Shown here: positions 1 through 64,000 of the stretch, one piece after another
How the letters are laid out: every line of letters starts with the position of its first letter
How positions within the stretch are numbered: the first letter of the stretch is position 1
Origin: an uncultured Gammaproteobacteria bacterium
Lineage (GTDB): Bacteria; Patescibacteriota; Microgenomatia; JALYQM01
Direction of reading: 5' to 3'
NCBI GenBank assembly: GCA_964403585.1
Contig: CAYOFQ010000001.1
Location: forward strand, 268,456 to 332,455
Length of the DNA: 64,000 bases
Translations under genes and position numbers: made by a program
The notes under the pieces: generated by a model
Told to the model about the DNA's origin: nothing
Seen by the model: only the letters and a program-made list of their open reading frames with translations
Database searches by the model: none

Positions 1-753
1 CTGCAGCCGAACGCGGCTCACCTCGGGAGATATTGAACGTTTGGTACATCGCCGAAGGAGACTCAATACATTTAACAAAACCGGCCGCAACATCATCTAC
101 ATAGGTAAAATCGAGCGTCTCTCCTCGGACAACCCATGCAGACTTTCCATTAAGTGCCGCATCCATCAGCAATTGAGTAACTCGGTTAGCTGCATCAGCA
201 TATCCGTATACCGATGTCGGCCTAACAATAACCCATTCTTTTTTACTTAATTTAACGAAATATTCTCCGGCTGCTTTACAAGCACCATAAGAGTTAATCG
301 GGTTAAGAATGACGTCTTCAGTTTGTGGCGTCTGGGTAAAATGACCATAAGCCATACTGGAAGATGTATAAATTATTCTTCTGGCGGAAGGACAGTTTTC
401 AAAAGCTTCAAAAACCCGGAGTGTGCCGTCCATATTATGGGCGGTCATGGACTTCTCGTAATGAGGTAGGGGGCGTGCCATCGGCAACCCGGCCAAATGC
501 ACAACTATTTCGGGTCGGAACTTATCAAAGGCTTCCTGTAATGCCCGAGCATCCTGGATATTTTCATCAACAATCAGATCGGGAGTATGTGTGTACAGTA
601 ACTTGCGATGAGCAAGGGCTGTCTGGTAGTAATGCGGTTTGTCAATAAAATTAAGGTGAGCATCATAAACGCACACCTTATGTCCTTTCACCAGCAGGTC
701 TTCAACTAATTTGCTACCAATAAGTCCGGCGCCGCCGGTAACAAGTATTTTCA
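1..753 (-). CDS. NAD-dependent epimerase/dehydratase (extended SDR; dTDP-glucose 4,6-dehydratase / UDP-hexose 4-epimerase-like). The 3' end runs off the window.
   Basis: Minus-strand translation from ATG (complement of 751-753) gives MKILVTGGAGLIGSKLVEDLL..., with the Rossmann GxxGxxG motif and a YGACKAAGE catalytic YxxxK. The ORF has no stop inside the window, which is why it is absent from the ORF track. The plus-strand ORFs at 41-250 and 364-648 are antisense to it. Confidence 0.8.
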
Positions 754-876
754 TAAGATAGAAGGTATCAGGCTAAGTACGAAAATGCAAGGATCTAAAT
801 AACAAAAATAAGTTCATGCATTTACAATTCCAAATAGAGCTAATACAATAATTAGGATTTTGAAAGGCAAATAACT

Positions 877-1578
877 ATGGACAACAGCCACATGAAGTTC
901 GTTGAGGAACGAGAAAAAAATCCGCTTGTTCCGGGACATTATTATCTCTTTAATTGGATTAAACCGTTTATAAAGTCCAAGTCAAAAATTCTGGATATTG
1001 GCTGTTGGAGCGGCGCCCTGGAGATACTATTTGAAAAAGAAGATTGCCATGTAACCGGTATTGACCTCGAGCCTGAACCAATTGAATATGCCCGGAAAAG
1101 ATTCCCCAATTTTCGCTTTGAACAGGCATCTATCATTCAAAAACTCCCGTTCGAAGAAAAAGAATTCGATATTGCTCTCTATTTCATGGTTATCGAACAT
1201 ATCCCCAAAGGTACAGAGTTGACTTCATTAATTAACATCAACCGTGTTTTAAAACCGGGCGGCCAATTGTTTTTCAACACTATGCATCACAACTTGGTTT
1301 CAAACCTCATTGATCCGGCCTACTTCACGGGGCACCGCCATTACAGTCAACCGCATTTGGAATTACTACTGAAAGAAGCAGGATTTGAAATAAAAGAGGT
1401 CAAATATAATGCTGGATATGGTACAACCCTCTATATCGTAATTTTATATTTCTTTAAGCATGTCCTCCGCCGTCCCGAACCACGTAATAAGTTTTTAGAC
1501 AAGCTGATGGAAATGGACTACCGCGACAAAGGATTTGTTGAAATAGATATTCGTGCAGAAAAGATCAAAGATTTATGA
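877..1578 (+). CDS. class I SAM-dependent methyltransferase
   Basis: Motif I ILDIGCWSGALE and post-I acidic residue (GIDLE). Motif LKPGGQLFF. A 4-bp ATGA overlap with the next gene suggests an operon. Confidence 0.75.
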   Translation: MDNSHMKFVEEREKNPLVPGHYYLFNWIKPFIKSKSKILDIGCWSGALEILFEKEDCHVTGIDLEPEPIEYARKRFPNFRFEQASIIQKLPFEEKEFDIALYFMVIEHIPKGTELTSLININRVLKPGGQLFFNTMHHNLVSNLIDPAYFTGHRHYSQPHLELLLKEAGFEIKEVKYNAGYGTTLYIVILYFFKHVLRRPEPRNKFLDKLMEMDYRDKGFVEIDIRAEKIKDL

Positions 1579-2624
1579 GCGCAAAAGTGTCAATTCTGAT
1601 CGTAAACTGGAACGGCAAACACCATCTCGAAAAGTGTCTTCCAAGTTTAATGCAGATTGACTACACCAACGCTGAAATTATTCTGGTGGACAATGGTTCA
1701 ACAGACGGATCGCTGGAATATATCAGTCAAAATTTTCCTTCGGTAAAAATTATCAAAGAAGAAACCAATACCGGATTCGTGGGCGGAAATAATGACGGCA
1801 TTAACTATGCCACCGGAGACTATGTGCTTTTCCTGAATAACGATACCCGCGTCGAGCCGGATTTCTTAAGCAAACTGGTTCGGGCTCTTGATGAAGATCA
1901 ATTAATCGCCGGAGTCCAATCAAAAGTTGTCTCAATCGATGATCCGAACAGATATGACTCGGTTGGAGCGTTTCTTACCAATACAGGATTTTTATATCAT
2001 TATGGATACTTACAGCGGGTCAACCCCAAGTTTGAGCAAAGGATAAAATTATATACCGCCAAAGGCGCCTGCATGCTTTTCCGGAAATCCATTATCAATG
2101 AAGTCGGTCTATTTGACCCGGACTTTTTTGCCTATTTTGAAGAAACAGACTTCTGTCACCGCGTATTATTAAAAGGATTCCGAATTGAATATATTCCTGA
2201 ATCTGTCATTCATCATAAAATCGGCGGCACTTCCAATGCGATGAACAACGCATTTATTCAATTTCACTCGTTCAAAAACAGAATCAATTCGCACCTTAAG
2301 AATTTAGGCACAATTGAAATGGTAAAAATTCTTCCGCTGCATCTGATTTTGTGTGAAATGGCTGCCATCGTGTTTTTATTCAGGGGTAGGGCAGATCTTT
2401 TTAAAGCTCTCAATAAATCTATCTATTGGAATATTCAGAATTTTTCCCAAACAATGGCAAAACGAAAAAAGGTGCAGGCAATGCGAAAAATTTCCGATCG
2501 CGAATTGTTAAAAGATTTGAAAATATGGCCGGGGATATGCTACTTCTTTTATCTATTTGCCAAAGACATCGCCGATTATGAAGATACAATTAACATCGGA
2601 GAACAACAGCGGATTAGGGTATGA
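1575..2624 (+). CDS. family 2 glycosyltransferase (GT-A fold)
   Basis: N-terminal VSILIVNWNGKHHLEKCLPSLMQIDYTNAEIILVDNGSTDGS is the classic GT2 signature. A DxD-like FLNNDT follows. Translationally coupled on both sides. Confidence 0.85.
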   Translation: MSAKVSILIVNWNGKHHLEKCLPSLMQIDYTNAEIILVDNGSTDGSLEYISQNFPSVKIIKEETNTGFVGGNNDGINYATGDYVLFLNNDTRVEPDFLSKLVRALDEDQLIAGVQSKVVSIDDPNRYDSVGAFLTNTGFLYHYGYLQRVNPKFEQRIKLYTAKGACMLFRKSIINEVGLFDPDFFAYFEETDFCHRVLLKGFRIEYIPESVIHHKIGGTSNAMNNAFIQFHSFKNRINSHLKNLGTIEMVKILPLHLILCEMAAIVFLFRGRADLFKALNKSIYWNIQNFSQTMAKRKKVQAMRKISDRELLKDLKIWPGICYFFYLFAKDIADYEDTINIGEQQRIRV

Positions 2625-4849
2625 ACACATTTAAACTCACCAATAAATTTGTAATTATTTTTTACGCAGTTTTAGTTTCACTTTTTTATTACCAAAGCTT
2701 TTTTACGTATTTTCAGGGAGATGAATGGTACTACTTTATCCAATTCCTTCCGTACACGCATTCCTGGACCGGCATCTTCCATGCTCTGTACAAAAGTATC
2801 GCTGACACCGGGGTGGTTTCGGGAGGCGGGCATGTCACACCGATCTACAATGGGGTGTGGTTTCTCTACAATCAGCTTTTTGGACTGAATTATTTGCCAT
2901 ATATAATCTCAGCGATAGCTCTACATATTGTTAATGTCATACTGCTGTTTTTTACTGCCGAGAACCTTACCCAGAATAGACGCCTCGCCTTCCTTGCCGG
3001 ACTATTTTATGGCATTTCGGCAGCACATTTTCAGGCAATCACCTGGGTTATGGCGTTTATTCCTACCGAATTAGCCGTAACGTTTCTGTTGCTCAGTCTT
3101 TACACCCTAACTCGGCCAACCGAACCCGGCAAGATAAGTGCAAGGAACAGCACCTATAAATGGATTTTCCTATTCGCCCTGATGGCACTATTGACCAAAG
3201 AGACGATTGTCATTTTATTTGCACTCATTCCACTCGTGCTCTTTCTCACACAGAGAAAAAGCCTAACTAAAATCTTCTATCGCTATTATTTCGGGTTATT
3301 ACTTTTTTATGGCGCATTCCGTTTTGGAGTCCCCGTACTTTTCGAAAAGTTTTCTCATCAGGTTGTTCCGGCTGCGCCTCAGGCAGTTGAGCTTTCATTA
3401 TATGTTTACCGCGCTTTTACCTATCCATTAAAAACACTTGTACTAAGTTTTATCCCGTGGCGATGGATTCTTAATGCTGCTGAGTTTATTACACCCTTGG
3501 CATATCCCACCTATGGTGCCGAGAAAGAAGTACGTGGAATTAACTTCCTTACGTTTACCCAGGGTGCCGGAAGTGAACTATTCATCTATCCGCTTTCACT
3601 GCTCCTGATTTTCGCTGCCGTGTACGGATTAAAAAAAACATATCTACAAAAAGATCGCAACCCTGCTTTTAATGTCATTGTTTTTGGGGCGGCAATTATC
3701 GTATTAAGCACTTTCCCGTTACTCCTTATTTCAACGTATGCTCCGTGGTGGGGATTTGTAACGTTTATTGATTCACGGCACTTATATGTTCCTTCGATTG
3801 GTGCTGCGTTGTTATTTGCATATTTCTCTGACTATCTCGCTGATAAGTTAAACGGCATATTTAAAAAATACGGACGTGGCGGTAATAAAGTCGCCATCCT
3901 ATTTTTCATCGTACTTATTTGGGGTGTTCTCCAGTTCAGCGCCTTGTATAAAGAAATGACTCTGTATACTGAAATGGGGACGCAAAGGAAAGCCTTATTA
4001 AAAACCTTAATTGGAGATATCCCTACGTTGCCGAAGAAATCCGCCATTCTTATCGTCAGCGATACCGGCTATTATGGATTCGGACCAATTCCGCCCTTCC
4101 AAACTAATTTTGGACAGGTGTTATCGGTCATATATTACGACCGCAATCAGCTCCCAAAAGAATTTATGCAAAGCGACTTCCTGAGTAAGAATAGTTTAAC
4201 CGGGGAAGGGTACAAGGAAATCGGTGAACGAGGATTCGGATATTTTATAACAGAAGAAACCGCACTACGAACAGCCATCGATACTAATTTGCCGGCTGAA
4301 AGTATCTTCGCCTTTACCTGGAATGGCAAAACCAACACGTTAACCAATATCTCCCCCGAGATACGGAGTAAATTGGATAAAACAAAAAGCGCTCTGGGGA
4401 AATATTCCGAGTGGCAAAAAGTAACCATGGAAGAAGTCAAACTCTCGGTACGGGCTCCTTCCGGTGCGATAATAACCAAAAGCCCTCCTGCAAGTCCCAA
4501 TGCGCTCGCTACTGTACGAATTGACCACGGACTTTCGCATTGGGAAGTAACAGCCTGGAAAAAAGTATTTAATATTGGAATTTATGAAGATATCTCCATG
4601 ATGAATAACTCTGATGGTATCGTAATTGACAAAGATTTTTATTATAGAAATATTAACCCGGTTATCGGGGCACCCATAACAGCAAAAGTCACCACAACAG
4701 GAAAATCAATGAAGTACTTTATTCCAACCCTGGTGCCGAATACAATAATCGAAGTAACTGCGGTAGGGGTTCCTTCAGAATTGAACAAGGAAGATAAAAA
4801 TACTGAAGAAATCATCTCTTTATTGAGATATCCGGATAGTAGTAATTAG
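2621..4849 (+). CDS. polytopic membrane protein, putative GT-C fold glycosyltransferase (PMT/ArnT-like) with a C-terminal extracytoplasmic domain
   Basis: About 12 hydrophobic segments in the first ~440 aa. An acidic DE-like motif follows TM1 (FQGDEWYYF). The soluble C-terminal ~300 aa are not hydrophobic. Sits inside the glycosylation operon. Confidence 0.5.
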   Translation: MNTFKLTNKFVIIFYAVLVSLFYYQSFFTYFQGDEWYYFIQFLPYTHSWTGIFHALYKSIADTGVVSGGGHVTPIYNGVWFLYNQLFGLNYLPYIISAIALHIVNVILLFFTAENLTQNRRLAFLAGLFYGISAAHFQAITWVMAFIPTELAVTFLLLSLYTLTRPTEPGKISARNSTYKWIFLFALMALLTKETIVILFALIPLVLFLTQRKSLTKIFYRYYFGLLLFYGAFRFGVPVLFEKFSHQVVPAAPQAVELSLYVYRAFTYPLKTLVLSFIPWRWILNAAEFITPLAYPTYGAEKEVRGINFLTFTQGAGSELFIYPLSLLLIFAAVYGLKKTYLQKDRNPAFNVIVFGAAIIVLSTFPLLLISTYAPWWGFVTFIDSRHLYVPSIGAALLFAYFSDYLADKLNGIFKKYGRGGNKVAILFFIVLIWGVLQFSALYKEMTLYTEMGTQRKALLKTLIGDIPTLPKKSAILIVSDTGYYGFGPIPPFQTNFGQVLSVIYYDRNQLPKEFMQSDFLSKNSLTGEGYKEIGERGFGYFITEETALRTAIDTNLPAESIFAFTWNGKTNTLTNISPEIRSKLDKTKSALGKYSEWQKVTMEEVKLSVRAPSGAIITKSPPASPNALATVRIDHGLSHWEVTAWKKVFNIGIYEDISMMNNSDGIVIDKDFYYRNINPVIGAPITAKVTTTGKSMKYFIPTLVPNTIIEVTAVGVPSELNKEDKNTEEIISLLRYPDSSN

Positions 4850-4868
4850 CGTTATAAAGGAAAAATAT

Positions 4869-5540
4869 ATGCCTGAAAAATTTGAAGAATCCTATTTCCA
4901 GGGATGGTATAAGAAAGCCGTCGGAAGCTTTACTAATGATGATTTGGAGCTATCCAAGCGCTGGTTTTATTCCTGGATTAAGAAATTAGATGAATATATC
5001 CCGATGAAGAACGGAAACGGGGTCAAGGTTTTGGAGATCGGGTGTTCAATCGGTGCCGTCTCAAATATCCTCACCGAGCGGGGGTTTGACGTCTGGGCAA
5101 CTGACGTTTCCGAATATGCAGTTGAAAATGCCAAAAAGTTGACTCCAAAGGCAAAATTTTCCGTTTTAGACATACAGGAAGGCATCAACTTATCCGAAAA
5201 ATTTGATATAATCATCGCTTTCGAAGTAGTCGAACATCTGGAGAATCCTGAAAAGGCTATAAAAAACATGTATAATGGGCTGCAAGAAGGGGGAAAGGTA
5301 GTAATTTCAACACCATATCCGCATAAATGGAACTTTAGAGATCCAACGCATATTAACGTAAAGTATCCACACGAATGGGTAAAAATAATGGAAGAAACCG
5401 GGTTCAAAAACGTGAAGTATCATGAATTTACCCTGTTACCGTTTTTCTATAAATTTAATAAGAATTTTCAATTAATTATTCCGTTTGCCATTCCGTTTCC
5501 TTACATCAATAATCCCATATATTTTATAGGTGAAAGATGA
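4869..5540 (+). CDS. class I SAM-dependent methyltransferase
   Basis: Motif I VLEIGCSIGAVS. Acidic residue in ATDVSE. LQEGGKVVIST motif. Confidence 0.75.
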   Translation: MPEKFEESYFQGWYKKAVGSFTNDDLELSKRWFYSWIKKLDEYIPMKNGNGVKVLEIGCSIGAVSNILTERGFDVWATDVSEYAVENAKKLTPKAKFSVLDIQEGINLSEKFDIIIAFEVVEHLENPEKAIKNMYNGLQEGGKVVISTPYPHKWNFRDPTHINVKYPHEWVKIMEETGFKNVKYHEFTLLPFFYKFNKNFQLIIPFAIPFPYINNPIYFIGER

Positions 5541-8500
5541 ACAACAGCAGTAATAAGAACCGCATACGAGATATCCTGATCCTTTGTTTAATAGGGTTGA
5601 TTCCGTTGTTATGGTTTAGAGGGAACGAAATTATCCTTGGTCACGACGCAGGATTAACGCTCTCTCCGCAGAGTCATTTTCAGGATCGGCTTCACTCATG
5701 GACCGAACGATTCGGCTTTGGTAGTGATCAGTCCTATGCGATTCCGGGATTTTTTATCCACGGACTTGAATCACTGGTGAGTACGATCGGATTTAACGTG
5801 CAATATAACCAGAAAATCACCTTTATTTTTTGGTTTTTATTGCCGGGTCTTACCATGTATTATTTTGCCTCAAGACTAGAGAAAAAATACAACCTTTCAC
5901 ACTATGCCTTGCCGGTTTCTGTGCTATACATGGTTAATCATTTTCTGTTGCAGGGATGGTTTGTCGCCGAGCGGACCAAATTCTCGCTGTACGCAGCTTT
6001 GCCGCTCGTATTGGCATTCTTATTTGAATGGCAGGAAAATAAGCAAGCATCAACGGTTAAAACTGCCCTGAAAATAGCAGTTACGTTCTTCTTCCTGAAT
6101 GGATTAGCCAGCATACCGTTATTCGGCGGCGTGATCGTCACCCTCATTGCATACAGTCTCTTCTATTTTTATGAATCTTTTTCTTGGACCAGTGGGAAAC
6201 GGTTTATTCAACTTGTGTTCACCACCGTAATCGCAAGTATCTTTCTCCAAGCTTACTGGTTGCTACCATATGTGGATTTCTTAAGCAGTTCCTACGGTGC
6301 TTCGGTCGATTTTTTCGGCGGTATGCAAGGAGTTTTAGGGTGGATTCAGTATATTAGCCAAAACAGTTCCTTCACCAATTTGTTCAGGCTCCAGGGAGTT
6401 CCCGAATGGTACCAAAACCCGTCACATCCGTATGCCGGAAATTTTTTAAATAATCCTGTGCTAATTACGGTAGGGTATCTGATCCCGATTATGGCGTTTC
6501 TTCCGCTCCTGCTTGCAAAAGACATCCGGGTCCGTAAAATGTTACTATTTTTCTCGGCGCTGGCACTATTCTCAATGATTTTTATCGCTGGTTCGCATCC
6601 TCCGTTTGGCTTAATTTATATCGCTTTAGCTAAATATGTACCGGGTTTTATCGCTTTTAGAACTCCGTTTTATAAATTTGCACCTGCACTCTGGATTTCG
6701 TATGCCATCCTCATGGGATATACGATTCAGTGGCTGTACCACTGGCTGAGAAACCGCCAATATCTGGCTGCCAATGTTTTTTATGCGGCAGTAATTGCCG
6801 GAGTGCTGCTCTACTCATATCCATTTCTCACCGGAAGCTTCTTTGACTATATTAAAGGCGAACGCTCAATGCGGGTTACCGTACCAGAGTATATTTATCA
6901 GTATGCCAACTGGAGTGATCAGAAGGACAACCAGGGAAGGCGCACACTTGTTTTGCCCGCACCAAGTCGAGATTCTAATGTTGAAGCCTATACTTGGGGA
7001 TACTGGAGTTTAGCCCCGTTAACAACACTGCTGACTAACTCTCAGGTTATTAACCTGAATTTCTACATGAGTAAAACCGAGAAAGAAATGGTGAGCCAAC
7101 TCTATAAAATGATCGAAACTAACGACCCTGCCTGGATTAACTTAGCTCAATTTCTGCGTATCGATACCTTCGTATTAAGACGCGACTTTGCGTGGGATCT
7201 AAAAGAGTCTCCAACTAAAAATCCCGAGAGCTACGCAAACTTTGTAGCACTACCGGAACTGCAGCTAGCTCAGAAATTCGACAAGTGGGAAGTATACGAA
7301 CTTAAAAAAAGTAATACTAAGCAGAATCGGTTGACTGTCGACGCGAATATTTCCTATTACAGTGGTGCTAATGTCTCGGCAGCTTCCTCTTTACCGGGCT
7401 TTACACCCTCACAACCGTTATATAAGGCCGGCGATACACCGGCGGCTGATGCTAAAATCCTTCAGTTGGCGTCAAATATCTATGTGCAGCCAAAATGCAT
7501 CATGTGCGACTTGCAGTGGAAATATATTGACGTAAATACCTATATGCCGTTATTAACCAGAGGGTCGATTTTTTACCCGTTAATTGCTGGGCGGGAACAA
7601 AAGGAAGAAGCGAACGCGCAATTCGATGTTAATTCCAAAATGCAATTCTACGCCAATCGTACACTGAAAAATTTCATGGCTTTTAAAAAAGCGTTCGATG
7701 AAAAAGAAAATGAAGTAACCAGAAAAGCGATTATCGATGAATATGTTAGCTCAATGGACAAGTTCAAGAAAACCATGGCGGAGTTCGAGGAAAAAGCCAT
7801 CCAGCAGAATGATTTGCTGTATGATATAAACGCTATTCTCCATGCTCACCGCCGGGAACTTATTAATCAGCTCGACTCCTATGTTAAAAAAAGCGAAAAT
7901 ATGCGGGCTAATAAGGAGTTTGAAACTCTAAGCAATGCGTTCACAATTTTAACTGCTATTCAATCGCGTTTGGACTCACAAATTTGGCAGACCGGGGATA
8001 GTATCCATAAAAAATTCAGCATGATAATCCCTCAGGCAGGCGACTACACTATGTATTACCGGTCCAATGAAAATGGAGCGATTTCCGAAGAGCTCAATTT
8101 CTCAATAAATGATCGGGAATATACGGTAACCCCAACTCAGAATACATCGAATTGGTATTCACTTGGTTCTGTAGCATTGAAAGACGGCCTTAACCAGATC
8201 AATTTAACACAAAATCAAACGAATAAATATGAGGGAACCGCATCTGCCGAGCTCGTATCTTCGTATTCCGGAGGATGCTTTAAATCAAATAAAATCTTTG
8301 GCGAGAAAAACGACATTTTTAGGATCATGTTTGACCAAACTCAAGTAGTGGGTACAAAGGATTTCTTTATCGGGTTTATAAGCGATCCGCAAGAGCTAAA
8401 CCCTTTTTATGCCAAAGATTATCTGAACGCACATCCGCAAATGACAAAATATTCAACAGATTTTCCGGTTGCCGATGACGATGGGTTTTATATGATTATT

Positions 8501-8935
8501 TGCGATCATCCCACAGCAGAACGGGCCCAGGCCGAATCCACATTGCGGATAGAAAATATCGAAATAATCAAACTTAATATTCCCGAAATTATTTTCCATA
8601 AAGCACAGCCATCTAAGCAGGATAAAGGATCAATTTCCTATACTACCAACAATACAACTGCATATCAGGCGGAACTCAAAAATAGTGGAACACCCACGTT
8701 TGTTACCTTGCACGAGTCCTTTACTCCCAATTGGCAAATTAAGGATGGCAGCGCAACTAAATTTATGGTTAATGGGTACGCCAATGGCTGGCTGTTTGAA
8801 TCTAAAAAAGAAGGTTTTATAACAATTGGCTATGCGATTGAAAATTTAGTTCGCAACGGTTTTATTGTTTCAGGATTAAGTTTTGGAGCCATTGCAATAT
8901 ACTTACTTGTCAAACGTAACAAATATGAAAAATAG
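5537..8935 (+). CDS. large (1132 aa) polytopic membrane protein, putative polysaccharide/teichoic-acid-type GT-C glycosyltransferase (YfhO/AftD-like architecture)
   Basis: N-terminal ~430 aa have many TM helices, then a long extracytoplasmic region, then a single C-terminal TM (LSFGAIAIYLLV). It has the same architecture as the 688-aa protein at 11239. ATGA overlap with the upstream methyltransferase. Confidence 0.45.
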   Translation: MNNSSNKNRIRDILILCLIGLIPLLWFRGNEIILGHDAGLTLSPQSHFQDRLHSWTERFGFGSDQSYAIPGFFIHGLESLVSTIGFNVQYNQKITFIFWFLLPGLTMYYFASRLEKKYNLSHYALPVSVLYMVNHFLLQGWFVAERTKFSLYAALPLVLAFLFEWQENKQASTVKTALKIAVTFFFLNGLASIPLFGGVIVTLIAYSLFYFYESFSWTSGKRFIQLVFTTVIASIFLQAYWLLPYVDFLSSSYGASVDFFGGMQGVLGWIQYISQNSSFTNLFRLQGVPEWYQNPSHPYAGNFLNNPVLITVGYLIPIMAFLPLLLAKDIRVRKMLLFFSALALFSMIFIAGSHPPFGLIYIALAKYVPGFIAFRTPFYKFAPALWISYAILMGYTIQWLYHWLRNRQYLAANVFYAAVIAGVLLYSYPFLTGSFFDYIKGERSMRVTVPEYIYQYANWSDQKDNQGRRTLVLPAPSRDSNVEAYTWGYWSLAPLTTLLTNSQVINLNFYMSKTEKEMVSQLYKMIETNDPAWINLAQFLRIDTFVLRRDFAWDLKESPTKNPESYANFVALPELQLAQKFDKWEVYELKKSNTKQNRLTVDANISYYSGANVSAASSLPGFTPSQPLYKAGDTPAADAKILQLASNIYVQPKCIMCDLQWKYIDVNTYMPLLTRGSIFYPLIAGREQKEEANAQFDVNSKMQFYANRTLKNFMAFKKAFDEKENEVTRKAIIDEYVSSMDKFKKTMAEFEEKAIQQNDLLYDINAILHAHRRELINQLDSYVKKSENMRANKEFETLSNAFTILTAIQSRLDSQIWQTGDSIHKKFSMIIPQAGDYTMYYRSNENGAISEELNFSINDREYTVTPTQNTSNWYSLGSVALKDGLNQINLTQNQTNKYEGTASAELVSSYSGGCFKSNKIFGEKNDIFRIMFDQTQVVGTKDFFIGFISDPQELNPFYAKDYLNAHPQMTKYSTDFPVADDDGFYMIICDHPTAERAQAESTLRIENIEIIKLNIPEIIFHKAQPSKQDKGSISYTTNNTTAYQAELKNSGTPTFVTLHESFTPNWQIKDGSATKFMVNGYANGWLFESKKEGFITIGYAIENLVRNGFIVSGLSFGAIAIYLLVKRNKYEK

Positions 8936-9290
8936 ATATACATCATTCATTATTCATTTACTGGGCTGGATACAAAAAAACAGCTTAAAAATAGTAGTTG
9001 CAATCGCTATCGAAGCCTTGGTCCTGGTATTTTTTAGTTTGCCGTACTTAAACATAATTGGAGTGTATCTTGCGTTCATACCATATCTTGTTATGCTGGC
9101 GCTAATTAGTAAACTTTTCCAACCCGGCAAAGAGTTTTTCCTGATTACGGCACTCGCTCTATTCGGAGTCTCGTTACTATTACAATTATCCTCGCTGACT
9201 TTTGCCAATGAGATTCTTGGAAATATTAGCTATTTTTTCATTTGGACGTACCTTATTCTGTCACTTAGTGAGCTGCGAAAGACAACCTAG
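8925..9290 (+). CDS. small hydrophobic membrane protein (about 120 aa), hypothetical
   Basis: The ORF has 3-4 predicted TM helices. The ATG at 8925 overlaps the stop of the upstream gene (atgaaaaatag). The track start at 8883 would overlap the previous CDS by 53 nt. Confidence 0.4.
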   Translation: MKNRYTSFIIHLLGWIQKNSLKIVVAIAIEALVLVFFSLPYLNIIGVYLAFIPYLVMLALISKLFQPGKEFFLITALALFGVSLLLQLSSLTFANEILGNISYFFIWTYLILSLSELRKTT

Positions 9291-9343
9291 CGACAGTATT
9301 CTTTATTTTTAATTATAACTATGATATCTACAAAGGAGACCCT

Positions 9344-10507
9344 ATGAATGACACAAGACCATTTATTCACTTCACCCAGCCATTATTTGGCGAAGAAGAG
9401 AAAGCCGAGGTCCTCAGTGCCCTGGATTCCGGTTGGGTCACTCTTGGTCCGCGCACCAAGCAGTTCGAAGAAGATTTTGCAGCCTATGTTGGATCTAAAT
9501 ATGCTGTTGCTGTTAGCTCAAACACGGCCGGACTCTATCTTTCATTACTCGTCGCAGGCATAAAACCGGGCGATGAAGTTATCACAACACCATTTACGTT
9601 CGTTGCGACGTTAAACACGATTGTCCAGGCTGGAGCCGTTCCTGTGCTGGTGGATATCGACGAGCAAACATTCAACATTGACCCGGCTAAAATTGAAGAG
9701 AAGATCACTGCTAAAACCAAAGCAATCATGCCGGTACACTACGCAGGTTTAGCTGTCGATATGGATAAAATCCTGGAAATCGCCAAAAAGCACAACTTAA
9801 AAGTAATCGAAGATGCTGCTCATGCCGCAGGCGCCAGCTATAAAGGGAAAAAAATCGGTACTCACGGAGACTTGGCTGTTTTCTCTTTTCATCCGGTCAA
9901 AAATATGTCCACAGGCGATGGTGGAATGATCACAACCAACAACGAAGAATACGCCACAAAACTGTCAATGCTGCGATTACACGGCATGAGTAAAGATGCC
10001 TGGAAGCGACATACCGCTACCGGTACTTGGAGATATGACGTCGAAGTTCCGGGATTTAAATTCAACATGACCGATATCTCTGCCGCCTTAGGTATTCATC
10101 AACTGAAAAAACTGGATGGCTTCATTGCCACCAGAAAAAAGTACGCTAAAATGTACGACCATGCCTTTGCCAATGTCAAGGAAATTACCGTCCCATATAT
10201 TCCCCCCAAGGAAGAACATATTTATAGCTTGTATACGATTAGAATCGACACTGCTAACCTGAAAATTTCCCGGGATGACTTTGTTGAAAAACTAAAGGAG
10301 GCCGGCATCGGCGTGAGCGTTTATTTTATTCCGGTCCATTATTTTACCTACTACAAAAACACGTTCGGGTATAAAGAAGGGGATTTTCCGGTGAGCGAAA
10401 AAGTATTTGAAGAAATAATGTCCCTTCCGCTATATCCGCGCATGAAAGAAGATGATGTAACCTATGTACAACAGACACTTCTTCGGCTTATAGAGGAGAA
10501 CAAATAA
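9344..10507 (+). CDS. DegT/DnrJ/EryC1/StrS-family PLP-dependent sugar aminotransferase (WecE/ArnB-like; 4-amino-4,6-dideoxyhexose forming)
   Basis: PVHYAGLAVDMDKILEIAKKHNLKVIEDAAHA and FSFHPVKNMSTGDGGMI (PLP lysine) closely match the family. An SD-like AAAGGAG lies 7 nt upstream. Confidence 0.9.
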   Translation: MNDTRPFIHFTQPLFGEEEKAEVLSALDSGWVTLGPRTKQFEEDFAAYVGSKYAVAVSSNTAGLYLSLLVAGIKPGDEVITTPFTFVATLNTIVQAGAVPVLVDIDEQTFNIDPAKIEEKITAKTKAIMPVHYAGLAVDMDKILEIAKKHNLKVIEDAAHAAGASYKGKKIGTHGDLAVFSFHPVKNMSTGDGGMITTNNEEYATKLSMLRLHGMSKDAWKRHTATGTWRYDVEVPGFKFNMTDISAALGIHQLKKLDGFIATRKKYAKMYDHAFANVKEITVPYIPPKEEHIYSLYTIRIDTANLKISRDDFVEKLKEAGIGVSVYFIPVHYFTYYKNTFGYKEGDFPVSEKVFEEIMSLPLYPRMKEDDVTYVQQTLLRLIEENK

Positions 10508-11224
10508 ATGTACAGTTGGCGATTTGACGAGTTTGATACTTCAATATTTGGCTTGAGAACAGCTAAGATTAAGGATATTCAAGTTGACAAATCGTCATCT
10601 GCCTTCGAGATTGTCGGGCAGCTTCAGCGGGAATTAAAAGATAATCAGATAGAGTATGCAGTGTTCCGGGCAGCAGCCTCAGACTATGCACTTATACAGG
10701 CACTGGAGCAAAGTGGATTTATCATGGTGGATGGTTTGCTGAATTTAGTGCGGAGACTTGACGACTATCAACGTCAGGAAACTCCCGCAGTTCGTGCTGC
10801 CACCATCGACGATCTTCCTCAACTACGCAGAATCGCTGAAGTATCCTTTGACCGGAATCGGGTCTTTAATGATCCGGCATTAAATCATGCAGACGCCAGA
10901 CAGATGTATGTGCAGTGGATAGAAAATTCATTGAGTGGGGCGCAGGCAGATGCTGTCCTGGTATGTGGGAAAACTGAACTGGAGGGAATGATCACCTTGC
11001 AAAAAGACGGACACATTCCACTTATTGCTGTTTTACCGGAATATAGAGGTCAAGGACTCGCGAAAAGGTTTGTGACGGCCGGATTTAATCAGTTCCAGGA
11101 ATGGGGGGTACTGGAATCAGCAATTGAAACGCAAATCGCCAATATTCCTGCTATACGCTCTTATCATGCCTGCGGATTTAAAATCGTCGATTCACGCTAC
11201 ACGTTTCGCTGGTTATCAAAATAA
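10508..11224 (+). CDS. wecD: dTDP-4-amino-4,6-dideoxy-sugar N-acetyltransferase (WecD/RffC-like GNAT)
   Basis: Collinear similarity to E. coli WecD along the whole length: WRFDEFDTSIFGL, YVQWIENSLSG, the GNAT motif-A segment AVLPEYRGQGLAKRFV, and the C-terminal TQIANIPAIRSYHACGFKIVDSRYTFRW. Starts 1 nt after the aminotransferase stop. Confidence 0.7.
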   Translation: MYSWRFDEFDTSIFGLRTAKIKDIQVDKSSSAFEIVGQLQRELKDNQIEYAVFRAAASDYALIQALEQSGFIMVDGLLNLVRRLDDYQRQETPAVRAATIDDLPQLRRIAEVSFDRNRVFNDPALNHADARQMYVQWIENSLSGAQADAVLVCGKTELEGMITLQKDGHIPLIAVLPEYRGQGLAKRFVTAGFNQFQEWGVLESAIETQIANIPAIRSYHACGFKIVDSRYTFRWLSK

Positions 11225-11238
11225 GGTAGGCGACTATT

Positions 11239-13305
11239 ATGCATAAACTCAAAGAGTTTCTTCCATACATACTGGCCGGTTGGGTAATTATCTGGGTATT
11301 CAGTAATTGGATTCTCTCACCAGCAACACTTGGGGGCGACTTTAATTATATAAGCTACCAGCATTATACAGTCATCAACCAGCGGCCGTATATCTGGGAT
11401 CCTCGTTTTAATAACAGCTTCGGACAGGTCACTTTATATACTCTGCCGTTTTGGTACTATACACATTTTTTCAATGCGCTAACCTATGTTTTTCATGACC
11501 CGTTCTTACTGCATAAATTAATTTTTCTGTGGCCAATTGTAATAATCGGTTCGCTTTCAATGTGGGTACTTGCCCGTGAGATGTTTACTAATCGCTGGGC
11601 CAGAGCCACAGCCATAATTCTCTACATGACCAATTCATATTTCATGATGATAACGGGGGGCGGGCAGGTTGGGGTTGCGCTTGCGTATTGTTTAGCGCCA
11701 CTTGTGATGGCATCTTTTATTAAAACTGTACACTTGATAAATGATCAGGCACCCCCTCGGGTCAAAACTAAATACCATCTCATTTCAGCATTACTAACTG
11801 CCATCTTCATCACCCTCGATATTCGGTTGGCGTTCCTCGTCCTCGGTGCCGTAATAGTACTCTTGTTCGCCAATCTGCTCTTTCGAAAAGGGAAAAGAGC
11901 AATCATAACCGACTATGCCATTCTCGCCATAATTGGAACTATCGTCATTGGGGCATTCCATTCATTTTGGATAATTCCGTCACTCGCAGTTCAAAGTGTC
12001 AGTCTGCCGAGAGGATATGATTCACAGGACTCGGTAAAGTTTTTTAGTTTTGCCCGCTTTGCACATACTTTTTCCTGGATGCATCCCAATTATCCTGCCA
12101 ATCGTTTCGGCGTAGTTAAAGAGATAGTCGGGTACTCCCTCATTTTTGCGATTCTGGCTTTTTGGGGAACGAAATCCCGGCGGAGAAAGTTCCTGTATTT
12201 TGCCCTTGTCTCATTGGGAGCAGCCTTTTTGGCTAAAGGAACAAATCCGCCGTTTGGTGAAGCATATCAATGGATGTTTTCTCATGTTCCAAGTTTCAGC
12301 TGGTTTAGAGACTCAACTAAATTCTTACTATTGGTCAGCATTGGCTACAGTATTTTGATCGGTAAAACCATTGAAGAGTTTTTCAACCGGTCACACGCCA
12401 AGGCACTACTTTTAGTTGCTGTTATTGGTATTTTTATATCATGGTATCCAACATACACGCATCAATTAAAAGGGACGCTTGCGTATCGAACAATTCCTGC
12501 CGACTATCAGGAAATAAAACAAGTATTCATAAAAGATCGCAACTTTGGCAGGGTACTATGGGTGCCAAACCGGGAAATATACGGCTACTATGACCTGAAA
12601 CATCCTGAGATTAATTTATCCGAACTGCGGGACCCGACATCTTGCTTTCCGGTATTTTGCCCTAAACAGCCCCCGCAAAAATTTGATGACAGAAAAAACT
12701 ACAGTTTTGCTGACAGGTTAAAAGAGATCGATGATCAAACGGTGTTTTTGAATGATCCGTACACCCAGGAATTATTCAGAGATTTGGCTATTAATTATAT
12801 TGTGGTGGTAGCTGATCACGATCGGGAAATCTACATCCACGATCAAAAATATAACGGCGAAATAAAAGAATACTATCGAAAAAAATTTGATGCTATCCCG
12901 TGGATATCTAAAGTCCCTACAAAATCAGCAGGTCTGATCTACAAAACCCAAACTCCCGGTGCTTTGTTTACTCAGTCCGGAATTGGTGCCGATATCAATT
13001 TAAACTACACCATGGTTAATCCGGTTAAGTACACCGTTAAGCTGCACGACAACCAGGCTCCGCTTATTTTCAACCAAAGTTATCATGAGTCATGGCAACT
13101 CAAGCAGGGCAAAAATACTGTTACCCCGTACTCGAATAAACTTGGCATGAATATGTATCCAACCAGTGGCCTTACAGCCAATCAAGAGATAACACTGGAA
13201 TTCAAAGGACAGGAGTATGCAGATTTTGGATTAAATATTTCATTTATTACCATTATTTTTACCTTGTTGGGAATAGGTATGCTGCATATGGGGAAAAAGA
13301 CATGA
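11239..13305 (+). CDS. polytopic membrane protein (688 aa) with extracytoplasmic C-terminal domain and terminal TM; putative GT-C/YfhO-like glycosyltransferase
   Basis: Multiple TM helices in aa 1-400, a soluble domain, and a C-terminal hydrophobic helix (ISFITIIFTLLGIGML). It resembles the 1132-aa protein in architecture. Confidence 0.45.
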   Translation: MHKLKEFLPYILAGWVIIWVFSNWILSPATLGGDFNYISYQHYTVINQRPYIWDPRFNNSFGQVTLYTLPFWYYTHFFNALTYVFHDPFLLHKLIFLWPIVIIGSLSMWVLAREMFTNRWARATAIILYMTNSYFMMITGGGQVGVALAYCLAPLVMASFIKTVHLINDQAPPRVKTKYHLISALLTAIFITLDIRLAFLVLGAVIVLLFANLLFRKGKRAIITDYAILAIIGTIVIGAFHSFWIIPSLAVQSVSLPRGYDSQDSVKFFSFARFAHTFSWMHPNYPANRFGVVKEIVGYSLIFAILAFWGTKSRRRKFLYFALVSLGAAFLAKGTNPPFGEAYQWMFSHVPSFSWFRDSTKFLLLVSIGYSILIGKTIEEFFNRSHAKALLLVAVIGIFISWYPTYTHQLKGTLAYRTIPADYQEIKQVFIKDRNFGRVLWVPNREIYGYYDLKHPEINLSELRDPTSCFPVFCPKQPPQKFDDRKNYSFADRLKEIDDQTVFLNDPYTQELFRDLAINYIVVVADHDREIYIHDQKYNGEIKEYYRKKFDAIPWISKVPTKSAGLIYKTQTPGALFTQSGIGADINLNYTMVNPVKYTVKLHDNQAPLIFNQSYHESWQLKQGKNTVTPYSNKLGMNMYPTSGLTANQEITLEFKGQEYADFGLNISFITIIFTLLGIGMLHMGKKT

Positions 13306-13529
13306 AAATTCAGGATATCGCTTTTATCGTCATATTAATCATCATACTTTTGCTGAGAGGAAAAGCTGCCTGGTATGCGGGAATAGTAGCAGGTGTTGCA
13401 GCCGGAACACTCTTCCTTCTCTCCAACCTCTTTACCGCTCAGCGTTTTACCTGGTATAGCGCGGCATTTTTTACGGTGTTTGTACTAAAAGAATTGTACT
13501 GTACACTATTTAAGAATGAATCTAAATAA
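13302..13529 (+). CDS. small two-TM membrane protein, hypothetical
   Basis: 75-aa ORF, two hydrophobic helices. Overlaps the upstream stop (ATGA) and overlaps the downstream start by 14 nt, suggesting translational coupling inside the glycosylation operon. Confidence 0.4.
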   Translation: MKIQDIAFIVILIIILLLRGKAAWYAGIVAGVAAGTLFLLSNLFTAQRFTWYSAAFFTVFVLKELYCTLFKNESK

Positions 13530-14670
13530 AACTAGAATTGTCGCTGCTCTTCTCTGGGGTGCACTGTGTATCAGTTGTTTCACTATTATCTACCAGAATC
13601 GGGTATGGTATACCACGTTCAATTACTGGGAAAATTTTGCCGAGCTTAAGCGGGTTTTTCTTAACTCCCAATACGTTAATAAACATGCCACCGGCTATAT
13701 ACCCGACGAAACAGCCTACTCATATGCCGGCGGCGCGCTTATTCAAGGGACCAGCCCCATATTGGTCTTACCTGAAGCACCTCCGTTGGGAAAATATATG
13801 ATCGGCCTCTCAGCCGTCCTTTTCAATAATCCCAACATTATTATTATGCTTGTGTGTGGAGTTTTAGGCTTAGTGTACATGTATCTGATTGGGAAACAGA
13901 TATATCATTCTAAGATAACTGCTCTTGTTGCAGTACTTTTACTTACCTTGGAACCCCTGTACCGTAATCAGTTTGCCTACGTCCCGCTTTTTGATATTGC
14001 CCAGGTTTTCTTTCTGCTCGCGTCACTGTATTATTTCACCAAATCGCACATCTCGGAAAAGCATCCGCTACGATACCTGATCATCGCCCAGATTTTTGTC
14101 GGCCTCTTTATCTCAACCAAGTTCTATATGTCAGGGCTCACGATTTTAGGGGCCTTCTTCCTGGTCCTGCTTTACAACAAAGATGGTAAACGAATGAAAT
14201 ATCTCATTCTAACTTCCATCATTCCCGTTATAATTTTGTACGCCACCTACATCCGTGTCCTTATTATCGGTTATCCGTTCAACAAATTTCTGGGCATTCA
14301 ACGCTGGATATTTAACTTCTGGACCGGTAAGCTGAACTTGCCGTTCACTGTTTGGGCACTTGTGTTTGCCAATCAGTGGTACGTCTGGTGGGGTGATCAG
14401 CCGATCTTATCCGATTCACAGTGGCGTCTGACCTGGCCGCTCGTAACAGCACTCTCTTTTTTGACCGTCGGACTGTATCTATTCAAGCACCTGTCGAAGA
14501 AAAAAGAGCTCGAAGTTCTATTAGCCTACTCCGTCACCTATGGTGCATTCGCCAGTATTGGCCAGACCTCTGCCAGATACCTGGTTATCTACCTTCCGGT
14601 GTTGTATCTGGTTGCATTCTATCTTGTCGAAACTTATGTACGCAGAGCTTTACGCCGAACTCAAGTCTGA
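13516..14670 (+). CDS. GT-C fold glycosyltransferase (PMT_2/ArnT-like family), membrane protein
   Basis: 384 aa with about 9 TM helices. The first extracytoplasmic loop carries a DE motif (GYIPDETAYSYAGG), as in GT39/GT83 enzymes. Confidence 0.5.
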   Translation: MNLNKTRIVAALLWGALCISCFTIIYQNRVWYTTFNYWENFAELKRVFLNSQYVNKHATGYIPDETAYSYAGGALIQGTSPILVLPEAPPLGKYMIGLSAVLFNNPNIIIMLVCGVLGLVYMYLIGKQIYHSKITALVAVLLLTLEPLYRNQFAYVPLFDIAQVFFLLASLYYFTKSHISEKHPLRYLIIAQIFVGLFISTKFYMSGLTILGAFFLVLLYNKDGKRMKYLILTSIIPVIILYATYIRVLIIGYPFNKFLGIQRWIFNFWTGKLNLPFTVWALVFANQWYVWWGDQPILSDSQWRLTWPLVTALSFLTVGLYLFKHLSKKKELEVLLAYSVTYGAFASIGQTSARYLVIYLPVLYLVAFYLVETYVRRALRRTQV

Positions 14671-14684
14671 GATATAATCCCAGC

Positions 14685-16676
14685 ATGGCACAAATCTCAG
14701 GCAATGAATTACGGAACAAATATCTCGAATTTTTCAAAAACAGAGGACACGTCGAAATTCCTTCGGCACCAATGGTACCTCAAAATGACCCGACAACGTT
14801 ATTCGTAAACTCAGGTATGCAGCCAATGTTGTCATATTTATTAGGCGAAACTCACCCGGAAGGTAAGCGGATTGTCGATTCGCAACGTTGTTTCCGAGCT
14901 GAAGATATTGAGGAAGTCGGGGATAACCGTCACACAACCGCTTTTGAAATGCTTGGCAACTGGTCCTTGGGTGATTATTTCAAAAAAGAACAGCTACACT
15001 GGATTTTCGAATTTTTAACCAAAGAAGTTGGCTTCGACCCGCAGAAACTCTACGTTACCGTTTGCAAAGGGGATAAGGAAGCTAAAATACAAAACGAAGA
15101 CGGCACCATTCAGACACTGGGCCCTGATACCGAAGCCATTGATCTATGGAAAGAGTTATTTCGGCCGTATGGTATTGAAGCTGAATATGTAGATAACTCA
15201 CCTGAAAAAGGAATGCAGAATGGACGAATCTTTGGGTATGGCACCAAGAAAAACTGGTGGTCACGCGCCGGCGTCCCTGCCAAAATGCCGATTGGCGAGC
15301 CGGGTGGACCGGACGCCGAAATCTTCTACGATTTTGGATCAGATTTGAAATTACACGAAAACTCCGAATTCAAAGATCAACCGTGTCACGTCAACTGCGA
15401 CTGTGGCCGTTTTATGGAAATCGGCAACTCGGTTTTTATGCAGTATGTTAAACAGCCGGATGGAACCTTTAAAGAATTGGAGAACAAAAATATCGATTTT
15501 GGCGGAGGCTTGGAACGCATGTTGGCCGCCGCCTACGGACATCCGGATATGTTCCTGACCGATCTTTTCTTACCTCTGGTCAAAAAGATCGAACAGTTGT
15601 CCGGGAAAGATTATCAAGGCGAACATCAAAAAGCATTCCGGATTATCACCGATCACCTCCGCGCAGCAGTCATGCTTGCCTCCGACGGAGTGATCCCTTC
15701 CAACAAGGCCCAAGGCTATATGATGCGCCGTCTGATCCGCCGGGCAGTCGGAGCCGGAAGAGCATTGGGATTAACAGAAAACTTCACTCAGCATATTGTC
15801 CCGTTAATTCAGACCATGTACGAAGGTCAGTATCCGCAAGTATGTGACAAGACTATTCTCGGTATTATCGGAGAGGAAGAAACTAAATTCCGAAAAACAC
15901 TCGACAATGCGCTTGAGGAAGTAAAAAAGACACTCAAAGCTGCACAAATAACCAAAGAAAACATTGCTAAAGCAGCATTTGACTTGTACCAGTCACACGG
16001 ACTGCCCAGTGACATATTCCTAGACGAATATGAAAAAGAATTTCCGGGAACAATCAATTTGGAGTCTCGCCAGGAGATTCAGGAACAATTTGAAACGCTT
16101 TTCAAAGCCCATCAGGATCTCTCTCGAACTGCCTCCGCCGGCATGTTCAAGGGAGGATTAGCCGAGCATTCGGAGCAAATCATTCAATACCATACCTCAA
16201 CACATTTACTTCAGCAGGCACTGCGTGAAGTACTTGGGGATCATGTCGTTCAGCGCGGATCAAACATAACCAATGAGCGCCTTCGCTTTGATTTTACCTC
16301 TAACGAGCGGTTAACCGCGGATCAAATCAAGCGGATAGAGGAGATTGTTAACCAAAAAATTCAGGAAAAAATACCGGTATATTTCCAGAATATGCCGTTG
16401 GAAATTGCCCGAAAAACCGGAGCGATCGGACTATTTGGCGAAAAGTATCCGGAAGTAGTCAAAGTATATACAATTGGACCGGTTCCCGAGTTGGGGAGGG
16501 TAGGGGAGAGCATCGGAGGAGAGGACGAAGTAGTACAAAGGGCATCAGTATACTCGCGGGAATTCTGTGGCGGACCGCACGTTTCTAATACTGGCGAAAT
16601 CAAAGGTACGTTCAAAATTCAAAAAGACGAAAAAATTGCCAAAGACGTTGTTCGAGTAAAAGCTGTCTTAGTCTAG
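14685..16676 (+). CDS. alaS: alanine--tRNA ligase, short form lacking the C-terminal C-Ala/DHHA1 domain
   Basis: Catalytic core motifs FFKNRGH, PTTLFVNSGMQP and NWWS. Editing-domain HxxxH (HTSTHLLQQA) and CGGPH (EFCGGPHV). The protein ends about 55 aa after CGGPH, giving 663 aa from the ATG at 14685. The track start at 14421 would overlap the upstream gene by 250 nt. Confidence 0.9.
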   Translation: MAQISGNELRNKYLEFFKNRGHVEIPSAPMVPQNDPTTLFVNSGMQPMLSYLLGETHPEGKRIVDSQRCFRAEDIEEVGDNRHTTAFEMLGNWSLGDYFKKEQLHWIFEFLTKEVGFDPQKLYVTVCKGDKEAKIQNEDGTIQTLGPDTEAIDLWKELFRPYGIEAEYVDNSPEKGMQNGRIFGYGTKKNWWSRAGVPAKMPIGEPGGPDAEIFYDFGSDLKLHENSEFKDQPCHVNCDCGRFMEIGNSVFMQYVKQPDGTFKELENKNIDFGGGLERMLAAAYGHPDMFLTDLFLPLVKKIEQLSGKDYQGEHQKAFRIITDHLRAAVMLASDGVIPSNKAQGYMMRRLIRRAVGAGRALGLTENFTQHIVPLIQTMYEGQYPQVCDKTILGIIGEEETKFRKTLDNALEEVKKTLKAAQITKENIAKAAFDLYQSHGLPSDIFLDEYEKEFPGTINLESRQEIQEQFETLFKAHQDLSRTASAGMFKGGLAEHSEQIIQYHTSTHLLQQALREVLGDHVVQRGSNITNERLRFDFTSNERLTADQIKRIEEIVNQKIQEKIPVYFQNMPLEIARKTGAIGLFGEKYPEVVKVYTIGPVPELGRVGESIGGEDEVVQRASVYSREFCGGPHVSNTGEIKGTFKIQKDEKIAKDVVRVKAVLV

Positions 16677-16989
16677 CAGTATGTCGGATCAAATGCTCAT
16701 TGCCAAAGACCATTGGGGTGGAGAACACCCGGCGATTATCACAACGTTCTTATGCTCTATGAAGTAAAACGCGTGTCAGGAGATTTAGTTCTGCGGAAGA
16801 CCACGAAGACTCGGTCGAAACACAATTTTACTCCCGAAAAGAGTTAATTAATGGCAAATTACATTACGCGTTTACTCCGTTTATTCACTATCTGTAAACA
16901 AATCCGAGTACTTTATCATGTATTACTTGTTGCAATTCTTACAAATAATGGTAAACATATTAACATTAACCATTAAATATTTTGCCTAA

Positions 16990-17274
16990 ATGGCTTCTGA
17001 AGAACTGAAACAACTACTCATTTTAAGAGAAGAGATGGCCTCACGAGACGGATGGTGTCCGGAGATGGCCGATGAAATCGATCGCCGACTCGGTGATCCT
17101 AGTCTGGAAGTACCCGCCGCCGTTCGTCGACGATTGTTAGATATAGCTAAAGTAGCGCAATTTCACCGTCTAACTGAAGAGGGACTTTTAAGGGTTGTAA
17201 GTAATCCTGGAGATTATATTGGAATAACTTCGGCAAGTCTTATAAATGGTTCCGGTGGTGTAAGGCGGGTCTAG
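16990..17274 (+). CDS. hypothetical small protein (94 aa)
   Basis: Only an ORF, with locally higher GC than the flanks. No recognisable motif. Its 3' end overlaps the convergent HD gene by 4 nt. Confidence 0.25.
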   Translation: MASEELKQLLILREEMASRDGWCPEMADEIDRRLGDPSLEVPAAVRRRLLDIAKVAQFHRLTEEGLLRVVSNPGDYIGITSASLINGSGGVRRV

Positions 17275-17846
17275 ATCTCTAGTTTGTTCAGAAAATCTTG
17301 AACCTTTAATTTATCTACATTCTGCTCTTCACAATACCCATACAGAGTTTGCAATTGCCGATCAAGGATTGTATGTGCCAGGGCTAGTTTTTTGGAATTG
17401 AGAATACTGGGCGAGACCTGTTTTATTTCGTAAATAAAGGCAATATAATCTACAATTTTAAGATCTGTTTTAAGCGATTCATCCATAACTACTCCGAGAG
17501 CTTTCACAATATTTCCCTGGATACTGTCCAGTTCTTTTTTTACATCCGGAGATTTAAACATCGGCAAAATATCTCCGGTTACCGATTCATGGAGATCATG
17601 AATCAGTGCCATAGTTACCAGTCGATCACGTTTCTCATCCGAGAAGTCGTTATATTTTGCCCAAAAGAGCGCAATTAACGCAGTCGCAAAAGAATGTTTA
17701 CCAACATCCCAGTTTCCCCCAAATCCACTGACACCAAACACCCGGGGAATATTAAATACGTTCATCAAAAAATCTAAATTGGGATTTTTTTCTACCTCAG
17801 CCAATAACCCTTGCGGAGTAAAAATGTCTTTAGAGGAAAGAATCAT
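17271..17846 (-). CDS. HD-domain phosphohydrolase (YfbR-like 5'-deoxynucleotidase family)
   Basis: The H...HD...D metal-binding pattern (HSFATA ... LIHDLHESVTGDI) is typical of HD/YfbR proteins. Confidence 0.7.
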   Translation of the reverse strand: MILSSKDIFTPQGLLAEVEKNPNLDFLMNVFNIPRVFGVSGFGGNWDVGKHSFATALIALFWAKYNDFSDEKRDRLVTMALIHDLHESVTGDILPMFKSPDVKKELDSIQGNIVKALGVVMDESLKTDLKIVDYIAFIYEIKQVSPSILNSKKLALAHTILDRQLQTLYGYCEEQNVDKLKVQDFLNKLEI

Positions 17847-17904
17847 ATATTAATATTAATACATAAAAAACCCGAAGTAAAGTAGTAGCTTTGCAAACAA
17901 TTGC

Positions 17905-17934
17905 TTGACATACAGTTCTGTAGATGCCTACAAT
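17905..17934 (+). promoter_or_regulatory. sigma70-like promoter: -35 TTGACA, 18-nt spacer, -10 TACAAT, upstream of the LPXTG-like surface protein gene
   Basis: Exact TTGACA at 17905-17910 and TACAAT at 17929-17934, in an AT-rich intergenic region about 100 nt upstream of the ATG at 18033. An SD-like GTAGGAGCA lies just before the ATG. Confidence 0.4.
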
Positions 17935-18032
17935 AAAATATAGCAATTATAGTAGGTTATATCGTGTTTAGGAATAAAGAGTAGTTATTATTCTTATCTT
18001 TGCCTTAAAGAAAAAATATTAGTAGGAGCACT

Positions 18033-18989
18033 ATGAAATCTAAAAAAATAGCTTTAATTTTATCCTCAATTTTCGCTGTCGCACTGGTGTCAGGTACGTT
18101 TCTTTTCCTGTACTTTAATCAGGATCAAAACCAGGTACCACCGAGCAGCGCGTATACGTTACCGTCCGCTCAGACATTCAAAGTTGATCCCTTCCCGGTT
18201 CCAGCATCAGGCATCTACACCAGTGAAAAAAACGGTGACTGGGATTTTGCTTCAAACAAAAATGAAGGTTGGATTAAAGTCCGCAATAATGCCACAACCA
18301 CACGCAAAATAGGTTGGCAGATCGACTGTCGACCCGATCAGCCGGGAGGATCATCCTGCTGGGATAATGCTGCTAACCCGCGGGGCGAATTATCCGTGGC
18401 ACCCGGCGAAGCCTGGGAAGTTCTGGTCGGTCCGCAGTGTTTCCCGTATCAGTTGGATTTCACCGGTCCGGATTTTGGCCGCTTAATGACACAGGACACG
18501 AGCAAGTGTAATGTCACTAGCACGCCAAGCCCGTCACCGACTCCAACTCCATCTCCTTCACCATCAGTCTCTCCGTCGTCTACACCGTCCCGCAGCCCCA
18601 GCCCCAGTGCCTCACCTTCCAGAAGTCCCTCGGCTTCACCAAGTCACACTGCTATTCCATCACCTAGCATAACCGCTTCACCGAGTCCAACCATAACCGC
18701 GACACCCAGCCCGTCTCCAACAAGTACCCCTCCCGTAGGCGGACCCTCAAATACACCTACCCCAAGTCCAACAGCAACACCTACCGCAACTCCCGCTGTC
18801 AGCTCAACACCGACGCCAACTCCTGTTGCCGGCGCTTCCTCAACTCCTGAGCCCGGTGATCGGGCCGTTGCCGATGCCACTGCTCTGCCTGAAGCCGGTA
18901 TCAGTAACGGAGTTCTGTTCACAGTGATCGGTGGCGTATCATTGCTTATCTCCGGAGTATTCGCCATCCTGAAAAAGAAGTATTACTAA
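18033..18989 (+). CDS. cell-surface protein with N-terminal signal anchor, Pro/Ser/Thr-rich linker and C-terminal sortase-type sorting signal (LPEAG + hydrophobic helix + KKKYY)
   Basis: N-terminal hydrophobic segment. A ~110-aa SPSP/TPTP low-complexity linker. C-terminal LPEAG, then GISNGVLFTVIGGVSLLISGVFAIL, then KKKYY. This is the canonical tripartite LPXTG-like architecture. Confidence 0.6.
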   Translation: MKSKKIALILSSIFAVALVSGTFLFLYFNQDQNQVPPSSAYTLPSAQTFKVDPFPVPASGIYTSEKNGDWDFASNKNEGWIKVRNNATTTRKIGWQIDCRPDQPGGSSCWDNAANPRGELSVAPGEAWEVLVGPQCFPYQLDFTGPDFGRLMTQDTSKCNVTSTPSPSPTPTPSPSPSVSPSSTPSRSPSPSASPSRSPSASPSHTAIPSPSITASPSPTITATPSPSPTSTPPVGGPSNTPTPSPTATPTATPAVSSTPTPTPVAGASSTPEPGDRAVADATALPEAGISNGVLFTVIGGVSLLISGVFAILKKKYY

Positions 18990-19032
18990 TACGTAATTGC
19001 GCGGCAAAGACCAATTTTGTTACAATCCGAGC

Positions 19033-21219
19033 ATGTCTACACTCGAAGAAATATATCAAATCAGGCTCAAAAAACTTGAGGAATTACGTAGAAAAGGGAT
19101 AAATGTTTATCCGACAAAATTTCCCCACGATAATGCAATTAAGCCTATCCTGGATAACTTCACTAACTTTGACGGTATTCAGGTCTCAACTGCAGGGCGA
19201 ATCATGTCCTGGCGTGAACATGGAAAGTCTACCTTCGGACATCTTCAGGATGAAACCGGCAAAATTCAAATCTACTTCAAAATCGACGAAATGAAGGAGG
19301 ATGCCTACGAACTTATAAAATATTTGGATGTGGGAGATATTATCGGGGTCAAAGGAACTGCTTTCCGTACACATCGTGGAGAAATAACGATCCTGGTCAA
19401 AGAATGGGATCTTTTAACCAAATCACTTCGACCTTTACCTGAGAAATGGGAAGGGTTATCCGACAAAGAAATCCGCTTACGCAAACGATATCTCGACCTG
19501 TTAATGAATGAAGATTCCCGCCGCATTTTTAAAATTCGTCACGATCTGGTCAGAGGAATCCGTGAATTTCTCGATCGCAAAGGTTTAACCGAAGTGGAGG
19601 TCCCCATCCTGCAACCGTTATATGGCGGTGCCAACGCCAAGCCCTTCACAACGCACATCAATTCTTTGGATAGCCTGGCATATCTTAAGATTGCATCGGA
19701 ACTGTACCTGAAGAGGCTCGTCGTGGGCGGTCTTGGTGGGGTTTATGACATCTCCAAGAACTTCCGTAATGAAGGTGTTGACCAGACCCATTATTTCGAG
19801 TTCTCCATGCTCGAAGCCTATGTTCCCTATATAGATTACCAGCAGATGATGGATCTCTTAGAGGAAATGATGCGCTATCTGGCTATGGATGTCTTAAAAA
19901 CCGAAGTGGTTAAAGTCCACGAGAACGAAGTAAATCTTAATCAGGAATGGAAGCGTATCACCATGTATGATCTCATCAAAGAAGATCAGGGGATTGATGT
20001 AACCAGTATGTCGGACGATGAGCTGTTAAAATATGCTCACTCTAAAAAGATCGATTTGGAAGGGAATACCCGTCGGGGAGAAATAATTTTCTATATCTTC
20101 GATAAAATTTCCTCCAAGAAATTAATGAATCCCACCTGGGTCTACGATTACCCTATGGAGATAAGTCCATTATCCAAACGTAATTTTGATCGGCCCGAAA
20201 TTGCCGAGCGGTTTGAACTGTACATTGGTGGTAAGGAAATAATGGACGGTTGGTCGGAAAAGAATGACCCGATCGACCAGCGCCAGTCTTTTGAGGCTGA
20301 AAACTACCGCAAACTCGATGCTGAGTCCGAAGTAGCGCAGCCAATCGACGAAGATTTTATCGAGTCTATGGAATACGGAATGCCTCCGACAGCCGGAGTT
20401 GGTGTGGGAATCGAACGCTTAACTGAATTTTTTACCAACGTCTGGACAATTCAGGAAACAATTTTATTCCCGTTCAAAAAGCCGATCGTTGATAGTGACG
20501 CCGACGATGGCCAAACACTATTTCTGGTTACCAAAAAAATATATGAACAATACCCCGATACCCTGGTTGGGGTAGTTATCGCCAGAGATATTCACAATGG
20601 TGAAAGTACCGAAGAAATCCGTGGATTATTACAAACAGAACAACAGCGGATAAAGTCCACCCTAACAGAGGAGACGTTAAAAGCCGATCCAAAAATAAAT
20701 ATCTGGCGTGAAACCTTCAAGAGTTTTGGTTCAAAACCTTCGGAATACCGTTCTTCGGTTGAGAATCTTCCCCGTATGATCCTGAAAGGCCGCGAACTAC
20801 GCTCGGAAAATAAATTGGTGGATATTTACAATTATGTATCACTCAAATATACACTTCCCGCGGGAGGGGAAGATCTCGACAAAACCGAAGGTTCAATTAA
20901 ATTAACTTTTGCCGGCAAAGATGAAGCGCCGGTTAAATTGCTGGGAGATGAAAAAGAAGAATCACCGTATGAAGGAGAAGTAATCTATAAAGATAACCTT
21001 TCAGCTATTTGTCGACGCTGGAATTGGCGCGAAGCCGACCGAACCAAACTTACCAGAGAAACTAACAATGCAGTGCTGGTTTTAGAGGCAAGAACCCCGG
21101 TAACTGTAGAAGAACTTGAAACTGCCCTGACTGAGTTAGCACAATTACTTGAAAGGCATACCGGTGCAAAGACTGCGACCAAAGTGCTCACCTCTGGCGA
21201 CCCCGGTATAAATATATGA
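19033..21219 (+). CDS. lysS: lysine--tRNA ligase (class II) fused to a C-terminal B3/B4 (PheT-type) tRNA-binding/editing domain
   Basis: aa 1-490 is a LysRS: OB anticodon-binding domain, then class II motifs. aa ~500-730 carries the B3_4 signature (VDIYNYVSLKYTLPAGGEDLDKTEGSIKLTFA; VIYKDNLSAICRRWNWREADRTKLTRETNNAVLVLEA). An extended -10 (TGtTACAAT, 19009-19017) lies 15 nt upstream of the ATG. The track start at 18997 is a TTG. Confidence 0.8.
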   Translation: MSTLEEIYQIRLKKLEELRRKGINVYPTKFPHDNAIKPILDNFTNFDGIQVSTAGRIMSWREHGKSTFGHLQDETGKIQIYFKIDEMKEDAYELIKYLDVGDIIGVKGTAFRTHRGEITILVKEWDLLTKSLRPLPEKWEGLSDKEIRLRKRYLDLLMNEDSRRIFKIRHDLVRGIREFLDRKGLTEVEVPILQPLYGGANAKPFTTHINSLDSLAYLKIASELYLKRLVVGGLGGVYDISKNFRNEGVDQTHYFEFSMLEAYVPYIDYQQMMDLLEEMMRYLAMDVLKTEVVKVHENEVNLNQEWKRITMYDLIKEDQGIDVTSMSDDELLKYAHSKKIDLEGNTRRGEIIFYIFDKISSKKLMNPTWVYDYPMEISPLSKRNFDRPEIAERFELYIGGKEIMDGWSEKNDPIDQRQSFEAENYRKLDAESEVAQPIDEDFIESMEYGMPPTAGVGVGIERLTEFFTNVWTIQETILFPFKKPIVDSDADDGQTLFLVTKKIYEQYPDTLVGVVIARDIHNGESTEEIRGLLQTEQQRIKSTLTEETLKADPKINIWRETFKSFGSKPSEYRSSVENLPRMILKGRELRSENKLVDIYNYVSLKYTLPAGGEDLDKTEGSIKLTFAGKDEAPVKLLGDEKEESPYEGEVIYKDNLSAICRRWNWREADRTKLTRETNNAVLVLEARTPVTVEELETALTELAQLLERHTGAKTATKVLTSGDPGINI

Positions 21220-21542
21220 TGCGTATTCGACTTGCTACACTTGAAGACAAAGAGAAGGTACTGAAGCTGCTCGATGAACTCGGGACTGAAGTAAATAGAC
21301 GAAAAGGAAGCAGTGAAATTAGTACTGAAGCCCAACAAATTGGTTCGGAAATATTTCAGGAAGTAGTTACCGGACCGCGCACCAAAATTTTTGTCGCCGA
21401 TGATGAAGGTGAGTTACTCGGGTTAACTACCTTTTATGAGCTGCCAAATATCCGTCACGGCTGGCACCGTGGCCACATTGAGGATATGGTTGTCAGCGAA
21501 AAAGCTCGGGGTCTACGAAAAAAACGGGGGTCGATTTACTGA
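21216..21542 (+). CDS. GNAT acetyltransferase-like small protein, possibly truncated
   Basis: 108 aa. The C-terminus, HIEDMVVSEKARGLRKKRGSIY, resembles the start of GNAT motif A (xEDLxVxxxxRGxGxG) but ends inside it. ATGA overlap with lysS. Confidence 0.35.
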   Translation: MMRIRLATLEDKEKVLKLLDELGTEVNRRKGSSEISTEAQQIGSEIFQEVVTGPRTKIFVADDEGELLGLTTFYELPNIRHGWHRGHIEDMVVSEKARGLRKKRGSIY

Positions 21543-21576
21543 AAAAATGTTTCGTTTTAATTTATAACTACTTTCT

Positions 21577-22722
21577 ATGAGTCCCGACCAGTCTCCTCGC
21601 ATAATGATTGCCAATGAGCAAACATTCTTCTCTGAATTTGCTCACCAGATTCGCCGCACAAATCCGGGAGATTCAATTCTGATCTGTACTATGGGATTTT
21701 ATCCCGATTACCAGGAAATAGGTTATCTCAATGATATCTATCTTGATCTGTTAAGCGCTGCATATAGTGGTGTTAAAGTTAGCATTGGAGTGTGTGATTA
21801 TACACGGGTGGTAACCGAAGACTGGCCGGATTTGTACCCTTCGACCAACCGGGAAATACGCCGGAGAAGAAAACAAAAAAGACACCTCTTAAGCCTTTTT
21901 AAAGAAGCTGATCAGGAGAATGTCTTGGATTTCCGGTATCTTCGACCGGTAAAAGGTGTCGAGAAAGCAGTCCCGGCAATGGGAAGGAATCACATTAAAT
22001 TATACGGAGTGAAGCAGGGCGAACAACCGGCTGTTTGGTGGTTCGGGAGCTCTAATTTACATACGGTACCTCGCAAAACTGAATCAATGGTCCAAACGTC
22101 TGATCCGGATTTAGCTATACCTTTAGAAATGCTCTATTGGAAAACGTTTAACGGTGAATTAACTCATGACATGGAACTTCAAATAAAAGACAAGTATAGA
22201 GTTTTTGCTGATGCCGGCGTACGTCACCAATCTTTAATTTATGAATATGTACAACAATGCATTAGATCCGCCCAGGATCATATCAGAATCTACTCTTTAA
22301 CACCGCTCAACAATGATATTCTTGAAACACTTATCACTAAAGCTAAAAGTAATCCTCATATTCAGATAGAAATAGTCTTATCGAGCATTACTCAAAAATT
22401 AATATCTCAATTTCCTGTATCCAAAGCGTATCTTGAAATGGTTTTACGAACACAAGGCTGCTCGAACATTGCAATTAGCCATACTGAGGGATTTCTTCAT
22501 GCTAAAATTGCGGACATTGACGATACTATTCTTATAATGTCACATAATCTGGCACAGGTAGGTGTGGACTTTGGAACTGCTGAAATAGCTATTGAATTTT
22601 TAATTGAACCGGATCGAAAAGAAATACGCGATTTCTGTCAAAGCGAAATCTTACGCAAAGCGACAACATTGCATCCTAGAAAAACATCGACCAGATGGTT
22701 GCCAATCCGGCAAGCGTCATAA
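21577..22722 (+). CDS. phospholipase D-superfamily protein with two degenerate HKD motifs
   Basis: Motif 1 HIKLYGVK...WWFGSSNLH (HxK...GSxN). Motif 2 HAKIADIDDTILIMSHNLAQ (HxKx4D). The 3' end overlaps convergent mntH by 47 nt. Confidence 0.5.
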   Translation: MSPDQSPRIMIANEQTFFSEFAHQIRRTNPGDSILICTMGFYPDYQEIGYLNDIYLDLLSAAYSGVKVSIGVCDYTRVVTEDWPDLYPSTNREIRRRRKQKRHLLSLFKEADQENVLDFRYLRPVKGVEKAVPAMGRNHIKLYGVKQGEQPAVWWFGSSNLHTVPRKTESMVQTSDPDLAIPLEMLYWKTFNGELTHDMELQIKDKYRVFADAGVRHQSLIYEYVQQCIRSAQDHIRIYSLTPLNNDILETLITKAKSNPHIQIEIVLSSITQKLISQFPVSKAYLEMVLRTQGCSNIAISHTEGFLHAKIADIDDTILIMSHNLAQVGVDFGTAEIAIEFLIEPDRKEIRDFCQSEILRKATTLHPRKTSTRWLPIRQAS

Positions 22723-24040
22723 TAGTCACTACTGCCCAGCCAACCAGCTTAGTAAACCAGCTATTCGCATGTCGTCCCATTATTTTCTTATCCCCGGCAA
22801 TTTGGACAATAAGTATTAAGACAACCGGCGCTACTAAGGCATTAACAACGGCAGAATAAATCAGTACTTTAATCGGGTCGAAGCCGAGAAAATTGATCAG
22901 CATCCCGATAACCATTGAAAAAATAATTACACCATAAAAGGCCGGTGCATCCTGCAGTTTGCGATACAATCCTGATTTCCAGTTGAAGCTTTCTGCGAAA
23001 GTGTACGCAGCCGAGCCTGCCAATACGGGAACTGCTAATAGTCCGGCGCCGACAATCCCCAGTGCAAACAGATCGAACGCAAAGTCTCCGGCAATTGGAC
23101 GTAACGCTTGCGCGGCATCGGCGGCGGAAGCAACATTAAACACACCATGGGCATGTAACGTTGCCGCACAGGCAGCAATTATAAAAAACATCACCATATT
23201 CGACACAAACATCCCGCTCCATACATCAACCCGCATATGAGAGATTTCGTCTTTGGTAGTTCCTTCGCGCAACTTCACTGTCGTTTTACCTTTCTTGATC
23301 TCTTCTTCAATTTCTTGCGATGTCTGCCAGAAGAATAAGTAGGGTGAAATCGTTGTTCCGAGAATCGCTGTCACTAAAAATATCTGATCTTTAGAAAAAG
23401 TCATTGAAGGAAGAACTGTGGCAAGTAAAAGCTGTCGCGTATCGAGTTTAACCAGCAATGCGGAGAAAACATACGAAAGAAGCACGAGTGTGAGCCATTT
23501 GAGATACCGTGCATACTGTTCGTAAGAGGTATAAATTTGTAGCAGTAAACAAAGTACTCCAAAAAACACAACCAGCACATAAAAGTTAAAGGCCGGAAAT
23601 ACCAGTTCGACAGCCTGTGCCATTGCTCCAAAGTCGGCACCTAAGTTCAGAGTATTGGCGATGAACAGGAGAATCGCGCAAATATACAGAACTTTTTTAG
23701 AGTAATTAAGTCGTATCGTACCCGCAAGCCCGCGTCCGGTCACAAGCCCTATTCGGGCGCACATCTCTTGTACAATCGCCATCAGCGGAAAGGTCACTCC
23801 GGAAAGCCATAACAGCTGGAACCCGTATTGGGCACCGGTTTGCGAGTAAGTGGCGATACCTGAGGGATCGTCGTCTGCTGCACCGGTAATCAAACCTGGC
23901 CCAAGCATATTCCAGTAACCGTGAGCCTTCTTAATTGACCCGGCGGCAGGAGTCTCTTTACCAATGCGACGTAAACCTTTAACTGTTTTATCCAGAGCGA
24001 TAGCAGGGGCTGCAAAAAAATTCTCAATCTGTTTACTCAT
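22676..24040 (-). CDS. mntH: NRAMP-family divalent metal cation transporter
   Basis: Nramp signature GPGLITGAADDDPSGIATYSQTGAQYGFQLLW near the N-terminus. About 11 TM helices. Confidence 0.8.
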   Translation of the reverse strand: MSKQIENFFAAPAIALDKTVKGLRRIGKETPAAGSIKKAHGYWNMLGPGLITGAADDDPSGIATYSQTGAQYGFQLLWLSGVTFPLMAIVQEMCARIGLVTGRGLAGTIRLNYSKKVLYICAILLFIANTLNLGADFGAMAQAVELVFPAFNFYVLVVFFGVLCLLLQIYTSYEQYARYLKWLTLVLLSYVFSALLVKLDTRQLLLATVLPSMTFSKDQIFLVTAILGTTISPYLFFWQTSQEIEEEIKKGKTTVKLREGTTKDEISHMRVDVWSGMFVSNMVMFFIIAACAATLHAHGVFNVASAADAAQALRPIAGDFAFDLFALGIVGAGLLAVPVLAGSAAYTFAESFNWKSGLYRKLQDAPAFYGVIIFSMVIGMLINFLGFDPIKVLIYSAVVNALVAPVVLILIVQIAGDKKIMGRHANSWFTKLVGWAVVTIMTLAGLATIWSMFF

Positions 24041-24048
24041 AATAATAT

Positions 24049-24056
24049 TGTATAAT
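24049..24056 (+). promoter_or_regulatory. putative -10 element (TTGTATAAT) for mscL; the divergent region is shared with mntH
   Basis: TATAAT at 24051-24056 preceded by TG. A strong SD (AAGAGGAAAA) sits 5 nt before the mscL ATG. Confidence 0.3.
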
Positions 24057-24098
24057 CATTAGTATCAGTAATCTACAGCAGAATAGAAAGAGGAAAAT

Positions 24099-24497
24099 AT
24101 GGAAGGTTTTAAAAAATTCTTACTACGAGGCAATGTTGTTGACCTGGCTGTGGGCGTTGTCGTGGGAGCAGCATTTACCGGTATTGTGAATGCTTTTGTT
24201 AAAGATCTGCTTACACCGTTGATTGGTGCTATTGGCGGCAATCACGATTTTTCAAATTTATATTTCACTGTCAATTCCAGTAAATTTATGTACGGAGATT
24301 TCCTTAATGCCTTAATTTCCTTTATAATCGTTGCCTCGGTAGTATATTTCTTCGTCGTACTCCCAATGAACAAACTTACCGAGAGAGCCAATCGGAGCAA
24401 AGAGAGCGAACCATCTAACAAAAAATGCCCTGAATGTTTCAGTGATATTCCGGTCAAAGCGAAGCGCTGTGCCTTTTGCACGTCTGTCGTCGAGTAA
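24099..24497 (+). CDS. mscL: large-conductance mechanosensitive channel MscL with a C-terminal C4 zinc-ribbon extension
   Basis: N-terminal FLLRGNVVDLAVGVVVGAAFTGIVNAFVKDLLTPLIG is the MscL signature. The C-terminal 25 aa contain CPEC...CAFC. Confidence 0.85.
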   Translation: MEGFKKFLLRGNVVDLAVGVVVGAAFTGIVNAFVKDLLTPLIGAIGGNHDFSNLYFTVNSSKFMYGDFLNALISFIIVASVVYFFVVLPMNKLTERANRSKESEPSNKKCPECFSDIPVKAKRCAFCTSVVE

Positions 24498-24550
24498 TCC
24501 AGTTGGAATGTGTGTTGCATATGCAGCAATTTTACATTATCATCTAAACT

Positions 24551-26602
24551 ATGCAAAACGTATCCAAAAATTTAATCGTTGCAATTGCGTTTGTACTTCC
24601 GTTATTTTTTCTTTCACTCACTACTGAATTCTATGATTTTAATAAGCAAATGTTATTGCTTGTTGCTGTTATTGCGATTCTGGTAATGTCTTGGGTTAAC
24701 TACAGTCGGACAAAAACATTTAATTTAACACTATCTGCTCTAAATATACCCGTAGTCGTGTTTGCCGTTGCCGCGTTACTCTCGCTATTTGTTAATTCTC
24801 CGAACAAAACTGAAGCGCTCTTTTTTCCGCTGGGAGCAGGGACAATCGTTTTGGTCTCACTCTGGTATGCTGCCGTTACCAATAAAATTCAGGTTCAGAA
24901 TGTCAAAAGTGTAACTAATGCACTTGTAATCAGTGGCACGGTACTTTCGGTGATCGCTTTACTGCAATATGCCAATGTTGGTTCCGCACTTTTTGGTAAA
25001 AACCTGCCCTATCTTAACCCAAAGACCTGGAACCCAACCGGGTCACCGTTAACACTCGTGTTACTGTTAGTAGCCCTGTTACCAATTCCGATAATCAATG
25101 TTATCGAAGCTTTCCGTAACAAAAAAAATACCCATGAATCGGAATCCAACTACCGTGAGCTTGCCAGCTATGGATTGCCCCTGCTAATCATCACGTTAAC
25201 CTTAGCACTTTTTATTCCGGAACTGTTAACCAACTCCAAGCCGATCCTGTTACCCTATAGCACCGGCTGGACTATTGCCGCCGACACCATGAAGAATGTT
25301 CGTACCGCAGCACTCGGAGTTGGTCCGCTCAACTATATGTTGGCTTTCTCCACAGGAAGACCAATTACCTTCAACGCTAATCCTTTTTGGAATGTTCGCT
25401 TTACCTCGAGCAGCAATCAGTATCTGCACATTATTACCGAAATGGGCATCATTGGACTGGTAGCCTATTTACTTATTGTTGGGCGTACTGTACGCAAAGG
25501 CGTACAATATCTCCGGGGATTACAAAAGAACCAGTACGCGTACAATCCGATCTTTCTCGCGGTCATATTGTCTGTCCTAATCATTTTTGTCGAACAGATC
25601 TTCTTCCCATCAACATTCCTGCAACTATTCCTTTTGTTTACCTTACTGGGGTTGTTGGCCCGCTTCATGTCACATCGCATCTATAACGAAAGTTCAAATA
25701 TTTTGTTTTATGTATTGTCAGTAGTACTCTTATGTTTCTTATTCTTTACACTAACACAATCATATAGTGTCTATGCTGCTGAGGTCTACCTGAAGCGCTC
25801 TCTTGATGCTGCCCGGGCGAATAAGAATCAGGATATTTATACGAATCAAAGGAACGCCATCTTGGCCAATCCATATATAGACCGGTACCACTCGCTTTTT
25901 GCACAAACTAACTTAGCTTTTGCGTTGTCTTTATCCCAAAAGAAAGATATTAACGACTCGGATAAAGCTACGTTGGCGCAATTACTCGGCAATGCCGCGC
26001 AGGAAGGTAAAAATGCCGTAGTTCAAAATCCGACCAATGTTCAAAATTGGGAAAACCTGGCCGGTATTTACCGCGCCATGATGGGAGCTGTAAAGAATGC
26101 GGATTCGTGGACAGCCCAATCATATCAGCAGGCGATCGCGCTTGACCCCATTAATCCGAATTTACGGTTAAGTGTTGGCGGTCTATTTTACGCAGCTAAA
26201 AACTATGATGCCGCCATTCAATATTTCCAGCAGGCAGTCAATTTGAAACCGAATTTTCCGAATGCACATTATAACCTTGCTGCCGCCTATCGCGAGAAGA
26301 AAGATTTCACACGGTCGGCTGCCGAGATGCAGGCGGTATTAGCGCTGCTCCCCACCGATTCACCGGATCGGGAGAAAGCACAGAAAGAACTGGATGACAT
26401 TAAAAAGAATATTCCCGCCGCTCCCGAATCAACCTCACAGGGCAGCGACTTAAAAGCCCCAGCCGGAGAGACCAATAAAGTTACCACGCCGGTTGATGTT
26501 CCAAATGATGCCGCTCCGGACAATGTTATCAATGATGGACGTTCTACCAGCCGCCCATCTGCAACTCCAGTACCATCGTCAAGCCCGGAAGGTGGACCGT
26601 AA
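24551..26602 (+). CDS. O-antigen ligase/Wzy_C-family polytopic membrane protein fused to C-terminal TPR repeats
   Basis: About 12 TM helices. Wzy_C-like periplasmic loop motif NQYLHIITEMGIIGLVAYLL. The C-terminal 250 aa hold TPR-like repeats (AIALDPINPNLRLSVGGLFYAAKNYDAAIQYFQQAVNLKPNFPNAHYNLAAAY), followed by a Pro/Ser tail. Confidence 0.6.
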   Translation: MQNVSKNLIVAIAFVLPLFFLSLTTEFYDFNKQMLLLVAVIAILVMSWVNYSRTKTFNLTLSALNIPVVVFAVAALLSLFVNSPNKTEALFFPLGAGTIVLVSLWYAAVTNKIQVQNVKSVTNALVISGTVLSVIALLQYANVGSALFGKNLPYLNPKTWNPTGSPLTLVLLLVALLPIPIINVIEAFRNKKNTHESESNYRELASYGLPLLIITLTLALFIPELLTNSKPILLPYSTGWTIAADTMKNVRTAALGVGPLNYMLAFSTGRPITFNANPFWNVRFTSSSNQYLHIITEMGIIGLVAYLLIVGRTVRKGVQYLRGLQKNQYAYNPIFLAVILSVLIIFVEQIFFPSTFLQLFLLFTLLGLLARFMSHRIYNESSNILFYVLSVVLLCFLFFTLTQSYSVYAAEVYLKRSLDAARANKNQDIYTNQRNAILANPYIDRYHSLFAQTNLAFALSLSQKKDINDSDKATLAQLLGNAAQEGKNAVVQNPTNVQNWENLAGIYRAMMGAVKNADSWTAQSYQQAIALDPINPNLRLSVGGLFYAAKNYDAAIQYFQQAVNLKPNFPNAHYNLAAAYREKKDFTRSAAEMQAVLALLPTDSPDREKAQKELDDIKKNIPAAPESTSQGSDLKAPAGETNKVTTPVDVPNDAAPDNVINDGRSTSRPSATPVPSSSPEGGP

Positions 26603-26604
26603 CA

Positions 26605-29102
<2,498 letters not shown>

Positions 29103-29121
<19 letters not shown>

Positions 29122-30587
29122 AAGACGCGTAGCCGCTCCTTCCGTTCATTGACAAACGTAATCAAATCATCGCCCTTCGTCAAACTGAAAAGAGCTTCGA
29201 ATTCCTGAGTTGTCTGTTCATCACCGAGCCCTGACATCAATTGAATACGAGCCTTCTCTATATCGGTTGCCCGCTTCGAACTAAACTCATCGGACCAAAC
29301 CATACCAAAAAGTAATAGATCGGCTAATATCGAATTTGTATAATAATTATTCTGATAGAAATAATCATACAATCGCTGGCCTCTGGTCAATATGGTTTTA
29401 ATATTGCTGCTTACTTCAGCGCCAAAACGCGCGTACGTCTGTACTCGTGTGTATTCGGCAAAAAAACTGGTAACCATATGATTAATATCCCGTAGCAAAA
29501 CAGGTTGTGTCTGCTTTCCCGCGCGGGTAACTGAGAGTGAAATATTAATCGGCGGACGAATGCCGGATAAATACGTCTCCCGGTCAAAATAAAGGTGACC
29601 GTCCGTCATACCGATGCTGTTGGTGGAAATATATGAAGTAAAATCACCTTCAATCGAGTGAACAATAGGCAAGCAGGTAATACTGACATCTCGTTCATCC
29701 GTGTAGGCAAAGTTCCCGCATCGCTCAAGTAGCTGGGAATGCGCATAAAATATATCTCCGGGATAAGACTCACGGCCGGGAAAACGACCGGCTAATAACG
29801 AAAATTCACGGTAAAATTGAGCGTGGGAGGAGAGGTCTTCAAGTACAAGCAGAACATCAAACCCCTGCGACTTGTAATACTCTGCTGCCGCCATAGCAAC
29901 ATACGGGGTGAGGTAAATTAACGCCGGGGAATCAACCGACGAAGTTGCAATAATCATCGCATAGTCAAGTAAGGCTTCAGACTCAAAAAAATCATAAATG
30001 AGCCGGATGTCTTCATTATTTTGACCAATAGCGGCATATACAACCTTCATTCCATTATGAATTGCAGTAAGCGCACTCTGTAACGCAAATTGTCGTTTAC
30101 CCGTTTTGCGGTCGCCAATCAGCAGTTGTTTCTGACCTCTCCCGATTGGTAGCAAAAAGTCTACCAGCCGTACTCCTGTTGCTAATTGCTGTTTAACTCG
30201 CTTGCGCTGAGAAAGACCAGGCCCGCCAACAAATACGGGAAGTGGAGTAACTTCCACCTGCGTAACCCGCTCGCCAAGCAGGACATTGCCTAACGGATCA
30301 ATAATTTTACCTTCCATCCCCGGATACGCATTAAAAGATACCATGGCTCCTGTTCGTGCTACCCGTGTTGCCGGAGCAACGGGGTGTCTGGAAAGTAATC
30401 CCACCTGTGCTGTGTCTTCACGCAGAGCAAAAACCTGACCCGTTTCGCCACTTTCAAAAAGCACCAGTTCATTAAGTCTGACGGTAGGTAGTCCAACCAC
30501 AGAAACTATCGGGTACATAATCTCTGTTACATATCCCGTTTCCACATGTTCGGAAGCATAATACGAAAAATCCTTCTCATCTTCCAT
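29103..30587 (-). CDS. atpA: F1 ATP synthase alpha subunit, with an atypical Walker A (GDRKTGKR instead of GDRQTGKT)
   Basis: VDFLLPIGRGQKQLLIGDRKTGKRQFALQSALTAI aligns to the alpha-subunit P-loop region. Size is 494 aa. The conserved Thr/Ser after the Lys is replaced by Arg. Confidence 0.85.
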
Positions 30588-31026
30588 GTTTGATTGTATT
30601 TGCCTTCCTCCACTTAGTAATATCCCGTTTCAATGAATGGTCACTGTACATACCCTTGAATTCAATAACACATCCTCCAATAATCCCCGGATTAACGACC
30701 AGATCGAGCAGAAATGGTTCATTAAGATCACTCTGTAGACTAGCAACAAGCTTTTTCAGGAAATTCTTAGTTGGAATAAAAGATATCTGCATCATCAAGA
30801 GTGGAACCTCAAAAACTTGTTTTCGTAATGCCTTAAGATCTGTGTAAGTTTTTACTACTTCACGGAGCAATGCGAATTCATCCCGGGTAAACAGATCATC
30901 CGGTAGCTGGAAGCTTGCTGTTTGTGATTGTTGCTGAATGATTTGATCCAGCGAAGTCACAAACGCGTGCATCCGCTCTTTTGTACCAAGTAACTGACAT
31001 AAAGATTGTAAGTGAGAATCCGTCAT
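30577..31026 (-). CDS. atpH: F1 ATP synthase delta (OSCP) subunit
   Basis: 149-aa helical protein between atpF and atpA, overlapping both (operon position). Weak direct similarity. Confidence 0.55.
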   Translation of the reverse strand: MTDSHLQSLCQLLGTKERMHAFVTSLDQIIQQQSQTASFQLPDDLFTRDEFALLREVVKTYTDLKALRKQVFEVPLLMMQISFIPTKNFLKKLVASLQSDLNEPFLLDLVVNPGIIGGCVIEFKGMYSDHSLKRDITKWRKANTIKHGR

Positions 31027-31661
31027 GGTCGAGACTCTTTAAAATAGAGATTAATCGCATTAAGTACAAGTATTTCCTGATCCTGGATCGAAATGCCATT
31101 CTTTATCACATCTTTCACAATCGTATCAATATCACGGGTAACCATCTCCTTAAGCATACTCCGAGCGTTCACACGCTCATCTTCGATATATTGAGTCAGC
31201 AAATCCTTCTCCGATGAAATCATCTGCACTGATGCCTGTTTCATAGCCGTTTTATATTGCTCACTCCACTGATCAATATCTTCTTTATTTTTTTGAATAT
31301 ATTGACGTAATTCAGCCTTAACCAGTTCTGTTGAATCAAGCAGTATACGATATAATTCCTGAGAAAATTCCTGTACTTTGGCAATCTCTTGTTTATGAAT
31401 TTCCTGTAAGTCATGTTCCAGTTCATGTCCGATTGATTCGGAAACGTTTTTACTCGAAGTAATCGTGTCAGTCACTTCTGTTTTAAATCGGGAAAGTACT
31501 TCATCAAATTGTTCAAGCGATTGCTGTAACCCTTTTTGAAACACATCATCAGCTACTTCCTTACTGTGTTTACTAAGCAGAATAAATCGGTCATAGAAAA
31601 TATATGCCATCAATATGACATTAAAAGCCAGTAATACAAAAATATAAATTTCTAAATACAT
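31023..31661 (-). CDS. atpF: Fo ATP synthase b subunit
   Basis: A single N-terminal TM helix (IYIFVLLAFNVILMAYIF), then a long charged coiled-coil. 212 aa. Immediately upstream of atpH. Confidence 0.65.
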   Translation of the reverse strand: MYLEIYIFVLLAFNVILMAYIFYDRFILLSKHSKEVADDVFQKGLQQSLEQFDEVLSRFKTEVTDTITSSKNVSESIGHELEHDLQEIHKQEIAKVQEFSQELYRILLDSTELVKAELRQYIQKNKEDIDQWSEQYKTAMKQASVQMISSEKDLLTQYIEDERVNARSMLKEMVTRDIDTIVKDVIKNGISIQDQEILVLNAINLYFKESRP

Positions 31662-31662
31662 T

Positions 31663-32421
31663 TTAGTAATATCGTATCAGAATATACGCAATTGTATAAC
31701 CCGAAACCACCAGTACTAAGAATAATGCACCCTGAATAATCATGTTTCGCTTAATATTTCCGGAGGCTAAAGGATTCCGCCCCATTGCTTCCAGTCCTTT
31801 TGAAGTATAACGCCCGAAAAAGATAAAACACAGGATCGTGGTCACCAGCGCAATGAGTGCCCCAAGTATAAATCGCAATGAAATAACATTATTCCTGGCC
31901 AGATAATCTTTATTCGTGACACCGTTTTCGTTAAATCGTATCTCAATGAGAACCGGTATTTTACCTATTTCGTCGGTTTTCTCAGCAGTATAAGCAGCCA
32001 GCGCAGTTCCTAAAACTGTTCCACTCTTTGTCGCACGCATAGCCACACCGGGAATCGTCGAGGTAGTTATTAAATCTCCGGGCGAAATCGCCCCGTTAAT
32101 CGTACTGACTCTGACCACGGCATTCCCTTTAACATTCAGCGGATACGTCCCCGGCTTTTGGAGCCCCAGAACTATCGCCGGTTTTAGTGAAACTACACCC
32201 GTAATAGTACTGTCGTAGGGATATCTCGCCAAGTACAAACCATCCTGCGTGGTTATGATGACACTTCCATCCTGAACGTCGCTATCTTTTATCGGGACAT
32301 AGGTAGCAAAACCCAAATCCACATCCGCGGCCAGTACCTGTCGCAGTGGCATTATAGTTATAAAGATTGCGGCGCATATGAGCGCGATAAAAAACCGCCG
32401 CAAAAAGGTACAATACACCAT
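31663..32421 (-). CDS. membrane protein at the atpE/atpB position: signal anchor + ~150-aa extracytoplasmic domain + C-terminal two-helix hairpin weakly c-subunit-like
   Basis: The C-terminal hairpin ISLRFILGALIALVTTILCFIFFGRYTSKGLEAMGRNPLASGNIKRNMIIQGALFLVLVVSGYTIAYILI has the helix-loop(RNP)-helix topology of Fo-c with an R(Q/N)P loop. It lacks the Gly-rich helix-1 motif and the helix-2 carboxylate. Stop is 1 nt before the atpF start. Confidence 0.35.
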   Translation of the reverse strand: MVYCTFLRRFFIALICAAIFITIMPLRQVLAADVDLGFATYVPIKDSDVQDGSVIITTQDGLYLARYPYDSTITGVVSLKPAIVLGLQKPGTYPLNVKGNAVVRVSTINGAISPGDLITTSTIPGVAMRATKSGTVLGTALAAYTAEKTDEIGKIPVLIEIRFNENGVTNKDYLARNNVISLRFILGALIALVTTILCFIFFGRYTSKGLEAMGRNPLASGNIKRNMIIQGALFLVLVVSGYTIAYILIRYY

Positions 32422-32474
32422 ATAACTATAATAAAGTAATTACAGTAAAGTGCAAGAAAATGTTTTTAGCTCAA

Positions 32475-33089
32475 CTAATTTGTTTGACGGACAGTGCCCT
32501 GATGATTTAAATTAATCGTGGTTTGTAAAGCTGAATAATCCGTTGCCGAAATTACCATATCAATGGCCGCCGAACCGCTGGTGCTATCCAGGCGGGTACC
32601 GCTGATATCATAAATTGCCACATTTCCGCTGATCGGTTCAAAGTAAATATTCACCTCACTCGCAGTACTATATTGGTGGCTGATATCAAAGTTTGCGGGA
32701 AAGGCTTTGAACGTATAATCGTGTCGATCACAAAAATTAAAGGAAAACTGGTTAGCATACTCGGTTGCAGTCGCAGGCGGCGTCGTCTTTAATGTGCATG
32801 CCCCGGTTTCGTGTTCCCAGGTAGTTCCGTTTTTATGTACATGCACTACCCAGTAATACCGGTCGGTATTACCGGCTGCCACATCCTTGGGTACAACACC
32901 GTTAACCGCATTATTATGTGCAGTTATTAATTCTGTATAGAGTTCCTGACTCACCGTTCGCAACTCAGTCTGTGCGACATATTTTCGGTAAAATGGCACT
33001 GCTACACTAAAAATGATACCCATGATCGTTAGCACAATCAGCAGCTCAACCAGTGAAAAACCTTGTTGCCGAGAATATTTCTTAATCAT
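32475..33089 (-). CDS. type IV pilin-like protein (prepilin-type N-terminal cleavage/methylation domain)
   Basis: MIKKYSRQQG followed by FSLVELLIVLTIMGIIFSVAVPFY is the class III signal (G|FxxxE + hydrophobic helix). The ATG at 33087-33089 is chosen. The track start is 15 nt further upstream. Confidence 0.8.
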   Translation of the reverse strand: MIKKYSRQQGFSLVELLIVLTIMGIIFSVAVPFYRKYVAQTELRTVSQELYTELITAHNNAVNGVVPKDVAAGNTDRYYWVVHVHKNGTTWEHETGACTLKTTPPATATEYANQFSFNFCDRHDYTFKAFPANFDISHQYSTASEVNIYFEPISGNVAIYDISGTRLDSTSGSAAIDMVISATDYSALQTTINLNHQGTVRQTN

Positions 33090-33246
33090 ACATCTATAAT
33101 ACATGAGCTATGACGAATAGCAATATTCTTGCCACTAAGACAAAACATCGATCTTCGTTACAGTGAGGCTATAATCTTGCATTTTTTATACCAACCTGTC
33201 ATTCTTATACTACGCACACGTAGGTGGGGCGCGGGTTGCATATTCT

Positions 33247-36200
33247 ATGACCAAAAAAATAACGATACTGCTCACATTAGGTTTTGTTCTCATAACAGCT
33301 CTTGTTCTGGGACTTAAACAAACCGGTTTTGCCCGCACGGTTGGAACATACATCAGCTCAGCCTTTTTAGGACAGAATGTCGCACCAACAACTGATGCAG
33401 CTAAGGCAAAAGTAGCATCCTCAGGAGCAGTTCTTGGTCTCGATGATGAATTTTATCGAAGCTTAGAACAAATCAATTTTAATCTCCCTTCATTCTTCAA
33501 TGATTATGTGAACATCAGCGGCAATCTTACAGTAGGAGGAAATACTACTCTTGAAAAAGATGCGACCGTTTCGGGAAGTTTAGCAATAGACCAGGACTTA
33601 ACTGTACGCGGGCAACGAATTAATTTTGGGACCGCCACGGTTACCGGGGGCAACCTCATCACAGCACTCACTGCGGGTAGTGGGATTGCGGTATCTACCG
33701 GCACGACTCCCACTATCTCTAACTCCGGTGTACTCTCATTACAGGGAAGAACAGGCGCGCTCGCACTTGAGGCCGGAGATAATATCAAAATTGACGGGTT
33801 AAAAATAAGCGCGGAAGTTCCGGATGTGCCGGAAGTCGAAGTAAACACATTCAAGAATTTCGCGGTATCAGGTCAGAGTACGTTAACAGCCAGTGGGGAA
33901 GACGACACGTTCACGTTTGCTAACGGTCCGGGTATCACCATAACGACAAACGCTACCAATAAGACTACCACCATCGGCATGATCGGAACATGTTCTGCCG
34001 GAGAAGTTTTGAAGTGGAACGGAGTTTCCAACACTTGGGTGTGCGGCAATGATGCCGGATCATCCGGACTCGGCATCATCAATGTTGAAGAAAGCGATGT
34101 TGTTGTCAGCCCAACTGCAGATACACTAGATTACAACGGCAACGACTTCTCTCTTACCGAAGCCCCAACCGGTGAAATAAATATCGCTATCGATTATTCT
34201 AACTCCAATATTACCAGGAAGAATGTCGCCGAAACCCTGACACAAAGCTGGAATTTTTCAAATGGGATTCAGGTTTCCTCTTTAAGCACTGGTGTTGTAC
34301 AGTCCAATGGTTCAGGAGTGCTTTCCTCGTCAGCGCTCAATTTGGCCGGAGGATCATCACTCATAACCGGTGTATTACCGCAGGCCAATGGGGGAACCGG
34401 GTTTTCTACCTACAGTACCGGAGATTTAATCTATGCTTCAGCAACAGATACACTTGCCAAGAGAAGTATTGGTTCAAATGGGCAAGTCTTATCGGTAACA
34501 GGCGGACTACCCGTGTGGTCTGATGTAAATGCTCTATGTGCAACCTGTGTGGTCACCGATCCAAATGCTACTCAGGTAATTACACCAACGGATACCGCTG
34601 CCACCGGATTATCTATCGCGCAGATTGTCGGGGGAACTGCCGATGTATTTAGTGTCACAAATAACACCGGCTCGACCAAGTATTTACAAGTCAACTCCTC
34701 AGGGAACGTCAGCTTTTCCGGTAACGCCAGTGTTGGTGGTAATTTGAGTGTAACAGGAACCTCCGCGCTTACCGGCAACATTACTGCAGGGGGAACAATT
34801 TCCGGGTTAACCGGAATTACGTCATCCGGGACAATTACTTTTTCGGGACTCGGCACCGGGGTCGTCCAATCGAACGGATCAGGAGTACTTTCCTCAACTG
34901 CTTTGAATTTAGCAGGCGGATCATCATATGTTACCGGCACGCTTCCACAGGCAAACGGCGGAACAGGGTTTTCAACCTATACTACCGGAGACATAATCTA
35001 CGCCTCAGCAGCCAATACGTTATCCAAGCGATCGGTAGGCACAAACGGAACAGTCTTAACAGTCTCAGGTGGAGTTCCCACCTGGACTACCATCAGTGGA
35101 GGATCCGGTGGTGTCTGTACTGATTGTATTGTTAACGATCCCGGTTCAACGCAAACAATCACGCCAACTATCGCCACGGCTACGGGATTAACCGTCGCGC
35201 AAGCAGCCAGTGGCTCAGTGGATATATTTAGCGTTACGAACAACGACGGTTCCTCTAAATTTTTACAAATTAATTCCTCCGGAAACATTATTGCCTCAAA
35301 TCTTTCCGGTTCGGGTAATCGTGTGCTCTACACAACAGCCGGAGGACAAGTATCTGCGCTCACTGACGGAGGTTCCAACCAAGTGCTCACTACCAACGGA
35401 TCAGGGACATTATCCTGGACCTCTTTGGCAGGTGCGGGTGGCGTTACGGGATCAGGCTCCAACGGTTTGATATCTTTCTGGACAGGAACCTCCACCCTAA
35501 GCTCTAATGCCAACTTCTTCTGGGATGACTCCAACAGTCGACTCGGCATCGGAGACATCACACCCGCTGCAGCATTAACGGTCGGAAGCGGAGATGCCTT
35601 TCAAGTGAATTCGTCAGGTGCTATCGCTGCCGCAACAGGAATAACGTCATCCGGAACAATCATCCTTTCCGGTTTATCTACCGCCGGGCTAGTAACCAAC
35701 ACCTCCGGCGGTGTATTGGGAACAACTGCGACTATCGGAGCAAGTTATATCACGGCAGATGCCCTAGACTTTACCGAGTTTAAAGATGCCCTGACGCTTG
35801 ATGCTTCCACAGACATTGGCGTCACCGGAACCAATGTTTTTTCAATCACCAATTCGGGAACAGGTAATAGTTTGGTTGTGAACGATCAGGCTTCGGATAC
35901 CACGCCATTTGTGGTTGACGCCTCCGGCAATGTGGGAATAGGTGTCTCATCTCCAGGTGTAAAGTTGGATGTGAGTGGTCAAATCAGAAGTACACTCGAT
36001 ACAACAGTAGCAGATAGCGGATCATCTGGAGCGTCAGGAGCATTAAGACTACGCTACAACAGTTGGACTACCGGTCACGGAGCAAATCTTCAATTTGATA
36101 TCGGATCTTATGATAGTGCAGGAAACGTTATTAGAAGCCAGCTCACAAATGCCGGAGGAAGTGGCATTAGTGATCTTATATTCTATGGAAAAGATTCAAC

Positions 36201-39200
36201 TGCGGTTGCACAAGGCACGCTCAGCGAGTATATGAGAATCGAAGCTGGGGGTAATATAGGCATTGGTAACACGAATCCTTCATACAAGTTAGATATCGCC
36301 GATTCCGGTACTACTTCCGGTATTCGAGGTCTTAATGTTGCACAGACGGGAGCTGTTTCAGGAACAGGCTACGCGGGTTATTTTTCCAAAACAGGGGCTT
36401 CAACTACAAACATTGGTCTATATGCAGAAGCCTCCGGCGCAACAAATAATTATGCCGCATGGTTTCAGGGGCCAACCCATTACACAAGGTTTACGGATGG
36501 GTATCTTTTAGATACTTCTGCTGCTAACTTATATATTCTTGATGGTGTAGTATTCCGTGGTGATCTAGCAAATGATGTCTCGAACTGGGCAATTCGCACT
36601 GATTTCAACGGGGGAACCTTAGAATTATCAACAGATCAATCAGGCGGTACGAGAAACACTAATCAGGTAAAACTTCAGGCTGACGGAACAACGTACTTCG
36701 GGTCGGGTAATATCGGAATAGGGGACTCTTCACCTGCATCGTTATTTACAGTAGGATCGGGCGACTTATTCCAAGTAAATTCTTCAGGAGCGATAGCATC
36801 TGCTACAGGGATTACGTCCTCTGGCACGATTACCTTAAGCGGACTCTCTACCGCTGGTCTTGTTACCAACACATCTGGCGGAGTCTTGGGTACAACAACT
36901 ACCATTGGCGCAAGTTATATTACCGCTGACTCATTAGATTTTACCGAATTTAAAGATGCCATGACACTCGATGCGTCTACAGATATTGCTGCCATAGGTA
37001 CGAATGTATTCTCACTCACTAACTCGGGGACAGGAAACAGCCTTGTTGTTAACGACCAATCCAGTGATACCTCACCATTCATTGTTGATGCTTCAGGTAA
37101 TGTTGGGATCCAAACCAGCACCGCTAACGATGCCTTAGACGTGGCAGGGAATATTGATTCGTCAGGATATTACAAGTTAGCCGGCACAAAAATACTTGAT
37201 CTGGTCAATAATGGCTCATTACTTGTCGGTCATGGTGCAGGTAACTCAATAATTTCCGACATGGATTTTAACACCTTAGTGGGTAAGGATGCCGGGTACT
37301 CAATAAACGATGTTGGGGCAGATTCTAATACTGCGATCGGGTACACATCTCTATACAATAATATCAGCGGACGAAGCAATGTTGCCGTCGGTTTATATGC
37401 AGGGGGTGATCTCACAAGTGGAAATTACAATGTCTTTATTGGTAACTCGGCCGGTGAAGGTGGAACATCCGCTTCAGGAAGTGAAAACGTGGCAATTGGT
37501 TATCAGAGTTTTCTTAATTTTACCAGTGGCGTGGCCAATGCCATATTCGGCTACTCATCAGGTCAAACTATAACTTCCGGAGACTATAACACATTTCTCG
37601 GGTCATACATAGATATTGAAGACGGAACCTATTCTAACTCAATCGGTATTGGTGCCAATGCTTACATTCGATCCAGCAACCAGTTAGTTATTGGAGGTTC
37701 AGGCTCAAGCTATATCAACGACGCGTACATTGGAGGAGGTATCAGATCGACAAGTCCACAGGATTTGGCAATCAATGCTACCGGAGGGCAAGGTAGCGAT
37801 ATCGCCGGTGCCGATTTAACCTTAGCCGGAGGAAAAGGCACCGGAAGTGGACTCGGTGGCGCACTCATTTTTAGTACTGCCGGAGCAGGTTCAACAGGTT
37901 CAACTCCAAACACACTCTCTGAACGAATGCGTATCGATAGCAGCGGTAATGTGAATGTCGGTGGGGATACGACACCAAATGCGCAGTTTACCGTTGGCTC
38001 TACATCACAATTTCAGGTCAACTCCTCTGGTGCTATTGCTGCCGCAACAGGAGTAACGTCTTCAGGAACGATAACATTATCGGGACTTTCAACCGCAGGA
38101 CTTGTTACAAACACTTCAGGCGGAGTACTGGGAACAACTTCTACCATTGGTGCAAGTTATATTACCGCCGACTCCTTAGACTTCACCGAATTTAAAGATG
38201 CCATGACGCTCGACACATCAACAGACATTGGTGTTACTGGAACCAATGTACTTTCAGTTACTAACTCCGGAACGGGTAACAGCTTAGTAGTAAATGACCA
38301 GGCTTCGGATACAACTCCCTTCGTCGTTGATGCATCCGGTTTTGTCGGCATTGGTACGTCGTCTCCAACGAATGCCCTTGATGTCGGTGGTAAATTTGTA
38401 GTCAATACGACCACAACTAAAGCAGCGCTCGGATATACTGACACATCATTATTTAGCCAGACCTTTGGAATAAACGGATCATTATGGCTAAATGGCGGCA
38501 TAGTTCTCGCCGGCGGATCAACCATAACACCACAAGGCGGATCAACCATAAATATTGGCGGCGGAAACACAGTTAATATAAACTCCGGAAGTATTTATAC
38601 TTCCGGAGCTGGTGGAAACGTTGGTATAGGGGATACCTCTCCAGCCGCACTCTTAACTGTCGGCTCCGGCGATTTATTCCGGGTAAACTCATCCGGAGCA
38701 ATCGCCGCTGCTACGGGTATCGCTTCTTCCGGAACAATTACTTTCAGTGGATTATCTTCAGGAATTACCTCAAACGGTGTCTGTCTCAACGCCAGTAATC
38801 AACTCATTACCTGTTCGTACGGGGGCGGAACTGGAACAATGAATACATTTACCGCGGCAGGAGATTCCGGAGGAGGACAAACGATCACCGACAATAACAC
38901 GTTATCTATTTTAGGAGGAACCAATGGAATAGATACCGTAGACAGTATTACCGACACTATAACCTTGAACTTGGACACAACTGAAATTGGATCAACCACG
39001 TTTGGATCAGGTTCAGGCCTAACCTGGACATTCGATGCCTCAGCCGGAACCGACCCAACCATTGCCTTTGCCAATAACGCAATAACCTTTACTGCTAACT
39101 CTGCAACATTTACCGGAGCAATAACTGCACCGACATCGTCCAATACCATTAACAGTTTAATTATTAATGCCGGTGCACTTTCGGGAGTAACAGGATTCAG

Positions 39201-42200
39201 CCAAGCTTCCGGAGCATTTACTGTGAACGGCAGCGGAGCGGTCGCCTTAGGCACCGGAACAAACAATGTTTCAATTGGCAACAGTAGCGGTACTTTTGCA
39301 CTTACCTCGAGTGGCGGATTGAATGTCACAACCGGTGGTGCTCTTACGGGTGTAGCTTCAATTGATACCATTAGCACTTCGGCTACAGCAATTGGCTTTG
39401 CCGGAGCAGGAACGATAACCTCAAATACCACCAGTGCACTCACTTTGGATTCAGGATCATCCGGTACTGTTAACCTGGGTACCGGCAACAATGCCAAAAC
39501 AATTAACGTTGGCACAGGCACGGCAGGGAATACTATCAATGTGGGAACAGATAACACCGTCGCTGACACGATCGGCATCGGCAGTGCGCTTGACACGGTA
39601 AGCGTAGCAGGAACAACCAGCATTCTTGGCGCCACTACCATCAACGGATCGGGCTCTTTAGCTACGAACATCGGAACCGGCACTTCTACCGGAACCATAA
39701 CCATTGGCCGAACAACCGGTACTGACTTAGCATTAAATGACTCCAACTGGAATATTTCCGGAGCAGGTGCTGCTAACTTCGGTTCAATCGGCGCGACCAC
39801 TCCGGGCACTGGAGCTTTCACCACGCTTTCATCAACTGGTGCCACAACTATAGGCAACAACTCATCAACCGTAGCTATTGATAGCAGCGTCTGGGATATT
39901 TCTTCGGCCGGTGTTGCAAGCGGATTAACTGGCATTTCCTCCTCAGGTACGATCACCTTCTCAGGAATTTCCTCAGGTACCGCATCCAATGGTGTCTGTG
40001 TAAACGCGAGCAATCAGTTAATCACCTGTTCGTATGGTGGCGGAACAATGTCCAGTTTTAATACAGGTGGTGACACTGGCTCCGGCTCGATAATAAATGG
40101 CGACACCTTAGTTATTAATGGAGGCACTAATGGTATAGACACCGCGCTCTCAGGTGACACATATACCCTTAATTTGGATACAACCGAAATTGGTACCAGT
40201 ACCTTCGGATCCGGCTCAGGCATTACCTGGACGTTTGATGCCGGTGCCACAGATCCAACGCTGGCCTTTGCGTCAGATCAAATCACCGCCACGGCCGGAA
40301 CTGCAGTATTATCAGGAACCACCACTTTAACAGCTTCATCGTTAAGTACATTAACAACTGCTGCTACTTTAGGTATGGCTTCAACATCAACCTTAAACTG
40401 TGCCGACTGTATCGATTTTGATGACATGAAGGATTCCATGACTATCGATGCTGCGACAGACATCAATTTGGGCGCAAACGCCTTTACCATAGACTTAGAC
40501 TCAACCGGTGATTTTTCCATTCGCGACGTTACCGCAGACATCGCTACCTTCTCAGATAACGGTGCAATATCATTTACTCCAACCTCCGGTCAAGGAATTA
40601 CCAATACTATAGCCGGCGCGGGGAACTTCACCGTAACAACAGCAACTGGAACCCAAACCTTCACATCGAGTGTCGTAAGCGGCACAACCACAACCTCCGG
40701 ATTCGTATTTGATGCTACTGCAATTAATTCCGGTACCGGCATGTACCTCACCAGTGACAGTATCACCTCAGGGAAATTATTACAGTTGGCAACCACCGGT
40801 AATACGTTTACATCAGGAACAATCTTGGATGTAACTACTACATCAACTTCATTAACCTCAGGAGGCCTTGGCTCGTTCGATTGGTCACCTGGTTCATCTA
40901 CCACTGCTACCGGTGATCTATTCTCGCTAAATATTGGCACAAACGGTAATATCGGCAGTATTTTCAATGTCAAAGATAGCGGTACTTCTGTATTCAGTGT
41001 GACTGAATCCGCCATTACTGCTAACTTGCCGGCCAATTTTAACGCTGCGGGTGATGTATCGTTTGCAAACAACCTCGCGTTAACCAACCAAACAGCCAGC
41101 TATATTCGTTCCAATGCACCATTGTATTTGGAAGCAGGTGAAATATTCGAAAGTAATGACTTGACCTTAAGAACATATAACAGTGGCCAACTCGTCATAG
41201 ACGCTGCCGGCGGAACCAACATCAACAGCGTGTCATATATTTGGCCGTCATCTCAAGCCGCCTCGTCAGGATATGTCTTGACCAACAACGGATCAGGAAC
41301 ATTGTCATGGGCAACGGCGGGAAGTATGAGCAGTTTCACAGCAGCCGGAGACACGGGATCGTCTCAGACCATTAGCAACTCAGATACGTTCTCAATACTT
41401 GGAGATACCAACGGAATTGATACAGTTGCTTCGGCAACCGATACCATAACGTTAAATCTCGACACAACCGAGATCGGTACAACCACCTTTGGTTCTGGCT
41501 CAAATCTCACCTGGACCTTCAACTCCGCCGGAGCTACCGATCCAACTTTTACTGCGGGCACAGGAACACTCTCCTACGGGTTGGTAGACAACACCGCCTC
41601 GGCATTTACATTAGCTGAAGGATCAAATAATTATTTCCGCATCGACACCACTAACTCAGCTCCGGTAGTTACCCTGGACACACTGGAAGCCGGCGGCACC
41701 ATGAACTTTGGTTCATCCAACTTCGGACGAACAATAAATATTGGAACCGGAACCGGCGCCGATACTATTAATATCGGAACAGGTGCTACCACCGCCGATG
41801 CCATCACCGTCGGAAATACCGGCGTTGCCACTACCTTTACCTTTAATTCCGGAGCCACCACTCAAACACCAATGGCATTCAATCTGGATGCCCTCACTAC
41901 CGGTACCGGCTTGGATTTTTCCCTCGACGGATTAACAACTGGAATCGGTATGAAGGTGGACGATAACACGGGAGCTGGGTTATCAACCGGAACTATGCTT
42001 TACATCAACTCTGTTTCAACCGCCTTAACAACTGCCACAAACGGCGGATCACTCGGGTACTTTAACTGGAATCCCGGTTCATCAACAACAGCCACCGGTG
42101 ATCTCTTCCGCATTAACATTGGGTCAAGCGGCTCAACTACTGGGAATCTCTTCAATATCACCGACAACGGCACCTCAATTTTCTCTGTGAGTGAAACAGG

Positions 42201-44028
42201 AATCACTTCCAGTGCTCCACACCAGTTCACTGCTGCCGGCGACGTCGGTATTGCCTACGATTTACAATTCACAAACCAGACCGCATCGTATATTAAATCC
42301 AACGCGCCACTTATAATTGATGTTGGTGAATCCTTCGAAAGCAATGATCTAACCTTGCAGACATACAACAGCGGAGATATTAGCCTGGATACCGGCGCCA
42401 CCGGTTCTATTAATCTTCTTAACTCAGTTGCGTTCGGCTCTCAGATCGCCTTCACCGCTGCCGATACGACACCAGATGTCTCTGCGGGATCACACTTCAT
42501 CACCGCCGGAACCGCTACTATCAGTGATTTTGATGCCGGCACCTCCGGTACCCTTAAAGATGGTCAAATAATATTTATCGAATGTAACTCCGCGGTAACC
42601 TTTGACGTAACCGCTTCAGGGTTGAACGGCGGTTCTGCCGATCTCGCCTGTGGTGCCGGAGACATGACCACCTGGATGTATGACGGAACAGACTGGAACC
42701 TGATTGCCTGGGTCGATGACACCGATGCGCAAACCGGTGCTGACTTGGCCGAATGGTACGCCAGCAACGAAACATTAAACCCGGGCGAAGTAGTCTCTAT
42801 CGATAAAAATCAGCCCGGTGAAGCGTATGTCAAGAAAACGACTGCCGCCAAGGACTCAGCAGTTGTCGGTGTAGTCGCAACAAAGCCGGGTATTACCTTA
42901 GGTGAACCGGTTAACGGCAAGGCGTATGCAATCGCTTTGGCCGGACGCGTTCCGGTAAAAGTTTCCACCTCAAATGGACCAATCGAAAAAGGTGATTACT
43001 TAACCACTTCCGGATCCGCCGGCATCGCCACGAAAGCTACTTCTGCCGGACCAACTATCGGCAAAGCGTTAACTGCATACAATGGCTCCGGAACAGGCGA
43101 AGTTATCGTCTTCGTTAATGTCTCCTGGTTTGATCCCGATGCCTATCTTGCTTCACTGTCTAATGTAAATATTACTCCGAACAGCAGCACTGACAAATTT
43201 TCATTGGCCAATGCCGGTAACTTAATTTCGCGAATCGGTTTATTCTCTGACGCGGCAATAGGCAACCTCTCGACAGGATTCATTGATGCTAAGAAGATTT
43301 CACTCGATGGCACCAACATTATGGATCTCATTTCCAATACAACCCAGCAGGTCGCTCAATCTGCCGGAACATTTACGCAGGAAGACGTAAATTCCTTGCT
43401 CACTACTGCGTATCATCTCCAGACATCCGCCGATACGTTAGCTATAACCAAGAAGATGTTGGCCTACGCCAACGTTAACATCCAGGGTGATTTGGAAGTG
43501 TTTGGCCAAACCTTTATCAAAGGTAAGGCAACCTTTGAAGATGAGTCAGTATTTAATAAATTAGCCAGTTTTGTCTCGAACGCCGTGTTTAAAGGCAAAG
43601 TGTCATTCGAAGACCAGGTTGCCTTCAATAAAGATACCGCCGGCATAGCTATTATTGAAAAGAACAGCGACAAAGTTACCGTTATTTTCGATAAAGAATA
43701 CGACACTGTTCCACTTGTATCCGCAACTATGGTTCATGAAGGTGAAGCAAGCTCTTCGGCATTCCTGAAAACGTTTTATGTCTCTGAAAAAACTAAGAAA
43801 GGCTTCACCATTAAACTCGATACACCTCAATCGGAAGATGTTTCGTTTAACTGGATTGCCATCGCGGTAAGCGATCCTAAGATCAGCAAATCTTCCGACG
43901 CAACTCCTGCACCGTCAGTCAACCCGGTTGTCCAGGAAGGGGTAGATAAACTAATGAAAGAAGCAACCAAATCGGCACAAGTCAGTACTGCTACACAGAG
44001 TGCGCAGGCAAATACATCTACACCGTAA
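33247..44028 (+). CDS. giant (3593 aa) secreted/surface-anchored protein, Gly/Ser/Thr/Asn-rich with multiple internally duplicated ~90-130-aa modules and a distinct non-repetitive C-terminal ~450-aa domain
   Basis: One uninterrupted ORF. N-terminal signal anchor (ITILLTLGFVLITALVLGL). Three families of internal module repeats are conserved at the protein level. The C-terminal region (from about WVDDTDAQTGADLAEWY) changes composition to K/E/D-rich. Divergently transcribed from the pilin gene. Confidence 0.85.
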   Translation: MTKKITILLTLGFVLITALVLGLKQTGFARTVGTYISSAFLGQNVAPTTDAAKAKVASSGAVLGLDDEFYRSLEQINFNLPSFFNDYVNISGNLTVGGNTTLEKDATVSGSLAIDQDLTVRGQRINFGTATVTGGNLITALTAGSGIAVSTGTTPTISNSGVLSLQGRTGALALEAGDNIKIDGLKISAEVPDVPEVEVNTFKNFAVSGQSTLTASGEDDTFTFANGPGITITTNATNKTTTIGMIGTCSAGEVLKWNGVSNTWVCGNDAGSSGLGIINVEESDVVVSPTADTLDYNGNDFSLTEAPTGEINIAIDYSNSNITRKNVAETLTQSWNFSNGIQVSSLSTGVVQSNGSGVLSSSALNLAGGSSLITGVLPQANGGTGFSTYSTGDLIYASATDTLAKRSIGSNGQVLSVTGGLPVWSDVNALCATCVVTDPNATQVITPTDTAATGLSIAQIVGGTADVFSVTNNTGSTKYLQVNSSGNVSFSGNASVGGNLSVTGTSALTGNITAGGTISGLTGITSSGTITFSGLGTGVVQSNGSGVLSSTALNLAGGSSYVTGTLPQANGGTGFSTYTTGDIIYASAANTLSKRSVGTNGTVLTVSGGVPTWTTISGGSGGVCTDCIVNDPGSTQTITPTIATATGLTVAQAASGSVDIFSVTNNDGSSKFLQINSSGNIIASNLSGSGNRVLYTTAGGQVSALTDGGSNQVLTTNGSGTLSWTSLAGAGGVTGSGSNGLISFWTGTSTLSSNANFFWDDSNSRLGIGDITPAAALTVGSGDAFQVNSSGAIAAATGITSSGTIILSGLSTAGLVTNTSGGVLGTTATIGASYITADALDFTEFKDALTLDASTDIGVTGTNVFSITNSGTGNSLVVNDQASDTTPFVVDASGNVGIGVSSPGVKLDVSGQIRSTLDTTVADSGSSGASGALRLRYNSWTTGHGANLQFDIGSYDSAGNVIRSQLTNAGGSGISDLIFYGKDSTAVAQGTLSEYMRIEAGGNIGIGNTNPSYKLDIADSGTTSGIRGLNVAQTGAVSGTGYAGYFSKTGASTTNIGLYAEASGATNNYAAWFQGPTHYTRFTDGYLLDTSAANLYILDGVVFRGDLANDVSNWAIRTDFNGGTLELSTDQSGGTRNTNQVKLQADGTTYFGSGNIGIGDSSPASLFTVGSGDLFQVNSSGAIASATGITSSGTITLSGLSTAGLVTNTSGGVLGTTTTIGASYITADSLDFTEFKDAMTLDASTDIAAIGTNVFSLTNSGTGNSLVVNDQSSDTSPFIVDASGNVGIQTSTANDALDVAGNIDSSGYYKLAGTKILDLVNNGSLLVGHGAGNSIISDMDFNTLVGKDAGYSINDVGADSNTAIGYTSLYNNISGRSNVAVGLYAGGDLTSGNYNVFIGNSAGEGGTSASGSENVAIGYQSFLNFTSGVANAIFGYSSGQTITSGDYNTFLGSYIDIEDGTYSNSIGIGANAYIRSSNQLVIGGSGSSYINDAYIGGGIRSTSPQDLAINATGGQGSDIAGADLTLAGGKGTGSGLGGALIFSTAGAGSTGSTPNTLSERMRIDSSGNVNVGGDTTPNAQFTVGSTSQFQVNSSGAIAAATGVTSSGTITLSGLSTAGLVTNTSGGVLGTTSTIGASYITADSLDFTEFKDAMTLDTSTDIGVTGTNVLSVTNSGTGNSLVVNDQASDTTPFVVDASGFVGIGTSSPTNALDVGGKFVVNTTTTKAALGYTDTSLFSQTFGINGSLWLNGGIVLAGGSTITPQGGSTINIGGGNTVNINSGSIYTSGAGGNVGIGDTSPAALLTVGSGDLFRVNSSGAIAAATGIASSGTITFSGLSSGITSNGVCLNASNQLITCSYGGGTGTMNTFTAAGDSGGGQTITDNNTLSILGGTNGIDTVDSITDTITLNLDTTEIGSTTFGSGSGLTWTFDASAGTDPTIAFANNAITFTANSATFTGAITAPTSSNTINSLIINAGALSGVTGFSQASGAFTVNGSGAVALGTGTNNVSIGNSSGTFALTSSGGLNVTTGGALTGVASIDTISTSATAIGFAGAGTITSNTTSALTLDSGSSGTVNLGTGNNAKTINVGTGTAGNTINVGTDNTVADTIGIGSALDTVSVAGTTSILGATTINGSGSLATNIGTGTSTGTITIGRTTGTDLALNDSNWNISGAGAANFGSIGATTPGTGAFTTLSSTGATTIGNNSSTVAIDSSVWDISSAGVASGLTGISSSGTITFSGISSGTASNGVCVNASNQLITCSYGGGTMSSFNTGGDTGSGSIINGDTLVINGGTNGIDTALSGDTYTLNLDTTEIGTSTFGSGSGITWTFDAGATDPTLAFASDQITATAGTAVLSGTTTLTASSLSTLTTAATLGMASTSTLNCADCIDFDDMKDSMTIDAATDINLGANAFTIDLDSTGDFSIRDVTADIATFSDNGAISFTPTSGQGITNTIAGAGNFTVTTATGTQTFTSSVVSGTTTTSGFVFDATAINSGTGMYLTSDSITSGKLLQLATTGNTFTSGTILDVTTTSTSLTSGGLGSFDWSPGSSTTATGDLFSLNIGTNGNIGSIFNVKDSGTSVFSVTESAITANLPANFNAAGDVSFANNLALTNQTASYIRSNAPLYLEAGEIFESNDLTLRTYNSGQLVIDAAGGTNINSVSYIWPSSQAASSGYVLTNNGSGTLSWATAGSMSSFTAAGDTGSSQTISNSDTFSILGDTNGIDTVASATDTITLNLDTTEIGTTTFGSGSNLTWTFNSAGATDPTFTAGTGTLSYGLVDNTASAFTLAEGSNNYFRIDTTNSAPVVTLDTLEAGGTMNFGSSNFGRTINIGTGTGADTINIGTGATTADAITVGNTGVATTFTFNSGATTQTPMAFNLDALTTGTGLDFSLDGLTTGIGMKVDDNTGAGLSTGTMLYINSVSTALTTATNGGSLGYFNWNPGSSTTATGDLFRINIGSSGSTTGNLFNITDNGTSIFSVSETGITSSAPHQFTAAGDVGIAYDLQFTNQTASYIKSNAPLIIDVGESFESNDLTLQTYNSGDISLDTGATGSINLLNSVAFGSQIAFTAADTTPDVSAGSHFITAGTATISDFDAGTSGTLKDGQIIFIECNSAVTFDVTASGLNGGSADLACGAGDMTTWMYDGTDWNLIAWVDDTDAQTGADLAEWYASNETLNPGEVVSIDKNQPGEAYVKKTTAAKDSAVVGVVATKPGITLGEPVNGKAYAIALAGRVPVKVSTSNGPIEKGDYLTTSGSAGIATKATSAGPTIGKALTAYNGSGTGEVIVFVNVSWFDPDAYLASLSNVNITPNSSTDKFSLANAGNLISRIGLFSDAAIGNLSTGFIDAKKISLDGTNIMDLISNTTQQVAQSAGTFTQEDVNSLLTTAYHLQTSADTLAITKKMLAYANVNIQGDLEVFGQTFIKGKATFEDESVFNKLASFVSNAVFKGKVSFEDQVAFNKDTAGIAIIEKNSDKVTVIFDKEYDTVPLVSATMVHEGEASSSAFLKTFYVSEKTKKGFTIKLDTPQSEDVSFNWIAIAVSDPKISKSSDATPAPSVNPVVQEGVDKLMKEATKSAQVSTATQSAQANTSTP
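35590..35950 (+). repeat. giant-gene internal module repeat family A, copy 1 (FQVNSSGAIAAATGITSSGTI...LDFTEFKDA...NSLVVNDQASDTTPFVVDASGNVGIG)
   Basis: Protein-level repeat shared with copies at ~36753-37110 and ~37995-38360. DNA identity is only moderate, indicating old duplications. Confidence 0.7.
36753..37110 (+). repeat. module repeat family A, copy 2
   Basis: SGDLFQVNSSGAIASATGITSSGTITLSGLSTAGLVTNTSGGVLGTTTTIGASYITADSLDFTEFKDAMTLDASTDI...VVNDQSSDTSPFIVDASGNVGIQ. Confidence 0.7.
37995..38360 (+). repeat. module repeat family A, copy 3. A partial fourth copy lies at ~38660-38770.
   Basis: QFQVNSSGAIAAATGVTSSGTITLSGLSTAGLVTNTSGGVLGTTSTIGASYITADSLDFTEFKDAMTLDTSTDIGVTGTNVLSVTNSGTGNSLVVNDQASDTTPFVVDASGFVGIG. 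Confidence 0.7.
38821..39075 (+). repeat. module repeat family B, copy 1 (GGTNGIDTV...LNLDTTEIG.TTFGSGSGLTWTFDA). Copies 2 and 3 at ~40036-40270 and ~41322-41560.
   Basis: Three copies of an ~85-aa module, each preceded by a CxNASNQLITCSYGGG or similar junction. Confidence 0.65.
40861..41230 (+). repeat. module repeat family C, copy 1 (F(D/N)W.PGSSTTATGDLF..NIG...G..FN..D.GTS.FSV.E..IT...P..F.AAGDV......L.FTNQTASYI.SNAPL....GE.FESNDLTL.TYNSG). Copy 2 at ~42046-42420.
   Basis: Two ~120-aa copies with ~60% aa identity. Confidence 0.65.
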
Positions 44029-44054
44029 CGGAACATTGCTACTGGATTATCACT

Positions 44055-44085
44055 TTGCTACTATGATACCTACTACAGGTAGTAT
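44055..44085 (+). promoter_or_regulatory. conserved promoter-like leader of LamG paralog 1: -35-like TTGCTA, 19-nt spacer containing TACTAcaggTAGTA inverted repeat, -10-like TAGTAT, 12 nt before the ATG
   Basis: About 45 nt upstream of ATG 44098 are nearly identical to the sequence upstream of ATG 49195 (GCTACTATGAnACnTACTACAGGTAGTATyAAAGCTGTCCAAATGAA), while the rest of both intergenic regions is unrelated. Confidence 0.4.
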
Positions 44086-44097
44086 TAAGCTGTCCAA

Positions 44098-47000
44098 ATG
44101 AAGTTATTTAATAAGTCATCGCGCAGAAACATACGACTCCGCCTTATTGCAACAATACTTTGCATAGGTCTTATTTCAGGAATAGTCTGGTTACTACTAA
44201 ATCCCACCGAATCAGTTGCTGCTTGGTACGACGATTCGTATGCCTACCGTGCTAAACAAACCATCGGCAATACCAGCTCTGCTGACAGCAACAAAAAAGT
44301 AAAATTAGATATAGATACAGCCACGCTAATAACTGCTGGGAAAATGCAATCCGATTGCGATGATACTCGTTTCACCGATATTAATGGCAAGCAATTACAA
44401 TATTTTCTCGACTCTGCTGGAGGTGCGTGCAACGGCGCCTCCACTGACTACTACGTCTTACTTCCAACCATTAACGCCGGTACGACAATTATGTATATGT
44501 ACTATGGCAATTCCTTAGCCAACTCCGGATCACAATCGAGTCAATTCTCACAAGCTACTTTTTCACCGACCTCCGGACCTACTGCTGCAACCGAGGAGCA
44601 GGGGGCAGCGCCAAGGCTGTATTGGAAATTTGACGAAGGGCAAGGAACAAGCACTAATGATACGACCAAAAATAATAATACCGGCACTCTCGGAGGCTCT
44701 AATGCCGACCCCTCCTGGCAAACAGAAGATCAATGTGTAAGTGGAATATGTTTAAAATTCGACGGCTCTAATGATTATGTGTCACGTACATATAGCAGCG
44801 ATTCTGAGCTTGCACCGGGCACCGCCAGTTTTTCGGTGAGCGTTTGGTTTAGACATTCCACTGCAAATTTATCCGGAAATAACATGCTCATAACCAGAAG
44901 TGCGAGCGGAGTTGGCTACAAAGTATATATGAACAGTTCTGAACAGATGTGTTTCGGCGTCGATGATGTTACCGGATCATTCCCTTCCGACTCAGCCTGC
45001 TCGACAGCAGCATATAATGACTCACAGTGGCATTTCCTTGAAGCAGTGAAGTCGGGGACGTCATCGGTAACGCTATACATCGATGGTAATCAAGTGGCGC
45101 AGGACGCATCTTTAGCAGCAACAGGCTCGCTTTCGGCAAGCAATCCTACGTTGTATGTAGGCATCGATTCCGATGGTACGAGCACGCCGTGGGACGGTTT
45201 TATTGATGAATTTAAATACTACGATTCTGCTCGCAGTTCTGCACAGGTCCAAACGGATTTTTCAGCCAAAGGTTCAGTAGCAGGTAGTGCAGTTGCATTT
45301 GGCAATAATAAGAATACCAATTTGGATAGTGGATTGACTGGATATTGGAAGATGGACGAGTCCGCCGCAAACAGCTGTACTGGGGGGACTAATGATTCGT
45401 GTGATAGTTCAGGAAATGTGAAAGATTTAGCATGGTCAGGTACTACCACCAGCAGTTCTGGAAAATTCGGTAACGCGACTGCTTACGGCGGAACTAACGA
45501 TTATGCCAACGCAGGCAATATAAATAATATTACGGCATCAGATAGCCTTACTATTTCATTCTGGATATACAGAACTAATACTACAAGCGATCAATATCTT
45601 ATAGATAAGAAAAGTTCCGCTGCTGCTGCCGGCTCGGTAGGTTATTCTATATTGCAATACTCAACTGCCAACGGTGGGAATACGTGCCTATACGTATCCG
45701 ATGGAACAAATCAGTATGAAAATTGCACTGCCAATAACACTACCACAACAACCAGTACATGGGAGCACTTAATCTTTACTTTTGACCGATCTGGTGGAAC
45801 TACAAGTTCAACAATTTATAAAAACGGAACAAATGCAGAATTCTCAGTATACGAAGTAGGTAATCCGAGAACAGTAGGATCTGCCTCTAATTCGTTAGGA
45901 CTATGCTTTGGCACTCCGGCTGCCGCCGCAGGAGCATGCAATACTTCAGGTACACTTGAATTCACTGGAAGATTAGATGAAGTCAGAATGTATAACCGGT
46001 CACTATCGTGTAGTGAAGTGCTTTCTTTGTATGACTGGGGACCATACCCTGTAGGCTATTGGAATCTTGATGAACGAACCGGCACTACTGCAAATGATAC
46101 CAGCGGCAACCAAAACTCTGGAACACTTTCCAACACAACCTGGAAGGCTTGTAAAATTGGAGCATGCATAACTTCATCCATAGATGGCACGCAAAATATC
46201 ACTACGGTTACTGACCCCAGTAGTGGTATCCTCGATTTTTCCAATACCCAAAACTTCAGTTACGAAGCTTGGATAAAAGCAACCAATAAGGAAGACGTTA
46301 CTCATCCTATTCGAAAAGGTGGCACCAGTTCAAGTGTCGTAGGATATTATATGCAATTGGATACCGGAACAACCGCGACCTGTGCCTACACTGATGGGAA
46401 TGGCGTTGGCGGAGTAGACTCAACATCTTCGACCACTAATGTGCAGGACGGCAATTGGCATCATATTGCCTGCGTCATGGACAGAGATTCAACTGCATTT
46501 TCAATTTACGTTGACGGAAAACTCGAGGCTTCCGATACATCTCTAACTGAGGGGAGCGCCGCAAGTAATCCTAATAATTTAATCTTTGGTGAAACATCGG
46601 TATCAAGTGAGTTTGATGGCGGCATTGACGATGTCCGCATCTATAATTATTCCAGAACTGCTAAACAAATAGTGCAGGATATGAACGGTGGACTCCCTTC
46701 AGTTGGTGGAGTTGGTTCACCAGCCAATACTATAGCCTATTGGAATCTCGATGAAGGGCAGGGAACTACCGCCAATGATAAGTCCGGTCGGGGCAACTCG
46801 TTAACACTAAACACCTCCACGTCTGCCTGGACAACCAGCGGCAAATTTGCCAGCGCTTGGAACGGCTTAGGATCCAATTGGCTTACCCGCGCCGATGATG
46901 ATGATTTCGATTTTGCAGCTGCTGAAGATTTCTCCATCAGTTTATGGGTAAAGTCAGATAGTACTACCAACCCGAGTGGTGCCGAATATGTTTTAAGTAA

Positions 47001-48843
47001 ACTAGAATCAAGTGCAGGTTACAGAATACGTTTTAATACTAGTGGTCAAATCAGATTCAGTATTGATGACGACACGGCATATACTCCCGACGATGAGGTC
47101 ACTTCAACCGCTGATATTTATGATGCCGCTTGGCATAATGTCATAACGGTTAAAAATGGCACTTCCCGTATTGATCTTTATGTTGACGGTAATCTGGTTG
47201 CTACAGATACCAGTTTAGCCGCCACCGGGACACTTGCAAATGCGATCGCCTTGTATTTAGGCGATCGCAACGGGGTTGACGGCGGAGACGAATTTAACGG
47301 TGATATTGATGAGATTAAATTTTACCGATATGCGCTCAATGCGCAAGAAGTTAAGGCCGAGTTCAATCAGGGATCCTCACAGTCTATTGGCTCAGTTTCG
47401 ACTACTTCTACAGGAACAGGGGATAACTCAGCAGCGAGAGAATACTGTGTTCCGGGCGATGCTACGTCCTGCGCTGGTCCTGTTGGAGACTGGAAATTAG
47501 ACGAACGCACCGGCACTACAGCCAAAGACTCAAGTGGAAACGGTCTCTACGGAACATTGAATGGTACAACAACCTGGACGACTGGCAAAATTGGTGCATC
47601 TGTCAATTACACCAATACGTCAGGAGAATACATTGATATTGGTGACAATGCCTCACTTGATTTTGGGGCCTCAGCCGATTTTACACTTGAAGCCTGGGTT
47701 AACCGTGCAGCGGCAGTCGAACAGGATGCGATCATTGAAAAAAAGAACGTTACCGATTCCTGTTCAGCAGATCCCGGATATTCCCTTTATATTACTACTG
47801 CCGGTTTAGCCAAGTTCCGTGCCTGCGATGCCGCAGATAATGCCTACAATGTTGAATCTACATCTACGCTCACTAACGGAACATGGTTTCATGTTGTGCT
47901 GGTCTGGGATGATGACAGTAGTACCGGAACTAGAATGTATGTAAACGGAAAGAATGATACGGGAACCGTTTCCGGAACCATTACCTCGGTAGGAGATTTG
48001 TCTAATGCGCTTTCGCTAAGAATCGGCAGCGAATCGGATGGTGGAAAAGCTATGAATGGGAAACTGGATCAGGTAAAAATTTATAATTACGCGCGAACTC
48101 CTGCTCAAATTGCTTGGTCATATAATCAAGGAGGTCCAGTCGCCTGGTATAAATTTGACGAGTGCTCCGGCACAACCGCCAACGACGCTTCCGCTAACAG
48201 TAATACCGGCACTATTAGTGTTGGAAGTTCGGGAGCATATACTGCCATCGGAACCTGTAATTCAGGAACGTCAACCGAGGCCTGGAATGCCGGCTCTACC
48301 GGAAAGTTTAGCAGCAGTATCGCTCTTGATGACACTGACGATTATGTCGATCTCGGAGATCAGAGTGCCATGGAAAGTATTAGTCAGGCTTCCTGGACAT
48401 TCTGGACTAATCCGAGTGTTACCAATGCCTGTATTTTCTGTAAAGCCAATAGTGACGGCACGCAAAGTGCGTGGAGATTTACACCCGGAACCGGACTGCG
48501 TGCCTACCTTGCTTCAACCAGTACCAATTATGGGGAAACAGTCAAATCATATATTAATGGAAGTTGGGTCCACGCTGCAGTTATCTTTGATGGAACCCTA
48601 TCCGGGAATGCCAACAGATTAAAAATTTATCTGGATGGTAAAAGCGAACCACTGACCTTCTCAGGAACGATACCGGCTGCCACTTCTGCAACAACCAGCA
48701 ATGCACGGTTAAACTCATATTCCAATGGAAGCTCTTTCAGTAGATCTTTATATGATGATGTGCGAATGTACAACTATCCGTTAACCGCAGTCCAAGTACG
48801 AAACGTCTACAATGAGGGTAGTGCGGTCCGGCTGGGCCAATAA
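44098..48843 (+). CDS. large (1581 aa) secreted protein with N-terminal signal anchor and about six LamG_3 (concanavalin A-like lectin/glucanase) domains
   Basis: Recurrent LamG_3 signatures: W(K/N)(F/L)DE..G T(T/S)..D.SGN.N.GTL; Cys-pair segments; the strand motif W(H/F)H(V/I)A; and C-terminal motifs DEV(R/K)(I/M)YN.(A/S)L(S/T)..(E/Q)(I/V). N-terminal TM is RLIATILCIGLISGIVWLLL. Confidence 0.8.
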   Translation: MKLFNKSSRRNIRLRLIATILCIGLISGIVWLLLNPTESVAAWYDDSYAYRAKQTIGNTSSADSNKKVKLDIDTATLITAGKMQSDCDDTRFTDINGKQLQYFLDSAGGACNGASTDYYVLLPTINAGTTIMYMYYGNSLANSGSQSSQFSQATFSPTSGPTAATEEQGAAPRLYWKFDEGQGTSTNDTTKNNNTGTLGGSNADPSWQTEDQCVSGICLKFDGSNDYVSRTYSSDSELAPGTASFSVSVWFRHSTANLSGNNMLITRSASGVGYKVYMNSSEQMCFGVDDVTGSFPSDSACSTAAYNDSQWHFLEAVKSGTSSVTLYIDGNQVAQDASLAATGSLSASNPTLYVGIDSDGTSTPWDGFIDEFKYYDSARSSAQVQTDFSAKGSVAGSAVAFGNNKNTNLDSGLTGYWKMDESAANSCTGGTNDSCDSSGNVKDLAWSGTTTSSSGKFGNATAYGGTNDYANAGNINNITASDSLTISFWIYRTNTTSDQYLIDKKSSAAAAGSVGYSILQYSTANGGNTCLYVSDGTNQYENCTANNTTTTTSTWEHLIFTFDRSGGTTSSTIYKNGTNAEFSVYEVGNPRTVGSASNSLGLCFGTPAAAAGACNTSGTLEFTGRLDEVRMYNRSLSCSEVLSLYDWGPYPVGYWNLDERTGTTANDTSGNQNSGTLSNTTWKACKIGACITSSIDGTQNITTVTDPSSGILDFSNTQNFSYEAWIKATNKEDVTHPIRKGGTSSSVVGYYMQLDTGTTATCAYTDGNGVGGVDSTSSTTNVQDGNWHHIACVMDRDSTAFSIYVDGKLEASDTSLTEGSAASNPNNLIFGETSVSSEFDGGIDDVRIYNYSRTAKQIVQDMNGGLPSVGGVGSPANTIAYWNLDEGQGTTANDKSGRGNSLTLNTSTSAWTTSGKFASAWNGLGSNWLTRADDDDFDFAAAEDFSISLWVKSDSTTNPSGAEYVLSKLESSAGYRIRFNTSGQIRFSIDDDTAYTPDDEVTSTADIYDAAWHNVITVKNGTSRIDLYVDGNLVATDTSLAATGTLANAIALYLGDRNGVDGGDEFNGDIDEIKFYRYALNAQEVKAEFNQGSSQSIGSVSTTSTGTGDNSAAREYCVPGDATSCAGPVGDWKLDERTGTTAKDSSGNGLYGTLNGTTTWTTGKIGASVNYTNTSGEYIDIGDNASLDFGASADFTLEAWVNRAAAVEQDAIIEKKNVTDSCSADPGYSLYITTAGLAKFRACDAADNAYNVESTSTLTNGTWFHVVLVWDDDSSTGTRMYVNGKNDTGTVSGTITSVGDLSNALSLRIGSESDGGKAMNGKLDQVKIYNYARTPAQIAWSYNQGGPVAWYKFDECSGTTANDASANSNTGTISVGSSGAYTAIGTCNSGTSTEAWNAGSTGKFSSSIALDDTDDYVDLGDQSAMESISQASWTFWTNPSVTNACIFCKANSDGTQSAWRFTPGTGLRAYLASTSTNYGETVKSYINGSWVHAAVIFDGTLSGNANRLKIYLDGKSEPLTFSGTIPAATSATTSNARLNSYSNGSSFSRSLYDDVRMYNYPLTAVQVRNVYNEGSAVRLGQ

Positions 48844-49150
48844 ACTACGTATTATTATCGTGGTACTCTGTGAAACCACACGAAGGTTTCCTGAGCTTCA
48901 GACCTAACCAACTTTCCGGTATTGATCAATCTTTATTGAAAAATTTTACCCAAAGCTCGGGTAACCTGATCGCCTAGGTAAAAATACGGACATTGCTGTT
49001 GTTGGTCGGAGCGCGCTAATGTAAATCTAAAATGTTTGTAAACGGCAAAGGTCTTACCTCTTACAAGTACGGACACTCCATAACGAAAACAGTTCGGTTC
49101 GCTTCGGCCAGTAATACGCTGGCTGGTTTTATTGCCTCTCGACTTGAACT

Positions 49151-49181
49151 CTGCTACTATGAGACGTACTACAGGTAGTAT
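49151..49181 (+). promoter_or_regulatory. second copy of the conserved promoter-like leader (CTGCTA - 19 nt - TAGTAT), upstream of LamG paralog 2
   Basis: See the 44055-44085 feature. The two copies differ at 3-4 positions only. Confidence 0.4.
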
Positions 49182-49194
49182 CAAAGCTGTCCAA

Positions 49195-52100
49195 ATGAAA
49201 TTACTCCGTTTATCAGGTAAAAAAAGAAGATTCCGGATTCTTGCTGCAGTCCTGTGTCTTGCGCTTATTGCGGGAATAAGCTGGACGTTGTTTCATCCTG
49301 CGGGTACTGATGCCGCCTGGTACGACGACAGTTATTCGTTCCGAATTAAGGAAACGATCGGAAATACCGGAGCAGCGACCGGCAACCAGAAAGTTAAGTT
49401 CGATATCGATACCGCTACTTTAATAACTGCCGGTAAAATGCAGAGCGACTGTGACGATACACGTTTTACCGACATTAACGGAAAAAGTCTCAAGTATTTT
49501 TTGGACTCGGCCGGTGGCGCGTGTAACACGGCTTCCACCGATTACTATGTTTTTGTGCCAACCATCAATGCTGGGAATACGGTTATCTACGTATATTACG
49601 GAAACCCGACCGCAACTTCCGGTTCGCAATCCAGTCAGTTTTCGCAGTCCACTTTTTCACCGACTTCAGGCCCAACTGCGGCTACCGAGGAACAGGGCCG
49701 GGCTCCGGTGCTCTACTGGAAATTTGATGAAGGAAGTGGTGCAACAGCACAGGATAGTACCAAAAACAATAATGATGGCACGATCACGGGTGCTGCCAGA
49801 AAAACGGACGATCTGTGTAAGGCCGGAAAATGCCTCAGTCTCGATGGAACCGATGATGTAATATCCCGTGCTGACGATTCTGATGTTGATTTCGCAGCCG
49901 CGGATAATTTTACGATTCAAGGATGGTTTAAACACGGCGAACAGACAACCGGACAGGATATTATTACCGCCAAGCAGGATGTAGGTGCCGGAGGTAACGG
50001 TCCGACAAAAATTGACGATCCCGGCGATCCGGGGGCACAGGAAGGTTCAGGACGAAGAGTAGTTCGAACAAGCACTGGTACCTTATATTCCATCTTAAAT
50101 GACGGTGGAAGTTGTGAAGTCTGGAAATCTGCCACTGGCAGTACCTGGACTGAACAGGATAGTGCCAATAATCCCTCCTGCAATTCATTTATGAGTGTCG
50201 CAGTAGCCGTCGACAGTACAGATGTACTTCATATCACGTACTCTTCCGGAACAGATTTTAAGTATGTTACTTTCTCTACATCTACCGATACTTTTGGAGG
50301 TGCTGAGATAATCGCCTCCACCTCAGACAGCACTTATGACATGGCCATCGCAGTAGACTCAAATAATAAACCACATGTTATCTTTTCAGCAGGTGATCAG
50401 TTCGATGGATTTGCCTGTGGTGAAGATATAAATTATGGCAATAAGGTCATAGGTTCTTCATGGACAACCATTAGCCTGGATACTGCACTTACGGGAGGAC
50501 AATCGAGTTGCCATAACTTTCACGGTGCAAGTATCGCGATCAGCGAAGATAACATCCCTGAACTTACCTATATCAGTAATACAACCGGGCTGATTGCCAA
50601 AGTTGGAAACCAAAACAACCCTGCATCGTTTTCAACAAAAACGGTCGATGCAAGCGTAAGCAGCACCTCGTTAGAATCGTCAATTGTTATTGATAGTTCT
50701 GGTAATACCTGGATTGGCTATTCTGATGGAACTACTAATTACGCAACCTTAGTTAAACATAATGATGCCGATGCCTGGGCAACCTGGCAAACAGCCGTAA
50801 CAAACTCAAATGTTGGGAATGAACCCTCTGTAGCTGCCAACGGCTCAGATATTTACATTCTCTACACTGATGAAAATGCGGATATTAAATACGATCGCTA
50901 CAATGGCTCGACGTGGTTAGGAGAAACTAACCTGGCAACCGGCACCTATGAAAACGTCCAGGTCCGCTGGAGTTACTTAAACAACGCCTCGTACTCAACG
51001 TATGGCATAGACTATCTGTATAACGACTTTACTGACCTTTACTGGAATTCAATTTCCATTTCGGGCGGCGGCGGTGGTTCGGGAACAGATGGTACCGGCT
51101 ACAAAGTAGTCATGGAAGCAGATGGAGATATTACGTTCGGCATCGACGACGATGTATCAGCTTTTCCTGAAGATTTCGTCACCTCAACATCGGCCAACTA
51201 CGACGACAACAAATGGCATATGGTTACGGCAGTCAAGACAGGCACTACAAACATTAAACTCTATATCGATGGAATACTCATCGGTTCGGATGCAAGTATC
51301 TCTTCGACCGGAACGCTCGCCAATTCAGGTTCACTGTATGTCGGTTTAGACCGGGATGGAACCAGTAATGCCTTTGCCGGATTCCTTGATGAATATAAAA
51401 TTTACCGGTATGCTCGTTCCGAAGCGCAAATAAAAGCAGATTTTTCCGGTAGATCTACAGTTGCCGGTACGAGTGGTGTGTTTGGACAGGATCCAAACAC
51501 CACGTTAAGTAACGGTTTGGTGGGGTATTGGAAATTAGACGAAAATACCGGTACCAGCACCACGGATAGCAGTGGCAACGGCTTCACCGGCACCTTAACC
51601 AACAGTCCAACCTGGAGCGCCACAGGAAAATTTGGTAGTGCGGTGAGCTTTGATGGAGCGGGAACTACTAACAGTGATGTTATTAAAGTGGGCGATCAAG
51701 CAGCTCTGGAACTACAAACTTTTACCATTAGCGCCTGGATAAGTAGATCGGGAACCTGTTTTTTCAGCATTTGTCCAATCTTCGCTAAAGGTATGTCAGG
51801 GTTTACGGGTTACGCATTAGAGGTGAAGGACGTTGGCAGTGGCGTATATAAAGCAACGGTAAGTTTGAACGATACAACCCAACAAGTTTCAGGTGCAACA
51901 ACATTATCTACCGGTACTTGGTATCATCTGGCCGCTTCTGTGAACGGTAGCAAAATCAAATTATATGTGAACGGTGCCCTAGATGCAGAAGCAGACCAAA
52001 CAGCTACTCCGGCCTTCGGGAGTGAAGAAGCTACGATTGGCAACGGGAATAGTAACTTAGATTTAACCTTTAACGGAAAAATCGATGATGTACGAGTATA

Positions 52101-54915
52101 CAACCGGGAACTGAACGCAACTGAAATCTCCGCGCTCTATGATTGGGCACCCAGCCCGGTATTGTATCTGCCACTCGACGAAAAAACTGGCACCTCTACT
52201 GTAACTGACATATCCGGTAGCGGCTATACCGCAACCATGAATAGCTTTAGCTCAGATGACTGGAGAACCGGAAAATATGGTGGAGCGCTTAATTTTGATG
52301 CGACCAACAATTACATCTCAGTTGCCGACAACACGGTATTGGACATGCCTAATAATGCAGTAACGCTGGAAGCCTGGATAAAACCACATGGCTTAACCGG
52401 TTTAGATAATGGAATAATAATCAAGCCCGGGCAGTATGAACTTCGTTTTAATAGTGCGGGTAAGCCTGCAGCGAAAGTTTTAGGTGGTACTTCGTGTGGT
52501 GGTGGAGGTGCGACAGGTGTCACTGCTACCACCGCATCGACCCTGGATACCTGGTATCACGTTGCCTGGACGTATGATGGGAGCACTAACAAACTATATA
52601 TCAACGGAGCCCTTGATACGAGTTCTTCGGAAACCTGTACAATTCCAAATACAACCAATGCGCTGGAAATCGGCAGACAGTCGAACTATTTCAACGGTTC
52701 ATTTGATGAAATTAAAGTATACAACTACGTGCGTACCGCAAAACAAATAGTGGCGGATATGAACGGCGGCCACCCGAATGTCGGTTCACCGGTTGGTTCA
52801 GCTTTAGGGTATTGGAAATTCGACGAAGGGACCGGCACAACGGTAAATAACAGTGGCAGCGCTGGCTCAACATTGAATTTAACGTTTGGAGCCTCAACTG
52901 CCACGCCCAGCTGGTCAAACAGTGGAAAATTCAACAAAGCAGTGAACTACGATGGTACGAATGATCACACATATATTACTGACAACGCCATGCTGGAACC
53001 GGGAACCAACGATTTTTCTGTTTCCGGTTGGTTCAAACTCAATCAACTACCCAGCACCTTAGCACATGATGCGAAAGTAGTCTTTAAAGCCCACAACTCT
53101 GACCCATGGGAAGGTTACGAAGTATATATAGATACAGACGATAAAGCCAAATTTACTTTCGCTTCAGCAGCCAGTACCTGGCATACTGCCAGTGATACGC
53201 AAACAGTGAGCCTTAATACCTGGTATCATTTTGCCGCAACCAAAGTGGGAACACTTACTAAGTTATACATTAATGGCAAATTAGTAGGTTCGAATACTGC
53301 TTCATCCTCTAACGTTTTCAACTCAGATGCTTCATTTCTGGTCGGCGCCGCAGGGTCTGAAGCACTGGATGGACTTATTGATGAAGTACGATATTACAAT
53401 TTTGCTTTAAATGATACAGAAGTAACATCAGACTATAATCAGGGGAAGGCTGCCGTTTTAGGCGCTACATCAACCGCTTCCGATGGTGTAACGGTAAGTA
53501 ATGCCGCAGATCGGAGTTATTGTATTCCGGGGGACACCTCTGCTTGCTCCGCCCCGGTCGGTGAGTGGAATTTTGACGAGGGAAGTGGAACCTCGGCATT
53601 TGACACAAGTGGAAACAATAACACCGGAACGCTAACTAATTCCCCAACTAGAGTACGAGGTAAAATAGGCAAAGCACTTGATTTAGCACAATCCGGCAGT
53701 AAATACGTATTAATCCCGGATAATAATGCCATAGACAATAGTGGTGCCATGAGTATCGAAGCCTGGATCAAGCCTACCTCTACAGACTTTGATGGAACGT
53801 TTGCCGACTATGTTGCAAAAAGTGACGGGACAGGGGGAAGTGTGGCTTACGCAGCGTCAGTACTCAGCAGCAGTGTATTATCTTTCTATTGGGCGGCAGC
53901 TAATAATTTTGAGGAATACCGCACTTCCGGAACTACCTTCCTTACCGCCGGACAATGGGCCCATGTTGTCCTTACCCGTAACTCGGCACTCAATTCGGCG
54001 ACAGCTTACATAAATGGCATTAAATATACCATGACCTTAAATGGTGCTACCGATACAGCACCGGGTGGACAAACAGATGATCTTGCTATTGGGAGAACAG
54101 GTAATGCCAACCGGCAATATTTTGACGGTGAAATAGATCAGGTTAAAATCTACGATTATGAGCGATCACAAGCACAAGTAGCCTGGAGCTACAACCGTGG
54201 CGGGCCGCTCGCGTGGTGGAAATTCGATGAATGTAGCGGCACCACAGCCAACGACTCTTCGGGAAACACACTAAATGGAACTATCACCATCGCAACCGGA
54301 ACACAAACATCCACCGGAACATGCAATTCGGGTACCGGATCAGAAGCATGGTCCAACGGAACAACAGGTAAATATAATTCCGCGTTAAGTATAGATGGTA
54401 ATGGAGACTATGTCACTGTTTCAGATAACGCTAAACTGGACATCACCGGCGATTTCACACTCAGTGCCTGGGTCAACCGCAGCTCAAATGGAAGTACCTA
54501 CCTCATATCAAAAACAAACGAAAGTACGACCGGAGGGTACGCATTGTTAGCCGGAAACGGTGGCGAAGTCTATTGCCGTACCAATAACGGAACCTCAAAT
54601 ACGGATTCAACTTCAGTGACTGGGCTGGTTTCATCAGGTACGGGATGGCACCACGTTGTTGCAGTACGCAGTGGCACTTCCTGTAAAGTGTATGTCGACG
54701 GAAATGATCGAACCAGCAGTACAAACACCCACACCACACTCACAGCCAATGCCCTGGACTTAAAAATTGGCGCGCGACCGGATAATACTCAAATGCTGAC
54801 GGGTTTGATCGATGACGCCCGTGTCTATAATTATGCCCTCACTGCAATACAAATAAAAACGTTATATAACGAAAACTTCACCACACGTTTCGGTCCTTTA
54901 ACCGGATCACCATAA
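49195..54915 (+). CDS. large (~1907 aa) paralogous LamG_3-repeat secreted protein with an inserted beta-propeller-like (Asp-box-like) region
   Basis: The first ~175 aa are nearly identical to the 44098 protein (AAWYDDSY.(Y/F)R.K(Q/E)TIGNT...KMQSDCDDTRFTDINGK...). Multiple LamG_3 motifs. The final domain (AWWKFDECSGTTANDSSGN...) is homologous to the final domain of the paralog. aa ~300-650 carry repeated strand motifs (SATGSTWT, LHITYSSG, AIAVDSNNKPHVIFS, SIAISEDNIPELTYIS, SIVIDSSGNTWIGYSDG, SDIYILYTDE) suggesting a beta-propeller. Start chosen at ATG 49195 by homology. The track start at 49132 is a TTG. Confidence 0.8.
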   Translation: MKLLRLSGKKRRFRILAAVLCLALIAGISWTLFHPAGTDAAWYDDSYSFRIKETIGNTGAATGNQKVKFDIDTATLITAGKMQSDCDDTRFTDINGKSLKYFLDSAGGACNTASTDYYVFVPTINAGNTVIYVYYGNPTATSGSQSSQFSQSTFSPTSGPTAATEEQGRAPVLYWKFDEGSGATAQDSTKNNNDGTITGAARKTDDLCKAGKCLSLDGTDDVISRADDSDVDFAAADNFTIQGWFKHGEQTTGQDIITAKQDVGAGGNGPTKIDDPGDPGAQEGSGRRVVRTSTGTLYSILNDGGSCEVWKSATGSTWTEQDSANNPSCNSFMSVAVAVDSTDVLHITYSSGTDFKYVTFSTSTDTFGGAEIIASTSDSTYDMAIAVDSNNKPHVIFSAGDQFDGFACGEDINYGNKVIGSSWTTISLDTALTGGQSSCHNFHGASIAISEDNIPELTYISNTTGLIAKVGNQNNPASFSTKTVDASVSSTSLESSIVIDSSGNTWIGYSDGTTNYATLVKHNDADAWATWQTAVTNSNVGNEPSVAANGSDIYILYTDENADIKYDRYNGSTWLGETNLATGTYENVQVRWSYLNNASYSTYGIDYLYNDFTDLYWNSISISGGGGGSGTDGTGYKVVMEADGDITFGIDDDVSAFPEDFVTSTSANYDDNKWHMVTAVKTGTTNIKLYIDGILIGSDASISSTGTLANSGSLYVGLDRDGTSNAFAGFLDEYKIYRYARSEAQIKADFSGRSTVAGTSGVFGQDPNTTLSNGLVGYWKLDENTGTSTTDSSGNGFTGTLTNSPTWSATGKFGSAVSFDGAGTTNSDVIKVGDQAALELQTFTISAWISRSGTCFFSICPIFAKGMSGFTGYALEVKDVGSGVYKATVSLNDTTQQVSGATTLSTGTWYHLAASVNGSKIKLYVNGALDAEADQTATPAFGSEEATIGNGNSNLDLTFNGKIDDVRVYNRELNATEISALYDWAPSPVLYLPLDEKTGTSTVTDISGSGYTATMNSFSSDDWRTGKYGGALNFDATNNYISVADNTVLDMPNNAVTLEAWIKPHGLTGLDNGIIIKPGQYELRFNSAGKPAAKVLGGTSCGGGGATGVTATTASTLDTWYHVAWTYDGSTNKLYINGALDTSSSETCTIPNTTNALEIGRQSNYFNGSFDEIKVYNYVRTAKQIVADMNGGHPNVGSPVGSALGYWKFDEGTGTTVNNSGSAGSTLNLTFGASTATPSWSNSGKFNKAVNYDGTNDHTYITDNAMLEPGTNDFSVSGWFKLNQLPSTLAHDAKVVFKAHNSDPWEGYEVYIDTDDKAKFTFASAASTWHTASDTQTVSLNTWYHFAATKVGTLTKLYINGKLVGSNTASSSNVFNSDASFLVGAAGSEALDGLIDEVRYYNFALNDTEVTSDYNQGKAAVLGATSTASDGVTVSNAADRSYCIPGDTSACSAPVGEWNFDEGSGTSAFDTSGNNNTGTLTNSPTRVRGKIGKALDLAQSGSKYVLIPDNNAIDNSGAMSIEAWIKPTSTDFDGTFADYVAKSDGTGGSVAYAASVLSSSVLSFYWAAANNFEEYRTSGTTFLTAGQWAHVVLTRNSALNSATAYINGIKYTMTLNGATDTAPGGQTDDLAIGRTGNANRQYFDGEIDQVKIYDYERSQAQVAWSYNRGGPLAWWKFDECSGTTANDSSGNTLNGTITIATGTQTSTGTCNSGTGSEAWSNGTTGKYNSALSIDGNGDYVTVSDNAKLDITGDFTLSAWVNRSSNGSTYLISKTNESTTGGYALLAGNGGEVYCRTNNGTSNTDSTSVTGLVSSGTGWHHVVAVRSGTSCKVYVDGNDRTSSTNTHTTLTANALDLKIGARPDNTQMLTGLIDDARVYNYALTAIQIKTLYNENFTTRFGPLTGSP

Positions 54916-54933
54916 CCGGTAGAATAACTATAC

Positions 54934-56439
54934 ATGAAATCAAAAATTATCCTTGGGGTGCTATTTCTCTTTGCACTTATCAGTCTTTTTCTATATATTT
55001 TCTATCGCCAATACGCGTTCCCTGAGCACTCCATCCAGTTTTCTATTAACGAACATGAGGCTCAGGCTAAAGCCGAAATCCTCGCCAGTCAACTGGAATT
55101 TGGTATTCCTAACTACCGCAAAGTTACGCTTTTTGAAATAGACGATACCGCTAAGAGTTATTTGGAGCGCGAGCTGGGCCCCAAAGAAACCGGTGAACTG
55201 GCTCGTTCACAGGTGAACTTATGGTATTTCACCACCAGACTATTCCAAACGCAGCAGCAGGAAGAACTCTATGTCTCATATGCCCCTGACGGCAGATTGG
55301 TATATTTCTCGCACGAACTGGACGAAAATTTAAAAGGAGCGGCACTCTCCAAAGAGCAGGCCAGACAAGTAGCACGTCGGTTTTTAAGCTCCAACTGTTC
55401 ACTGTGCCAAAGAACAAATTTTCCCGATGGTTGGGATGAAGTACAGTACTCCGGGACTTCACGCAAAAACAGGCTCGACCATTCGTTTGTTTTTGAACGC
55501 CAGAATTATGCACTCAAGGAGGCCAGACAGCGGGTGAGTGTCGAACTGGCCGGAGATAAGGTAATCGGTTTTAATGAGTACCTCAAAGTTCCCCGGCAGT
55601 GGATATCCGAATTCCGAAAAGAGAAATCATACAATGATGTCGCTCAACTTGTGGCCGAACTGATCAGCACATTTTGTATCACACTTCCGCTGATCGTAAT
55701 TTTCTTCAAAAAGTTTAAGGGGCGAAAGTTACTTTTTCGTGTTCCATATATTGCTGCTATTGTTCTGAGTGCGATCAGTCTCTCCGAAATAGTGAATAGC
55801 TTTTTCCAGTATTATTTCAACTATCCCACTACCCAGAGTCCTGTTACCATCCTGGTTTTAATAGTCTTTGGGCTCGCCCTAACCTGGATGTTTACCTTCA
55901 TAACCAACCAGGCCACCCTGGCGGTAGCCGAAGGCTTGTTCCGGGAAGTTTTTCCAAAAGAAAAGCACATCATGTTTACCGTAAAAAACATGTTGCAACT
56001 CCCGTCCGTTACAAAAGGAATCTTTGTGGGAGCGTGTGTGGGAATTATTTTCTTCCTCTATGAATTACTTTATTACTTCTTGGGACGACAAATCGGGTTC
56101 TGGGTCCCGGCAGAAATTAACTATAGTGACGCGTTTAATTCGATTGCCCCATGGTTGTACCCACTGACTATCGGGTTACTGCCGGCAGTGACCGAAGAAG
56201 TCACCTATCGTTTATTCGGCATCTCCCTGTATACAAAATTTATCTCCCATTGGTTAAAAAATCCAAAACATGCGATTATTTTGGCTTCGGTCTTATCTTC
56301 ATTCACTTGGTCATTTCTGCACAGCGCCTATCCTCAAATGCCGTTCTTTGTGCGTGGAATTGAATTGGGCGTGGTTGGGTTTGCCTTCAGTTGGCTTTTT
56401 TTACGGTATGGAATTTTATCTTCTATTGCCGCTCTTTAA
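54934..56439 (+). CDS. membrane protein: N-terminal signal anchor + extracytoplasmic domain + polytopic C-terminal domain with CPBP (CAAX protease/Abi)-like motifs
   Basis: C-terminal TM region has TEEVTYRLFG (EExxxR motif 1) and, about 25 aa later, SFTWSFLHSAY (F/WxxxH-like motif 2). No clear motif 3. N-terminal TM is IILGVLFLFALISLFLYIF. Confidence 0.4.
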   Translation: MKSKIILGVLFLFALISLFLYIFYRQYAFPEHSIQFSINEHEAQAKAEILASQLEFGIPNYRKVTLFEIDDTAKSYLERELGPKETGELARSQVNLWYFTTRLFQTQQQEELYVSYAPDGRLVYFSHELDENLKGAALSKEQARQVARRFLSSNCSLCQRTNFPDGWDEVQYSGTSRKNRLDHSFVFERQNYALKEARQRVSVELAGDKVIGFNEYLKVPRQWISEFRKEKSYNDVAQLVAELISTFCITLPLIVIFFKKFKGRKLLFRVPYIAAIVLSAISLSEIVNSFFQYYFNYPTTQSPVTILVLIVFGLALTWMFTFITNQATLAVAEGLFREVFPKEKHIMFTVKNMLQLPSVTKGIFVGACVGIIFFLYELLYYFLGRQIGFWVPAEINYSDAFNSIAPWLYPLTIGLLPAVTEEVTYRLFGISLYTKFISHWLKNPKHAIILASVLSSFTWSFLHSAYPQMPFFVRGIELGVVGFAFSWLFLRYGILSSIAAL

Positions 56440-56449
56440 TGCCTTACAG

Positions 56450-58288
56450 ATGGCCATATTTTTTCTTGATTCCAAGAATACGTATGCTGCTTCATCCGCA
56501 ATAATAGTGGCGCTGATGCCGTTTTGGATCGTAGTTGTGAGCTTGGTAGTACAGAAGATTTTCAAAAAGCAAATCGTGGAGGATACTGTTCCGACAAATG
56601 AAAACAGCGATCCGGTTATAACCCCCGTTACAGTGGTTGAAAAAAGCGAAGTAACTATCGTATCCCGGCCTCCGGCAGCACCATTGAGTACAAAAACAAA
56701 AGTAATAATTATTTTGTTGGCACTACTTTCGCTCGGGTTGCTTGATGTATATAAAAGTGCTTCTCCCGCTAGCCAATCAAGCCAGGAGGACGAGATATCG
56801 TTTGTAAATCGGTCAATAGCGGTAAATAAAGCGGGCACCTACTTAACGCAGCAGGGGATTGAAACTGCTGAATATAGGCATGTCGCGACAGTAGAGTCGA
56901 TGGGTAGCGATAGTACTGCTCAGAAATATGTTCGCAAAAAAACAGATCCTTCCACCGCAGACTATTTTTTGCAAAAAAATAAAGAACCGGATCAAATATG
57001 GAAAGTGAGGTTTTTCAAACCGCAAACACAAGAAGAATACTCGGTTACACTATTCCCAGACGGTAAAGTATATACCTTCAGTCATATACTCGACGAAAAG
57101 GCCGCCGGATCCCGCTTGTCTCCTTCCGAAGCTGAGCAAAAGGCCAAAGCGTATCTTGGCGAAAACACACACGATGCCCGTTCATTTATTCTGATTCATT
57201 CGGAGAATTTAAAGCGGGACAATCGTAATGATTACCGGTTTACCTTTGAAGATACTGAGAAAGTTGCCGATGCCTCCAGGCGCATCGTAATTGACGTTAT
57301 CGATGGCCAACCGCAGAACCTGCAAAACTATATCAAAGTTCCTGAACAGTATCAGCGGAGTACGGAGGAAATCTCTACCAGGCAATTGATCTTAATAATC
57401 GGCAGTTCCATACTTGGCTTAATCATATTTTTACTACTCTCCAATACACTCTACCGACTGTATAAAGAAGGCGGATTACGGAACTCGACAGGTAAAATAA
57501 TTGCCGGAGCTGTCACTACCTTTGCCATTATTTCCCGAATCAACCACTTTCCGGTATTTTTTGCCGGGTATGATACAGACCTGCCTATTTGGGTATACAC
57601 AACCTTTCAGCTGATCGAAAGTCTAACCACCATCGCGGTAACCTTCATTTTCTCTGTAATAAGTATTAATTCCGGAATTGCCCTGTACACAAAATATATC
57701 GGGCCGCTGCTGCCTGCGGAAATTCCGCTGCAAAAAAGACTCTATTCCAATGCGCTGTTCCTGGTTATAGCACTTAATATGATGGGGGTTTGTATTTTAT
57801 TTGCATCAGTCGAATTGTCGGAAAGACTTTTTCCTCACGCCGCTACGACCGCCAGCGAACAGTATATAAGCACACCGGACGGCATTGAAACATATCTACC
57901 GGTCCTTGAGGGACTTAAAAATACTACCCGCCCGATAATCGCAGTATTCATATTCGTGCTCTGTATCGGATCACTCCGACTGCAATTGAGGTCCTGGAAG
58001 CGGGTAGGTGCTCTGTTTGCAGGTATCGTCATTGGGACACTCTTGTTGAGTGACTGGACAACCCAGGATCTGCTTTCAAGGTTAATTGCGCTGGGGCCGG
58101 TAGTGCTCTATTCGTACCTCGCATGGCGATATATTGTCCGGAATAATATATTTTTCTATCTCCTGACTGTTTATTTTATCCTCGTAGGACTGCAAGCGGT
58201 GTCGTATCTAACAGAGAGTGACAATTTCTTGCGACTCGTTGCACCACAATCTAGTCCCGCGTCGCAGGATGACCTGCCATCCACGTAG
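56450..58288 (+). CDS. paralogous membrane protein (signal anchor + homologous extracytoplasmic domain + polytopic domain) lacking the EExxxR motif
   Basis: The extracytoplasmic segment EEYSVTLFPDGKVYTFSHILDEKAAGSRLSPSEAEQKAKAYL aligns with EELYVSYAPDGRLVYFSHELDENLKGAALSKEQARQVARRFL of the upstream protein. About 8 TM helices follow. Start set at the first ATG after the upstream stop (56450). The track start at 56270 overlaps the previous gene by 170 nt. Confidence 0.45.
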   Translation: MAIFFLDSKNTYAASSAIIVALMPFWIVVVSLVVQKIFKKQIVEDTVPTNENSDPVITPVTVVEKSEVTIVSRPPAAPLSTKTKVIIILLALLSLGLLDVYKSASPASQSSQEDEISFVNRSIAVNKAGTYLTQQGIETAEYRHVATVESMGSDSTAQKYVRKKTDPSTADYFLQKNKEPDQIWKVRFFKPQTQEEYSVTLFPDGKVYTFSHILDEKAAGSRLSPSEAEQKAKAYLGENTHDARSFILIHSENLKRDNRNDYRFTFEDTEKVADASRRIVIDVIDGQPQNLQNYIKVPEQYQRSTEEISTRQLILIIGSSILGLIIFLLLSNTLYRLYKEGGLRNSTGKIIAGAVTTFAIISRINHFPVFFAGYDTDLPIWVYTTFQLIESLTTIAVTFIFSVISINSGIALYTKYIGPLLPAEIPLQKRLYSNALFLVIALNMMGVCILFASVELSERLFPHAATTASEQYISTPDGIETYLPVLEGLKNTTRPIIAVFIFVLCIGSLRLQLRSWKRVGALFAGIVIGTLLLSDWTTQDLLSRLIALGPVVLYSYLAWRYIVRNNIFFYLLTVYFILVGLQAVSYLTESDNFLRLVAPQSSPASQDDLPST

Positions 58289-59312
58289 TGATCTGTTTCA
58301 AACAATCTTCAGCGTCGAGTGGTGTAGTATCCGGTGATGTAAAACGTGCCCCTGCAGCCCGGTCATGACCACCGCCAATGCCCATCGACTGTACCAGCAC
58401 CTGGACATTAATACTGTCCCGCAGCGACCGCAACGATGCTTTAACATCCCCGTCATTTTCTGCCGTCAGGACAATACTCCATCCGGTTGCACTGATCCGT
58501 GTCCCATATGTTGCGATAAAAATATTACGCGCAGAGCTAATAGTTACATCATCTACGCTATTTTTTTCAATATATTCTCGCGGCAACACTGAACAAAGAC
58601 AGGTCGGCCAGCCCTCAACAACTATAAAGGTGGTATTACGCATAAGTTCCTGCATCACGGTAAAAACCTCCTGCGAATAGGTTGAATATTTCGATTCTAA
58701 GTAGGCAATATCAATACTGCCTTCAACAACCAATCGTGAAACGATCGGAAAAGCTGATACCTGTTGTGGATTTATGAACCGGAGGTTCCCGGTGTCACCC
58801 AAAATACCAAGCAAAATAACCTCAGCTATTCGGGGTGGTATGGATTCGCGGTCACTATAAAAAAGCGTGTACAAATTCTCTGAGTTCGATGAAATCGACG
58901 GTTCAACAAAAAGGAGATCAAACTGATCAGGTGGATGCCCATGGTGATCGATTGCAATTTTTTTACACTCCATATGCTGCAGTCGTTCCGGAGCCTTGCT
59001 GAATCTGCTATATATATTTGCATCCAACCCGATAAGTAAATCGACATCGGTCATTACGTCGGCTATTTCAGTAACAAATTCAATTTTTTCAAAGTTCTCA
59101 AAATAGTTCCAGCGATCGTTCCGTTCCGATGAATATACAATTCGTATACTTTTTTCGGGATACTTCTCCTGCAGAATAAAGTAGAGCGACAGGACCGAGG
59201 AAATTGAATCATCATCAGGCCCCATATGTGATGTGATGAGGATGTTTTGGGCAGAATCAGCAAGCTCAAAAAAGTTCGTACGAAATTGTTCTATTTTAGT
59301 TTGATCTATCAT
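58251..59312 (-). CDS. nrnA: DHH-DHHA1 phosphoesterase (NrnA-like nanoRNase / pAp phosphatase)
   Basis: DHH motif IAIDHHGHPPD. DHHA1 motif GGGH in QSMGIGGGHDRAAGARF. Start placed at MIDQTKIEQF (ATG complement 59310-59312). The longer track start would overlap the divergent gene. Confidence 0.75.
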   Translation of the reverse strand: MIDQTKIEQFRTNFFELADSAQNILITSHMGPDDDSISSVLSLYFILQEKYPEKSIRIVYSSERNDRWNYFENFEKIEFVTEIADVMTDVDLLIGLDANIYSRFSKAPERLQHMECKKIAIDHHGHPPDQFDLLFVEPSISSNSENLYTLFYSDRESIPPRIAEVILLGILGDTGNLRFINPQQVSAFPIVSRLVVEGSIDIAYLESKYSTYSQEVFTVMQELMRNTTFIVVEGWPTCLCSVLPREYIEKNSVDDVTISSARNIFIATYGTRISATGWSIVLTAENDGDVKASLRSLRDSINVQVLVQSMGIGGGHDRAAGARFTSPDTTPLDAEDCLKQITTWMAGHPATRD

Positions 59313-59369
59313 AGGCGAATTATACCAGTTTTGTTGACTTTCAGACGAGTATTGGCATAATAGCCTTGT

Positions 59370-60290
59370 ATGCGCCAACAAAAATCTTCCAGCATGAAAC
59401 GTGATGATGGATATACCTCGGCGACTAAACAGTTAATCAAAAAGACGCTTATCGGGTTAGGAATTAGCGCACTGATAATTTTGGTTCTTGCAGTCTGGGC
59501 ATTCAAAAAGATCACCGGTCCCAAAGAAGTTGCCGAAGATCCCGAACCATCTGTAGCAGAAGTGCTGGCTGCTTCCACCGATCCTACTCCGACTGAATCA
59601 CCGTCCCCGTCACCTTCGGTAAGCAGCAGCCCGTCTGCGTCGCCCAGTGCCACTCTTACTGCTTCGCCCTCACCTTCGACAACCCTTTCGCCAAGTCCGA
59701 GCGCAACACAATCGATAAAGCCGAGTCCAACTCCGCAACCAAGTGCGTCGCCAACCGTTACACCGGGCAAAACTATTAGCTCTCAGTCCAACTTGGACGG
59801 GTATCAGTCAAGTAACGGTGCTGGGAGTACGACTGCCGAAATCAAAGTTGGCCGAAATAATAGTGGGATCAGCCGGGGATTCATCAGCTTTGATATCACC
59901 CAAATCCCCTTCGGAAGTACAGTCGACAAGACCACCCTGCGGATTTATCAAAGCGGAACTACCGGCAATCCTTACTCAATTGGCGGAGAAATAAAAATTG
60001 ATCATCTCAATTATGGCAGCACGTTTGAAAGTAGTGATTATGGTACCTCAAGTATCTCCTCAAGTTTTAGTACAATCAGCGGTAATGCAAGTGCCGGGTG
60101 GCGGGAAGTCGAAGTAACACAAAACATCAAAGGCGATCTTACCGCGGGACGGGTTCGTTCTCAATTCAGGTTACATTATGCTGTCGAACAAGTAGGAGGA
60201 TCCTCAAGTGGCGATTACGCACTTTTCGAGTCGGGAGAGAATGCCGTCGAGACAAACAACGTTCCACAACTGGTCGTGCTTTATCACTAG
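59370..60290 (+). CDS. secreted/membrane-anchored protein with N-terminal TM, Ser/Pro/Thr-rich linker and C-terminal DNRLRE-like beta-sandwich domain
   Basis: N-terminal LIGLGISALIILVLAVWAF. A ~90-aa SPSPS linker. The C-terminal domain has the pattern GY.....G......IKVGRNNSGISRGFISFDITQIPFGSTVDKTTLRIYQ, similar to DNRLRE/CBM-like carbohydrate-binding modules. No LPXTG signal. Confidence 0.4.
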   Translation: MRQQKSSSMKRDDGYTSATKQLIKKTLIGLGISALIILVLAVWAFKKITGPKEVAEDPEPSVAEVLAASTDPTPTESPSPSPSVSSSPSASPSATLTASPSPSTTLSPSPSATQSIKPSPTPQPSASPTVTPGKTISSQSNLDGYQSSNGAGSTTAEIKVGRNNSGISRGFISFDITQIPFGSTVDKTTLRIYQSGTTGNPYSIGGEIKIDHLNYGSTFESSDYGTSSISSSFSTISGNASAGWREVEVTQNIKGDLTAGRVRSQFRLHYAVEQVGGSSSGDYALFESGENAVETNNVPQLVVLYH

Positions 60291-60313
60291 GCAACCAGTG
60301 ATATACTGCTTTT

Positions 60314-60895
60314 ATGGAAATTAAGTCAGCTACTTTCATCAAGGGAATTACCGGGACTGATCCCATATTACAGGAACGGAAGCCCCACGTTGCCTTTATC
60401 GGTCGTTCAAATGTTGGTAAATCGAGCTTAATTAACTCATTGTGTCATCAAAAAAGCCTCGTCAAAGTATCTTCCCAGCCGGGGAAAACCAAACGCATTA
60501 ACTTCTTCTTAATCAATGAAAGCCATTATTTTGTTGATTTACCGGGATACGGATATGCATCGGTTTCCCAAAAAGAAGCTGAAAAGTTACGACAGTGGAT
60601 TGTCTGGTACCTGCTTACCGATGAAGTCCGGGATAAAAAAGTGGTACTGGTGCTGGATTGCAAAGTAGGAGTCACAGAGTTTGACCGCGAAGTGCTTGAA
60701 CTTATTGCGAAGAATAAAATTAGCTATACAATTGTTGCCAATAAAATCGACACGATCAAAACCAGCCAGCAAAAGGAGTATATTGAAAGAATTAAACAAC
60801 AAGTACCGGACAGTCGGTCAACAGAAATAATTATCTATTCAAGTAAAAATAACACCGGAAGGGATGCGTTAACTAAACGACTCTTTGCACAATAG
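60314..60895 (+). CDS. engB: ribosome biogenesis GTPase EngB/YsxC (YihA)
   Basis: G1 FIGRSNVGKSSLINSL. G3 DLPGYGYA. G4 NKID. The size and order are typical of EngB. Confidence 0.85.
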   Translation: MEIKSATFIKGITGTDPILQERKPHVAFIGRSNVGKSSLINSLCHQKSLVKVSSQPGKTKRINFFLINESHYFVDLPGYGYASVSQKEAEKLRQWIVWYLLTDEVRDKKVVLVLDCKVGVTEFDREVLELIAKNKISYTIVANKIDTIKTSQQKEYIERIKQQVPDSRSTEIIIYSSKNNTGRDALTKRLFAQ

Positions 60896-60898
60896 CCA

Positions 60899-61150
60899 AT
60901 GGATTTTTTTGTGTATATCCTTGAATGCTCAGACAAGACGTACTACGTCGGCAGCACCAGTAATCTTGAAAAGCGCTTACATCAGCACAATCACACCAAA
61001 AACGGCGCGCACTATACTAAAATTCGTCGCCCGGTTATTTTAAAACACCAGGAAAGCTATGCCACCTTGGCTGAAGCACGCAAAAGAGAGGCCGAGTTAA
61101 AACGCTGGAAACGGGATCGCAAGGAAAAGTTATTTAGTAAATCTGAATGA
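60899..61150 (+). CDS. GIY-YIG nuclease-domain protein (UPF0213/YhbQ-like)
   Basis: FFVYILECSDKTYYVGSTSNLEKRLHQHN matches the GIY-YIG core (YVYIL...YVGST.NL..RL..H). 83 aa. Confidence 0.75.
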   Translation: MDFFVYILECSDKTYYVGSTSNLEKRLHQHNHTKNGAHYTKIRRPVILKHQESYATLAEARKREAELKRWKRDRKEKLFSKSE

Positions 61151-61897
61151 ACTGATAATGCGCTTCGAAACATCGGTATAGGAAACACTCCCGTCATTTT
61201 CAATCTGAGTTGGCAAGTGGAGCTCAAAAACATTCCCCTTATGCTCTCCTGCAATCATAGTTCCGGTGTTAAATGCTTTAACACCATTGAGTGACATTTG
61301 AGTCACGCCGGTTTTCTTAATCTCATCTTTATAGCCATCATATTTGCTTTTGGCACTGGTCGGGAAAATGCGTATCCACGCGTAGTCTCCGTCACCAAAG
61401 TAATCTTTCGGTAAATTGCGTACTGTTCCAAATGCTAACCGCAGTTCACCATAACTGCTACGACTATATTCTTTATAACTCCACTCACTCGGTATTGTTA
61501 ACTGAAAATTAAACTCCGTATTACTGTAGTTTTGATACGTGCTGTTAGGCACTGCAACAATCGAACCGGTAGTTTTTGTGTCGGCAAGCGAATCATTAAC
61601 ACTGGATAAGGAATGTGTTGCCGATGTCACAAAATACAAAAATCCAAGCACTCCTGCACAGATAAAAATAAACACCATCACTCCCGCAGCTGCGCCCCAC
61701 CGGCTCGGATTATCCTGAATGGATGAAGCGACTGTTGTTGAGAGAGACGAAATCGACATCCCCGGATACACGGCCTGTATCGCGTGGTCAACCTGCGTGG
61801 GATCCCACCCCACTGAAGTGAGTTGCTGTCGTGTTATCTCGGCACTCGTTCCGCGAGCTGCCGAGTCTCGTACAAAGGTAATTAGTTGATCATCCAC
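61130..61897 (-). CDS. hypothetical membrane-anchored extracytoplasmic protein, start uncertain
   Basis: ORF with one TM helix (AAAGVMVFIFICAGVLGFLYFV) followed by a ~190-aa domain. The ORF-track start (61972) lies inside a terminator hairpin. A downstream in-frame start (GTG at 61897, or ATG at 61759) is more plausible. Confidence 0.4.
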   Translation of the reverse strand: MDDQLITFVRDSAARGTSAEITRQQLTSVGWDPTQVDHAIQAVYPGMSISSLSTTVASSIQDNPSRWGAAAGVMVFIFICAGVLGFLYFVTSATHSLSSVNDSLADTKTTGSIVAVPNSTYQNYSNTEFNFQLTIPSEWSYKEYSRSSYGELRLAFGTVRNLPKDYFGDGDYAWIRIFPTSAKSKYDGYKDEIKKTGVTQMSLNGVKAFNTGTMIAGEHKGNVFELHLPTQIENDGSVSYTDVSKRIISSFRFTK

Positions 61898-61928
61898 TAT
61901 CTCAACTGTAACACGAATTGAATCAGGA

Positions 61929-61963
61929 GAAAAGAAAAACCCCACCTGATTGGGGTGGGGTTT
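61929..61963 (-). terminator. rho-independent terminator (minus strand) downstream of the Hsp20 gene
   Basis: On the minus strand: CCCCACCCC-aatca-GGTGGGG followed by TTTTTCTTTTC. A GC-rich stem in an AT-rich genome, with a U-tract. Confidence 0.6.
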
Positions 61964-61984
61964 GAACAGCAAGAAATAACTAGG

Positions 61985-62395
61985 TTATTTTTTCACTTTA
62001 ATCTGTTTAGGCTGTGCAGCTTTTGATTTAGCAAATTTAACTTCCATGACACCATTTTTGCAGGTTGCTTCAGGATCTTCATTAACATCGACATCCCGTA
62101 CCGAAACCTGGTATGAAAACTCACTGGTCATTGTACGGTAATTCTTACGATCCTTCTTTTCTTCCTGTTTGGCTTTACCATGAATTTTGAGAACCCCGTT
62201 GTGAAAGGTCATTTCAACATCATCAGGATCAACCCCCGGCATTGCGGCTTCGACATAGACATATGTATCGTCTTCCGAAATCGAAAGTCCACCTGAACCT
62301 GCCGGAGTAGTTGGCCACATCTCGTCATCAAGTAAAGACGACATACGGAACGGGGAAAATTCCCAGAAAGGACGCATAACTAAATCATTAGGCAT
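61985..62395 (-). CDS. Hsp20/alpha-crystallin family small heat-shock protein
   Basis: Alpha-crystallin domain motifs: YVYVEAAMPGVDPDDVEMTFHNGVLKIHG, and C-terminal ATCKNGVMEVKFAK followed by an I/V-x-I/V-like IKV tail. Confidence 0.85.
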   Translation of the reverse strand: MPNDLVMRPFWEFSPFRMSSLLDDEMWPTTPAGSGGLSISEDDTYVYVEAAMPGVDPDDVEMTFHNGVLKIHGKAKQEEKKDRKNYRTMTSEFSYQVSVRDVDVNEDPEATCKNGVMEVKFAKSKAAQPKQIKVKK

Positions 62396-62471
62396 AATAA
62401 CCTCCTTACAAACTACTAATAAGTGTATCTAGCACTCTTTATACAACGAGTGCTAAGAGATGTCAAGAGGG

Positions 62472-62500
62472 TTATCAGGCGGTTTTTGTTCTGTTATAAT
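62472..62500 (+). promoter_or_regulatory. promoter for the UDG gene: -35 TTATCA, 17-nt spacer, extended -10 TGtTATAAT. The ATG lies only 8 nt downstream, so the mRNA is predicted to be leaderless.
   Basis: TGTTATAAT at 62492-62500. ATG at 62509. No SD is possible in the intervening 8 nt. Confidence 0.4.
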
Positions 62501-62508
62501 AGTTAAAA

Positions 62509-63114
62509 ATGAACTCGGAACAAAAAAACGACGCCCTCAGAAAAATAAAAAATGAAGTCCTCAATCTTACGTCTTCGCCCCTCTATGGCTACCGTACTAA
62601 AAATAACTTCTACCCGGTGATCGGTGAGGGAAACCACGACTCGGCCATTATGTTTATTGGTGAAGCACCCGGATTAAACGAAGCTAAAACCGCCCGTCCC
62701 TTTGTCGGCGCTGCCGGTAAATTTCTGGATGAATTGCTCGAAACCGTCGGTATTAAAAGGTCTGATGTGTACATTACGAACATCGTTAAAGACCGGCCGC
62801 CGGAAAATCGCGACCCCACCCCGCAGGAAATTGAAAGTTATGGTCATTTTCTTGACGAGCAAATAGATATCATTCAACCTAAAGTTCTCGCCACACTGGG
62901 TCGCTACTCAATGGCGTATATTATGGAAAAGTTCGGTATCTATGATGCAAACGTTCATAAAATCAGTAAAATCCACGGCCATGAATTCCCGGCTAAAGCC
63001 AGTTACGGGGAAATAAAAATTATACCCTTGTATCATCCGGCGGTTGCATTGTATAACGGGTCAAATCGGGCAGTGTTGCAGAAGGATTTTGAAATCTTCA
63101 AGAAGTTGGCGTAA
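62509..63114 (+). CDS. uracil-DNA glycosylase superfamily protein (family 4-like, lacking the N-terminal Fe-S cysteines)
   Basis: GEGNHDSAIMFIGEAPGLNEAKTARPFVGAAGKFLDELL matches the family-4 UDG motif A/B region (GEGxxxAxxMxVGEAPG...G.PFvG.AG). There are no Cys residues in the N-terminal 40 aa. Confidence 0.75.
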   Translation: MNSEQKNDALRKIKNEVLNLTSSPLYGYRTKNNFYPVIGEGNHDSAIMFIGEAPGLNEAKTARPFVGAAGKFLDELLETVGIKRSDVYITNIVKDRPPENRDPTPQEIESYGHFLDEQIDIIQPKVLATLGRYSMAYIMEKFGIYDANVHKISKIHGHEFPAKASYGEIKIIPLYHPAVALYNGSNRAVLQKDFEIFKKLA

Positions 63115-63168
63115 GCCAACAAATATTTTCACCCCACCATCTTTGATAGTCAGTTATAAAGAAAAAAT

Positions 63169-63825
63169 ATGAATTTAAATGTGCGTGAATCCGAGTTATT
63201 ATTGCCCGAATTAAAAGTGCTGGACGAATATCTTGTCTATGACGGTTGGCAAAAGGCAACAGAAGATAACAGTCGAACACTTTCCACTTTGGCAGGCGAG
63301 ATTGCTATAGACAGCTTACCTGCGATACGGCGAATTAGAGAGCTCTTTCAGGACAGTCACACCGTACCCAGAAGGAGATTAGATATCCATAGTGATCGGG
63401 TCGCCTTTGAAAATGTGCCTATTTCAATTGACGCGTTAAGTTCAGGACTGGATGTCTTGGAGCAGCTAAATATTACTTTCTTTCCGCAGATAGAAGACAT
63501 CTGTCGAAAATTAGCGGGACGGTATCGCAGGGTTGATCCGGTTGATGCGCTACTTGTAACACAGGAGGAAGTCCGTAGGAGAATTTTCTATAACTGGAAT
63601 GCTGACGGACGTTCAAGTGAGGAACTGGCATGGAACTTAACTGGGTTCGTTAAGATAGCTTTCAAATACGCCAGTTCAGACCTCATACGGCTCGATCGTG
63701 CAGCCTCATCTGATAGCGAGGTATCCATTGACTTTGACCTTGTTGGAACAGGCCGTACTTCAGGAACATACAACGACGTTTACAGCCGGTCAAACGAATT
63801 CTGGGGTATTACGGGCAGTCGGTAG
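63169..63825 (+). CDS. hypothetical protein (218 aa)
   Basis: ORF only. Acidic, non-membrane. No recognisable motif. Confidence 0.35.
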   Translation: MNLNVRESELLLPELKVLDEYLVYDGWQKATEDNSRTLSTLAGEIAIDSLPAIRRIRELFQDSHTVPRRRLDIHSDRVAFENVPISIDALSSGLDVLEQLNITFFPQIEDICRKLAGRYRRVDPVDALLVTQEEVRRRIFYNWNADGRSSEELAWNLTGFVKIAFKYASSDLIRLDRAASSDSEVSIDFDLVGTGRTSGTYNDVYSRSNEFWGITGSR

Positions 63826-64000
63826 ATAGTCTAAGTTATTACCAAGTCATGGGGTACATAGGTCAACTTGATTTGTATCGCCAGGTTGCAGTAATGAAAA
63901 AAATGGGATACTTCCACCCAGAGGAAACAATGGCTGATCATTACAAACGACTCAATTTAAGTGAGAAGTCTACTAGTGAGGACTTTAAGTTTGCTTTATT

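Follow-up and report, generated by a model that had tools for sequence, protein, structure and literature searches.

The left end of the window (the whole 64,000-nucleotide stretch of DNA that was analysed) most likely carries the larger part of a conserved envelope-glycan gene cluster of an uncultured, small-genome Patescibacteria bacterium. Eleven closely packed plus-strand genes (877-14670) are faced by a divergent SDR gene on the minus strand (2-754). The plus-strand genes encode two SAM-dependent methyltransferases, a family-2 glycosyltransferase, a DegT aminotransferase, a WecD-like GNAT, and four large polytopic and two small membrane proteins:

2..754, minus strand: SDR, divergent extended-SDR gene of which the 5' part (251 of 319 codons) lies in the window, GalE-like nucleotide-sugar epimerase type
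821..849, plus strand: promoter-like site between the divergent genes (intergenic region of 122 nt), TTTACA-17-TACAAT; candidate only
877..1578, plus strand: MT1, class I SAM-dependent methyltransferase, 233 aa
1575..2624, plus strand: GT2, family-2 (GT-A fold) glycosyltransferase, 349 aa
2621..4849, plus strand: M742, predicted GT-C-fold membrane glycosyltransferase, new family distantly tied to PMT_2
4869..5540, plus strand: MT2, class I SAM-dependent methyltransferase, 223 aa
5537..8935, plus strand: M1132, AftD-like predicted GT-C glycosyltransferase
8925..9290, plus strand: s121, small protein with four predicted TM helices (translation, hydropathy)
9344..10507, plus strand: AT, PLP-dependent DegT-family sugar aminotransferase of the ArnB/PseC/perosamine-synthase (C4) neighbourhood
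10508..11224, plus strand: GNAT, two-domain WecD-like N-acetyltransferase, 238 aa, with GNAT Pfam domains
11239..13305, plus strand: M688, short AftD/MmpA-like predicted GT-C glycosyltransferase
13302..13529, plus strand: s75, small protein with 2-3 TM helices (translation)
13516..14670, plus strand: M384, predicted GT-C glycosyltransferase of the PMT_2 family (ArnT/PMT clan)

Neighbouring plus-strand genes overlap by 4, 4, 4, 11, 4 and 14 nt or are otherwise separated by gaps of 0-53 nt, which bears out the co-directional, translationally coupled cluster of the original prediction. MT1 and GT2 share 4 nt, the MT2 stop overlaps the start of M1132, GNAT starts directly after the AT stop codon, and s75 overlaps its neighbours on both sides (the stop of M688 and the start of M384). 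The alaS gene starts at 14685, only 14 nt downstream of the end of M384, which leaves the transcription unit without a defined 3' end. At the other side the SDR gene leaves the window; in L001 the complete protein has 319 aa. The cluster also goes on there, with genes for a 499-aa polytopic protein and a 651-aa protein as well as a third methyltransferase and a GT4; the 499-aa protein, directly outside the window, is a possible fifth GT-C candidate. The promoter-like site is listed as a candidate because the number of such sites in the intergenic region equals the shuffled expectation.

Synteny was compared in 14 related loci from Patescibacteria/Microgenomates genomes. The block MT1-GT2-M742-MT2-M1132-s121-M688, together with the divergent SDR gene, occurs in the same order in at least 10 independent MAG loci, at protein identities of about 30-45%; the open reading frames are therefore not chance occurrences. 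The genes lie where they had been predicted, and Pfam matches agree with the families proposed for the methyltransferases, GT2, aminotransferase and acetyltransferase. The names of the homologs (Patescibacteria group, Ca. Levyibacteriota, Ca. Blackburnbacteria) suggest a Microgenomates/Levybacteria-like host within the Patescibacteria (candidate phyla radiation).

The large membrane proteins were assessed by profile searches, fold comparison and residue conservation. M384 (about 10 TM helices) scored 49.8 bits against PF13231 (PMT_2), passing the cut-off of 26.1. M742, in which about 11 TM helices are combined with an extracytoplasmic alpha/beta domain of 270 aa, had no match of its own in Pfam or NCBIfam, and 6 of its 24 relatives matched PMT_2 weakly. 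The top Foldseek matches of its AF2 model (pLDDT 86.8) were STT3, ArnT, AglB, DPY19, Pmt4 and AftB, all with a probability of 1.0 at modest TM-scores of 0.31-0.43. M688 combines a TM core with a soluble domain of about 240 aa and a TM helix at the C terminus; its sole curated family match was NCBIfam MmpA (50.7 bits, E 1e-13, below the cut-off of 210), and among 32 relatives PF11847 was matched by four and YfhO (PF09586) by one. The best structural match of its AF2 model (pLDDT 91.6) was AftD (6w98, E 2.7e-8, TMq 0.50), followed by STT3, AglB, AftA, PglB and ArnT. In M1132 the TM core is N-terminal, the extracytoplasmic region spans about 670 aa and a TM anchor forms the C terminus; residues 826-897 gave weak beta-sandwich-type matches. 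The protein scored 22 bits against PF11847 (GT-C_AftD), under the cut-off of 26, and 6 of its 10 orthologs matched this family (best E 2.7e-8). As judged from hhalign (probability 100, E 1.6e-43, residues 6-598 against the M688 family), M1132 and M688 are paralogs.

The acidic residues that come straight after TM1 vary little or not at all: D34-E35 in M742 (as an invariant D34-E35-W36), D37 in M1132 (invariant H36-D37) and D34 in M688 (at least 90% conserved, with K333, R357, D358 and K361 invariant); M384 has D64-E65 after TM1. These residues count in favour of GT-C because their position is that of the GT-C catalytic motif, and D41 of AftD is essential. MFS transporters came up in both fold searches with probabilities below 0.45 and TM-scores of about 0.1. 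The Pfam match of M384, the fold matches of M742 and M688 and the paralogy of M1132 thus support the original view that the large proteins, here all four, are GT-C-fold glycosyltransferases and not transporters. The number of five given then has to be corrected: the window holds four, as did the accompanying list, and the two small TM proteins that had been included are not GT-C. The description as YfhO-like applies loosely, through a single M688 relative, AftD being the consistent match. Of the assignments proposed by HMM, that of M384 succeeded, and M742, M1132 and M688 reached no cut-off. No M384 ortholog was detected in the 14 related loci, and the PMT_2 protein carried by L004 and L008 is a different one; by this comparison M384 belongs to the accessory, variable part of the cluster.

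The sugar module consists of AT, GNAT and the SDR. AT is a member of PF01041 (E 5e-137) and scored 402 bits against the NCBIfam PseC model (cut-off 423.5) and 389 bits against ArnB (cut-off 631), well above the 278 (cut-off 375) and 233 bits (cut-off 435) for two WecE-type models (E 1e-83 and 5e-69), all of these scores being below cut-off. Among solved structures ArnB provided the four best relatives (324 bits), with 265 bits for perosamine synthase, 182 for H. pylori PseC (2fn6) and 167 for WecE. By these scores AT is closer to ArnB and PseC (UDP-sugar C4 transaminases) than to WecE. GNAT scored 103 bits against NCBIfam WecD (cut-off 219), and its best PDB match was TDP-fucosamine acetyltransferase (2fs5, E 4e-10, residues 54-231 on 58-231, a nearly full-length alignment). 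Related loci retain the AT-GNAT pair, which is consistent with formation of a 4-amino sugar followed by N-acetylation. Of the sugar that had been suggested, the part '4-acetamido-4-deoxy' is thus supported, with 'dTDP' and '4,6-dideoxy' unproven, and the AT scores speak against the proposed WecE/WecD-type chemistry leading to dTDP-Fuc4NAc or dTDP-Qui4NAc.

The SDR matches the Pfam Epimerase family (E 7e-36); its best NCBIfam scores, both far under the cut-offs, were 95 bits for GalE and 91 for RmlB. Its closest solved relatives are UDP-glucose 4-epimerases (7ys8 and 4zrm), and its TSSSMAYG...YGACK motif aligns with their TSS...Y..K, with TSSSMAYG at the catalytic Ser/Thr position. Of the earlier label 'dehydratase/epimerase' the second half therefore appears to fit rather than the first. 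An ortholog was found in 8 of the 14 related loci.

MT1 matches Methyltransf_25, _23 and _11 (E about 1e-17) and reached no NCBIfam equivalog; syntenic orthologs are present in L003, L008-L011 and L015. MT2 matches Methyltransf_23 (E 4e-23) and has orthologs immediately 5' of M1132 in nearly all related loci. GT2 matches Glycos_transf_2 (E 1e-29). An assignment as a lipid-sugar synthase of the GtrB, ArnC or DPMS type was rejected, on generic NCBIfam and PDB scores (GalT1 57, DPMS 27, GtrB 22.6 and ArnC 21.8 bits, the last against a cut-off of 529) and a single hydrophobic C-terminal segment, which peaks near residue 250 and is conserved in orthologs. A GtrB-type GT2 (307-310 aa, two TM helices at the C-terminal end) is present in L003, L004, L005 and L009 and supplies the polyprenyl-phosphate-sugar synthase needed by the model presented below.

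Counterparts of s121, with an invariant P-Y within an LPYxN motif, follow the M1132 ortholog in L003-L011 and L015. Homologs of s75 were found in L004, L005, L006, L008 and L009; in L004, L005 and L009 they adjoin the GtrB-like GT2, downstream of M688, and none was detected in L003, though this locus carries the GtrB-like GT2. Neither protein matched a Pfam family (for s121 including GtrA and SMR) or a flippase family. The search for rmlA and a flippase suggested earlier, run on the window and 7.4 kb upstream, yielded neither an rmlA nor a recognisable flippase (Wzx, ABC, MATE, GtrA or SMR). The same region contained no rmlB or other 4,6-dehydratase forming a 4-keto sugar, no GtrB-like gene and no initiating phosphoglycosyltransferase; essential steps would therefore have to be encoded elsewhere or performed by unrecognised proteins.

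Taken together, the cluster most likely makes an amino sugar, with the four membrane-embedded GT-C transferases building or decorating a surface glycan. The best overall explanation, to which we assign a probability of roughly 0.65, is a GT-C envelope-glycan assembly system using lipid-linked donors, an uncharacterised variant of known polyprenyl-phosphate/GT-C systems for extracytoplasmic glycosylation. In the cytoplasm, the ArnB/PseC-like AT and the WecD-like GNAT would convert a nucleotide-4-keto-sugar into a nucleotide-4-acetamido-4-deoxy-sugar, and the GalE-like SDR would interconvert sugar epimers. The enzyme families in this step follow from the matches, the substrates are putative, and the relatives of the enzymes point to UDP rather than dTDP as the nucleotide. 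GT2, and the GT4 just upstream of the window, would attach sugars to intermediates linked to polyprenyl phosphate, at the inner membrane face, where the two methyltransferases may O-methylate sugars. The lipid-linked sugars would then be flipped to the outer face, possibly helped by the conserved small proteins s121 and s75, which are candidates on grounds other than homology. Outside, the four GT-C enzymes, of three lineages (M742; M1132 and M688 as AftD-like paralogs; M384 as a PMT_2 protein), would draw on the lipid-linked donors and polymerise or decorate a glycopolymer, lipoglycan or glycoprotein of the cell surface; the fold and the acidic loop-1 residues are found in the proteins and models, and donor, acceptor and product are predicted.

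Which nucleotide sugar is made was considered for three known routes. A PseB/PseC/PseH-like or bacillosamine-like route, yielding a UDP-2,4-diacetamido-2,4,6-trideoxyhexose as glycan building block, is possible, if doubtful, and would refine the sugar step of the preferred model and not its GT-C part. AT reaches 95% of the PseC equivalog cut-off; PseH is a GNAT, as is the acetyltransferase of the cluster. A 330-aa PseB-like Polysacc_synt_2 dehydratase lies inside the cluster of L004, L007, L013, L014 and L016, in L013 and L016 together with the AT-GNAT pair. Against this, no PseB-like gene was found in the window and 7.4 kb upstream, PseG, PseI and PseF were not seen, the PDB score of AT with H. 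pylori PseC is far below that with ArnB, and the dehydratase and the RmlD-like reductases beside it in relatives also suit an FnlA/FnlB-type 6-deoxy-HexNAc route, for which a transaminase is unneeded. The dehydratase of the relatives is of the UDP-GlcNAc type and not RmlB, which, with rmlA and rmlB missing from the window and 7.4 kb upstream, an epimerase-like enzyme as the only SDR and the lower WecE scores, makes an ECA-like dTDP pathway (RmlA/RmlB, WecE, WecD) supplying dTDP-Fuc4NAc or dTDP-Qui4NAc to the glycan unlikely, in spite of WecD being both the best family and the best solved relative of GNAT and of the significant WecE-type matches of AT. We consider an Arn-like modification of a lipid or polymer still less probable. 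Here, an N-acylated UDP-4-amino-4-deoxy-pentose would be passed by GT2 to polyprenyl phosphate, flipped by ArnE/F-like proteins and attached by an ArnT-like GT-C. ArnB as each of the top four solved relatives of AT, the PMT_2/ArnT family membership of M384, ArnT among the fold matches of M742 and M688, and two small multi-TM proteins that could take the flipping role fit such a scheme. However, AT misses the ArnB equivalog cut-off widely and GT2 that of ArnC; an ArnA-type decarboxylase/formyltransferase and an ArnD deformylase were not found; the T-S-E motif of decarboxylases is absent from the SDR, whose best alignment is with GalE; s121 and s75 match neither SMR nor EamA; and M384 is not kept with the cluster in relatives. 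To our knowledge, Patescibacteria do not make lipid A, which also counts against the Arn-like scheme.

Protein acceptors were considered among the products of genes further along the window:

18033-18989: PST-rich protein, 318 aa
33-55 kb: giant LamG/lectin proteins

O-glycosylation by the GT-C enzymes of such Ser/Thr/Pro-rich surface proteins or giant LamG/lectin proteins is rather unlikely. Actinobacterial and eukaryotic PMTs O-glycosylate proteins, M384 belongs to PMT_2, M742 has a PMT-like D-E motif, STT3 and Pmt4 are among the fold matches, and the window encodes membrane-anchored PST-rich proteins, one with 41% P/S/T and locally 42 of 50 residues. However, these genes and the giant ones are separated from the cluster by the housekeeping genes alaS, HD hydrolase and aspS and lie outside the conserved synteny, the large extracytoplasmic domains of the AftD-like members suit glycan acceptors better, and nothing in the sequence identifies the acceptor. 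The earlier statement that this is not a classical O-antigen locus is supported. That the AftD/MmpA-like proteins are scaffolds or lipid-delivery factors instead of transferases seems very improbable. Such a role is implied by the name 'trehalose lipid delivery protein' that NCBIfam gives to MmpA, the sole curated match of M688, and enzymatic activity of MmpA has not been demonstrated; yet the authors studying MmpA themselves suggest that a glycosyltransferase role is possible, M688 has AftD as best structural match, and M688 and M1132 have invariant or nearly invariant charged residues at GT-C active-site positions. Nor is a mycolate pathway known in Patescibacteria, a further point against this reading.

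The preferred model, assembly of an envelope glycan by GT-C enzymes with lipid-linked donors, would follow the logic by which the Gtr and CsbB-GtcA-YfhO systems work and mycobacterial arabinan is assembled, carried out here by families that are not yet curated. The kinds of components are familiar, and three of the four GT-C transferases and both small membrane proteins are without a curated family match. The framework for extracytoplasmic GT-C glycosylation has been described (Kelly et al. 2024, PMC11127046; Rismondo/Gruendling 2018, PMC5836110, and 2021, PMC8035078). As in the three-component transmembrane glycosylation systems Gtr (GtrA/GtrB/Gtr*, Shigella and Salmonella) and CsbB-GtcA-YfhO (Bacillus and Listeria), GT-C proteins with an acidic loop-1 motif are combined in a single operon with a GT2 and small multi-TM proteins, and related loci have a typical GtrB-type GT2 beside a small TM protein. 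The cluster differs in having four GT-C proteins from three lineages instead of one, a GT2 that is not of the GtrB type, small proteins that match neither GtrA nor SMR, and an additional amino-sugar module with two to three methyltransferases. The aftD-tmaT-mmpA-cgp_3166-mtrP locus of the arabinan/lipoglycan machinery of Mycobacteriales is also comparable: M1132 is a long AftD-like GT-C with a large extracytoplasmic region, its shorter AftD-like paralog M688 may be set beside MmpA and a class I methyltransferase beside MtrP, and cytoplasmic glycosyltransferases belong to the same locus. Unlike this machinery, the window proteins stay under the AftD Pfam threshold and give no sign of the three CBMs or the ACP-binding bundle of AftD, and the cluster, in a Patescibacterium, is without the TmaT acyltransferase, the DPA pathway and mycolates. 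The ArnB-ArnC-ArnE/F-ArnT pathway for L-Ara4N has several counterparts in the cluster: the C4 aminotransferase is ArnB-like, the amino sugar would be N-acylated, and a GT2 stands alongside small TM proteins and a GT-C of the PMT_2/ArnT family; the cluster differs in the lack of ArnA and ArnD, in ArnB and ArnC matches below the equivalog thresholds, in acetylation by a GNAT instead of formylation, and in that lipid A is not expected as acceptor. Finally, in the ECA Fuc4NAc branch (WecE/WecD) and the Pse and bacillosamine branches (PseB/C/H, PglF/E/D) a nucleotide-4-keto sugar is processed first by an aminotransferase and then by an N-acetyltransferase, as is predicted for the cluster, whose GNAT shares the two-domain layout of WecD. 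The cluster departs from these branches by having no dehydratase and no match above an equivalog cut-off.

The gene map of the glycan cluster was drawn from the ORF listing, family scans and a comparison with an overlapping public contig (L001). The large polytopic membrane proteins are named by their length in amino acids, and the two small transmembrane (TM) proteins are called s121 and s75.

Genes of the glycan cluster (window coordinates, strand, product)
2-754, minus, short-chain dehydrogenase-type protein (SDR), running past the left end of the window; full length 319 aa
877-1578, plus, SAM methyltransferase MT1
1575-2624, plus, family-2 glycosyltransferase (GT2)
2621-4849, plus, large membrane protein M742
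4869-5540, plus, SAM methyltransferase MT2
5537-8935, plus, large membrane protein M1132
8925-9290, plus, small membrane protein s121 (4 TM)
9344-10507, plus, DegT-family aminotransferase (AT)
10508-11224, plus, WecD-like N-acetyltransferase (GNAT)
11239-13305, plus, large membrane protein M688
13302-13529, plus, small membrane protein s75 (2-3 TM)
13516-14670, plus, large membrane protein M384

By this map, the gene content given in the original prediction was correct except for one count: four large polytopic proteins are encoded in the window, not five. Six of the cluster junctions are overlaps of 4-14 nt and the remainder are gaps of 0-53 nt. The next gene, alaS (14685-16676, plus), starts 14 nt past M384; its product of ~663 aa is short for an AlaRS, and a promoter-like site at 14649-14678 falls within the 3' end of M384, ahead of alaS. 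Scanning for promoters and terminators gave site counts equal to the shuffled expectation and no operon boundaries; the one notable promoter-like match, to be read against these counts, was at 821-849, between the divergent SDR and MT1 genes. Nothing was matched when the window was scanned for Rfam families and tRNA genes.

The four large membrane proteins all have the hydropathy layout of GT-C glycosyltransferases, that is, an N-terminal core of ~8-13 TM helices with a following or interleaved extracytoplasmic domain. M384 passed the cut-off of PF13231 (PMT_2; 49.8 bits versus 26.1). Direct sequence searches of the four proteins against the PDB gave no matches, and profile searches based on the family alignments of M742 and M688 yielded chance-level matches only, so that structure prediction was needed. 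M688 itself had no Pfam match; among its relatives GT-C_AftD was matched in 4 of 32 and YfhO in 1 of 32, together with other families of the GT-C clan, and the sole curated-family match of M688 was MmpA (50.7 bits, E 1e-13, under the cut-off of 210). The AlphaFold2 model of M688 (pLDDT 91.6, pTM 0.91) shows helices from residue 2 to 406, after which come an alpha/beta domain and, at the C-terminus, a TM helix. The best match among solved structures was AftD (E 2.7e-8, TMq 0.50), followed by STT3, AglB, AftA, PglB and ArnT. M1132 aligned with the M688 family across its first ~600 residues (hhalign, probability 100, E 1.6e-43), and PF11847 was matched by 6 of 10 M1132 orthologs. For M742, no family match was obtained, and PMT_2 was weakly matched in 6 of 24 relatives. 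Its model (pLDDT 86.8; helices 6-466, then an alpha/beta domain) matched STT3, ArnT, AglB, DPY19, Pmt4 and AftB at probability 1.0 and TM 0.3-0.43, with E ~1e-4 and TM 0.34-0.43 for STT3 and ArnT.

The catalytic Asp or Glu of GT-C enzymes sits just past TM1, and D41 of AftD is essential. Acidic residues directly past TM1 were found in all four proteins: D34 and E35 of M742 are invariant in 24 sequences, D37 of M1132 is invariant in 10, D34 of M688 is conserved in at least 90% of 32 sequences, and D64-E65 of M384 were read from the single sequence. The loop that carries these residues would be extracytoplasmic. Transporters (MFS and others) appeared in both fold searches as low-probability noise (probability <0.45, TM-score ~0.1), and on these values a transporter reading of the membrane proteins, which would have told against the original prediction, was rejected. 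Pfam, the fold matches and the acidic residues adjacent to TM1 thus bear out the GT-C assignment made in the original prediction, for four proteins in the window rather than five. M742, M1132, M688 and M384 belong to the GT-C fold superfamily and are predicted to use polyprenyl-(di)phosphate-linked sugar donors at the outer membrane face. Direct profile comparisons gave low probabilities (M742 family versus M688 family, E 2e-3, probability 13%; M384 versus either family, probability at most 3%), and for this reason the GT-C proteins are regarded as three separate lineages at the level of sequence.

A further candidate lies outside the window. M499, a polytopic protein of 499 aa, is encoded ~250 bp left of the window start and downstream of SDR (L001 5629-7128, minus). 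No other cluster protein is as conserved: its orthologs share 50-78% identity, and it is duplicated in most related loci; an exhaustive search returned at least 1370 representative clusters at E<=1e-3. M499 matched no Pfam or NCBIfam family, and a narrow M499 profile gave no matches to GT-C families. A broad profile gave weak, positionally sensible hhalign matches to the M742 and M688 families (E 1e-4 to 3e-4): the N-terminus (GvDxW...THK) resembles the DE-motif region of the M742 family (E 3e-4), and the C-terminus resembles FRDSTKF and the soluble region of the M688 family (E 1e-4). These similarities are suggestive, not proof, of M499 being a further GT-C enzyme.

Conservation of the cluster was assessed by comparing the window proteins with six-frame ORFs of 14 related loci. 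The order MT1-GT2-M742-MT2-M1132-s121-M688-(s75), with SDR and M499 on the divergent side, recurs in at least 10 loci at 30-45% identity. The AT-GNAT pair lies upstream in most relatives, beside a GT4 and an M499 paralog, and between s121 and M688 in the present genome; compared with most relatives, the pair has moved. No ortholog of M384 was found in the 14 loci, and two of them (L004 and L008) carry a different PMT_2 protein. Left of the window the cluster continues with M499, a third methyltransferase, a 651-aa protein and a GT4. Cluster proteins are present on a 1.57-Mb NCBI contig and on Logan assemblies, and the named homologs are from the 'Patescibacteria group', Ca. Levyibacteriota and Ca. 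Blackburnbacteria. The label 'uncultured Gammaproteobacteria' carried by several MAGs is taken as a placeholder.

The sugar substrate was addressed through AT, GNAT and SDR. AT is a clear DegT-family enzyme (E 5e-137) that reached no NCBIfam equivalog cut-off. PseC came closest, with a narrow miss (402.1 versus 423.5), and the scores were 388.7 versus 631 for ArnB and 278 versus 375 (PRK11706) and 232.8 versus 434.85 (TIGR02379) for the WecE-type models. Among solved structures the best four were all ArnB (up to 324 bits), with perosamine synthases at 265 and WecE at 167. The best relative of GNAT was WecD, aligned over both domains, and neither of two WecD equivalog scores was reached (103.4 versus 219; 75.3 versus 195.1). 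The prediction of an N-acetylated 4-amino sugar is supported by these two enzymes, the nearest relatives of AT being C4 transaminases, and a nucleotide-4-acetamido-4-deoxy sugar is the likely product of the pair. The dTDP/WecE route and the dehydratase that went with this prediction were not supported. SDR aligned best to UDP-glucose 4-epimerases and scored 90.8 against a cut-off of 365 for RmlB. At the motif position, 4,6-dehydratases have T-D-E and decarboxylases T-S-E; the motif of SDR is TSSSMAYG...YGACK, and on this epimerase-type motif and the epimerase relatives the reading of SDR as a 4,6-dehydratase was rejected. Neither the window nor the 7.4 kb upstream of it yielded rmlA (glucose-1-phosphate thymidylyltransferase), rmlB or any other dehydratase gene, and the nucleotide carrier is more probably UDP than dTDP.

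The known pathways can be weighed on the same evidence. The enterobacterial common antigen (ECA) dTDP-Fuc4NAc pathway comprises RmlA, RmlB, WecE and WecD; GNAT has its closest relative there, and the cluster meets no equivalog score for either WecE or WecD. The best structural relatives of AT belong to the Arn (L-Ara4N) pathway; the cluster lacks equivalogs of ArnB, ArnC, ArnA, ArnD and ArnT; the Arn formyltransferase, decarboxylase and deformylase were not found, and M384 matches at the level of the PMT_2 domain only. The pseudaminic-acid-type front end (PseB/PseC/PseH) comes nearest by score, the cluster being narrowly below the PseC cut-off, but no PseB-type (Polysacc_synt_2) dehydratase gene is present in the window. 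Five related loci (L004, L007, L013, L014 and L016) do carry a PseB/FnlA-like Polysacc_synt_2 4,6-dehydratase, and L013 and L016 also carry AT-GNAT. RmlD-like reductases were observed together with this dehydratase in the same five loci; in L004, dehydratase and reductase genes occupy 4586-5578 and 6713-7630. Loci with the Polysacc_synt_2 dehydratase mostly lack an ortholog of the GalE-like SDR, a distribution that is partly complementary.

The small membrane proteins and GT2 were considered as candidates for donor synthesis and flipping. s121, with four predicted TM helices and an invariant Pro-Tyr, follows M1132 in essentially all related loci. A Pfam scan of nine s121 homologs, with E values of up to 5 allowed, gave no relevant family, GtrA and SMR included; s121 and s75 matched neither GtrA, SMR/EamA nor any other Pfam family. 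By size (4 TM and 2-3 TM, respectively), topology and conserved synteny, s121 and s75 may be a flippase or partners of the GT-C enzymes. The GT2 of the window is a family-2 enzyme of the generic type, in which a single hydrophobic segment is conserved; its scores (22.6 bits versus GtrB, 27 versus DPMS, and 21.8 versus ArnC with a cut-off of 529) and its topology rule out a GtrB/ArnC/DPMS-type enzyme. In four related loci (L003 18486-19406; L004 19447-20370; L005 11345-12283; L009 18546-19478), a GtrB-like polyprenyl-phosphate GT2 is encoded close after M688. It has 307-310 aa and the layout typical of GtrB, ending in two TM helices, and a homolog of s75 adjoins it in L004, L005 and L009. The window has kept s75 and has no homolog of this GT2. 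The lineage thus has the expected donor synthase, which in the present genome must be encoded elsewhere, if at all.

Further genes in the window were inspected for family matches. A protein of 683 aa (24551-26602, plus) has ~12 TM helices and a C-terminal TPR block, the TPR families being its sole matches; its architecture resembles that of O-antigen-ligase/polymerase-TPR or TMTC-like GT-C proteins. Two membrane-anchored proteins (18033-18989 and 59370-60290, both plus) contain 41% and 35% Pro/Ser/Thr, locally 42 and 39 of 50 residues; neither matched a family, and both are possible targets of glycosylation. Three giant secreted or anchored proteins are encoded on the plus strand. The 3593-aa protein (33247-44028) has a weak C-terminal match to an H-type lectin domain, under the Pfam cut-off. 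In each of the 1581-aa (44098-48843) and 1927-aa (49132-54915) proteins, six LamG_3 repeats, which are concanavalin-like, occur together with a DUF2341 domain. A 209-aa protein (32475-33104, minus), encoded divergently from the 3593-aa protein, has a type IV pilin-like N-terminus (GFSLVELLIVLTIMGII). The window also encodes a 740-aa protein (18997-21219, plus) with the unusual combination of a class II Asp/Asn/Lys-type tRNA synthetase core and a C-terminal B3/4 domain, and V/A-type ATPase catalytic subunits (26895-30587, minus; ATP-synt_ab assigned from ORF 26895-28250 only).

From the enzyme families, folds, conserved motifs and synteny, the following scheme can be proposed. AT, GNAT and SDR would tailor nucleotide sugars in the cytoplasm; GT2 and GT4 would glycosylate polyprenyl-phosphate-linked intermediates, to be methylated by the methyltransferases; the intermediates would then be flipped to the outer face, where the four GT-C enzymes would act extracellularly, extending or decorating a glycan or glycoprotein of the envelope. 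In a bolder version, the cluster would be an assembly line specific to Patescibacteria, in which uncurated GT-C families build a complex, methylated amino-sugar lipoglycan or wall polysaccharide outside the cell from polyprenyl-phosphate sugars, with M499 as a new GT-C enzyme or polymerase, s121 and s75 as a new partner or flippase, and an ancestry shared with the mycobacterial aftD-mmpA-mtrP locus. We consider this version unlikely, at roughly one chance in five; if true, the shared ancestry could help to explain the still-puzzling mycobacterial locus.

Abundant and for the most part uncultured, Patescibacteria have reduced genomes and are often attached to other cells; their surface coat is mostly uncharacterised. 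In the library searched, no relevant literature combined Patescibacteria or the candidate phyla radiation with GT-C enzymes or glycosylation. A genome of ~1.6 Mb here devotes at least 15 kb to four or five GT-C enzymes, an amino-sugar module and methyltransferases; this investment in a small genome and the arrangement kept across many relatives indicate a surface glycan of importance to the lineage. The cluster defines protein families that curated collections lack, namely those of M742, M499 (at least 1370 representative clusters), s121 and s75. It also supplies distant, compact relatives of AftD and MmpA, which may prove more tractable than their mycobacterial counterparts. In its general mechanism the system is as expected, and the value lies in cataloguing families and in hypotheses, not in a new principle; the significance would be greater should M499, s121 and s75 prove to be novel functional classes, or the connection with the mycobacterial locus genuine.

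Among known systems, the closest structural relative is AftD, a protein of ~1,300-1,400 aa with three carbohydrate-binding modules and a C-terminal ACP-binding helical bundle. The window proteins lack these modules and the bundle and miss the Pfam threshold: M688, of 688 aa, has just one soluble domain, which is small, and one helix at the C-terminus, and M1132, of 1132 aa, shows only weak signs of a beta-sandwich at 826-897 and likewise has one TM helix at its C-terminus. Against the PF11847 gathering score of 26, M1132 scored 22.0 bits and M688 gave no match, and some orthologs passed (best E 2.7e-8 in the M1132 family, 6/10, and 1.1e-5 in the M688 family, 4/32); judged by these scores, M1132 and M688 are relatives of the AftD family, not members. 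The 64-kb window and the 7.4 kb upstream of it yielded no part of the decaprenyl-phospho-arabinose pathway (UbiA-type phosphoribosyltransferase, DprE1/E2). The Mycobacteriales locus aftD-tmaT-mmpA-cgp_3166-mtrP combines a long AftD, the shorter AftD-like MmpA, a predicted glycosyltransferase and a methyltransferase, and the cluster has the same types of parts, with M1132 (5537-8935) as the long AftD-like protein and M688 (11239-13305) as the short one that matches MmpA. In the three-component Gtr and CsbB-GtcA-YfhO glycosylation systems (PMC11127046, PMC5836110, PMC8035078), a GT-C transferase is encoded alongside a GtrB/CsbB-type GT2 with two C-terminal TM helices and a GtrA-, SMR- or MATE-type flippase; the cluster has four GT-C genes, s121 and s75 are of suitable size for a flippase, and such a GT2 is absent from the window but present in the relatives L003, L004, L005 and L009. 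The cluster shares its logic with these systems and with mycobacterial arabinan assembly by many GT-C enzymes, and represents an uncharacterised variant, specific to its lineage, of a known type of glycosylation system.

Follow-up and report, generated by a model that had tools for sequence, protein, structure and literature searches.

Hydrolytic modules that clear misacylated tRNA occur both free-standing and fused to synthetases, as with AlaX and the second additional domain of ThrRS and AlaRS, or YbaK/ProXp and the INS domain of ProRS; the folds of these modules differ from the B3/4 fold considered here. Within the B3/4 superfold (PF03483), PheT provides a class II synthetase with a built-in editing domain for aminoacyl-tRNA, and CtdA (PDB 9f7e from P. 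canavaninivorans, 9mkl from S. enterica) is a stand-alone, monomeric deacylase of canavanyl-tRNA(Arg). The Y104-N105 pair of CtdA is placed close to the aminoacyl-ribose ester, and the enzyme requires both residues for its activity (Y104F and N105D, PMC12268091; N105A, PMC12449066). E118 lies at the pocket floor; E118Q and G116H/W inactivate the enzyme (PMC12268091, PMC12449066), and E191V abolishes its activity (PMC12268091). The CtdA pocket accommodates Arg, and Arg-tRNA is weakly hydrolyzed (PMC12449066).

Lysyl-tRNA synthetases (LysRSs) with an extra functional module are also known, namely LysX of mycobacteria (MprF-LysRS) and eukaryotic LysRSs with N-terminal helical or C-terminal extensions (4up7). 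Those modules use or bind Lys-tRNA, in lipid lysylation or tRNA binding, and none has an aminoacyl-tRNA hydrolase fold. We know of no separate proofreading domain in a LysRS. Editing by LysRS has so far been described as pre-transfer editing at the synthetic site only (PMC7373986, PMC5370406); the E. coli class II enzyme is reported to attach Arg, among other noncognate amino acids, to tRNA(Lys) and not to deacylate Arg-tRNA(Lys) (PMC5370406).

The window, by which we mean the whole 64,000-nucleotide stretch of DNA that was analyzed, contains a single open reading frame (ORF) that joins these two kinds of protein (Table 1). A preliminary description had proposed that a class II LysRS is fused in frame to a B3/4-fold domain, and Pfam and NCBIfam matches along one uninterrupted ORF bear this out. 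The protein consists of a complete class II LysRS (aa 1 to 483, ending in ILFPFKK), a 12-residue acidic linker, and a complete B3/4 module that begins with LFLVTKKIY at aa 496. This places the junction near aa 485 to 495, in agreement with the earlier estimate of about aa 490, and the two peptide strings quoted there as a B3_4 signature are present in the translation. All three Pfam families named in that description were matched, and the B3_4 score of 84.3 bits for the full protein rose to 87.6 bits when the C-terminal 234 aa were searched alone (cut-off, 29.3). The LysRS part exceeds the cut-offs of two LysS models (NF001756, 597 bits against 468; TIGR00499, 530 bits against 428) and aligns end to end with the solved LysRS 3a74 (E = 1.7e-127). 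An alternative TTG start lies upstream at 18997, and the ATG at 19033 (MSTLEE...) is the start common to orthologues. DNA homology to a relative that lacks the domain (L002) ends at 20491. In a full-length AF2 model (pTM 0.58), pLDDT falls below 50 at aa 473 to 492, and the docking of the two domains is not resolved by the model. No tRNA genes or Rfam matches were found within the window. Downstream, a truncated GNAT gene (21216-21542) and a PLD-like gene (21577-22722) form a window-specific insertion; we rejected a functional tie to these genes, since the fused lysS directly abuts an Nramp gene in L007 and L008.

Table 1. Features of the fused gene, in window coordinates.
Feature	Position	Strand	Evidence or remark
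Whole fused gene, lysS::ctdA-like	19033..21219	+	728 aa plus TGA stop; continuous ORF, identical ORF elsewhere, Pfam and NCBIfam matches
OB-fold anticodon-binding domain of LysRS (aa 51-128)	19183..19416	+	PF01336 tRNA_anti-codon, 58 bits
LysRS class II catalytic core (aa 144-482)	19462..20478	+	PF00152 tRNA-synt_2, 265 bits; motif 2 FRNEG and motif 3 GVGIERL intact
Acidic flexible linker PIVDSDADDGQT (aa 484-495)	20482..20517	+	Translation; pLDDT <50; end of DNA homology to L002
Complete CtdA-like B3/4 module, predicted aminoacyl-tRNA deacylase (aa 496-728)	20518..21216	+	Full-length homology, PDB matches, AF2, Foldseek
Pfam B3_4 core (aa 558-709) inside module	20704-21159	+	PF03483, 84.3 bits (cut-off 29.3)
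Y599-N600 (CtdA Y104-N105)	20827..20832	+	Alignment; invariant in 144/144 family members examined
G611-G612-E613-D614 (CtdA VGGEN motif: G116, G117, E118)	20863..20874	+	Alignment
C660-RRWNWR-E667 (CtdA C166, specificity; basic rim R167/R168/R172; W169; Q173, Glu here)	21010..21033	+	Alignment
E685 (CtdA E191, second acidic pocket-floor residue)	21085..21087	+	Alignment

The source is a metagenome-assembled genome, and the fusion could in principle be two adjacent genes run together when a stop codon was lost or the frame shifted through faulty assembly or sequencing. The preliminary description had cautioned against such an error at the junction, and we found no sign of one in the ORF. The sole homopolymer nearby, an A7 at about 20533 to 20539, falls within the B3/4 part and is flanked on both sides by in-frame homology to free-standing proteins. 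An identical 728-aa ORF is present in the Logan assembly of SRR16481187 (L001), and the same ORF, there called from the upstream TTG, recurs in a second Logan contig (P0241, 69.6 kb). Eight more orthologues (76 to 85% identity) have the same architecture and retain the character of the linker, and many more distant fusions come from unrelated samples. Because the same ORF recurs in other assemblies, and because many orthologues and the in-frame homology over the junction agree with it, we rejected the artefact as scarcely credible.

Over its full length, the fused module is homologous to the free-standing CtdA family. It corresponds to essentially an entire free-standing protein of 234 aa (the C-terminal 233 to 238 aa of the fusion) and is 50 to 57% identical over its full length to uncharacterized proteins of this kind from Patescibacteria, DPANN archaea, Thermoanaerobaculia, Chloroflexota, and Babeliales. 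These are separate genes, unlike the module, and their pocket is identical to that of the module, including the positions at which both differ from CtdA. Compared with the crystallized CtdAs, the module shows 34 to 37% identity over about 155 residues, with phmmer E values of 1.8e-26 (9mkl) and 1.7e-25 (9f7e), whereas sequence matches to PDB entries of PheT reached only E values of 0.08 to 1. The structural comparison gave the same ranking: the AF2 model of the module (pLDDT 94) matched CtdA in Foldseek with TM scores of 0.81 to 0.85 over 225 to 234 columns, against about 0.55 to 0.6 for PheT.

The label "PheRS-beta-type," applied to the domain in the preliminary description, did not survive these comparisons, as PheT matches are marginal (E about 0.1) and the module equals a whole CtdA-like protein. 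The PheT model TIGR00472 scored 26.7 bits against a cut-off of 402.65, and the B1, B5, and B8 domains and the alpha subunit of PheRS are absent. Of the editing-site residues of E. coli PheT (R244, N254, H265, G318, and E334), three were mapped onto the module by published structural equivalences (PMC12449066), and only the Asn was shared among them (N254, which is CtdA N105 and N600 here); H265 and G318 correspond to G611 and E667. CtdA itself shares none of the PheRS specificity residues R244, H265, G318, and E334 (PMC12449066), and the module follows CtdA at the mapped positions. A PheT-type editing domain was therefore rejected on sequence, fold rank, and active-site residues.

LysRS-B3/4 fusions arose several times independently. 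The module is present in 16 of the best 150 LysRS clusters (at 50% identity). In the domain tree its LysRS fusions fall into three distinct groups, and an archaeon adds one case of two adjacent genes. Group A, which includes the window gene, is a C-terminal fusion nested inside the free-standing family; group B, together with L059, L073, and L074, comprises in-frame N-terminal fusions in Babeliales-like genomes; and group C is a divergent set of C-terminal fusions. The archaeal pair (L080, from a Woesearchaeote) consists of lysS and a B3/4 gene, adjacent on the same strand. LysRS is the only partner of the module that recurs across lineages: no other recurring neighbor or fusion partner was found in 80 genome loci, and the other conserved neighbors of the free-standing family were discarded as lineage-specific synteny or spurious antisense and upstream ORFs. 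Most free-standing genes (72 of the 80 surveyed) are not adjacent to lysS; the family is therefore not dependent on LysRS. Its members come from groundwater and sediment Patescibacteria, DPANN archaea, and Babeliales. We found no described LysRS-B3/4 fusion in the literature searched, which was not an exhaustive search. The preliminary description had called such a fusion unusual, which is true of LysRS overall but not of these uncultured lineages, where it recurs in both domain orders and alongside further additions to LysRS.

The fused domain is missing from close relatives whose LysRS cores are 76 to 87% identical and whose synteny is the same, which leaves the reduced genome invoked in that description unnecessary as a rationale. 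Genomes with an unfused LysRS include GCA_964462765.1 and GCA_030856945.1. In the close relatives, no remnants of the domain were detected after the unfused lysS (tblastn E > 1), a result compatible with either gain or loss of the domain. Fused and unfused forms are interleaved on very short branches in a tree of the LysRS core. We found no systematic differences in core residues separating the two forms and hence no sign of relaxed specificity in the core.

The residues on which CtdA activity depends are retained in the module. Each of those required by mutagenesis (Y104, N105, G116, E118, and E191) is identical here, as Y599, N600, G611, E613, and E685, and these residues, together with C166 and most of the basic rim, are unchanged in nine orthologous fusions. 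The Ser108 equivalent is identical as well. Every position of the segment from C660 to E667 is kept in all nine group A fusions and in no fewer than 112 of 120 free-standing relatives. C660 corresponds to the strictly conserved Cys166 that separates CtdA-1 from CtdA-2; it is present in 9/9 group A fusions and all 120 free-standing relatives, and group C fusions have N or T at this position. The module departs from CtdA in the lining of the pocket, where W158, W187, I189, and Q173 are replaced by Y652, V681, V683, and E667 while W169 is retained; N119D is a further pocket change, and R76E and R87M alter the rim. A Glu at position 173 is tolerated in the active CtdA of C. perfringens (PMC12449066). 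The two also differ in their setting: CtdA is linked to the arginine system, whereas the module is linked to the lysine system and covalently attached to LysRS.

In the reading that we favor, the gene product is a functional class II LysRS whose fused CtdA-branch deacylase serves as a tethered post-transfer editing domain, one that would clear a cationic, Arg-like residue misacylated onto tRNA(Lys). The probability of this joint reading is, in our estimate, roughly 0.6; we infer that the domain is catalytic, that tRNA(Lys) is the carrier, and which amino acid is removed. LysRS would at times esterify tRNA(Lys) with a near-cognate cationic amino acid, for which arginine or a guanidino or basic analogue is the leading candidate, and the tethered deacylase would sample the 3' end of the misacylated product. 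The basic rim (K568, R581, K585, R661, R662, R666, R670, and K672) may hold the CCA end, and the deep pocket with its acidic floor (E613 and E685, plus E667 and D614) may bind the cationic side chain. Y599 and N600 would position water for ester hydrolysis, and Lys-tRNA(Lys) would be spared. Because both domain orders occur and the linker is disordered, the domain is probably a tethered trans-editor held at high local concentration rather than a rigid cis channel. The preliminary description had offered additional tRNA affinity or editing as possible roles, and we consider editing the more plausible of the two.

The similarity to CtdA would also be expected if the module were an ordinary CtdA orthologue that hydrolyzes canavanyl-tRNA(Arg) or other tRNA(Arg) in trans and is fused to lysS only for co-expression with a housekeeping gene, with no tie to tRNA(Lys). 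The level of identity to characterized CtdAs, the retained catalytic residues and C166, the Glu at 173, the overall very CtdA-like pocket, and the predominance of free-standing family members unlinked to lysS all agree with such a role. We nevertheless judge it unlikely, given that, in the data examined, the partner in every independent fusion of either order and in the single operon-like adjacency is LysRS, and in no case ArgRS. The pocket-lining changes are also consistent (W158Y, W187V/I, I189V, Q173E, and N119D), and on ecological grounds exposure to legume canavanine is not expected for groundwater and sediment hosts.

Appended tRNA-binding domains are common in aminoacyl-tRNA synthetases, and the module might instead be a noncatalytic appendage that lets LysRS bind tRNA(Lys) more tightly. 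Parallels include the EMAPII-like and helical extensions of eukaryotic LysRSs and RNA- or ribosome-binding B3/4-fold proteins such as LRRC47, which is among the distant Foldseek matches of the module; the conserved basic rim and the presence in the PDB of a 777-aa LysRS with an extension (4up7) point the same way. What makes this role improbable is that buried residues relevant only to catalysis or substrate binding (Y599, N600, E613, E685, and C660) are invariant in 9/9 orthologues and in 117 to 120 of 120 free-standing relatives. By dN, the domain changes at about three times the rate of the core (synonymous sites are saturated), yet these buried positions never change, and closely related LysRSs work without the domain. 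We regard as about equally improbable that the module hydrolyzes another LysRS-linked ester, for instance cognate Lys-tRNA(Lys), in a regulatory turnover, or an ester of lysine or another amino acid with a carrier other than tRNA, as part of a wider set of LysRS-attached hydrolases that act, for example, on by-products such as Ap4A. Class II LysRS does make Ap4A (PMC5370406). Combinations of HD, DUF2000, and NUDIX domains with LysRS and/or B3/4 do exist (LysRS-HD, LysRS-DUF2000, LysRS-HD-B3/4, LysRS-B3/4-HD, LysRS-B3/4-DUF2000, and NUDIX-B3/4), and 44 of 134 other LysRS cluster representatives are at least 600 aa long. Against this, the B3/4 fold is, to our knowledge, known to act on aminoacyl-tRNA esters only, the pocket and rim closely match those of the aminoacyl-tRNA deacylase CtdA, and a module that hydrolyzed cognate Lys-tRNA would drive a futile cycle.

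Fusions that arose repeatedly and independently give a classic Rosetta-stone signal. A built-in CtdA-type deacylase would fill the post-transfer gap of LysRS, an enzyme reported to mischarge tRNA(Lys) with Arg and other amino acids and to be unable to remove them once transferred. A broader proposal, to which we give somewhat less than even odds, is that this would be the first LysRS with a dedicated post-transfer editing domain and that the CtdA-like family of Patescibacteria, DPANN archaea, and Babeliales may serve to proofread tRNA(Lys) rather than to detoxify canavanine. If so, the family might, for example, remove the Arg-tRNA(Lys) formed by class II LysRS, and LysRS would become the eleventh synthetase with editing. 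The B3/4 fold would gain a new specificity, extending its substrate range beyond Tyr/m-Tyr-tRNA(Phe) and canavanyl-tRNA(Arg), and an abundant, unannotated protein family of Patescibacteria (CPR) and DPANN archaea would acquire a testable function.

The fused proteins are labeled simply "lysine--tRNA ligase" in databases, and some free-standing B3/4 proteins are misannotated as "lysyl-tRNA synthetase class 2" through annotation transfer; both labels need correction.

We found that the lysyl-tRNA synthetase (LysRS) gene of the window runs without interruption into a second module. The preliminary description had proposed an in-frame fusion of LysRS to a B3/4 domain, and one ORF with both LysS and B3_4 profile matches bears this out; the Pfam scan it called for recovered the OB, class II core, and B3_4 domains, and both peptide strings it quoted occur in the protein. 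The N-terminal 484 residues match the NCBIfam LysS profile at 597 bits (cut-off, 468), the core, in which motifs 2 and 3 are intact, can be aligned along its entire length to solved class II LysRSs (3a74, E = 1.7e-127), and the C-terminal 234 amino acids alone score 87.6 bits against Pfam B3_4. Judged from these matches, the protein is a member of both class II LysRS and Pfam B3_4. An alternative TTG start at 18997 would add 12 residues; orthologues start at the ATG (MSTLEE). Overall GC is 0.43 in both the LysRS core (19033-20481) and the B3/4 part (20518-21216). At third positions, however, it is 0.478 in the core and only 0.365 in the B3/4 part; this might point to a separate origin or merely reflect a different constraint.

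Features of the fused gene and its surroundings (nucleotide positions in the window; aa, residues of the fusion protein)
Feature	Position	Strand	Remarks
AlaRS	14655-16676	+	short form, ~660-670 aa: tRNA-synt_2c and tRNA_SAD, without C-terminal C-Ala region
HD_3/YfbR-like HD-domain gene	17271-17846	-	~1.2 kb upstream of lysS, opposite strand, one ORF between
318-aa protein	18033-18989	+	N-terminal membrane helix, long Pro/Ser/Thr-rich low-complexity stretch, C-terminal hydrophobic anchor; no Pfam match
lysS::B3/4	19033-21219	+	single unbroken ORF, 728 aa
OB anticodon-binding domain	aa 51-128		Pfam
Class II D/K/N catalytic core	aa 144-482		Pfam
B3_4 domain	aa 558-709		Pfam, 84 bits (gathering score, 29.3)
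Truncated GNAT acetyltransferase ORF	21216-21542	+	108 aa; ATG overlaps lysS stop (ATGA)
PLD-like protein	21577-22722	+	381 aa; follows GNAT ORF
Three consecutive giant ORFs	33247-44028, 44098-48843, 49132-54915	+	3593, 1581, 1927 aa

The LysRS core ends with a conserved ILFPFKK (aa 483). Next come an acidic linker of 12 residues, PIVDSDADDGQT, and the stretch LFLVTKKIYEQYP, the latter matching the extreme N terminus of free-standing relatives (consensus MKFxIDxKIFEKFPG). The preliminary description had raised the possibility of a missed stop codon or frameshift at this junction; the DNA reads cleanly in frame, and the orthologues agree. The sole homopolymer, an A7, lies within the appended part and is flanked by homology on both sides. 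An identical protein is present in the Logan assembly of SRR16481187, a 69.6-kb Logan contig also encodes it, and eight orthologues found in other samples (76 to 85% identity) are built the same way. The other assemblies, the orthologues, and the in-frame homology across the A7 effectively exclude a frameshift-fused assembly, and we reject two wrongly joined genes as an explanation with a negligible chance of being correct.

The 238-aa C-terminal part resembles free-standing proteins of ~234 aa over their full length (50 to 57% identity, 94 to 97% coverage). Its best PDB sequence matches are crystal structures of CtdA, a free-standing canavanyl-tRNA(Arg) deacylase with the B3/4 fold (9mkl, E = 1.8e-26; 9f7e, E = 1.7e-25), whereas PheRS beta chains appear only at E values of 0.08 to 1. 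An AlphaFold2 model of the module built with 118 relatives (pLDDT, 94; pTM, 0.91) likewise retrieved CtdA first in Foldseek (TM, 0.81 to 0.85 over 225 to 234 columns), ahead of PheRS beta (TM, about 0.55 to 0.6) and a distant match to LRRC47. The earlier "PheRS-beta-type" label thus had to be dropped. Full-length free-standing matches and the far closer similarity to CtdA in sequence and fold rule out a PheT fragment, and membership tests set the module apart from the PheRS editing domain. It agrees with the CtdA family in sequence, fold, and catalytic residues but is neither free-standing nor alike in pocket lining; on sequence and model we therefore class it as CtdA-like rather than as CtdA.

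In Pseudomonas canavaninivorans CtdA, activity is lost in Y104F, N105D, E118Q, and E191V, and the pocket is lined by Trp and Ile with a basic rim (PMC12268091). The Salmonella enterica enzyme is inactivated by N105A, G116H/W, and Q173G, its specificity is tuned by C166, and Clostridium perfringens CtdA is active with Glu at position 173 (PMC12449066). By alignment, the CtdA sites correspond in the window protein to Y599, N600, G611, G612, E613, C660, and E685, kept in 117 to 120 of 120 free-standing relatives, and to R661, R662, W663, R666, and E667, kept in at least 112 of the 120. All residues catalytically required in CtdA are identical, C660 is the Cys diagnostic of the CtdA-1 clade, and the mapped functional residues are invariant in nine of nine orthologous fusions. 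The module differs consistently from CtdA in pocket lining and charge (W158Y, W187V/I, I189V, Q173E, and N119D, in CtdA numbering) and at the rim (R76E and R87M); its Glu at position 173 is also found in C. perfringens CtdA, which is active. The module thus retains the machinery to hydrolyze an ester and to bind a cationic side chain, but in a reshaped, more acidic pocket, which suggests a substrate related, but not identical, to that of CtdA.

The linkage to LysRS recurs. The module occurs in 24 proteins among the LysRS search matches, and the fusions fall into three groups in the domain tree. Group A, the window's clade, consists of C-terminal fusions nested within the free-standing family; in group B (P0026) the module is N-terminal and likewise lies among free-standing proteins; and group C is a divergent clade of 14 sequences whose pocket departs strongly from that of CtdA (E118F, C166N/T, R168D, and E191D). 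A scan of species-representative genomes yielded 412 loci with relatives of the module, of which the best 80 include three group A fusions, three fusions with B3/4 in frame at the N terminus of LysRS (L059, L073 from a Babeliales MAG, and L074), a further N-terminal fusion with a broken LysRS part (L078, 6823-8263), and a Woesearchaeote locus (L080) where B3/4 and LysRS genes lie 40 nt apart on the same strand. The L078 ORF stops at 7710 and LysRS similarity resumes from 7859 in another frame; either a pseudogene or an error in sequencing may account for this. We also searched 1.84 billion cluster representatives exhaustively with HMMER, inspected the best 150 LysRS clusters at 50% identity, and found the module in 16 (12 C-terminal, 4 N-terminal). 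Clustering all neighbors of the best 80 loci revealed no other partner recurring across lineages, and apparent upstream extensions held no additional domain. The repeated fusions, the adjacency, and the lack of another recurring partner amount to a strong Rosetta-stone signal that connects this B3/4 subfamily with LysRS specifically.

Editing by class II LysRS is described as confined to the pre-transfer stage, with homocysteine, homoserine, and ornithine cyclized at the synthetic site (PMC7373986, PMC5370406). The Escherichia coli enzyme reportedly charges tRNA(Lys) with Arg and other amino acids and does not remove Arg from Arg-tRNA(Lys) (PMC5370406). The CtdA pocket takes Arg besides canavanine, with weak hydrolysis of Arg-tRNA (PMC12449066). 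The most economical reading, which we put at a probability of about 0.6, is that the module would act as a post-transfer editing domain of LysRS. It may remove a cationic near-cognate residue from what is presumably tRNA(Lys), the leading candidate being Arg or a basic or guanidino analogue. In the full-length model (pTM, 0.58), the linker is disordered (aa 473-492, pLDDT < 50); because of this and because both domain orders exist in nature, we consider a tethered trans-editor more likely than a rigid cis channel.

Other readings are less probable. The close likeness of the pocket to that of CtdA speaks for a genuine canavanyl-tRNA(Arg) deacylase fused to lysS for co-expression only, but this is unlikely given that the module is repeatedly and exclusively linked to LysRS, that its pocket departs from CtdA in consistent ways, and given the habitats of the hosts. 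We give slightly less credence to a non-catalytic tRNA-binding appendage, in which buried catalytic residues would hardly be invariant, and as little to a hydrolase for another LysRS-related ester, even though LysRS-HD, LysRS-DUF2000, three-part combinations with B3/4, and NUDIX-B3/4 all exist and would place it within a wider habit of hydrolase modules on LysRS.

The module has been either gained or lost recently in the window's lineage. LysRSs with 76 to 87% identical cores occur with and without it, fused and unfused forms interleave on very short branches in the core tree, and no core position separates them. At the DNA level, similarity to the closest relative without the domain ends at 20491 and returns at the Nramp gene, with no detectable domain remnant downstream of the unfused lysS. 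Non-synonymous change in the domain is ~3-fold that in the core (dN, 0.23 to 0.30 versus 0.07 to 0.11); synonymous sites are too saturated for a dN/dS estimate. The order AlaRS, 318-aa protein, LysRS, Nramp (- strand), MscL, and TPR is kept within the lineage, and L007, a locus with fused lysS, has a 318-aa gene in the equivalent position. At L007 and L008, the other such locus, lysS abuts the Nramp gene and the GNAT and PLD-like genes are absent; we therefore regard these two as a window-specific insertion and reject them as part of a lysS system. The source contig is 1.57 Mb long, and the nearest named relatives of the short AlaRS and of LysRS are Patescibacteria and WWE3. All 120 AlaRS relatives among the matches listed are equally short, the named ones being mostly Patescibacteria (nearest, 57% identical).

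The proteins are already in public data, and synthetases joined to editing modules that also have free-standing paralogues are a well-known kind. The pairing of LysRS with a B3/4 editing-type module nevertheless appears to be undescribed: we found no mention of it in the literature searched, and the words LysRS, lysyl, and fusion are absent from the CtdA papers. Such a pairing would change the textbook statement on LysRS proofreading. Databases label the fused proteins merely "lysine--tRNA ligase," and three free-standing 234-aa B3/4 proteins (P0145, P0160, and P0186) bear the erroneous JGI name "lysyl-tRNA synthetase class 2," which was presumably carried over from fused proteins. Carriers of the family include MAGs titled "uncultured Gammaproteobacteria" or "uncultured Pseudomonadales" (L009, L011, L040, L075, and L087); L009 and L011 look Patescibacteria-like in gene content despite these titles.

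LysRS in Patescibacteria-type lineages is a hub for hydrolase-like appended modules, B3/4 being one of several. At least 600 aa were found in 44 of 134 other LysRS cluster representatives. We observed LysRS-HD (P0030, P0028, and P0092), LysRS-DUF2000 (P0091), LysRS-HD-B3/4 (P0018), LysRS-B3/4-HD (P0022), LysRS-B3/4-DUF2000 (P0101), and NUDIX-B3/4 (P0159) proteins. The sole PDB match of the DUF2000 tail is 2gax (Atu0240, function unknown; E = 0.011), and sequence searches gave no solved relative of the HD tail. Any tie of the LysRS-attached modules to the turnover of Ap4A or aminoacyl esters is speculative. In the closest relative, the gene right after the unfused lysS (L002, 6518-7543, + strand) is HD-like and encodes 341 aa; with the HD gene near lysS in the window and the LysRS-HD fusions, it suggests a recurrent LysRS-HD association.

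Follow-up and report, generated by a model that had tools for sequence, protein, structure and literature searches.

Tandem DUF2341-LamG proteins, one carrying a predicted seven-bladed beta-propeller nested within a split LamG domain

The locus and its two paralogous giants

The window, i.e. the whole 64,000-nucleotide stretch of DNA analysed here, carries two consecutive plus-strand genes, ORF1 and ORF2, preceded by the gene of a giant fibre-like protein. The pair had been singled out in an original prediction as tandem giants built of LamG_3 repeats, and the number, order and size of the genes were confirmed. The features of the locus, apart from the LamG region of ORF2, are:

31663-32421, minus strand: membrane protein of 252 aa, whose exported domain and residues 3203-3286 of the giant share 44% identity over 84 aa
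32475-33104, minus strand: prepilin-type protein of 209 aa (Pfam N_methyl; NCBIfam IV_pilin_GFxxxE above cut-off)
33247-44028, plus strand: giant fibre-like protein of 3593 aa, T/G/S-rich, with a single N-terminal hydrophobic helix
44098-48843, plus strand: ORF1, 1581 aa, with signal/anchor, DUF2341 and six Laminin_G_3 domains
44098-44217, plus strand: ORF1 signal peptide or signal anchor (aa 1-40, ending ...SVA/AW)
44218-44610, plus strand: ORF1 DUF2341 module (aa 41-171) with the Cys pair C87 and C111
44611-48828, plus strand: ORF1 array of six LamG domains (aa 172-399, 415-646, 651-864, 879-1095, 1127-1345 and 1346-1577)
49104-49136, plus strand: terminator-like hairpin with T-run in the ORF1-ORF2 spacer (consensus scan and sequence, a pattern match only)
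49159-54915, plus strand: ORF2, 1918 aa in the public call from the ATG at 49159
49312-49704, plus strand: ORF2 DUF2341 module (aa 40-170), placed by Pfam and by alignment to ORF1

The exact ORF1 protein is contained in the public protein collection, where it lies on a contig of 1.57 Mb, and the public version of ORF2 is matched exactly by one of the representatives retrieved (P0226). The ORF2 frame is open from 49132, and the ATG homologous to the start of ORF1 lies at 49195, which yields 1906 aa; ORF2 residue numbers refer to this version. The giant ends 70 nt ahead of ORF1 and produced only a weak H_lectin match in Pfam. The prepilin-type gene is divergent to the giant gene and may point to a connection with type IV pili. 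The 252-aa protein, which had no match in a PHROGs search, may be a membrane partner of the giant fibre. Chromosomal housekeeping genes (ATP synthase, AlaRS, an EngB-like GTPase, UDG and Nramp) were found among the window ORFs scanned, and a glycosylation gene set adjoins the ORF1/ORF2 pair. Downstream genes for DUF4901/CAAX proteins, DHH and CBM96 showed no synteny in related loci and were therefore left out of the system. Indirect indications suggest that the window probably stems from an ultra-small bacterium of the Patescibacteria type. The ATP synthase beta subunit has counterparts with 85-87% identity in close relatives (P0076 on a 236-kb contig and P0078 on a 96-kb contig).

The signal region contains the only hydrophobic 19-mer window of ORF1, and the signal may be cleaved. 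A scan for hydrophobicity and motifs detected no second transmembrane helix, LPXTG motif or C-terminal hydrophobic segment in ORF1 or ORF2, so that both lack the combination of LPXTG and hydrophobic tail used for sortase anchoring. The twin-arginine motif is absent from both sequences. Likewise, the prepilin motif (G|FxxxE; PF07963, TIGR02532) was found by Pfam, NCBIfam and inspection of the sequences neither in ORF1 and ORF2 nor in the giant, and occurs only in the separate 209-aa protein.

Both proteins belong to the DUF2341 family, as PF10102 scored 25.2 bits with ORF1 (aa 86-149) and 34.9 bits with ORF2 (aa 85-148) at a gathering cut-off of 23.4 bits. They are also members of Laminin_G_3 (PF13385, cut-off 27.6 bits), with six stretches each and scores of 408 bits (E 2e-123) for ORF1 and 492 bits (E 3e-149) for ORF2, in line with the predicted LamG_3 content. 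The domain limits given here derive from hmmsearch with a LamG1 HMM built in this analysis and from the six Pfam stretches. Additional matches of ORF2 to PF02973 and PF22925 sit in LamG domains outside the insert described below. The LamG arrays match phrog_8510, annotated as 'virion structural protein' (E 1e-64). Sequence searches of the PDB with ORF1 and with DUF2341 returned no match, and the GH16-type motif ExDxxE is absent from both proteins.

ORF1 and ORF2 are old tandem paralogs. In BLASTP, they share 60% identity at aa 1-273 and 35% over the other 1351 aa. The N-terminal 175 or so residues had been described as almost identical; they are indeed the most conserved part, but identity amounts to 82% in the shared module (ORF1 aa 41-172) and to only 41% in the signal region. 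The Cys-containing motif KMQSDCDDTRFTDINGK...GGACN occurs in both proteins as predicted. All six LamG pairs are collinear and align one-to-one with 35-49% identity. The homology of the last domain pointed out earlier is thus real, but with 35% this domain is conserved no better than the middle ones.

At the DNA level, the N-terminal modules are about 70-75% identical, and one block of 20 codons with 19 identical residues uses different codons for 13 of these 19. Synonymous sites of the DUF2341 module are saturated (pS 0.87) at a dN of 0.14, whereas dN reaches 0.5-0.7 in the LamG body, showing that the module is under strong purifying selection in comparison with the diverged body. In most domains dS is infinite by the Jukes-Cantor correction and dN/dS hence unmeasurable; where it could be measured it was 0.15-0.26. 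Accordingly, the view of a duplicated and diversifying pair holds for the duplication, while dN/dS is uninformative on diversification. An assembly artefact, which had been named as a potential explanation of the N-terminal similarity, and recent gene conversion are both ruled out by the DNA identity of the best module and the saturated synonymous sites.

A nested beta-propeller in ORF2

The paralogs also differ in the first LamG domain, and this region of ORF2 is organised as follows:

49705-49992, plus strand: N-terminal half of LamG1 (aa 171-266; LamG1 HMM positions 2-94)
49993-51087, plus strand: nested seven-bladed beta-propeller (aa 267-631, 365 aa) with the closing Gly-rich linker GGGGGSGTDGTG
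50128-50148, plus strand: Asp-box-like SATGSTW (aa 312-318) in blade 1
50356-50463, plus strand: blade-3 cluster D388, H394, Y414 and N416 (plus W423), a candidate functional site
51088-51474, plus strand: C-terminal half of LamG1 (aa 632-760; LamG1 HMM positions 94-219)
51520-54873, plus strand: LamG2 to LamG6 (aa 776-983, 987-1192, 1204-1425, 1454-1669 and 1670-1893)

An insertion of about 350 aa missing from ORF1 had been predicted for this region. It comprises 365 residues and lies exactly inside LamG1, as the LamG1 HMM matches its two flanks as complementary halves; ORF1 is free of any propeller. The AlphaFold2 model of the insert (mbfcd6f6ba001; pLDDT 88, pTM 0.89) contains 28 strands and thus seven blades, a confident prediction of a propeller. 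In a Foldseek search of the PDB the best matches were seven-bladed Photorhabdus lectins (E about 1e-11, probability 1.0; 10-15% identity in the structural alignment), with a TMq of 0.60-0.65 that is compatible with generic propeller similarity. Weaker matches comprised GH33 sialidases (TMq about 0.5), the GH145 enzyme BT3686 and ulvan lyases. The closest predicted structure overall was the top viral match in BFVD, protein A0A6J5QA63 of an uncultured Caudovirales (TMq 0.83, 30% identity). A second model including the flanks (m5c10ffaa9920), computed with flank homologs only and no usable propeller alignment, reached an overall pLDDT of 66, with a confident DUF2341, values of about 85-93 and 80-95 for the N- and C-terminal halves of LamG1 and a propeller that was not confident. 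Foldseek aligned only about 130 columns of this model, mostly with the lectin-like jelly-roll domains found in clostridial neurotoxins and pentraxin.

The insert had been proposed to be an Asp-box-like propeller with an SxTGxTW element. The propeller is borne out by the model and the element exists, but SATGSTW is degenerate: compared with SxDxGxTW it is short of one residue and has no Asp, and the insert contains no second motif of its kind. Homologs of the insert carry STDGSSW or SADGSSW at this position. The insert alone matched no Pfam family even at E <= 10, and thus no BNR/sialidase model; PHROGs and, with the propeller profile, a sequence search of the PDB gave no match either. Two remote homologs (P0011 and P0020) carry BNR_4/BNR_2 matches, suggesting a remote tie to the BNR superfamily. 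Identity as a sialidase or BNR protein was considered but is not supported by the Pfam result or the number of blades.

The cluster of D388, H394, Y414 and N416 is conserved to 97-100% over 180 propeller domains. No Arg or Glu is invariant in the same table, where the best Arg residues, R286 and R290, both in the first strand, reach 78-87%; an Arg triad is therefore not evident. Invariant residues confined to a single blade resemble one active or binding site more than the inter-blade repeats of the Photorhabdus lectin PLL, and hence an enzymatic role is possible.

Relatives of the pair and of the propeller

ORF1 and ORF2 are members of a widespread, uncharacterised family and no one-off oddity. 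We confirmed 296 relatives in species-representative genomes. Where the 77 listed loci bear informative names, these are mostly Roizman-, Davies-, Woese- and Shapirobacteria, WWE3, Komeilibacteria, Saccharibacteria or the 'Patescibacteria group'; many others have uninformative MAG labels such as 'uncultured Gammaproteobacteria'. Relatives retrieved from the public collection with the DUF2341 module carry precomputed PF10102 assignments, and their names are in agreement. Copy number ranges from one to three, with tandem pairs or triples in about 15 listed loci. A constrained N-terminus combined with a diverged body recurs in 13 of 16 tandem pairs, the window pair included; for instance, the module and the body are 93% and 42% identical in one pair (L058) and 74% and 41% in another (L057).

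The giant is a frequent companion of these genes. Homologs turned up in 22 of the 77 related loci (phmmer, E <= 1e-5), and those listed are encoded on the same strand, most of them ahead of the DUF2341-LamG gene. In the 41 loci with at least 3 kb of upstream sequence, which we call informative, a same-strand protein of at least 700 aa lies directly upstream in 21, and 13 of these proteins are detectably homologous to the giant of the window. A giant upstream is thus missing from about half of the informative loci, and a partnership, if there is one, is not obligatory. The pair had been regarded as part of a system that is not described. In accordance with this, our literature search retrieved no paper describing a giant-plus-DUF2341-LamG cluster, but the family itself is widespread in Patescibacteria, routinely annotated and mentioned in general terms (PMC11809585, PMC13059738).

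The propeller family is represented by 709 clusters at E <= 1e-30 and occurs in small proteins from phage contigs, in free-standing secreted proteins and in giants. The 20 listed matches of the insert in a word-index search were all of 627 aa or less; the search listed nothing above about 640 aa in either of two runs, though the collection has larger proteins. None of the 77 DUF2341-LamG genome loci has a nested propeller. The idea that the insert is unique to ORF2 was nevertheless overturned by a metagenome scan and a representative-library search, which uncovered the same architecture elsewhere. Among 136 newly listed representatives of the propeller family 12 are nested-propeller giants, namely ORF2 and 11 others, and the nested propeller occupies at least four different sites within the DUF2341-LamG family. 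The insertion, earlier stated to be absent from the first gene, is indeed missing from ORF1 but is not peculiar to ORF2, as other metagenomic genomes carry it too.

The whole arrangement of the window is reproduced at one locus (L089), where a giant of 3119 aa is followed by a 1951-aa protein with DUF2341, a LamG1 interrupted by the propeller and five further LamG domains. At another (L079), the gene right behind a giant encodes a free-standing propeller protein, and the C-terminus of that giant is homologous to the C-terminal 440 or so residues of the window giant. Small propeller homologs share contigs with terminase, tape-measure, endolysin and Gp80 genes, and one resides on an IMG/VR contig. 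Taken at sequence level, this distribution suggests that the propeller is a mobile module repeatedly nested into split LamG domains.

Functional interpretation and comparison with known systems

We infer that ORF1 and ORF2 are exported multi-lectin adhesins in which a conserved module for docking is combined with binding parts that vary, a reading to which we assign a probability of roughly 0.55. A surface lectin or adhesin role had already been put forward for the pair and is the most plausible reading of exported LamG_3-repeat proteins. Both proteins would leave the cell through their N-terminal Sec-type signal/anchor, and each paralog would display six lectin-like LamG beta-sandwiches at the cell surface. 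DUF2341, near-constant between the paralogs, may be what docks or anchors both proteins, with the cell envelope, the upstream giant fibre-like protein or a pilus-like structure as candidate partners. The diverged LamG arrays could supply different binding specificities. In ORF2, the propeller is predicted to project from a loop of the split LamG1. We read its N-terminal strand as the one that closes blade 7, which would leave the N- and C-termini adjacent and would thus allow splicing into a loop of the host domain without breaking it. As the propeller is common to free-standing secreted proteins, other giants and phage contigs, its most likely role is recognition of a receptor or glycan, possibly combined with glycan cleavage. 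Together, ORF1 and ORF2, perhaps with the giant, would attach the cell to a partner surface. One consideration speaks against an adhesin: an uncleaved anchor would keep the propeller close to the membrane, an unusual position for a binding module, instead of at the distal tip.

It is conceivable, though rather doubtful, that the giant and one to three DUF2341-LamG proteins constitute a dedicated host-attachment apparatus of Patescibacteria. DUF2341 would then dock interchangeable receptor-binding proteins onto a shared fibre or anchor, and their specificity would be re-tooled by paralog divergence and by propeller splicing into various LamG loops, a cellular analogue of the receptor-binding and tail-fibre cassettes of phages. 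Large surface proteins with ConA-like domains have been proposed as host-recognition candidates in Patescibacteria (PMC13059738, PMC11809585).

Alternatively, ORF1 and ORF2 might be accessory or tip parts of a type IV pilus-like filament, joined to the pilus by DUF2341 and adhesive through LamG domains and propeller. DUF2341 has been placed in archaeal type IV pilus loci, where it is a putative tip adhesin (PMC4858521), and a transformation screen repeatedly hit a DUF2341 gene within the epd pilus locus of Methanococcus (PMC10133366). Some LamG_3 relatives (P0070 and P0073) possess prepilin N-termini, and a prepilin gene adjoins the cluster. We consider such a filament unlikely nonetheless, as ORF1 and ORF2 themselves are devoid of a prepilin cleavage/methylation motif, PilB, PilC, PilM and PilT were not found among the window ORFs scanned and the conserved neighbour is the giant, not a pilin. 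Neither are the proteins likely to be exported glycan-degrading enzymes, in which a hydrolase or lyase propeller would be assisted by LamG domains as carbohydrate-binding modules in the attack on host wall or capsule. The invariant single-blade cluster, the enzymes among the weaker fold matches, the tailspike-like pectate-lyase and endolysin genes next to homologs on phage contigs and the position of LamG_3 within the ConA-like lectin/glucanase superfamily would all suit an enzyme. The best fold matches are, however, non-catalytic lectins, the propeller lacks both a Pfam match and an evident Arg triad, a propeller is entirely missing from ORF1 and the motif ExDxxE from both proteins.

Envelope components of the S-layer or sheath type without specific ligand recognition are quite improbable. 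Such a function would be in keeping with exported beta-sandwich arrays of very large size, with the neighbouring glycosylation gene set and T/G/S-rich giant and with a family widespread in Patescibacteria, but the variable copy number, the strongly diverged bodies behind a constrained N-terminus and a mobile, repeatedly inserted propeller common to phage contigs fit recognition modules better than a lattice. Derivation of the pair from prophage or phage tail-fibre genes is hardly credible: the phrog_8510 match and the propeller homologs on phage contigs are outweighed by the housekeeping neighbours, by the signal/anchor helices of both proteins and by the failure to find capsid, terminase or integrase genes among the ORFs scanned, and an assembly duplication is refuted by the divergence reported above.

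Host recognition and attachment by ultra-small episymbiotic bacteria is largely unknown beyond type IV pili. If ORF1 and ORF2 are indeed multi-lectin adhesins, the locus offers a recurring candidate set consisting of a conserved DUF2341 docking module, a diverging lectin array and a phage-shared propeller repeatedly nested in split LamG domains. DUF2341 would then lend itself to localisation and partner pull-downs, and the LamG domains and the propeller residues D388, H394, Y414 and N416 to ligand screens. If not, the pair simply adds two more large exported proteins to a common family.

Comparison with characterised proteins places the propeller between several groups. Phage propeller proteins (A0A6J5QA63; gp424, gp425 and gp427 of Bacillus phage G), which are putative receptor-binding or tail-associated proteins, resemble the insert. 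The phage homologs are small and encoded among tail-module genes of phage-like contigs, and unlike the ORF2 propeller they lack a signal peptide and are not embedded in LamG arrays. BNR/Asp-box propellers (BNR_2, PF13088; BNR_4, PF15892; GH33) share a repeated 'xAIDSxxxxH' strand motif with the insert, but BNR sialidases have six blades and repeated SxDxGxTW motifs, in contrast to seven blades and no canonical copy here. The Photorhabdus lectins PLL, PHL and PLL2-5 (PDB 5c9l, 5mxe, 6rfz, 8q81 and others) agree with the insert in the number of blades and in similar size. Sequence homology to them was not detected, and their binding sites are repeated between blades, whereas the invariant residues of the insert lie in one.

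Concerning the proteins as a whole, the LamG domain of TafC from haloarchaeal Tat-fimbriae forms the proposed outward-facing tip adhesin (PMC11821415). The LamG part of the TafC model NF052521 matches ORF1 (E 1e-47) and ORF2 (E 9e-81), but only profile positions of about 148-364 align and the scores of 162 and 272 bits remain far below the cut-off of 410 bits; the Tat signal and TafA-like donor-strand domain of TafC are missing from both. The ligand-binding domains of RTX adhesins typically project from split domains (PMC12077191, PMC10865825). Like ORF2, these adhesins are long strings of beta-sandwiches, with a complete domain that folds on its own set into one of them, and the complementary LamG1 halves indicate that ORF2 probably shares this split-domain design. 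The RTX host domain is an Ig-like repeat and not a LamG, and the export signal is C-terminal instead of N-terminal. ORF1 and ORF2 showed neither RTX repeats nor a T1SS signal, with no HemolysinCabind or related match in Pfam, and their organism is most likely a monoderm-like Patescibacterium.

The closest counterparts are the giants of Patescibacteria/CPR and DPANN with PF10102 and PF13385, which are annotated as 'DUF2341 domain-containing protein' or 'LamG domain-containing protein'. They display the same order of signal/anchor, DUF2341 and about six LamG_3 domains, have the same size of 1500-1900 aa and an N-terminal identity of up to 57%, and commonly occur as tandem paralogs with a frequent giant upstream. 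ORF1 is the same in kind as these proteins, and ORF2 adds the nested propeller, a trait found in a minority of the family.

An old tandem duplication

The predicted feature is genuine and clearly delimited. The two paralogous genes, ORF1 and ORF2, lie at the predicted positions, and a Pfam search confirmed the Laminin_G_3 (LamG) domains attributed to them (E = 2e-123 and 3e-149, respectively, in six stretches each). An HMM built from the intact first LamG domains (LamG1) of relatives returned exactly six LamG domains per protein. Both also contain, near aa 85-149, a DUF2341 match slightly above its gathering threshold.

Features of the window
33247-44028, + strand: T/G/S-rich, fibre-like giant protein, 3593 aa
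44098-48843, + strand: ORF1, 1581 aa
Open frame from 49132, homologous ATG at 49195, + strand: ORF2, 1906 aa from this ATG
49993-51087, + strand: insert of ORF2 (aa 267-631), 365 aa
26895-33104, - strand: F-type ATP synthase operon (beta, gamma, alpha, delta, b-like 212-aa protein) with the prepilin-type gene beside it
31663-32421, - strand: 252-aa protein with signal, exported stretch and two C-terminal TM helices

The public gene call for ORF2 (ATG 49159, 1918 aa) is identical to the cluster representative P0226. The spacer of 289-352 nt between the genes contains a terminator-like hairpin with a T-run (49104-49136, + strand), which suggests that ORF2 may be transcribed separately and counts against TTG 49132 as its start.

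In BLASTP, ORF1 and ORF2 were 60% identical over aa 1-273 and 35% identical across the other 1351 aa. The predicted common N-terminus thus exists, but "almost identical" overstated it: even its best-conserved part, the DUF2341 module (ORF1 aa 41-172), shows 82% identity at the protein level and only about 70-75% at the DNA level. One 20-codon block of this module has 19 residues in common, 13 of which are encoded by different codons. Nei-Gojobori estimates for the module gave a saturated pS of 0.87 and a dN of 0.14; dN of the LamG domains was 0.5-0.7 (35-49% identity), and dN/dS amounted to 0.15-0.26 where measurable, dS being saturated otherwise. This discrepancy between protein and DNA identity and the saturated pS show that the duplication took place long ago and that strong purifying selection acts on the N-terminal module. 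An assembly artefact, named at the outset as one of the findings that would overturn the prediction, is excluded by the codon differences, the low DNA identity and the saturated synonymous sites, and the module's DNA identity and pS likewise exclude recent gene conversion. The bodies of both proteins are collinear and evenly diverged. The final LamG domain is indeed homologous and aligns collinearly, but its conservation does not exceed that of the middle domains from which it had been set apart.

A propeller nested in the first LamG domain

The insertion of about 350 aa claimed for ORF2 is present and measures 365 aa. As the LamG1 HMM matched ORF2 in two complementary halves (HMM 2-94 at aa 171-266 and HMM 94-219 at aa 632-760), the insert is nested, at the sequence level, within LamG1 rather than placed between domains. 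ORF2 residue 636 pairs with ORF1 residue 274 in BLASTP. Searches of the insert against Pfam and PHROG gave no match, and no relative was found by sequence in the PDB. Given the insert aligned with its 19 closest homologs (20 sequences in all), AlphaFold2 produced a confident all-beta model (pLDDT 88, pTM 0.89) with 28 strands, predicted to form seven four-stranded blades, in line with the proposed beta-propeller. The best Foldseek matches in the PDB were the seven-bladed Photorhabdus lectins PLL/PHL/PLL2-5 (TMq 0.60-0.65, 10-15% identity), followed by the GH145 enzyme BT3686 (TMq 0.56-0.59), ulvan lyases (TMq 0.50-0.56) and six-bladed sialidases (TMq ~0.5). Among viral models (BFVD), an uncultured Caudovirales protein ranked first (TMq 0.83, 30% identity), ahead of gp424/425/427 of Bacillus phage G.

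The Asp-box-like element was borne out in part. The motif SATGSTW (ORF2 aa 312-318) is there, but it is one residue shorter than SxDxGxTW and lacks the Asp; homologs carry STDGSSW at this position. Membership in the sialidase family is unsupported, as no Pfam BNR/sialidase model matched the insert. A remote relation to the BNR superfamily is plausible, since two distant homologs have BNR_4/BNR_2 matches.

An exhaustive search of the representative library retrieved the propeller in 709 clusters at E <= 1e-30.

Proteins containing the propeller (the 136 top-listed cluster representatives that earlier searches had not yet retrieved)
Up to 450 aa, many beginning directly with the propeller: 29/136
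451-999 aa: 35/136
Other proteins of at least 1000 aa, many with several matched stretches: 54/136
DUF2341 + LamG + propeller, including ORF2 itself: 12/136
LamG + propeller, no DUF2341 detected: 6/136

Insertion sites of the propeller
LamG1 HMM ~26-31: loci L085, L086, L089, several representatives
LamG1 ~94: ORF2, P0287
~65 of a later LamG: P0257, P0297
Between DUF2341 and LamG1, or within DUF2341: P0236, P0262
Three tandem copies at the early LamG1 site (~26-31), after the DUF2341 module: P0200, L088 (6608-10798)

Because the insertion point varies among family members, the propeller is a mobile module repeatedly nested in the DUF2341-LamG family. The ORF2 architecture recurs in the metagenome loci L085, L086 and L089, the last with a 3119-aa giant directly upstream. 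In P0001, a partial protein from an Omnitrophota-labelled contig, near-repeats of one segment ("...ALSQ...W.GISVDSSNQ") stand on both sides of the propeller, which looks as if it were nested in another repeated host domain.

Small propeller homologs occur on phage-like contigs with genes for terminase, tape-measure protein, endolysin, Gp80 and a pectate-lyase-like tailspike, and one lies on an IMG/VR viral contig. Those of L081-L084 and L101/L103 are signal-less, on phage-like contigs rich in glycosyltransferase and methyltransferase genes; L081 also encodes a Laminin_G_3 protein (19919-21098). Free-standing propellers with a signal were found on cellular contigs, one of them directly after a 2488-aa giant that shares C-terminal homology with the giant of the window.

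A widespread family and its neighbourhood

Conserved N-terminal peptides, used to scan one genome for each species, led to 296 confirmed relatives, the best matches being about 57% identical. Proteins with the N-terminal module mostly comprise 1500-1900 aa, and in about 15 of the 77 fetched loci they stand two or three in tandem. Of 16 adjacent pairs, the window pair included, 13 have a module that is more conserved than the remainder (93% versus 42% in L058, 74% versus 41% in L057); a conserved module on a diverged body is thus a family trait. Among the 77 loci listed, those with a telling name belong for the most part to the Patescibacteria/CPR (Roizman-, Davies-, Woese- and Shapirobacteria, WWE3, Komeilibacteria, Saccharibacteria), and a few to DPANN archaea; many others have labels that say little, for instance "uncultured Gammaproteobacteria". 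Named protein matches agree, and on this indirect evidence the source of the window is most likely a Patescibacterium.

The window is chromosomal and contains a surface-glycan gene set, AlaRS, Nramp, the ATP synthase operon and a prepilin gene; neither tRNA genes nor Rfam families at gathering threshold were detected in the whole 64 kb (1-64000). The glycan run (877-14670, + strand) encodes GT2, two methyltransferases, DegT aminotransferase, GNAT, a 1132-aa AftD-like GT-C and PMT_2, amid which lie two large ORFs (742 and 688 aa) without Pfam matches. ATP synthase beta and ORF1 recur, with unchanged sequence, on a public contig of 1.57 Mb. The giant ends 70 nt ahead of ORF1. Its homologs occur in 22 loci (phmmer), the listed matches on the same strand and most ahead of the DUF2341-LamG gene. 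Upstream sequence of at least 3 kb was available for 41 loci; in 21 of them a same-strand protein of at least 700 aa is encoded immediately upstream, and 13 of these proteins are detectably homologous to the giant.

Downstream of the pair, where related loci showed no synteny, follow two DUF4901/CAAX-protease membrane proteins, a DHH phosphoesterase, a CBM96 protein, a GTPase and UDG. The two membrane proteins (54934-58288, + strand) are multi-pass paralogs with a DUF4901 (YcdB/YcdC) domain, the Rce1-like CAAX-protease domain being confined to the first; their ORFs overlap by 170 nt, which may reflect a different second start or a frameshift. The CBM96 protein (59370-60290, + strand; 306 aa) combines a TM helix, a long Pro/Ser/Thr-rich linker and the carbohydrate-binding module, and is likely a further surface glycan binder.

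Beside the ATP synthase operon no subunit a gene was recognisable, its place being occupied by the prepilin-type gene; the operon of L078 has the usual order a-c-b-delta-alpha-gamma-beta-epsilon. The 252-aa protein fills the atpE position. Its exported stretch shares 44% identity with giant aa 3203-3286 over 84 aa, whereas its two C-terminal TM helices show a weak resemblance to F0 subunit c (E = 7e-4). In L008, a homolog is encoded close to an ATP synthase beta-like ORF.

Putative roles and known systems

The giant, ORF1 and ORF2 each have one N-terminal hydrophobic helix, and no further TM segment, LPXTG, prepilin motif or RTX repeats were found in them. This lone helix suggests that all three would be exported via the Sec route and then N-terminally anchored or released. 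The main alternative is a pilus-associated role of the pair: DUF2341 has been connected to type IV pilus-like systems (PMC4858521, PMC10133366, PMC11809585), and the prepilin gene adjoins. Second comes an enzymatic role of the propeller. Across 180 propeller domains, D388, H394, Y414 and N416 are 97-100% conserved and all located in blade 3, which points to a single functional site, binding or catalytic.

For the pair as putative surface recognition proteins, contact with a common partner would fall most plausibly to the conserved DUF2341 module; candidates for ligand recognition are the diverged LamG domains and the propeller. Three precedents speak for this view. In RTX adhesins, split domains characteristically give rise to ligand-binding domains (PMC12077191, PMC10865825), and large surface proteins with ConA-like domains have been proposed as host-recognition factors of Patescibacteria (PMC13059738, PMC11809585). 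In haloarchaeal fimbriae, the tip adhesin is proposed to be a LamG domain (PMC11821415); the TafC model matched ORF1 and ORF2 in the LamG part only, under cut-off. As a pair, the two are unremarkable members of a family that is widespread though uncharacterised. Compared with the open-access literature, new in description are the propeller nested at varying sites, its occurrence in both ORF2-type and phage-contig proteins, and the way a giant recurs beside DUF2341-LamG genes.
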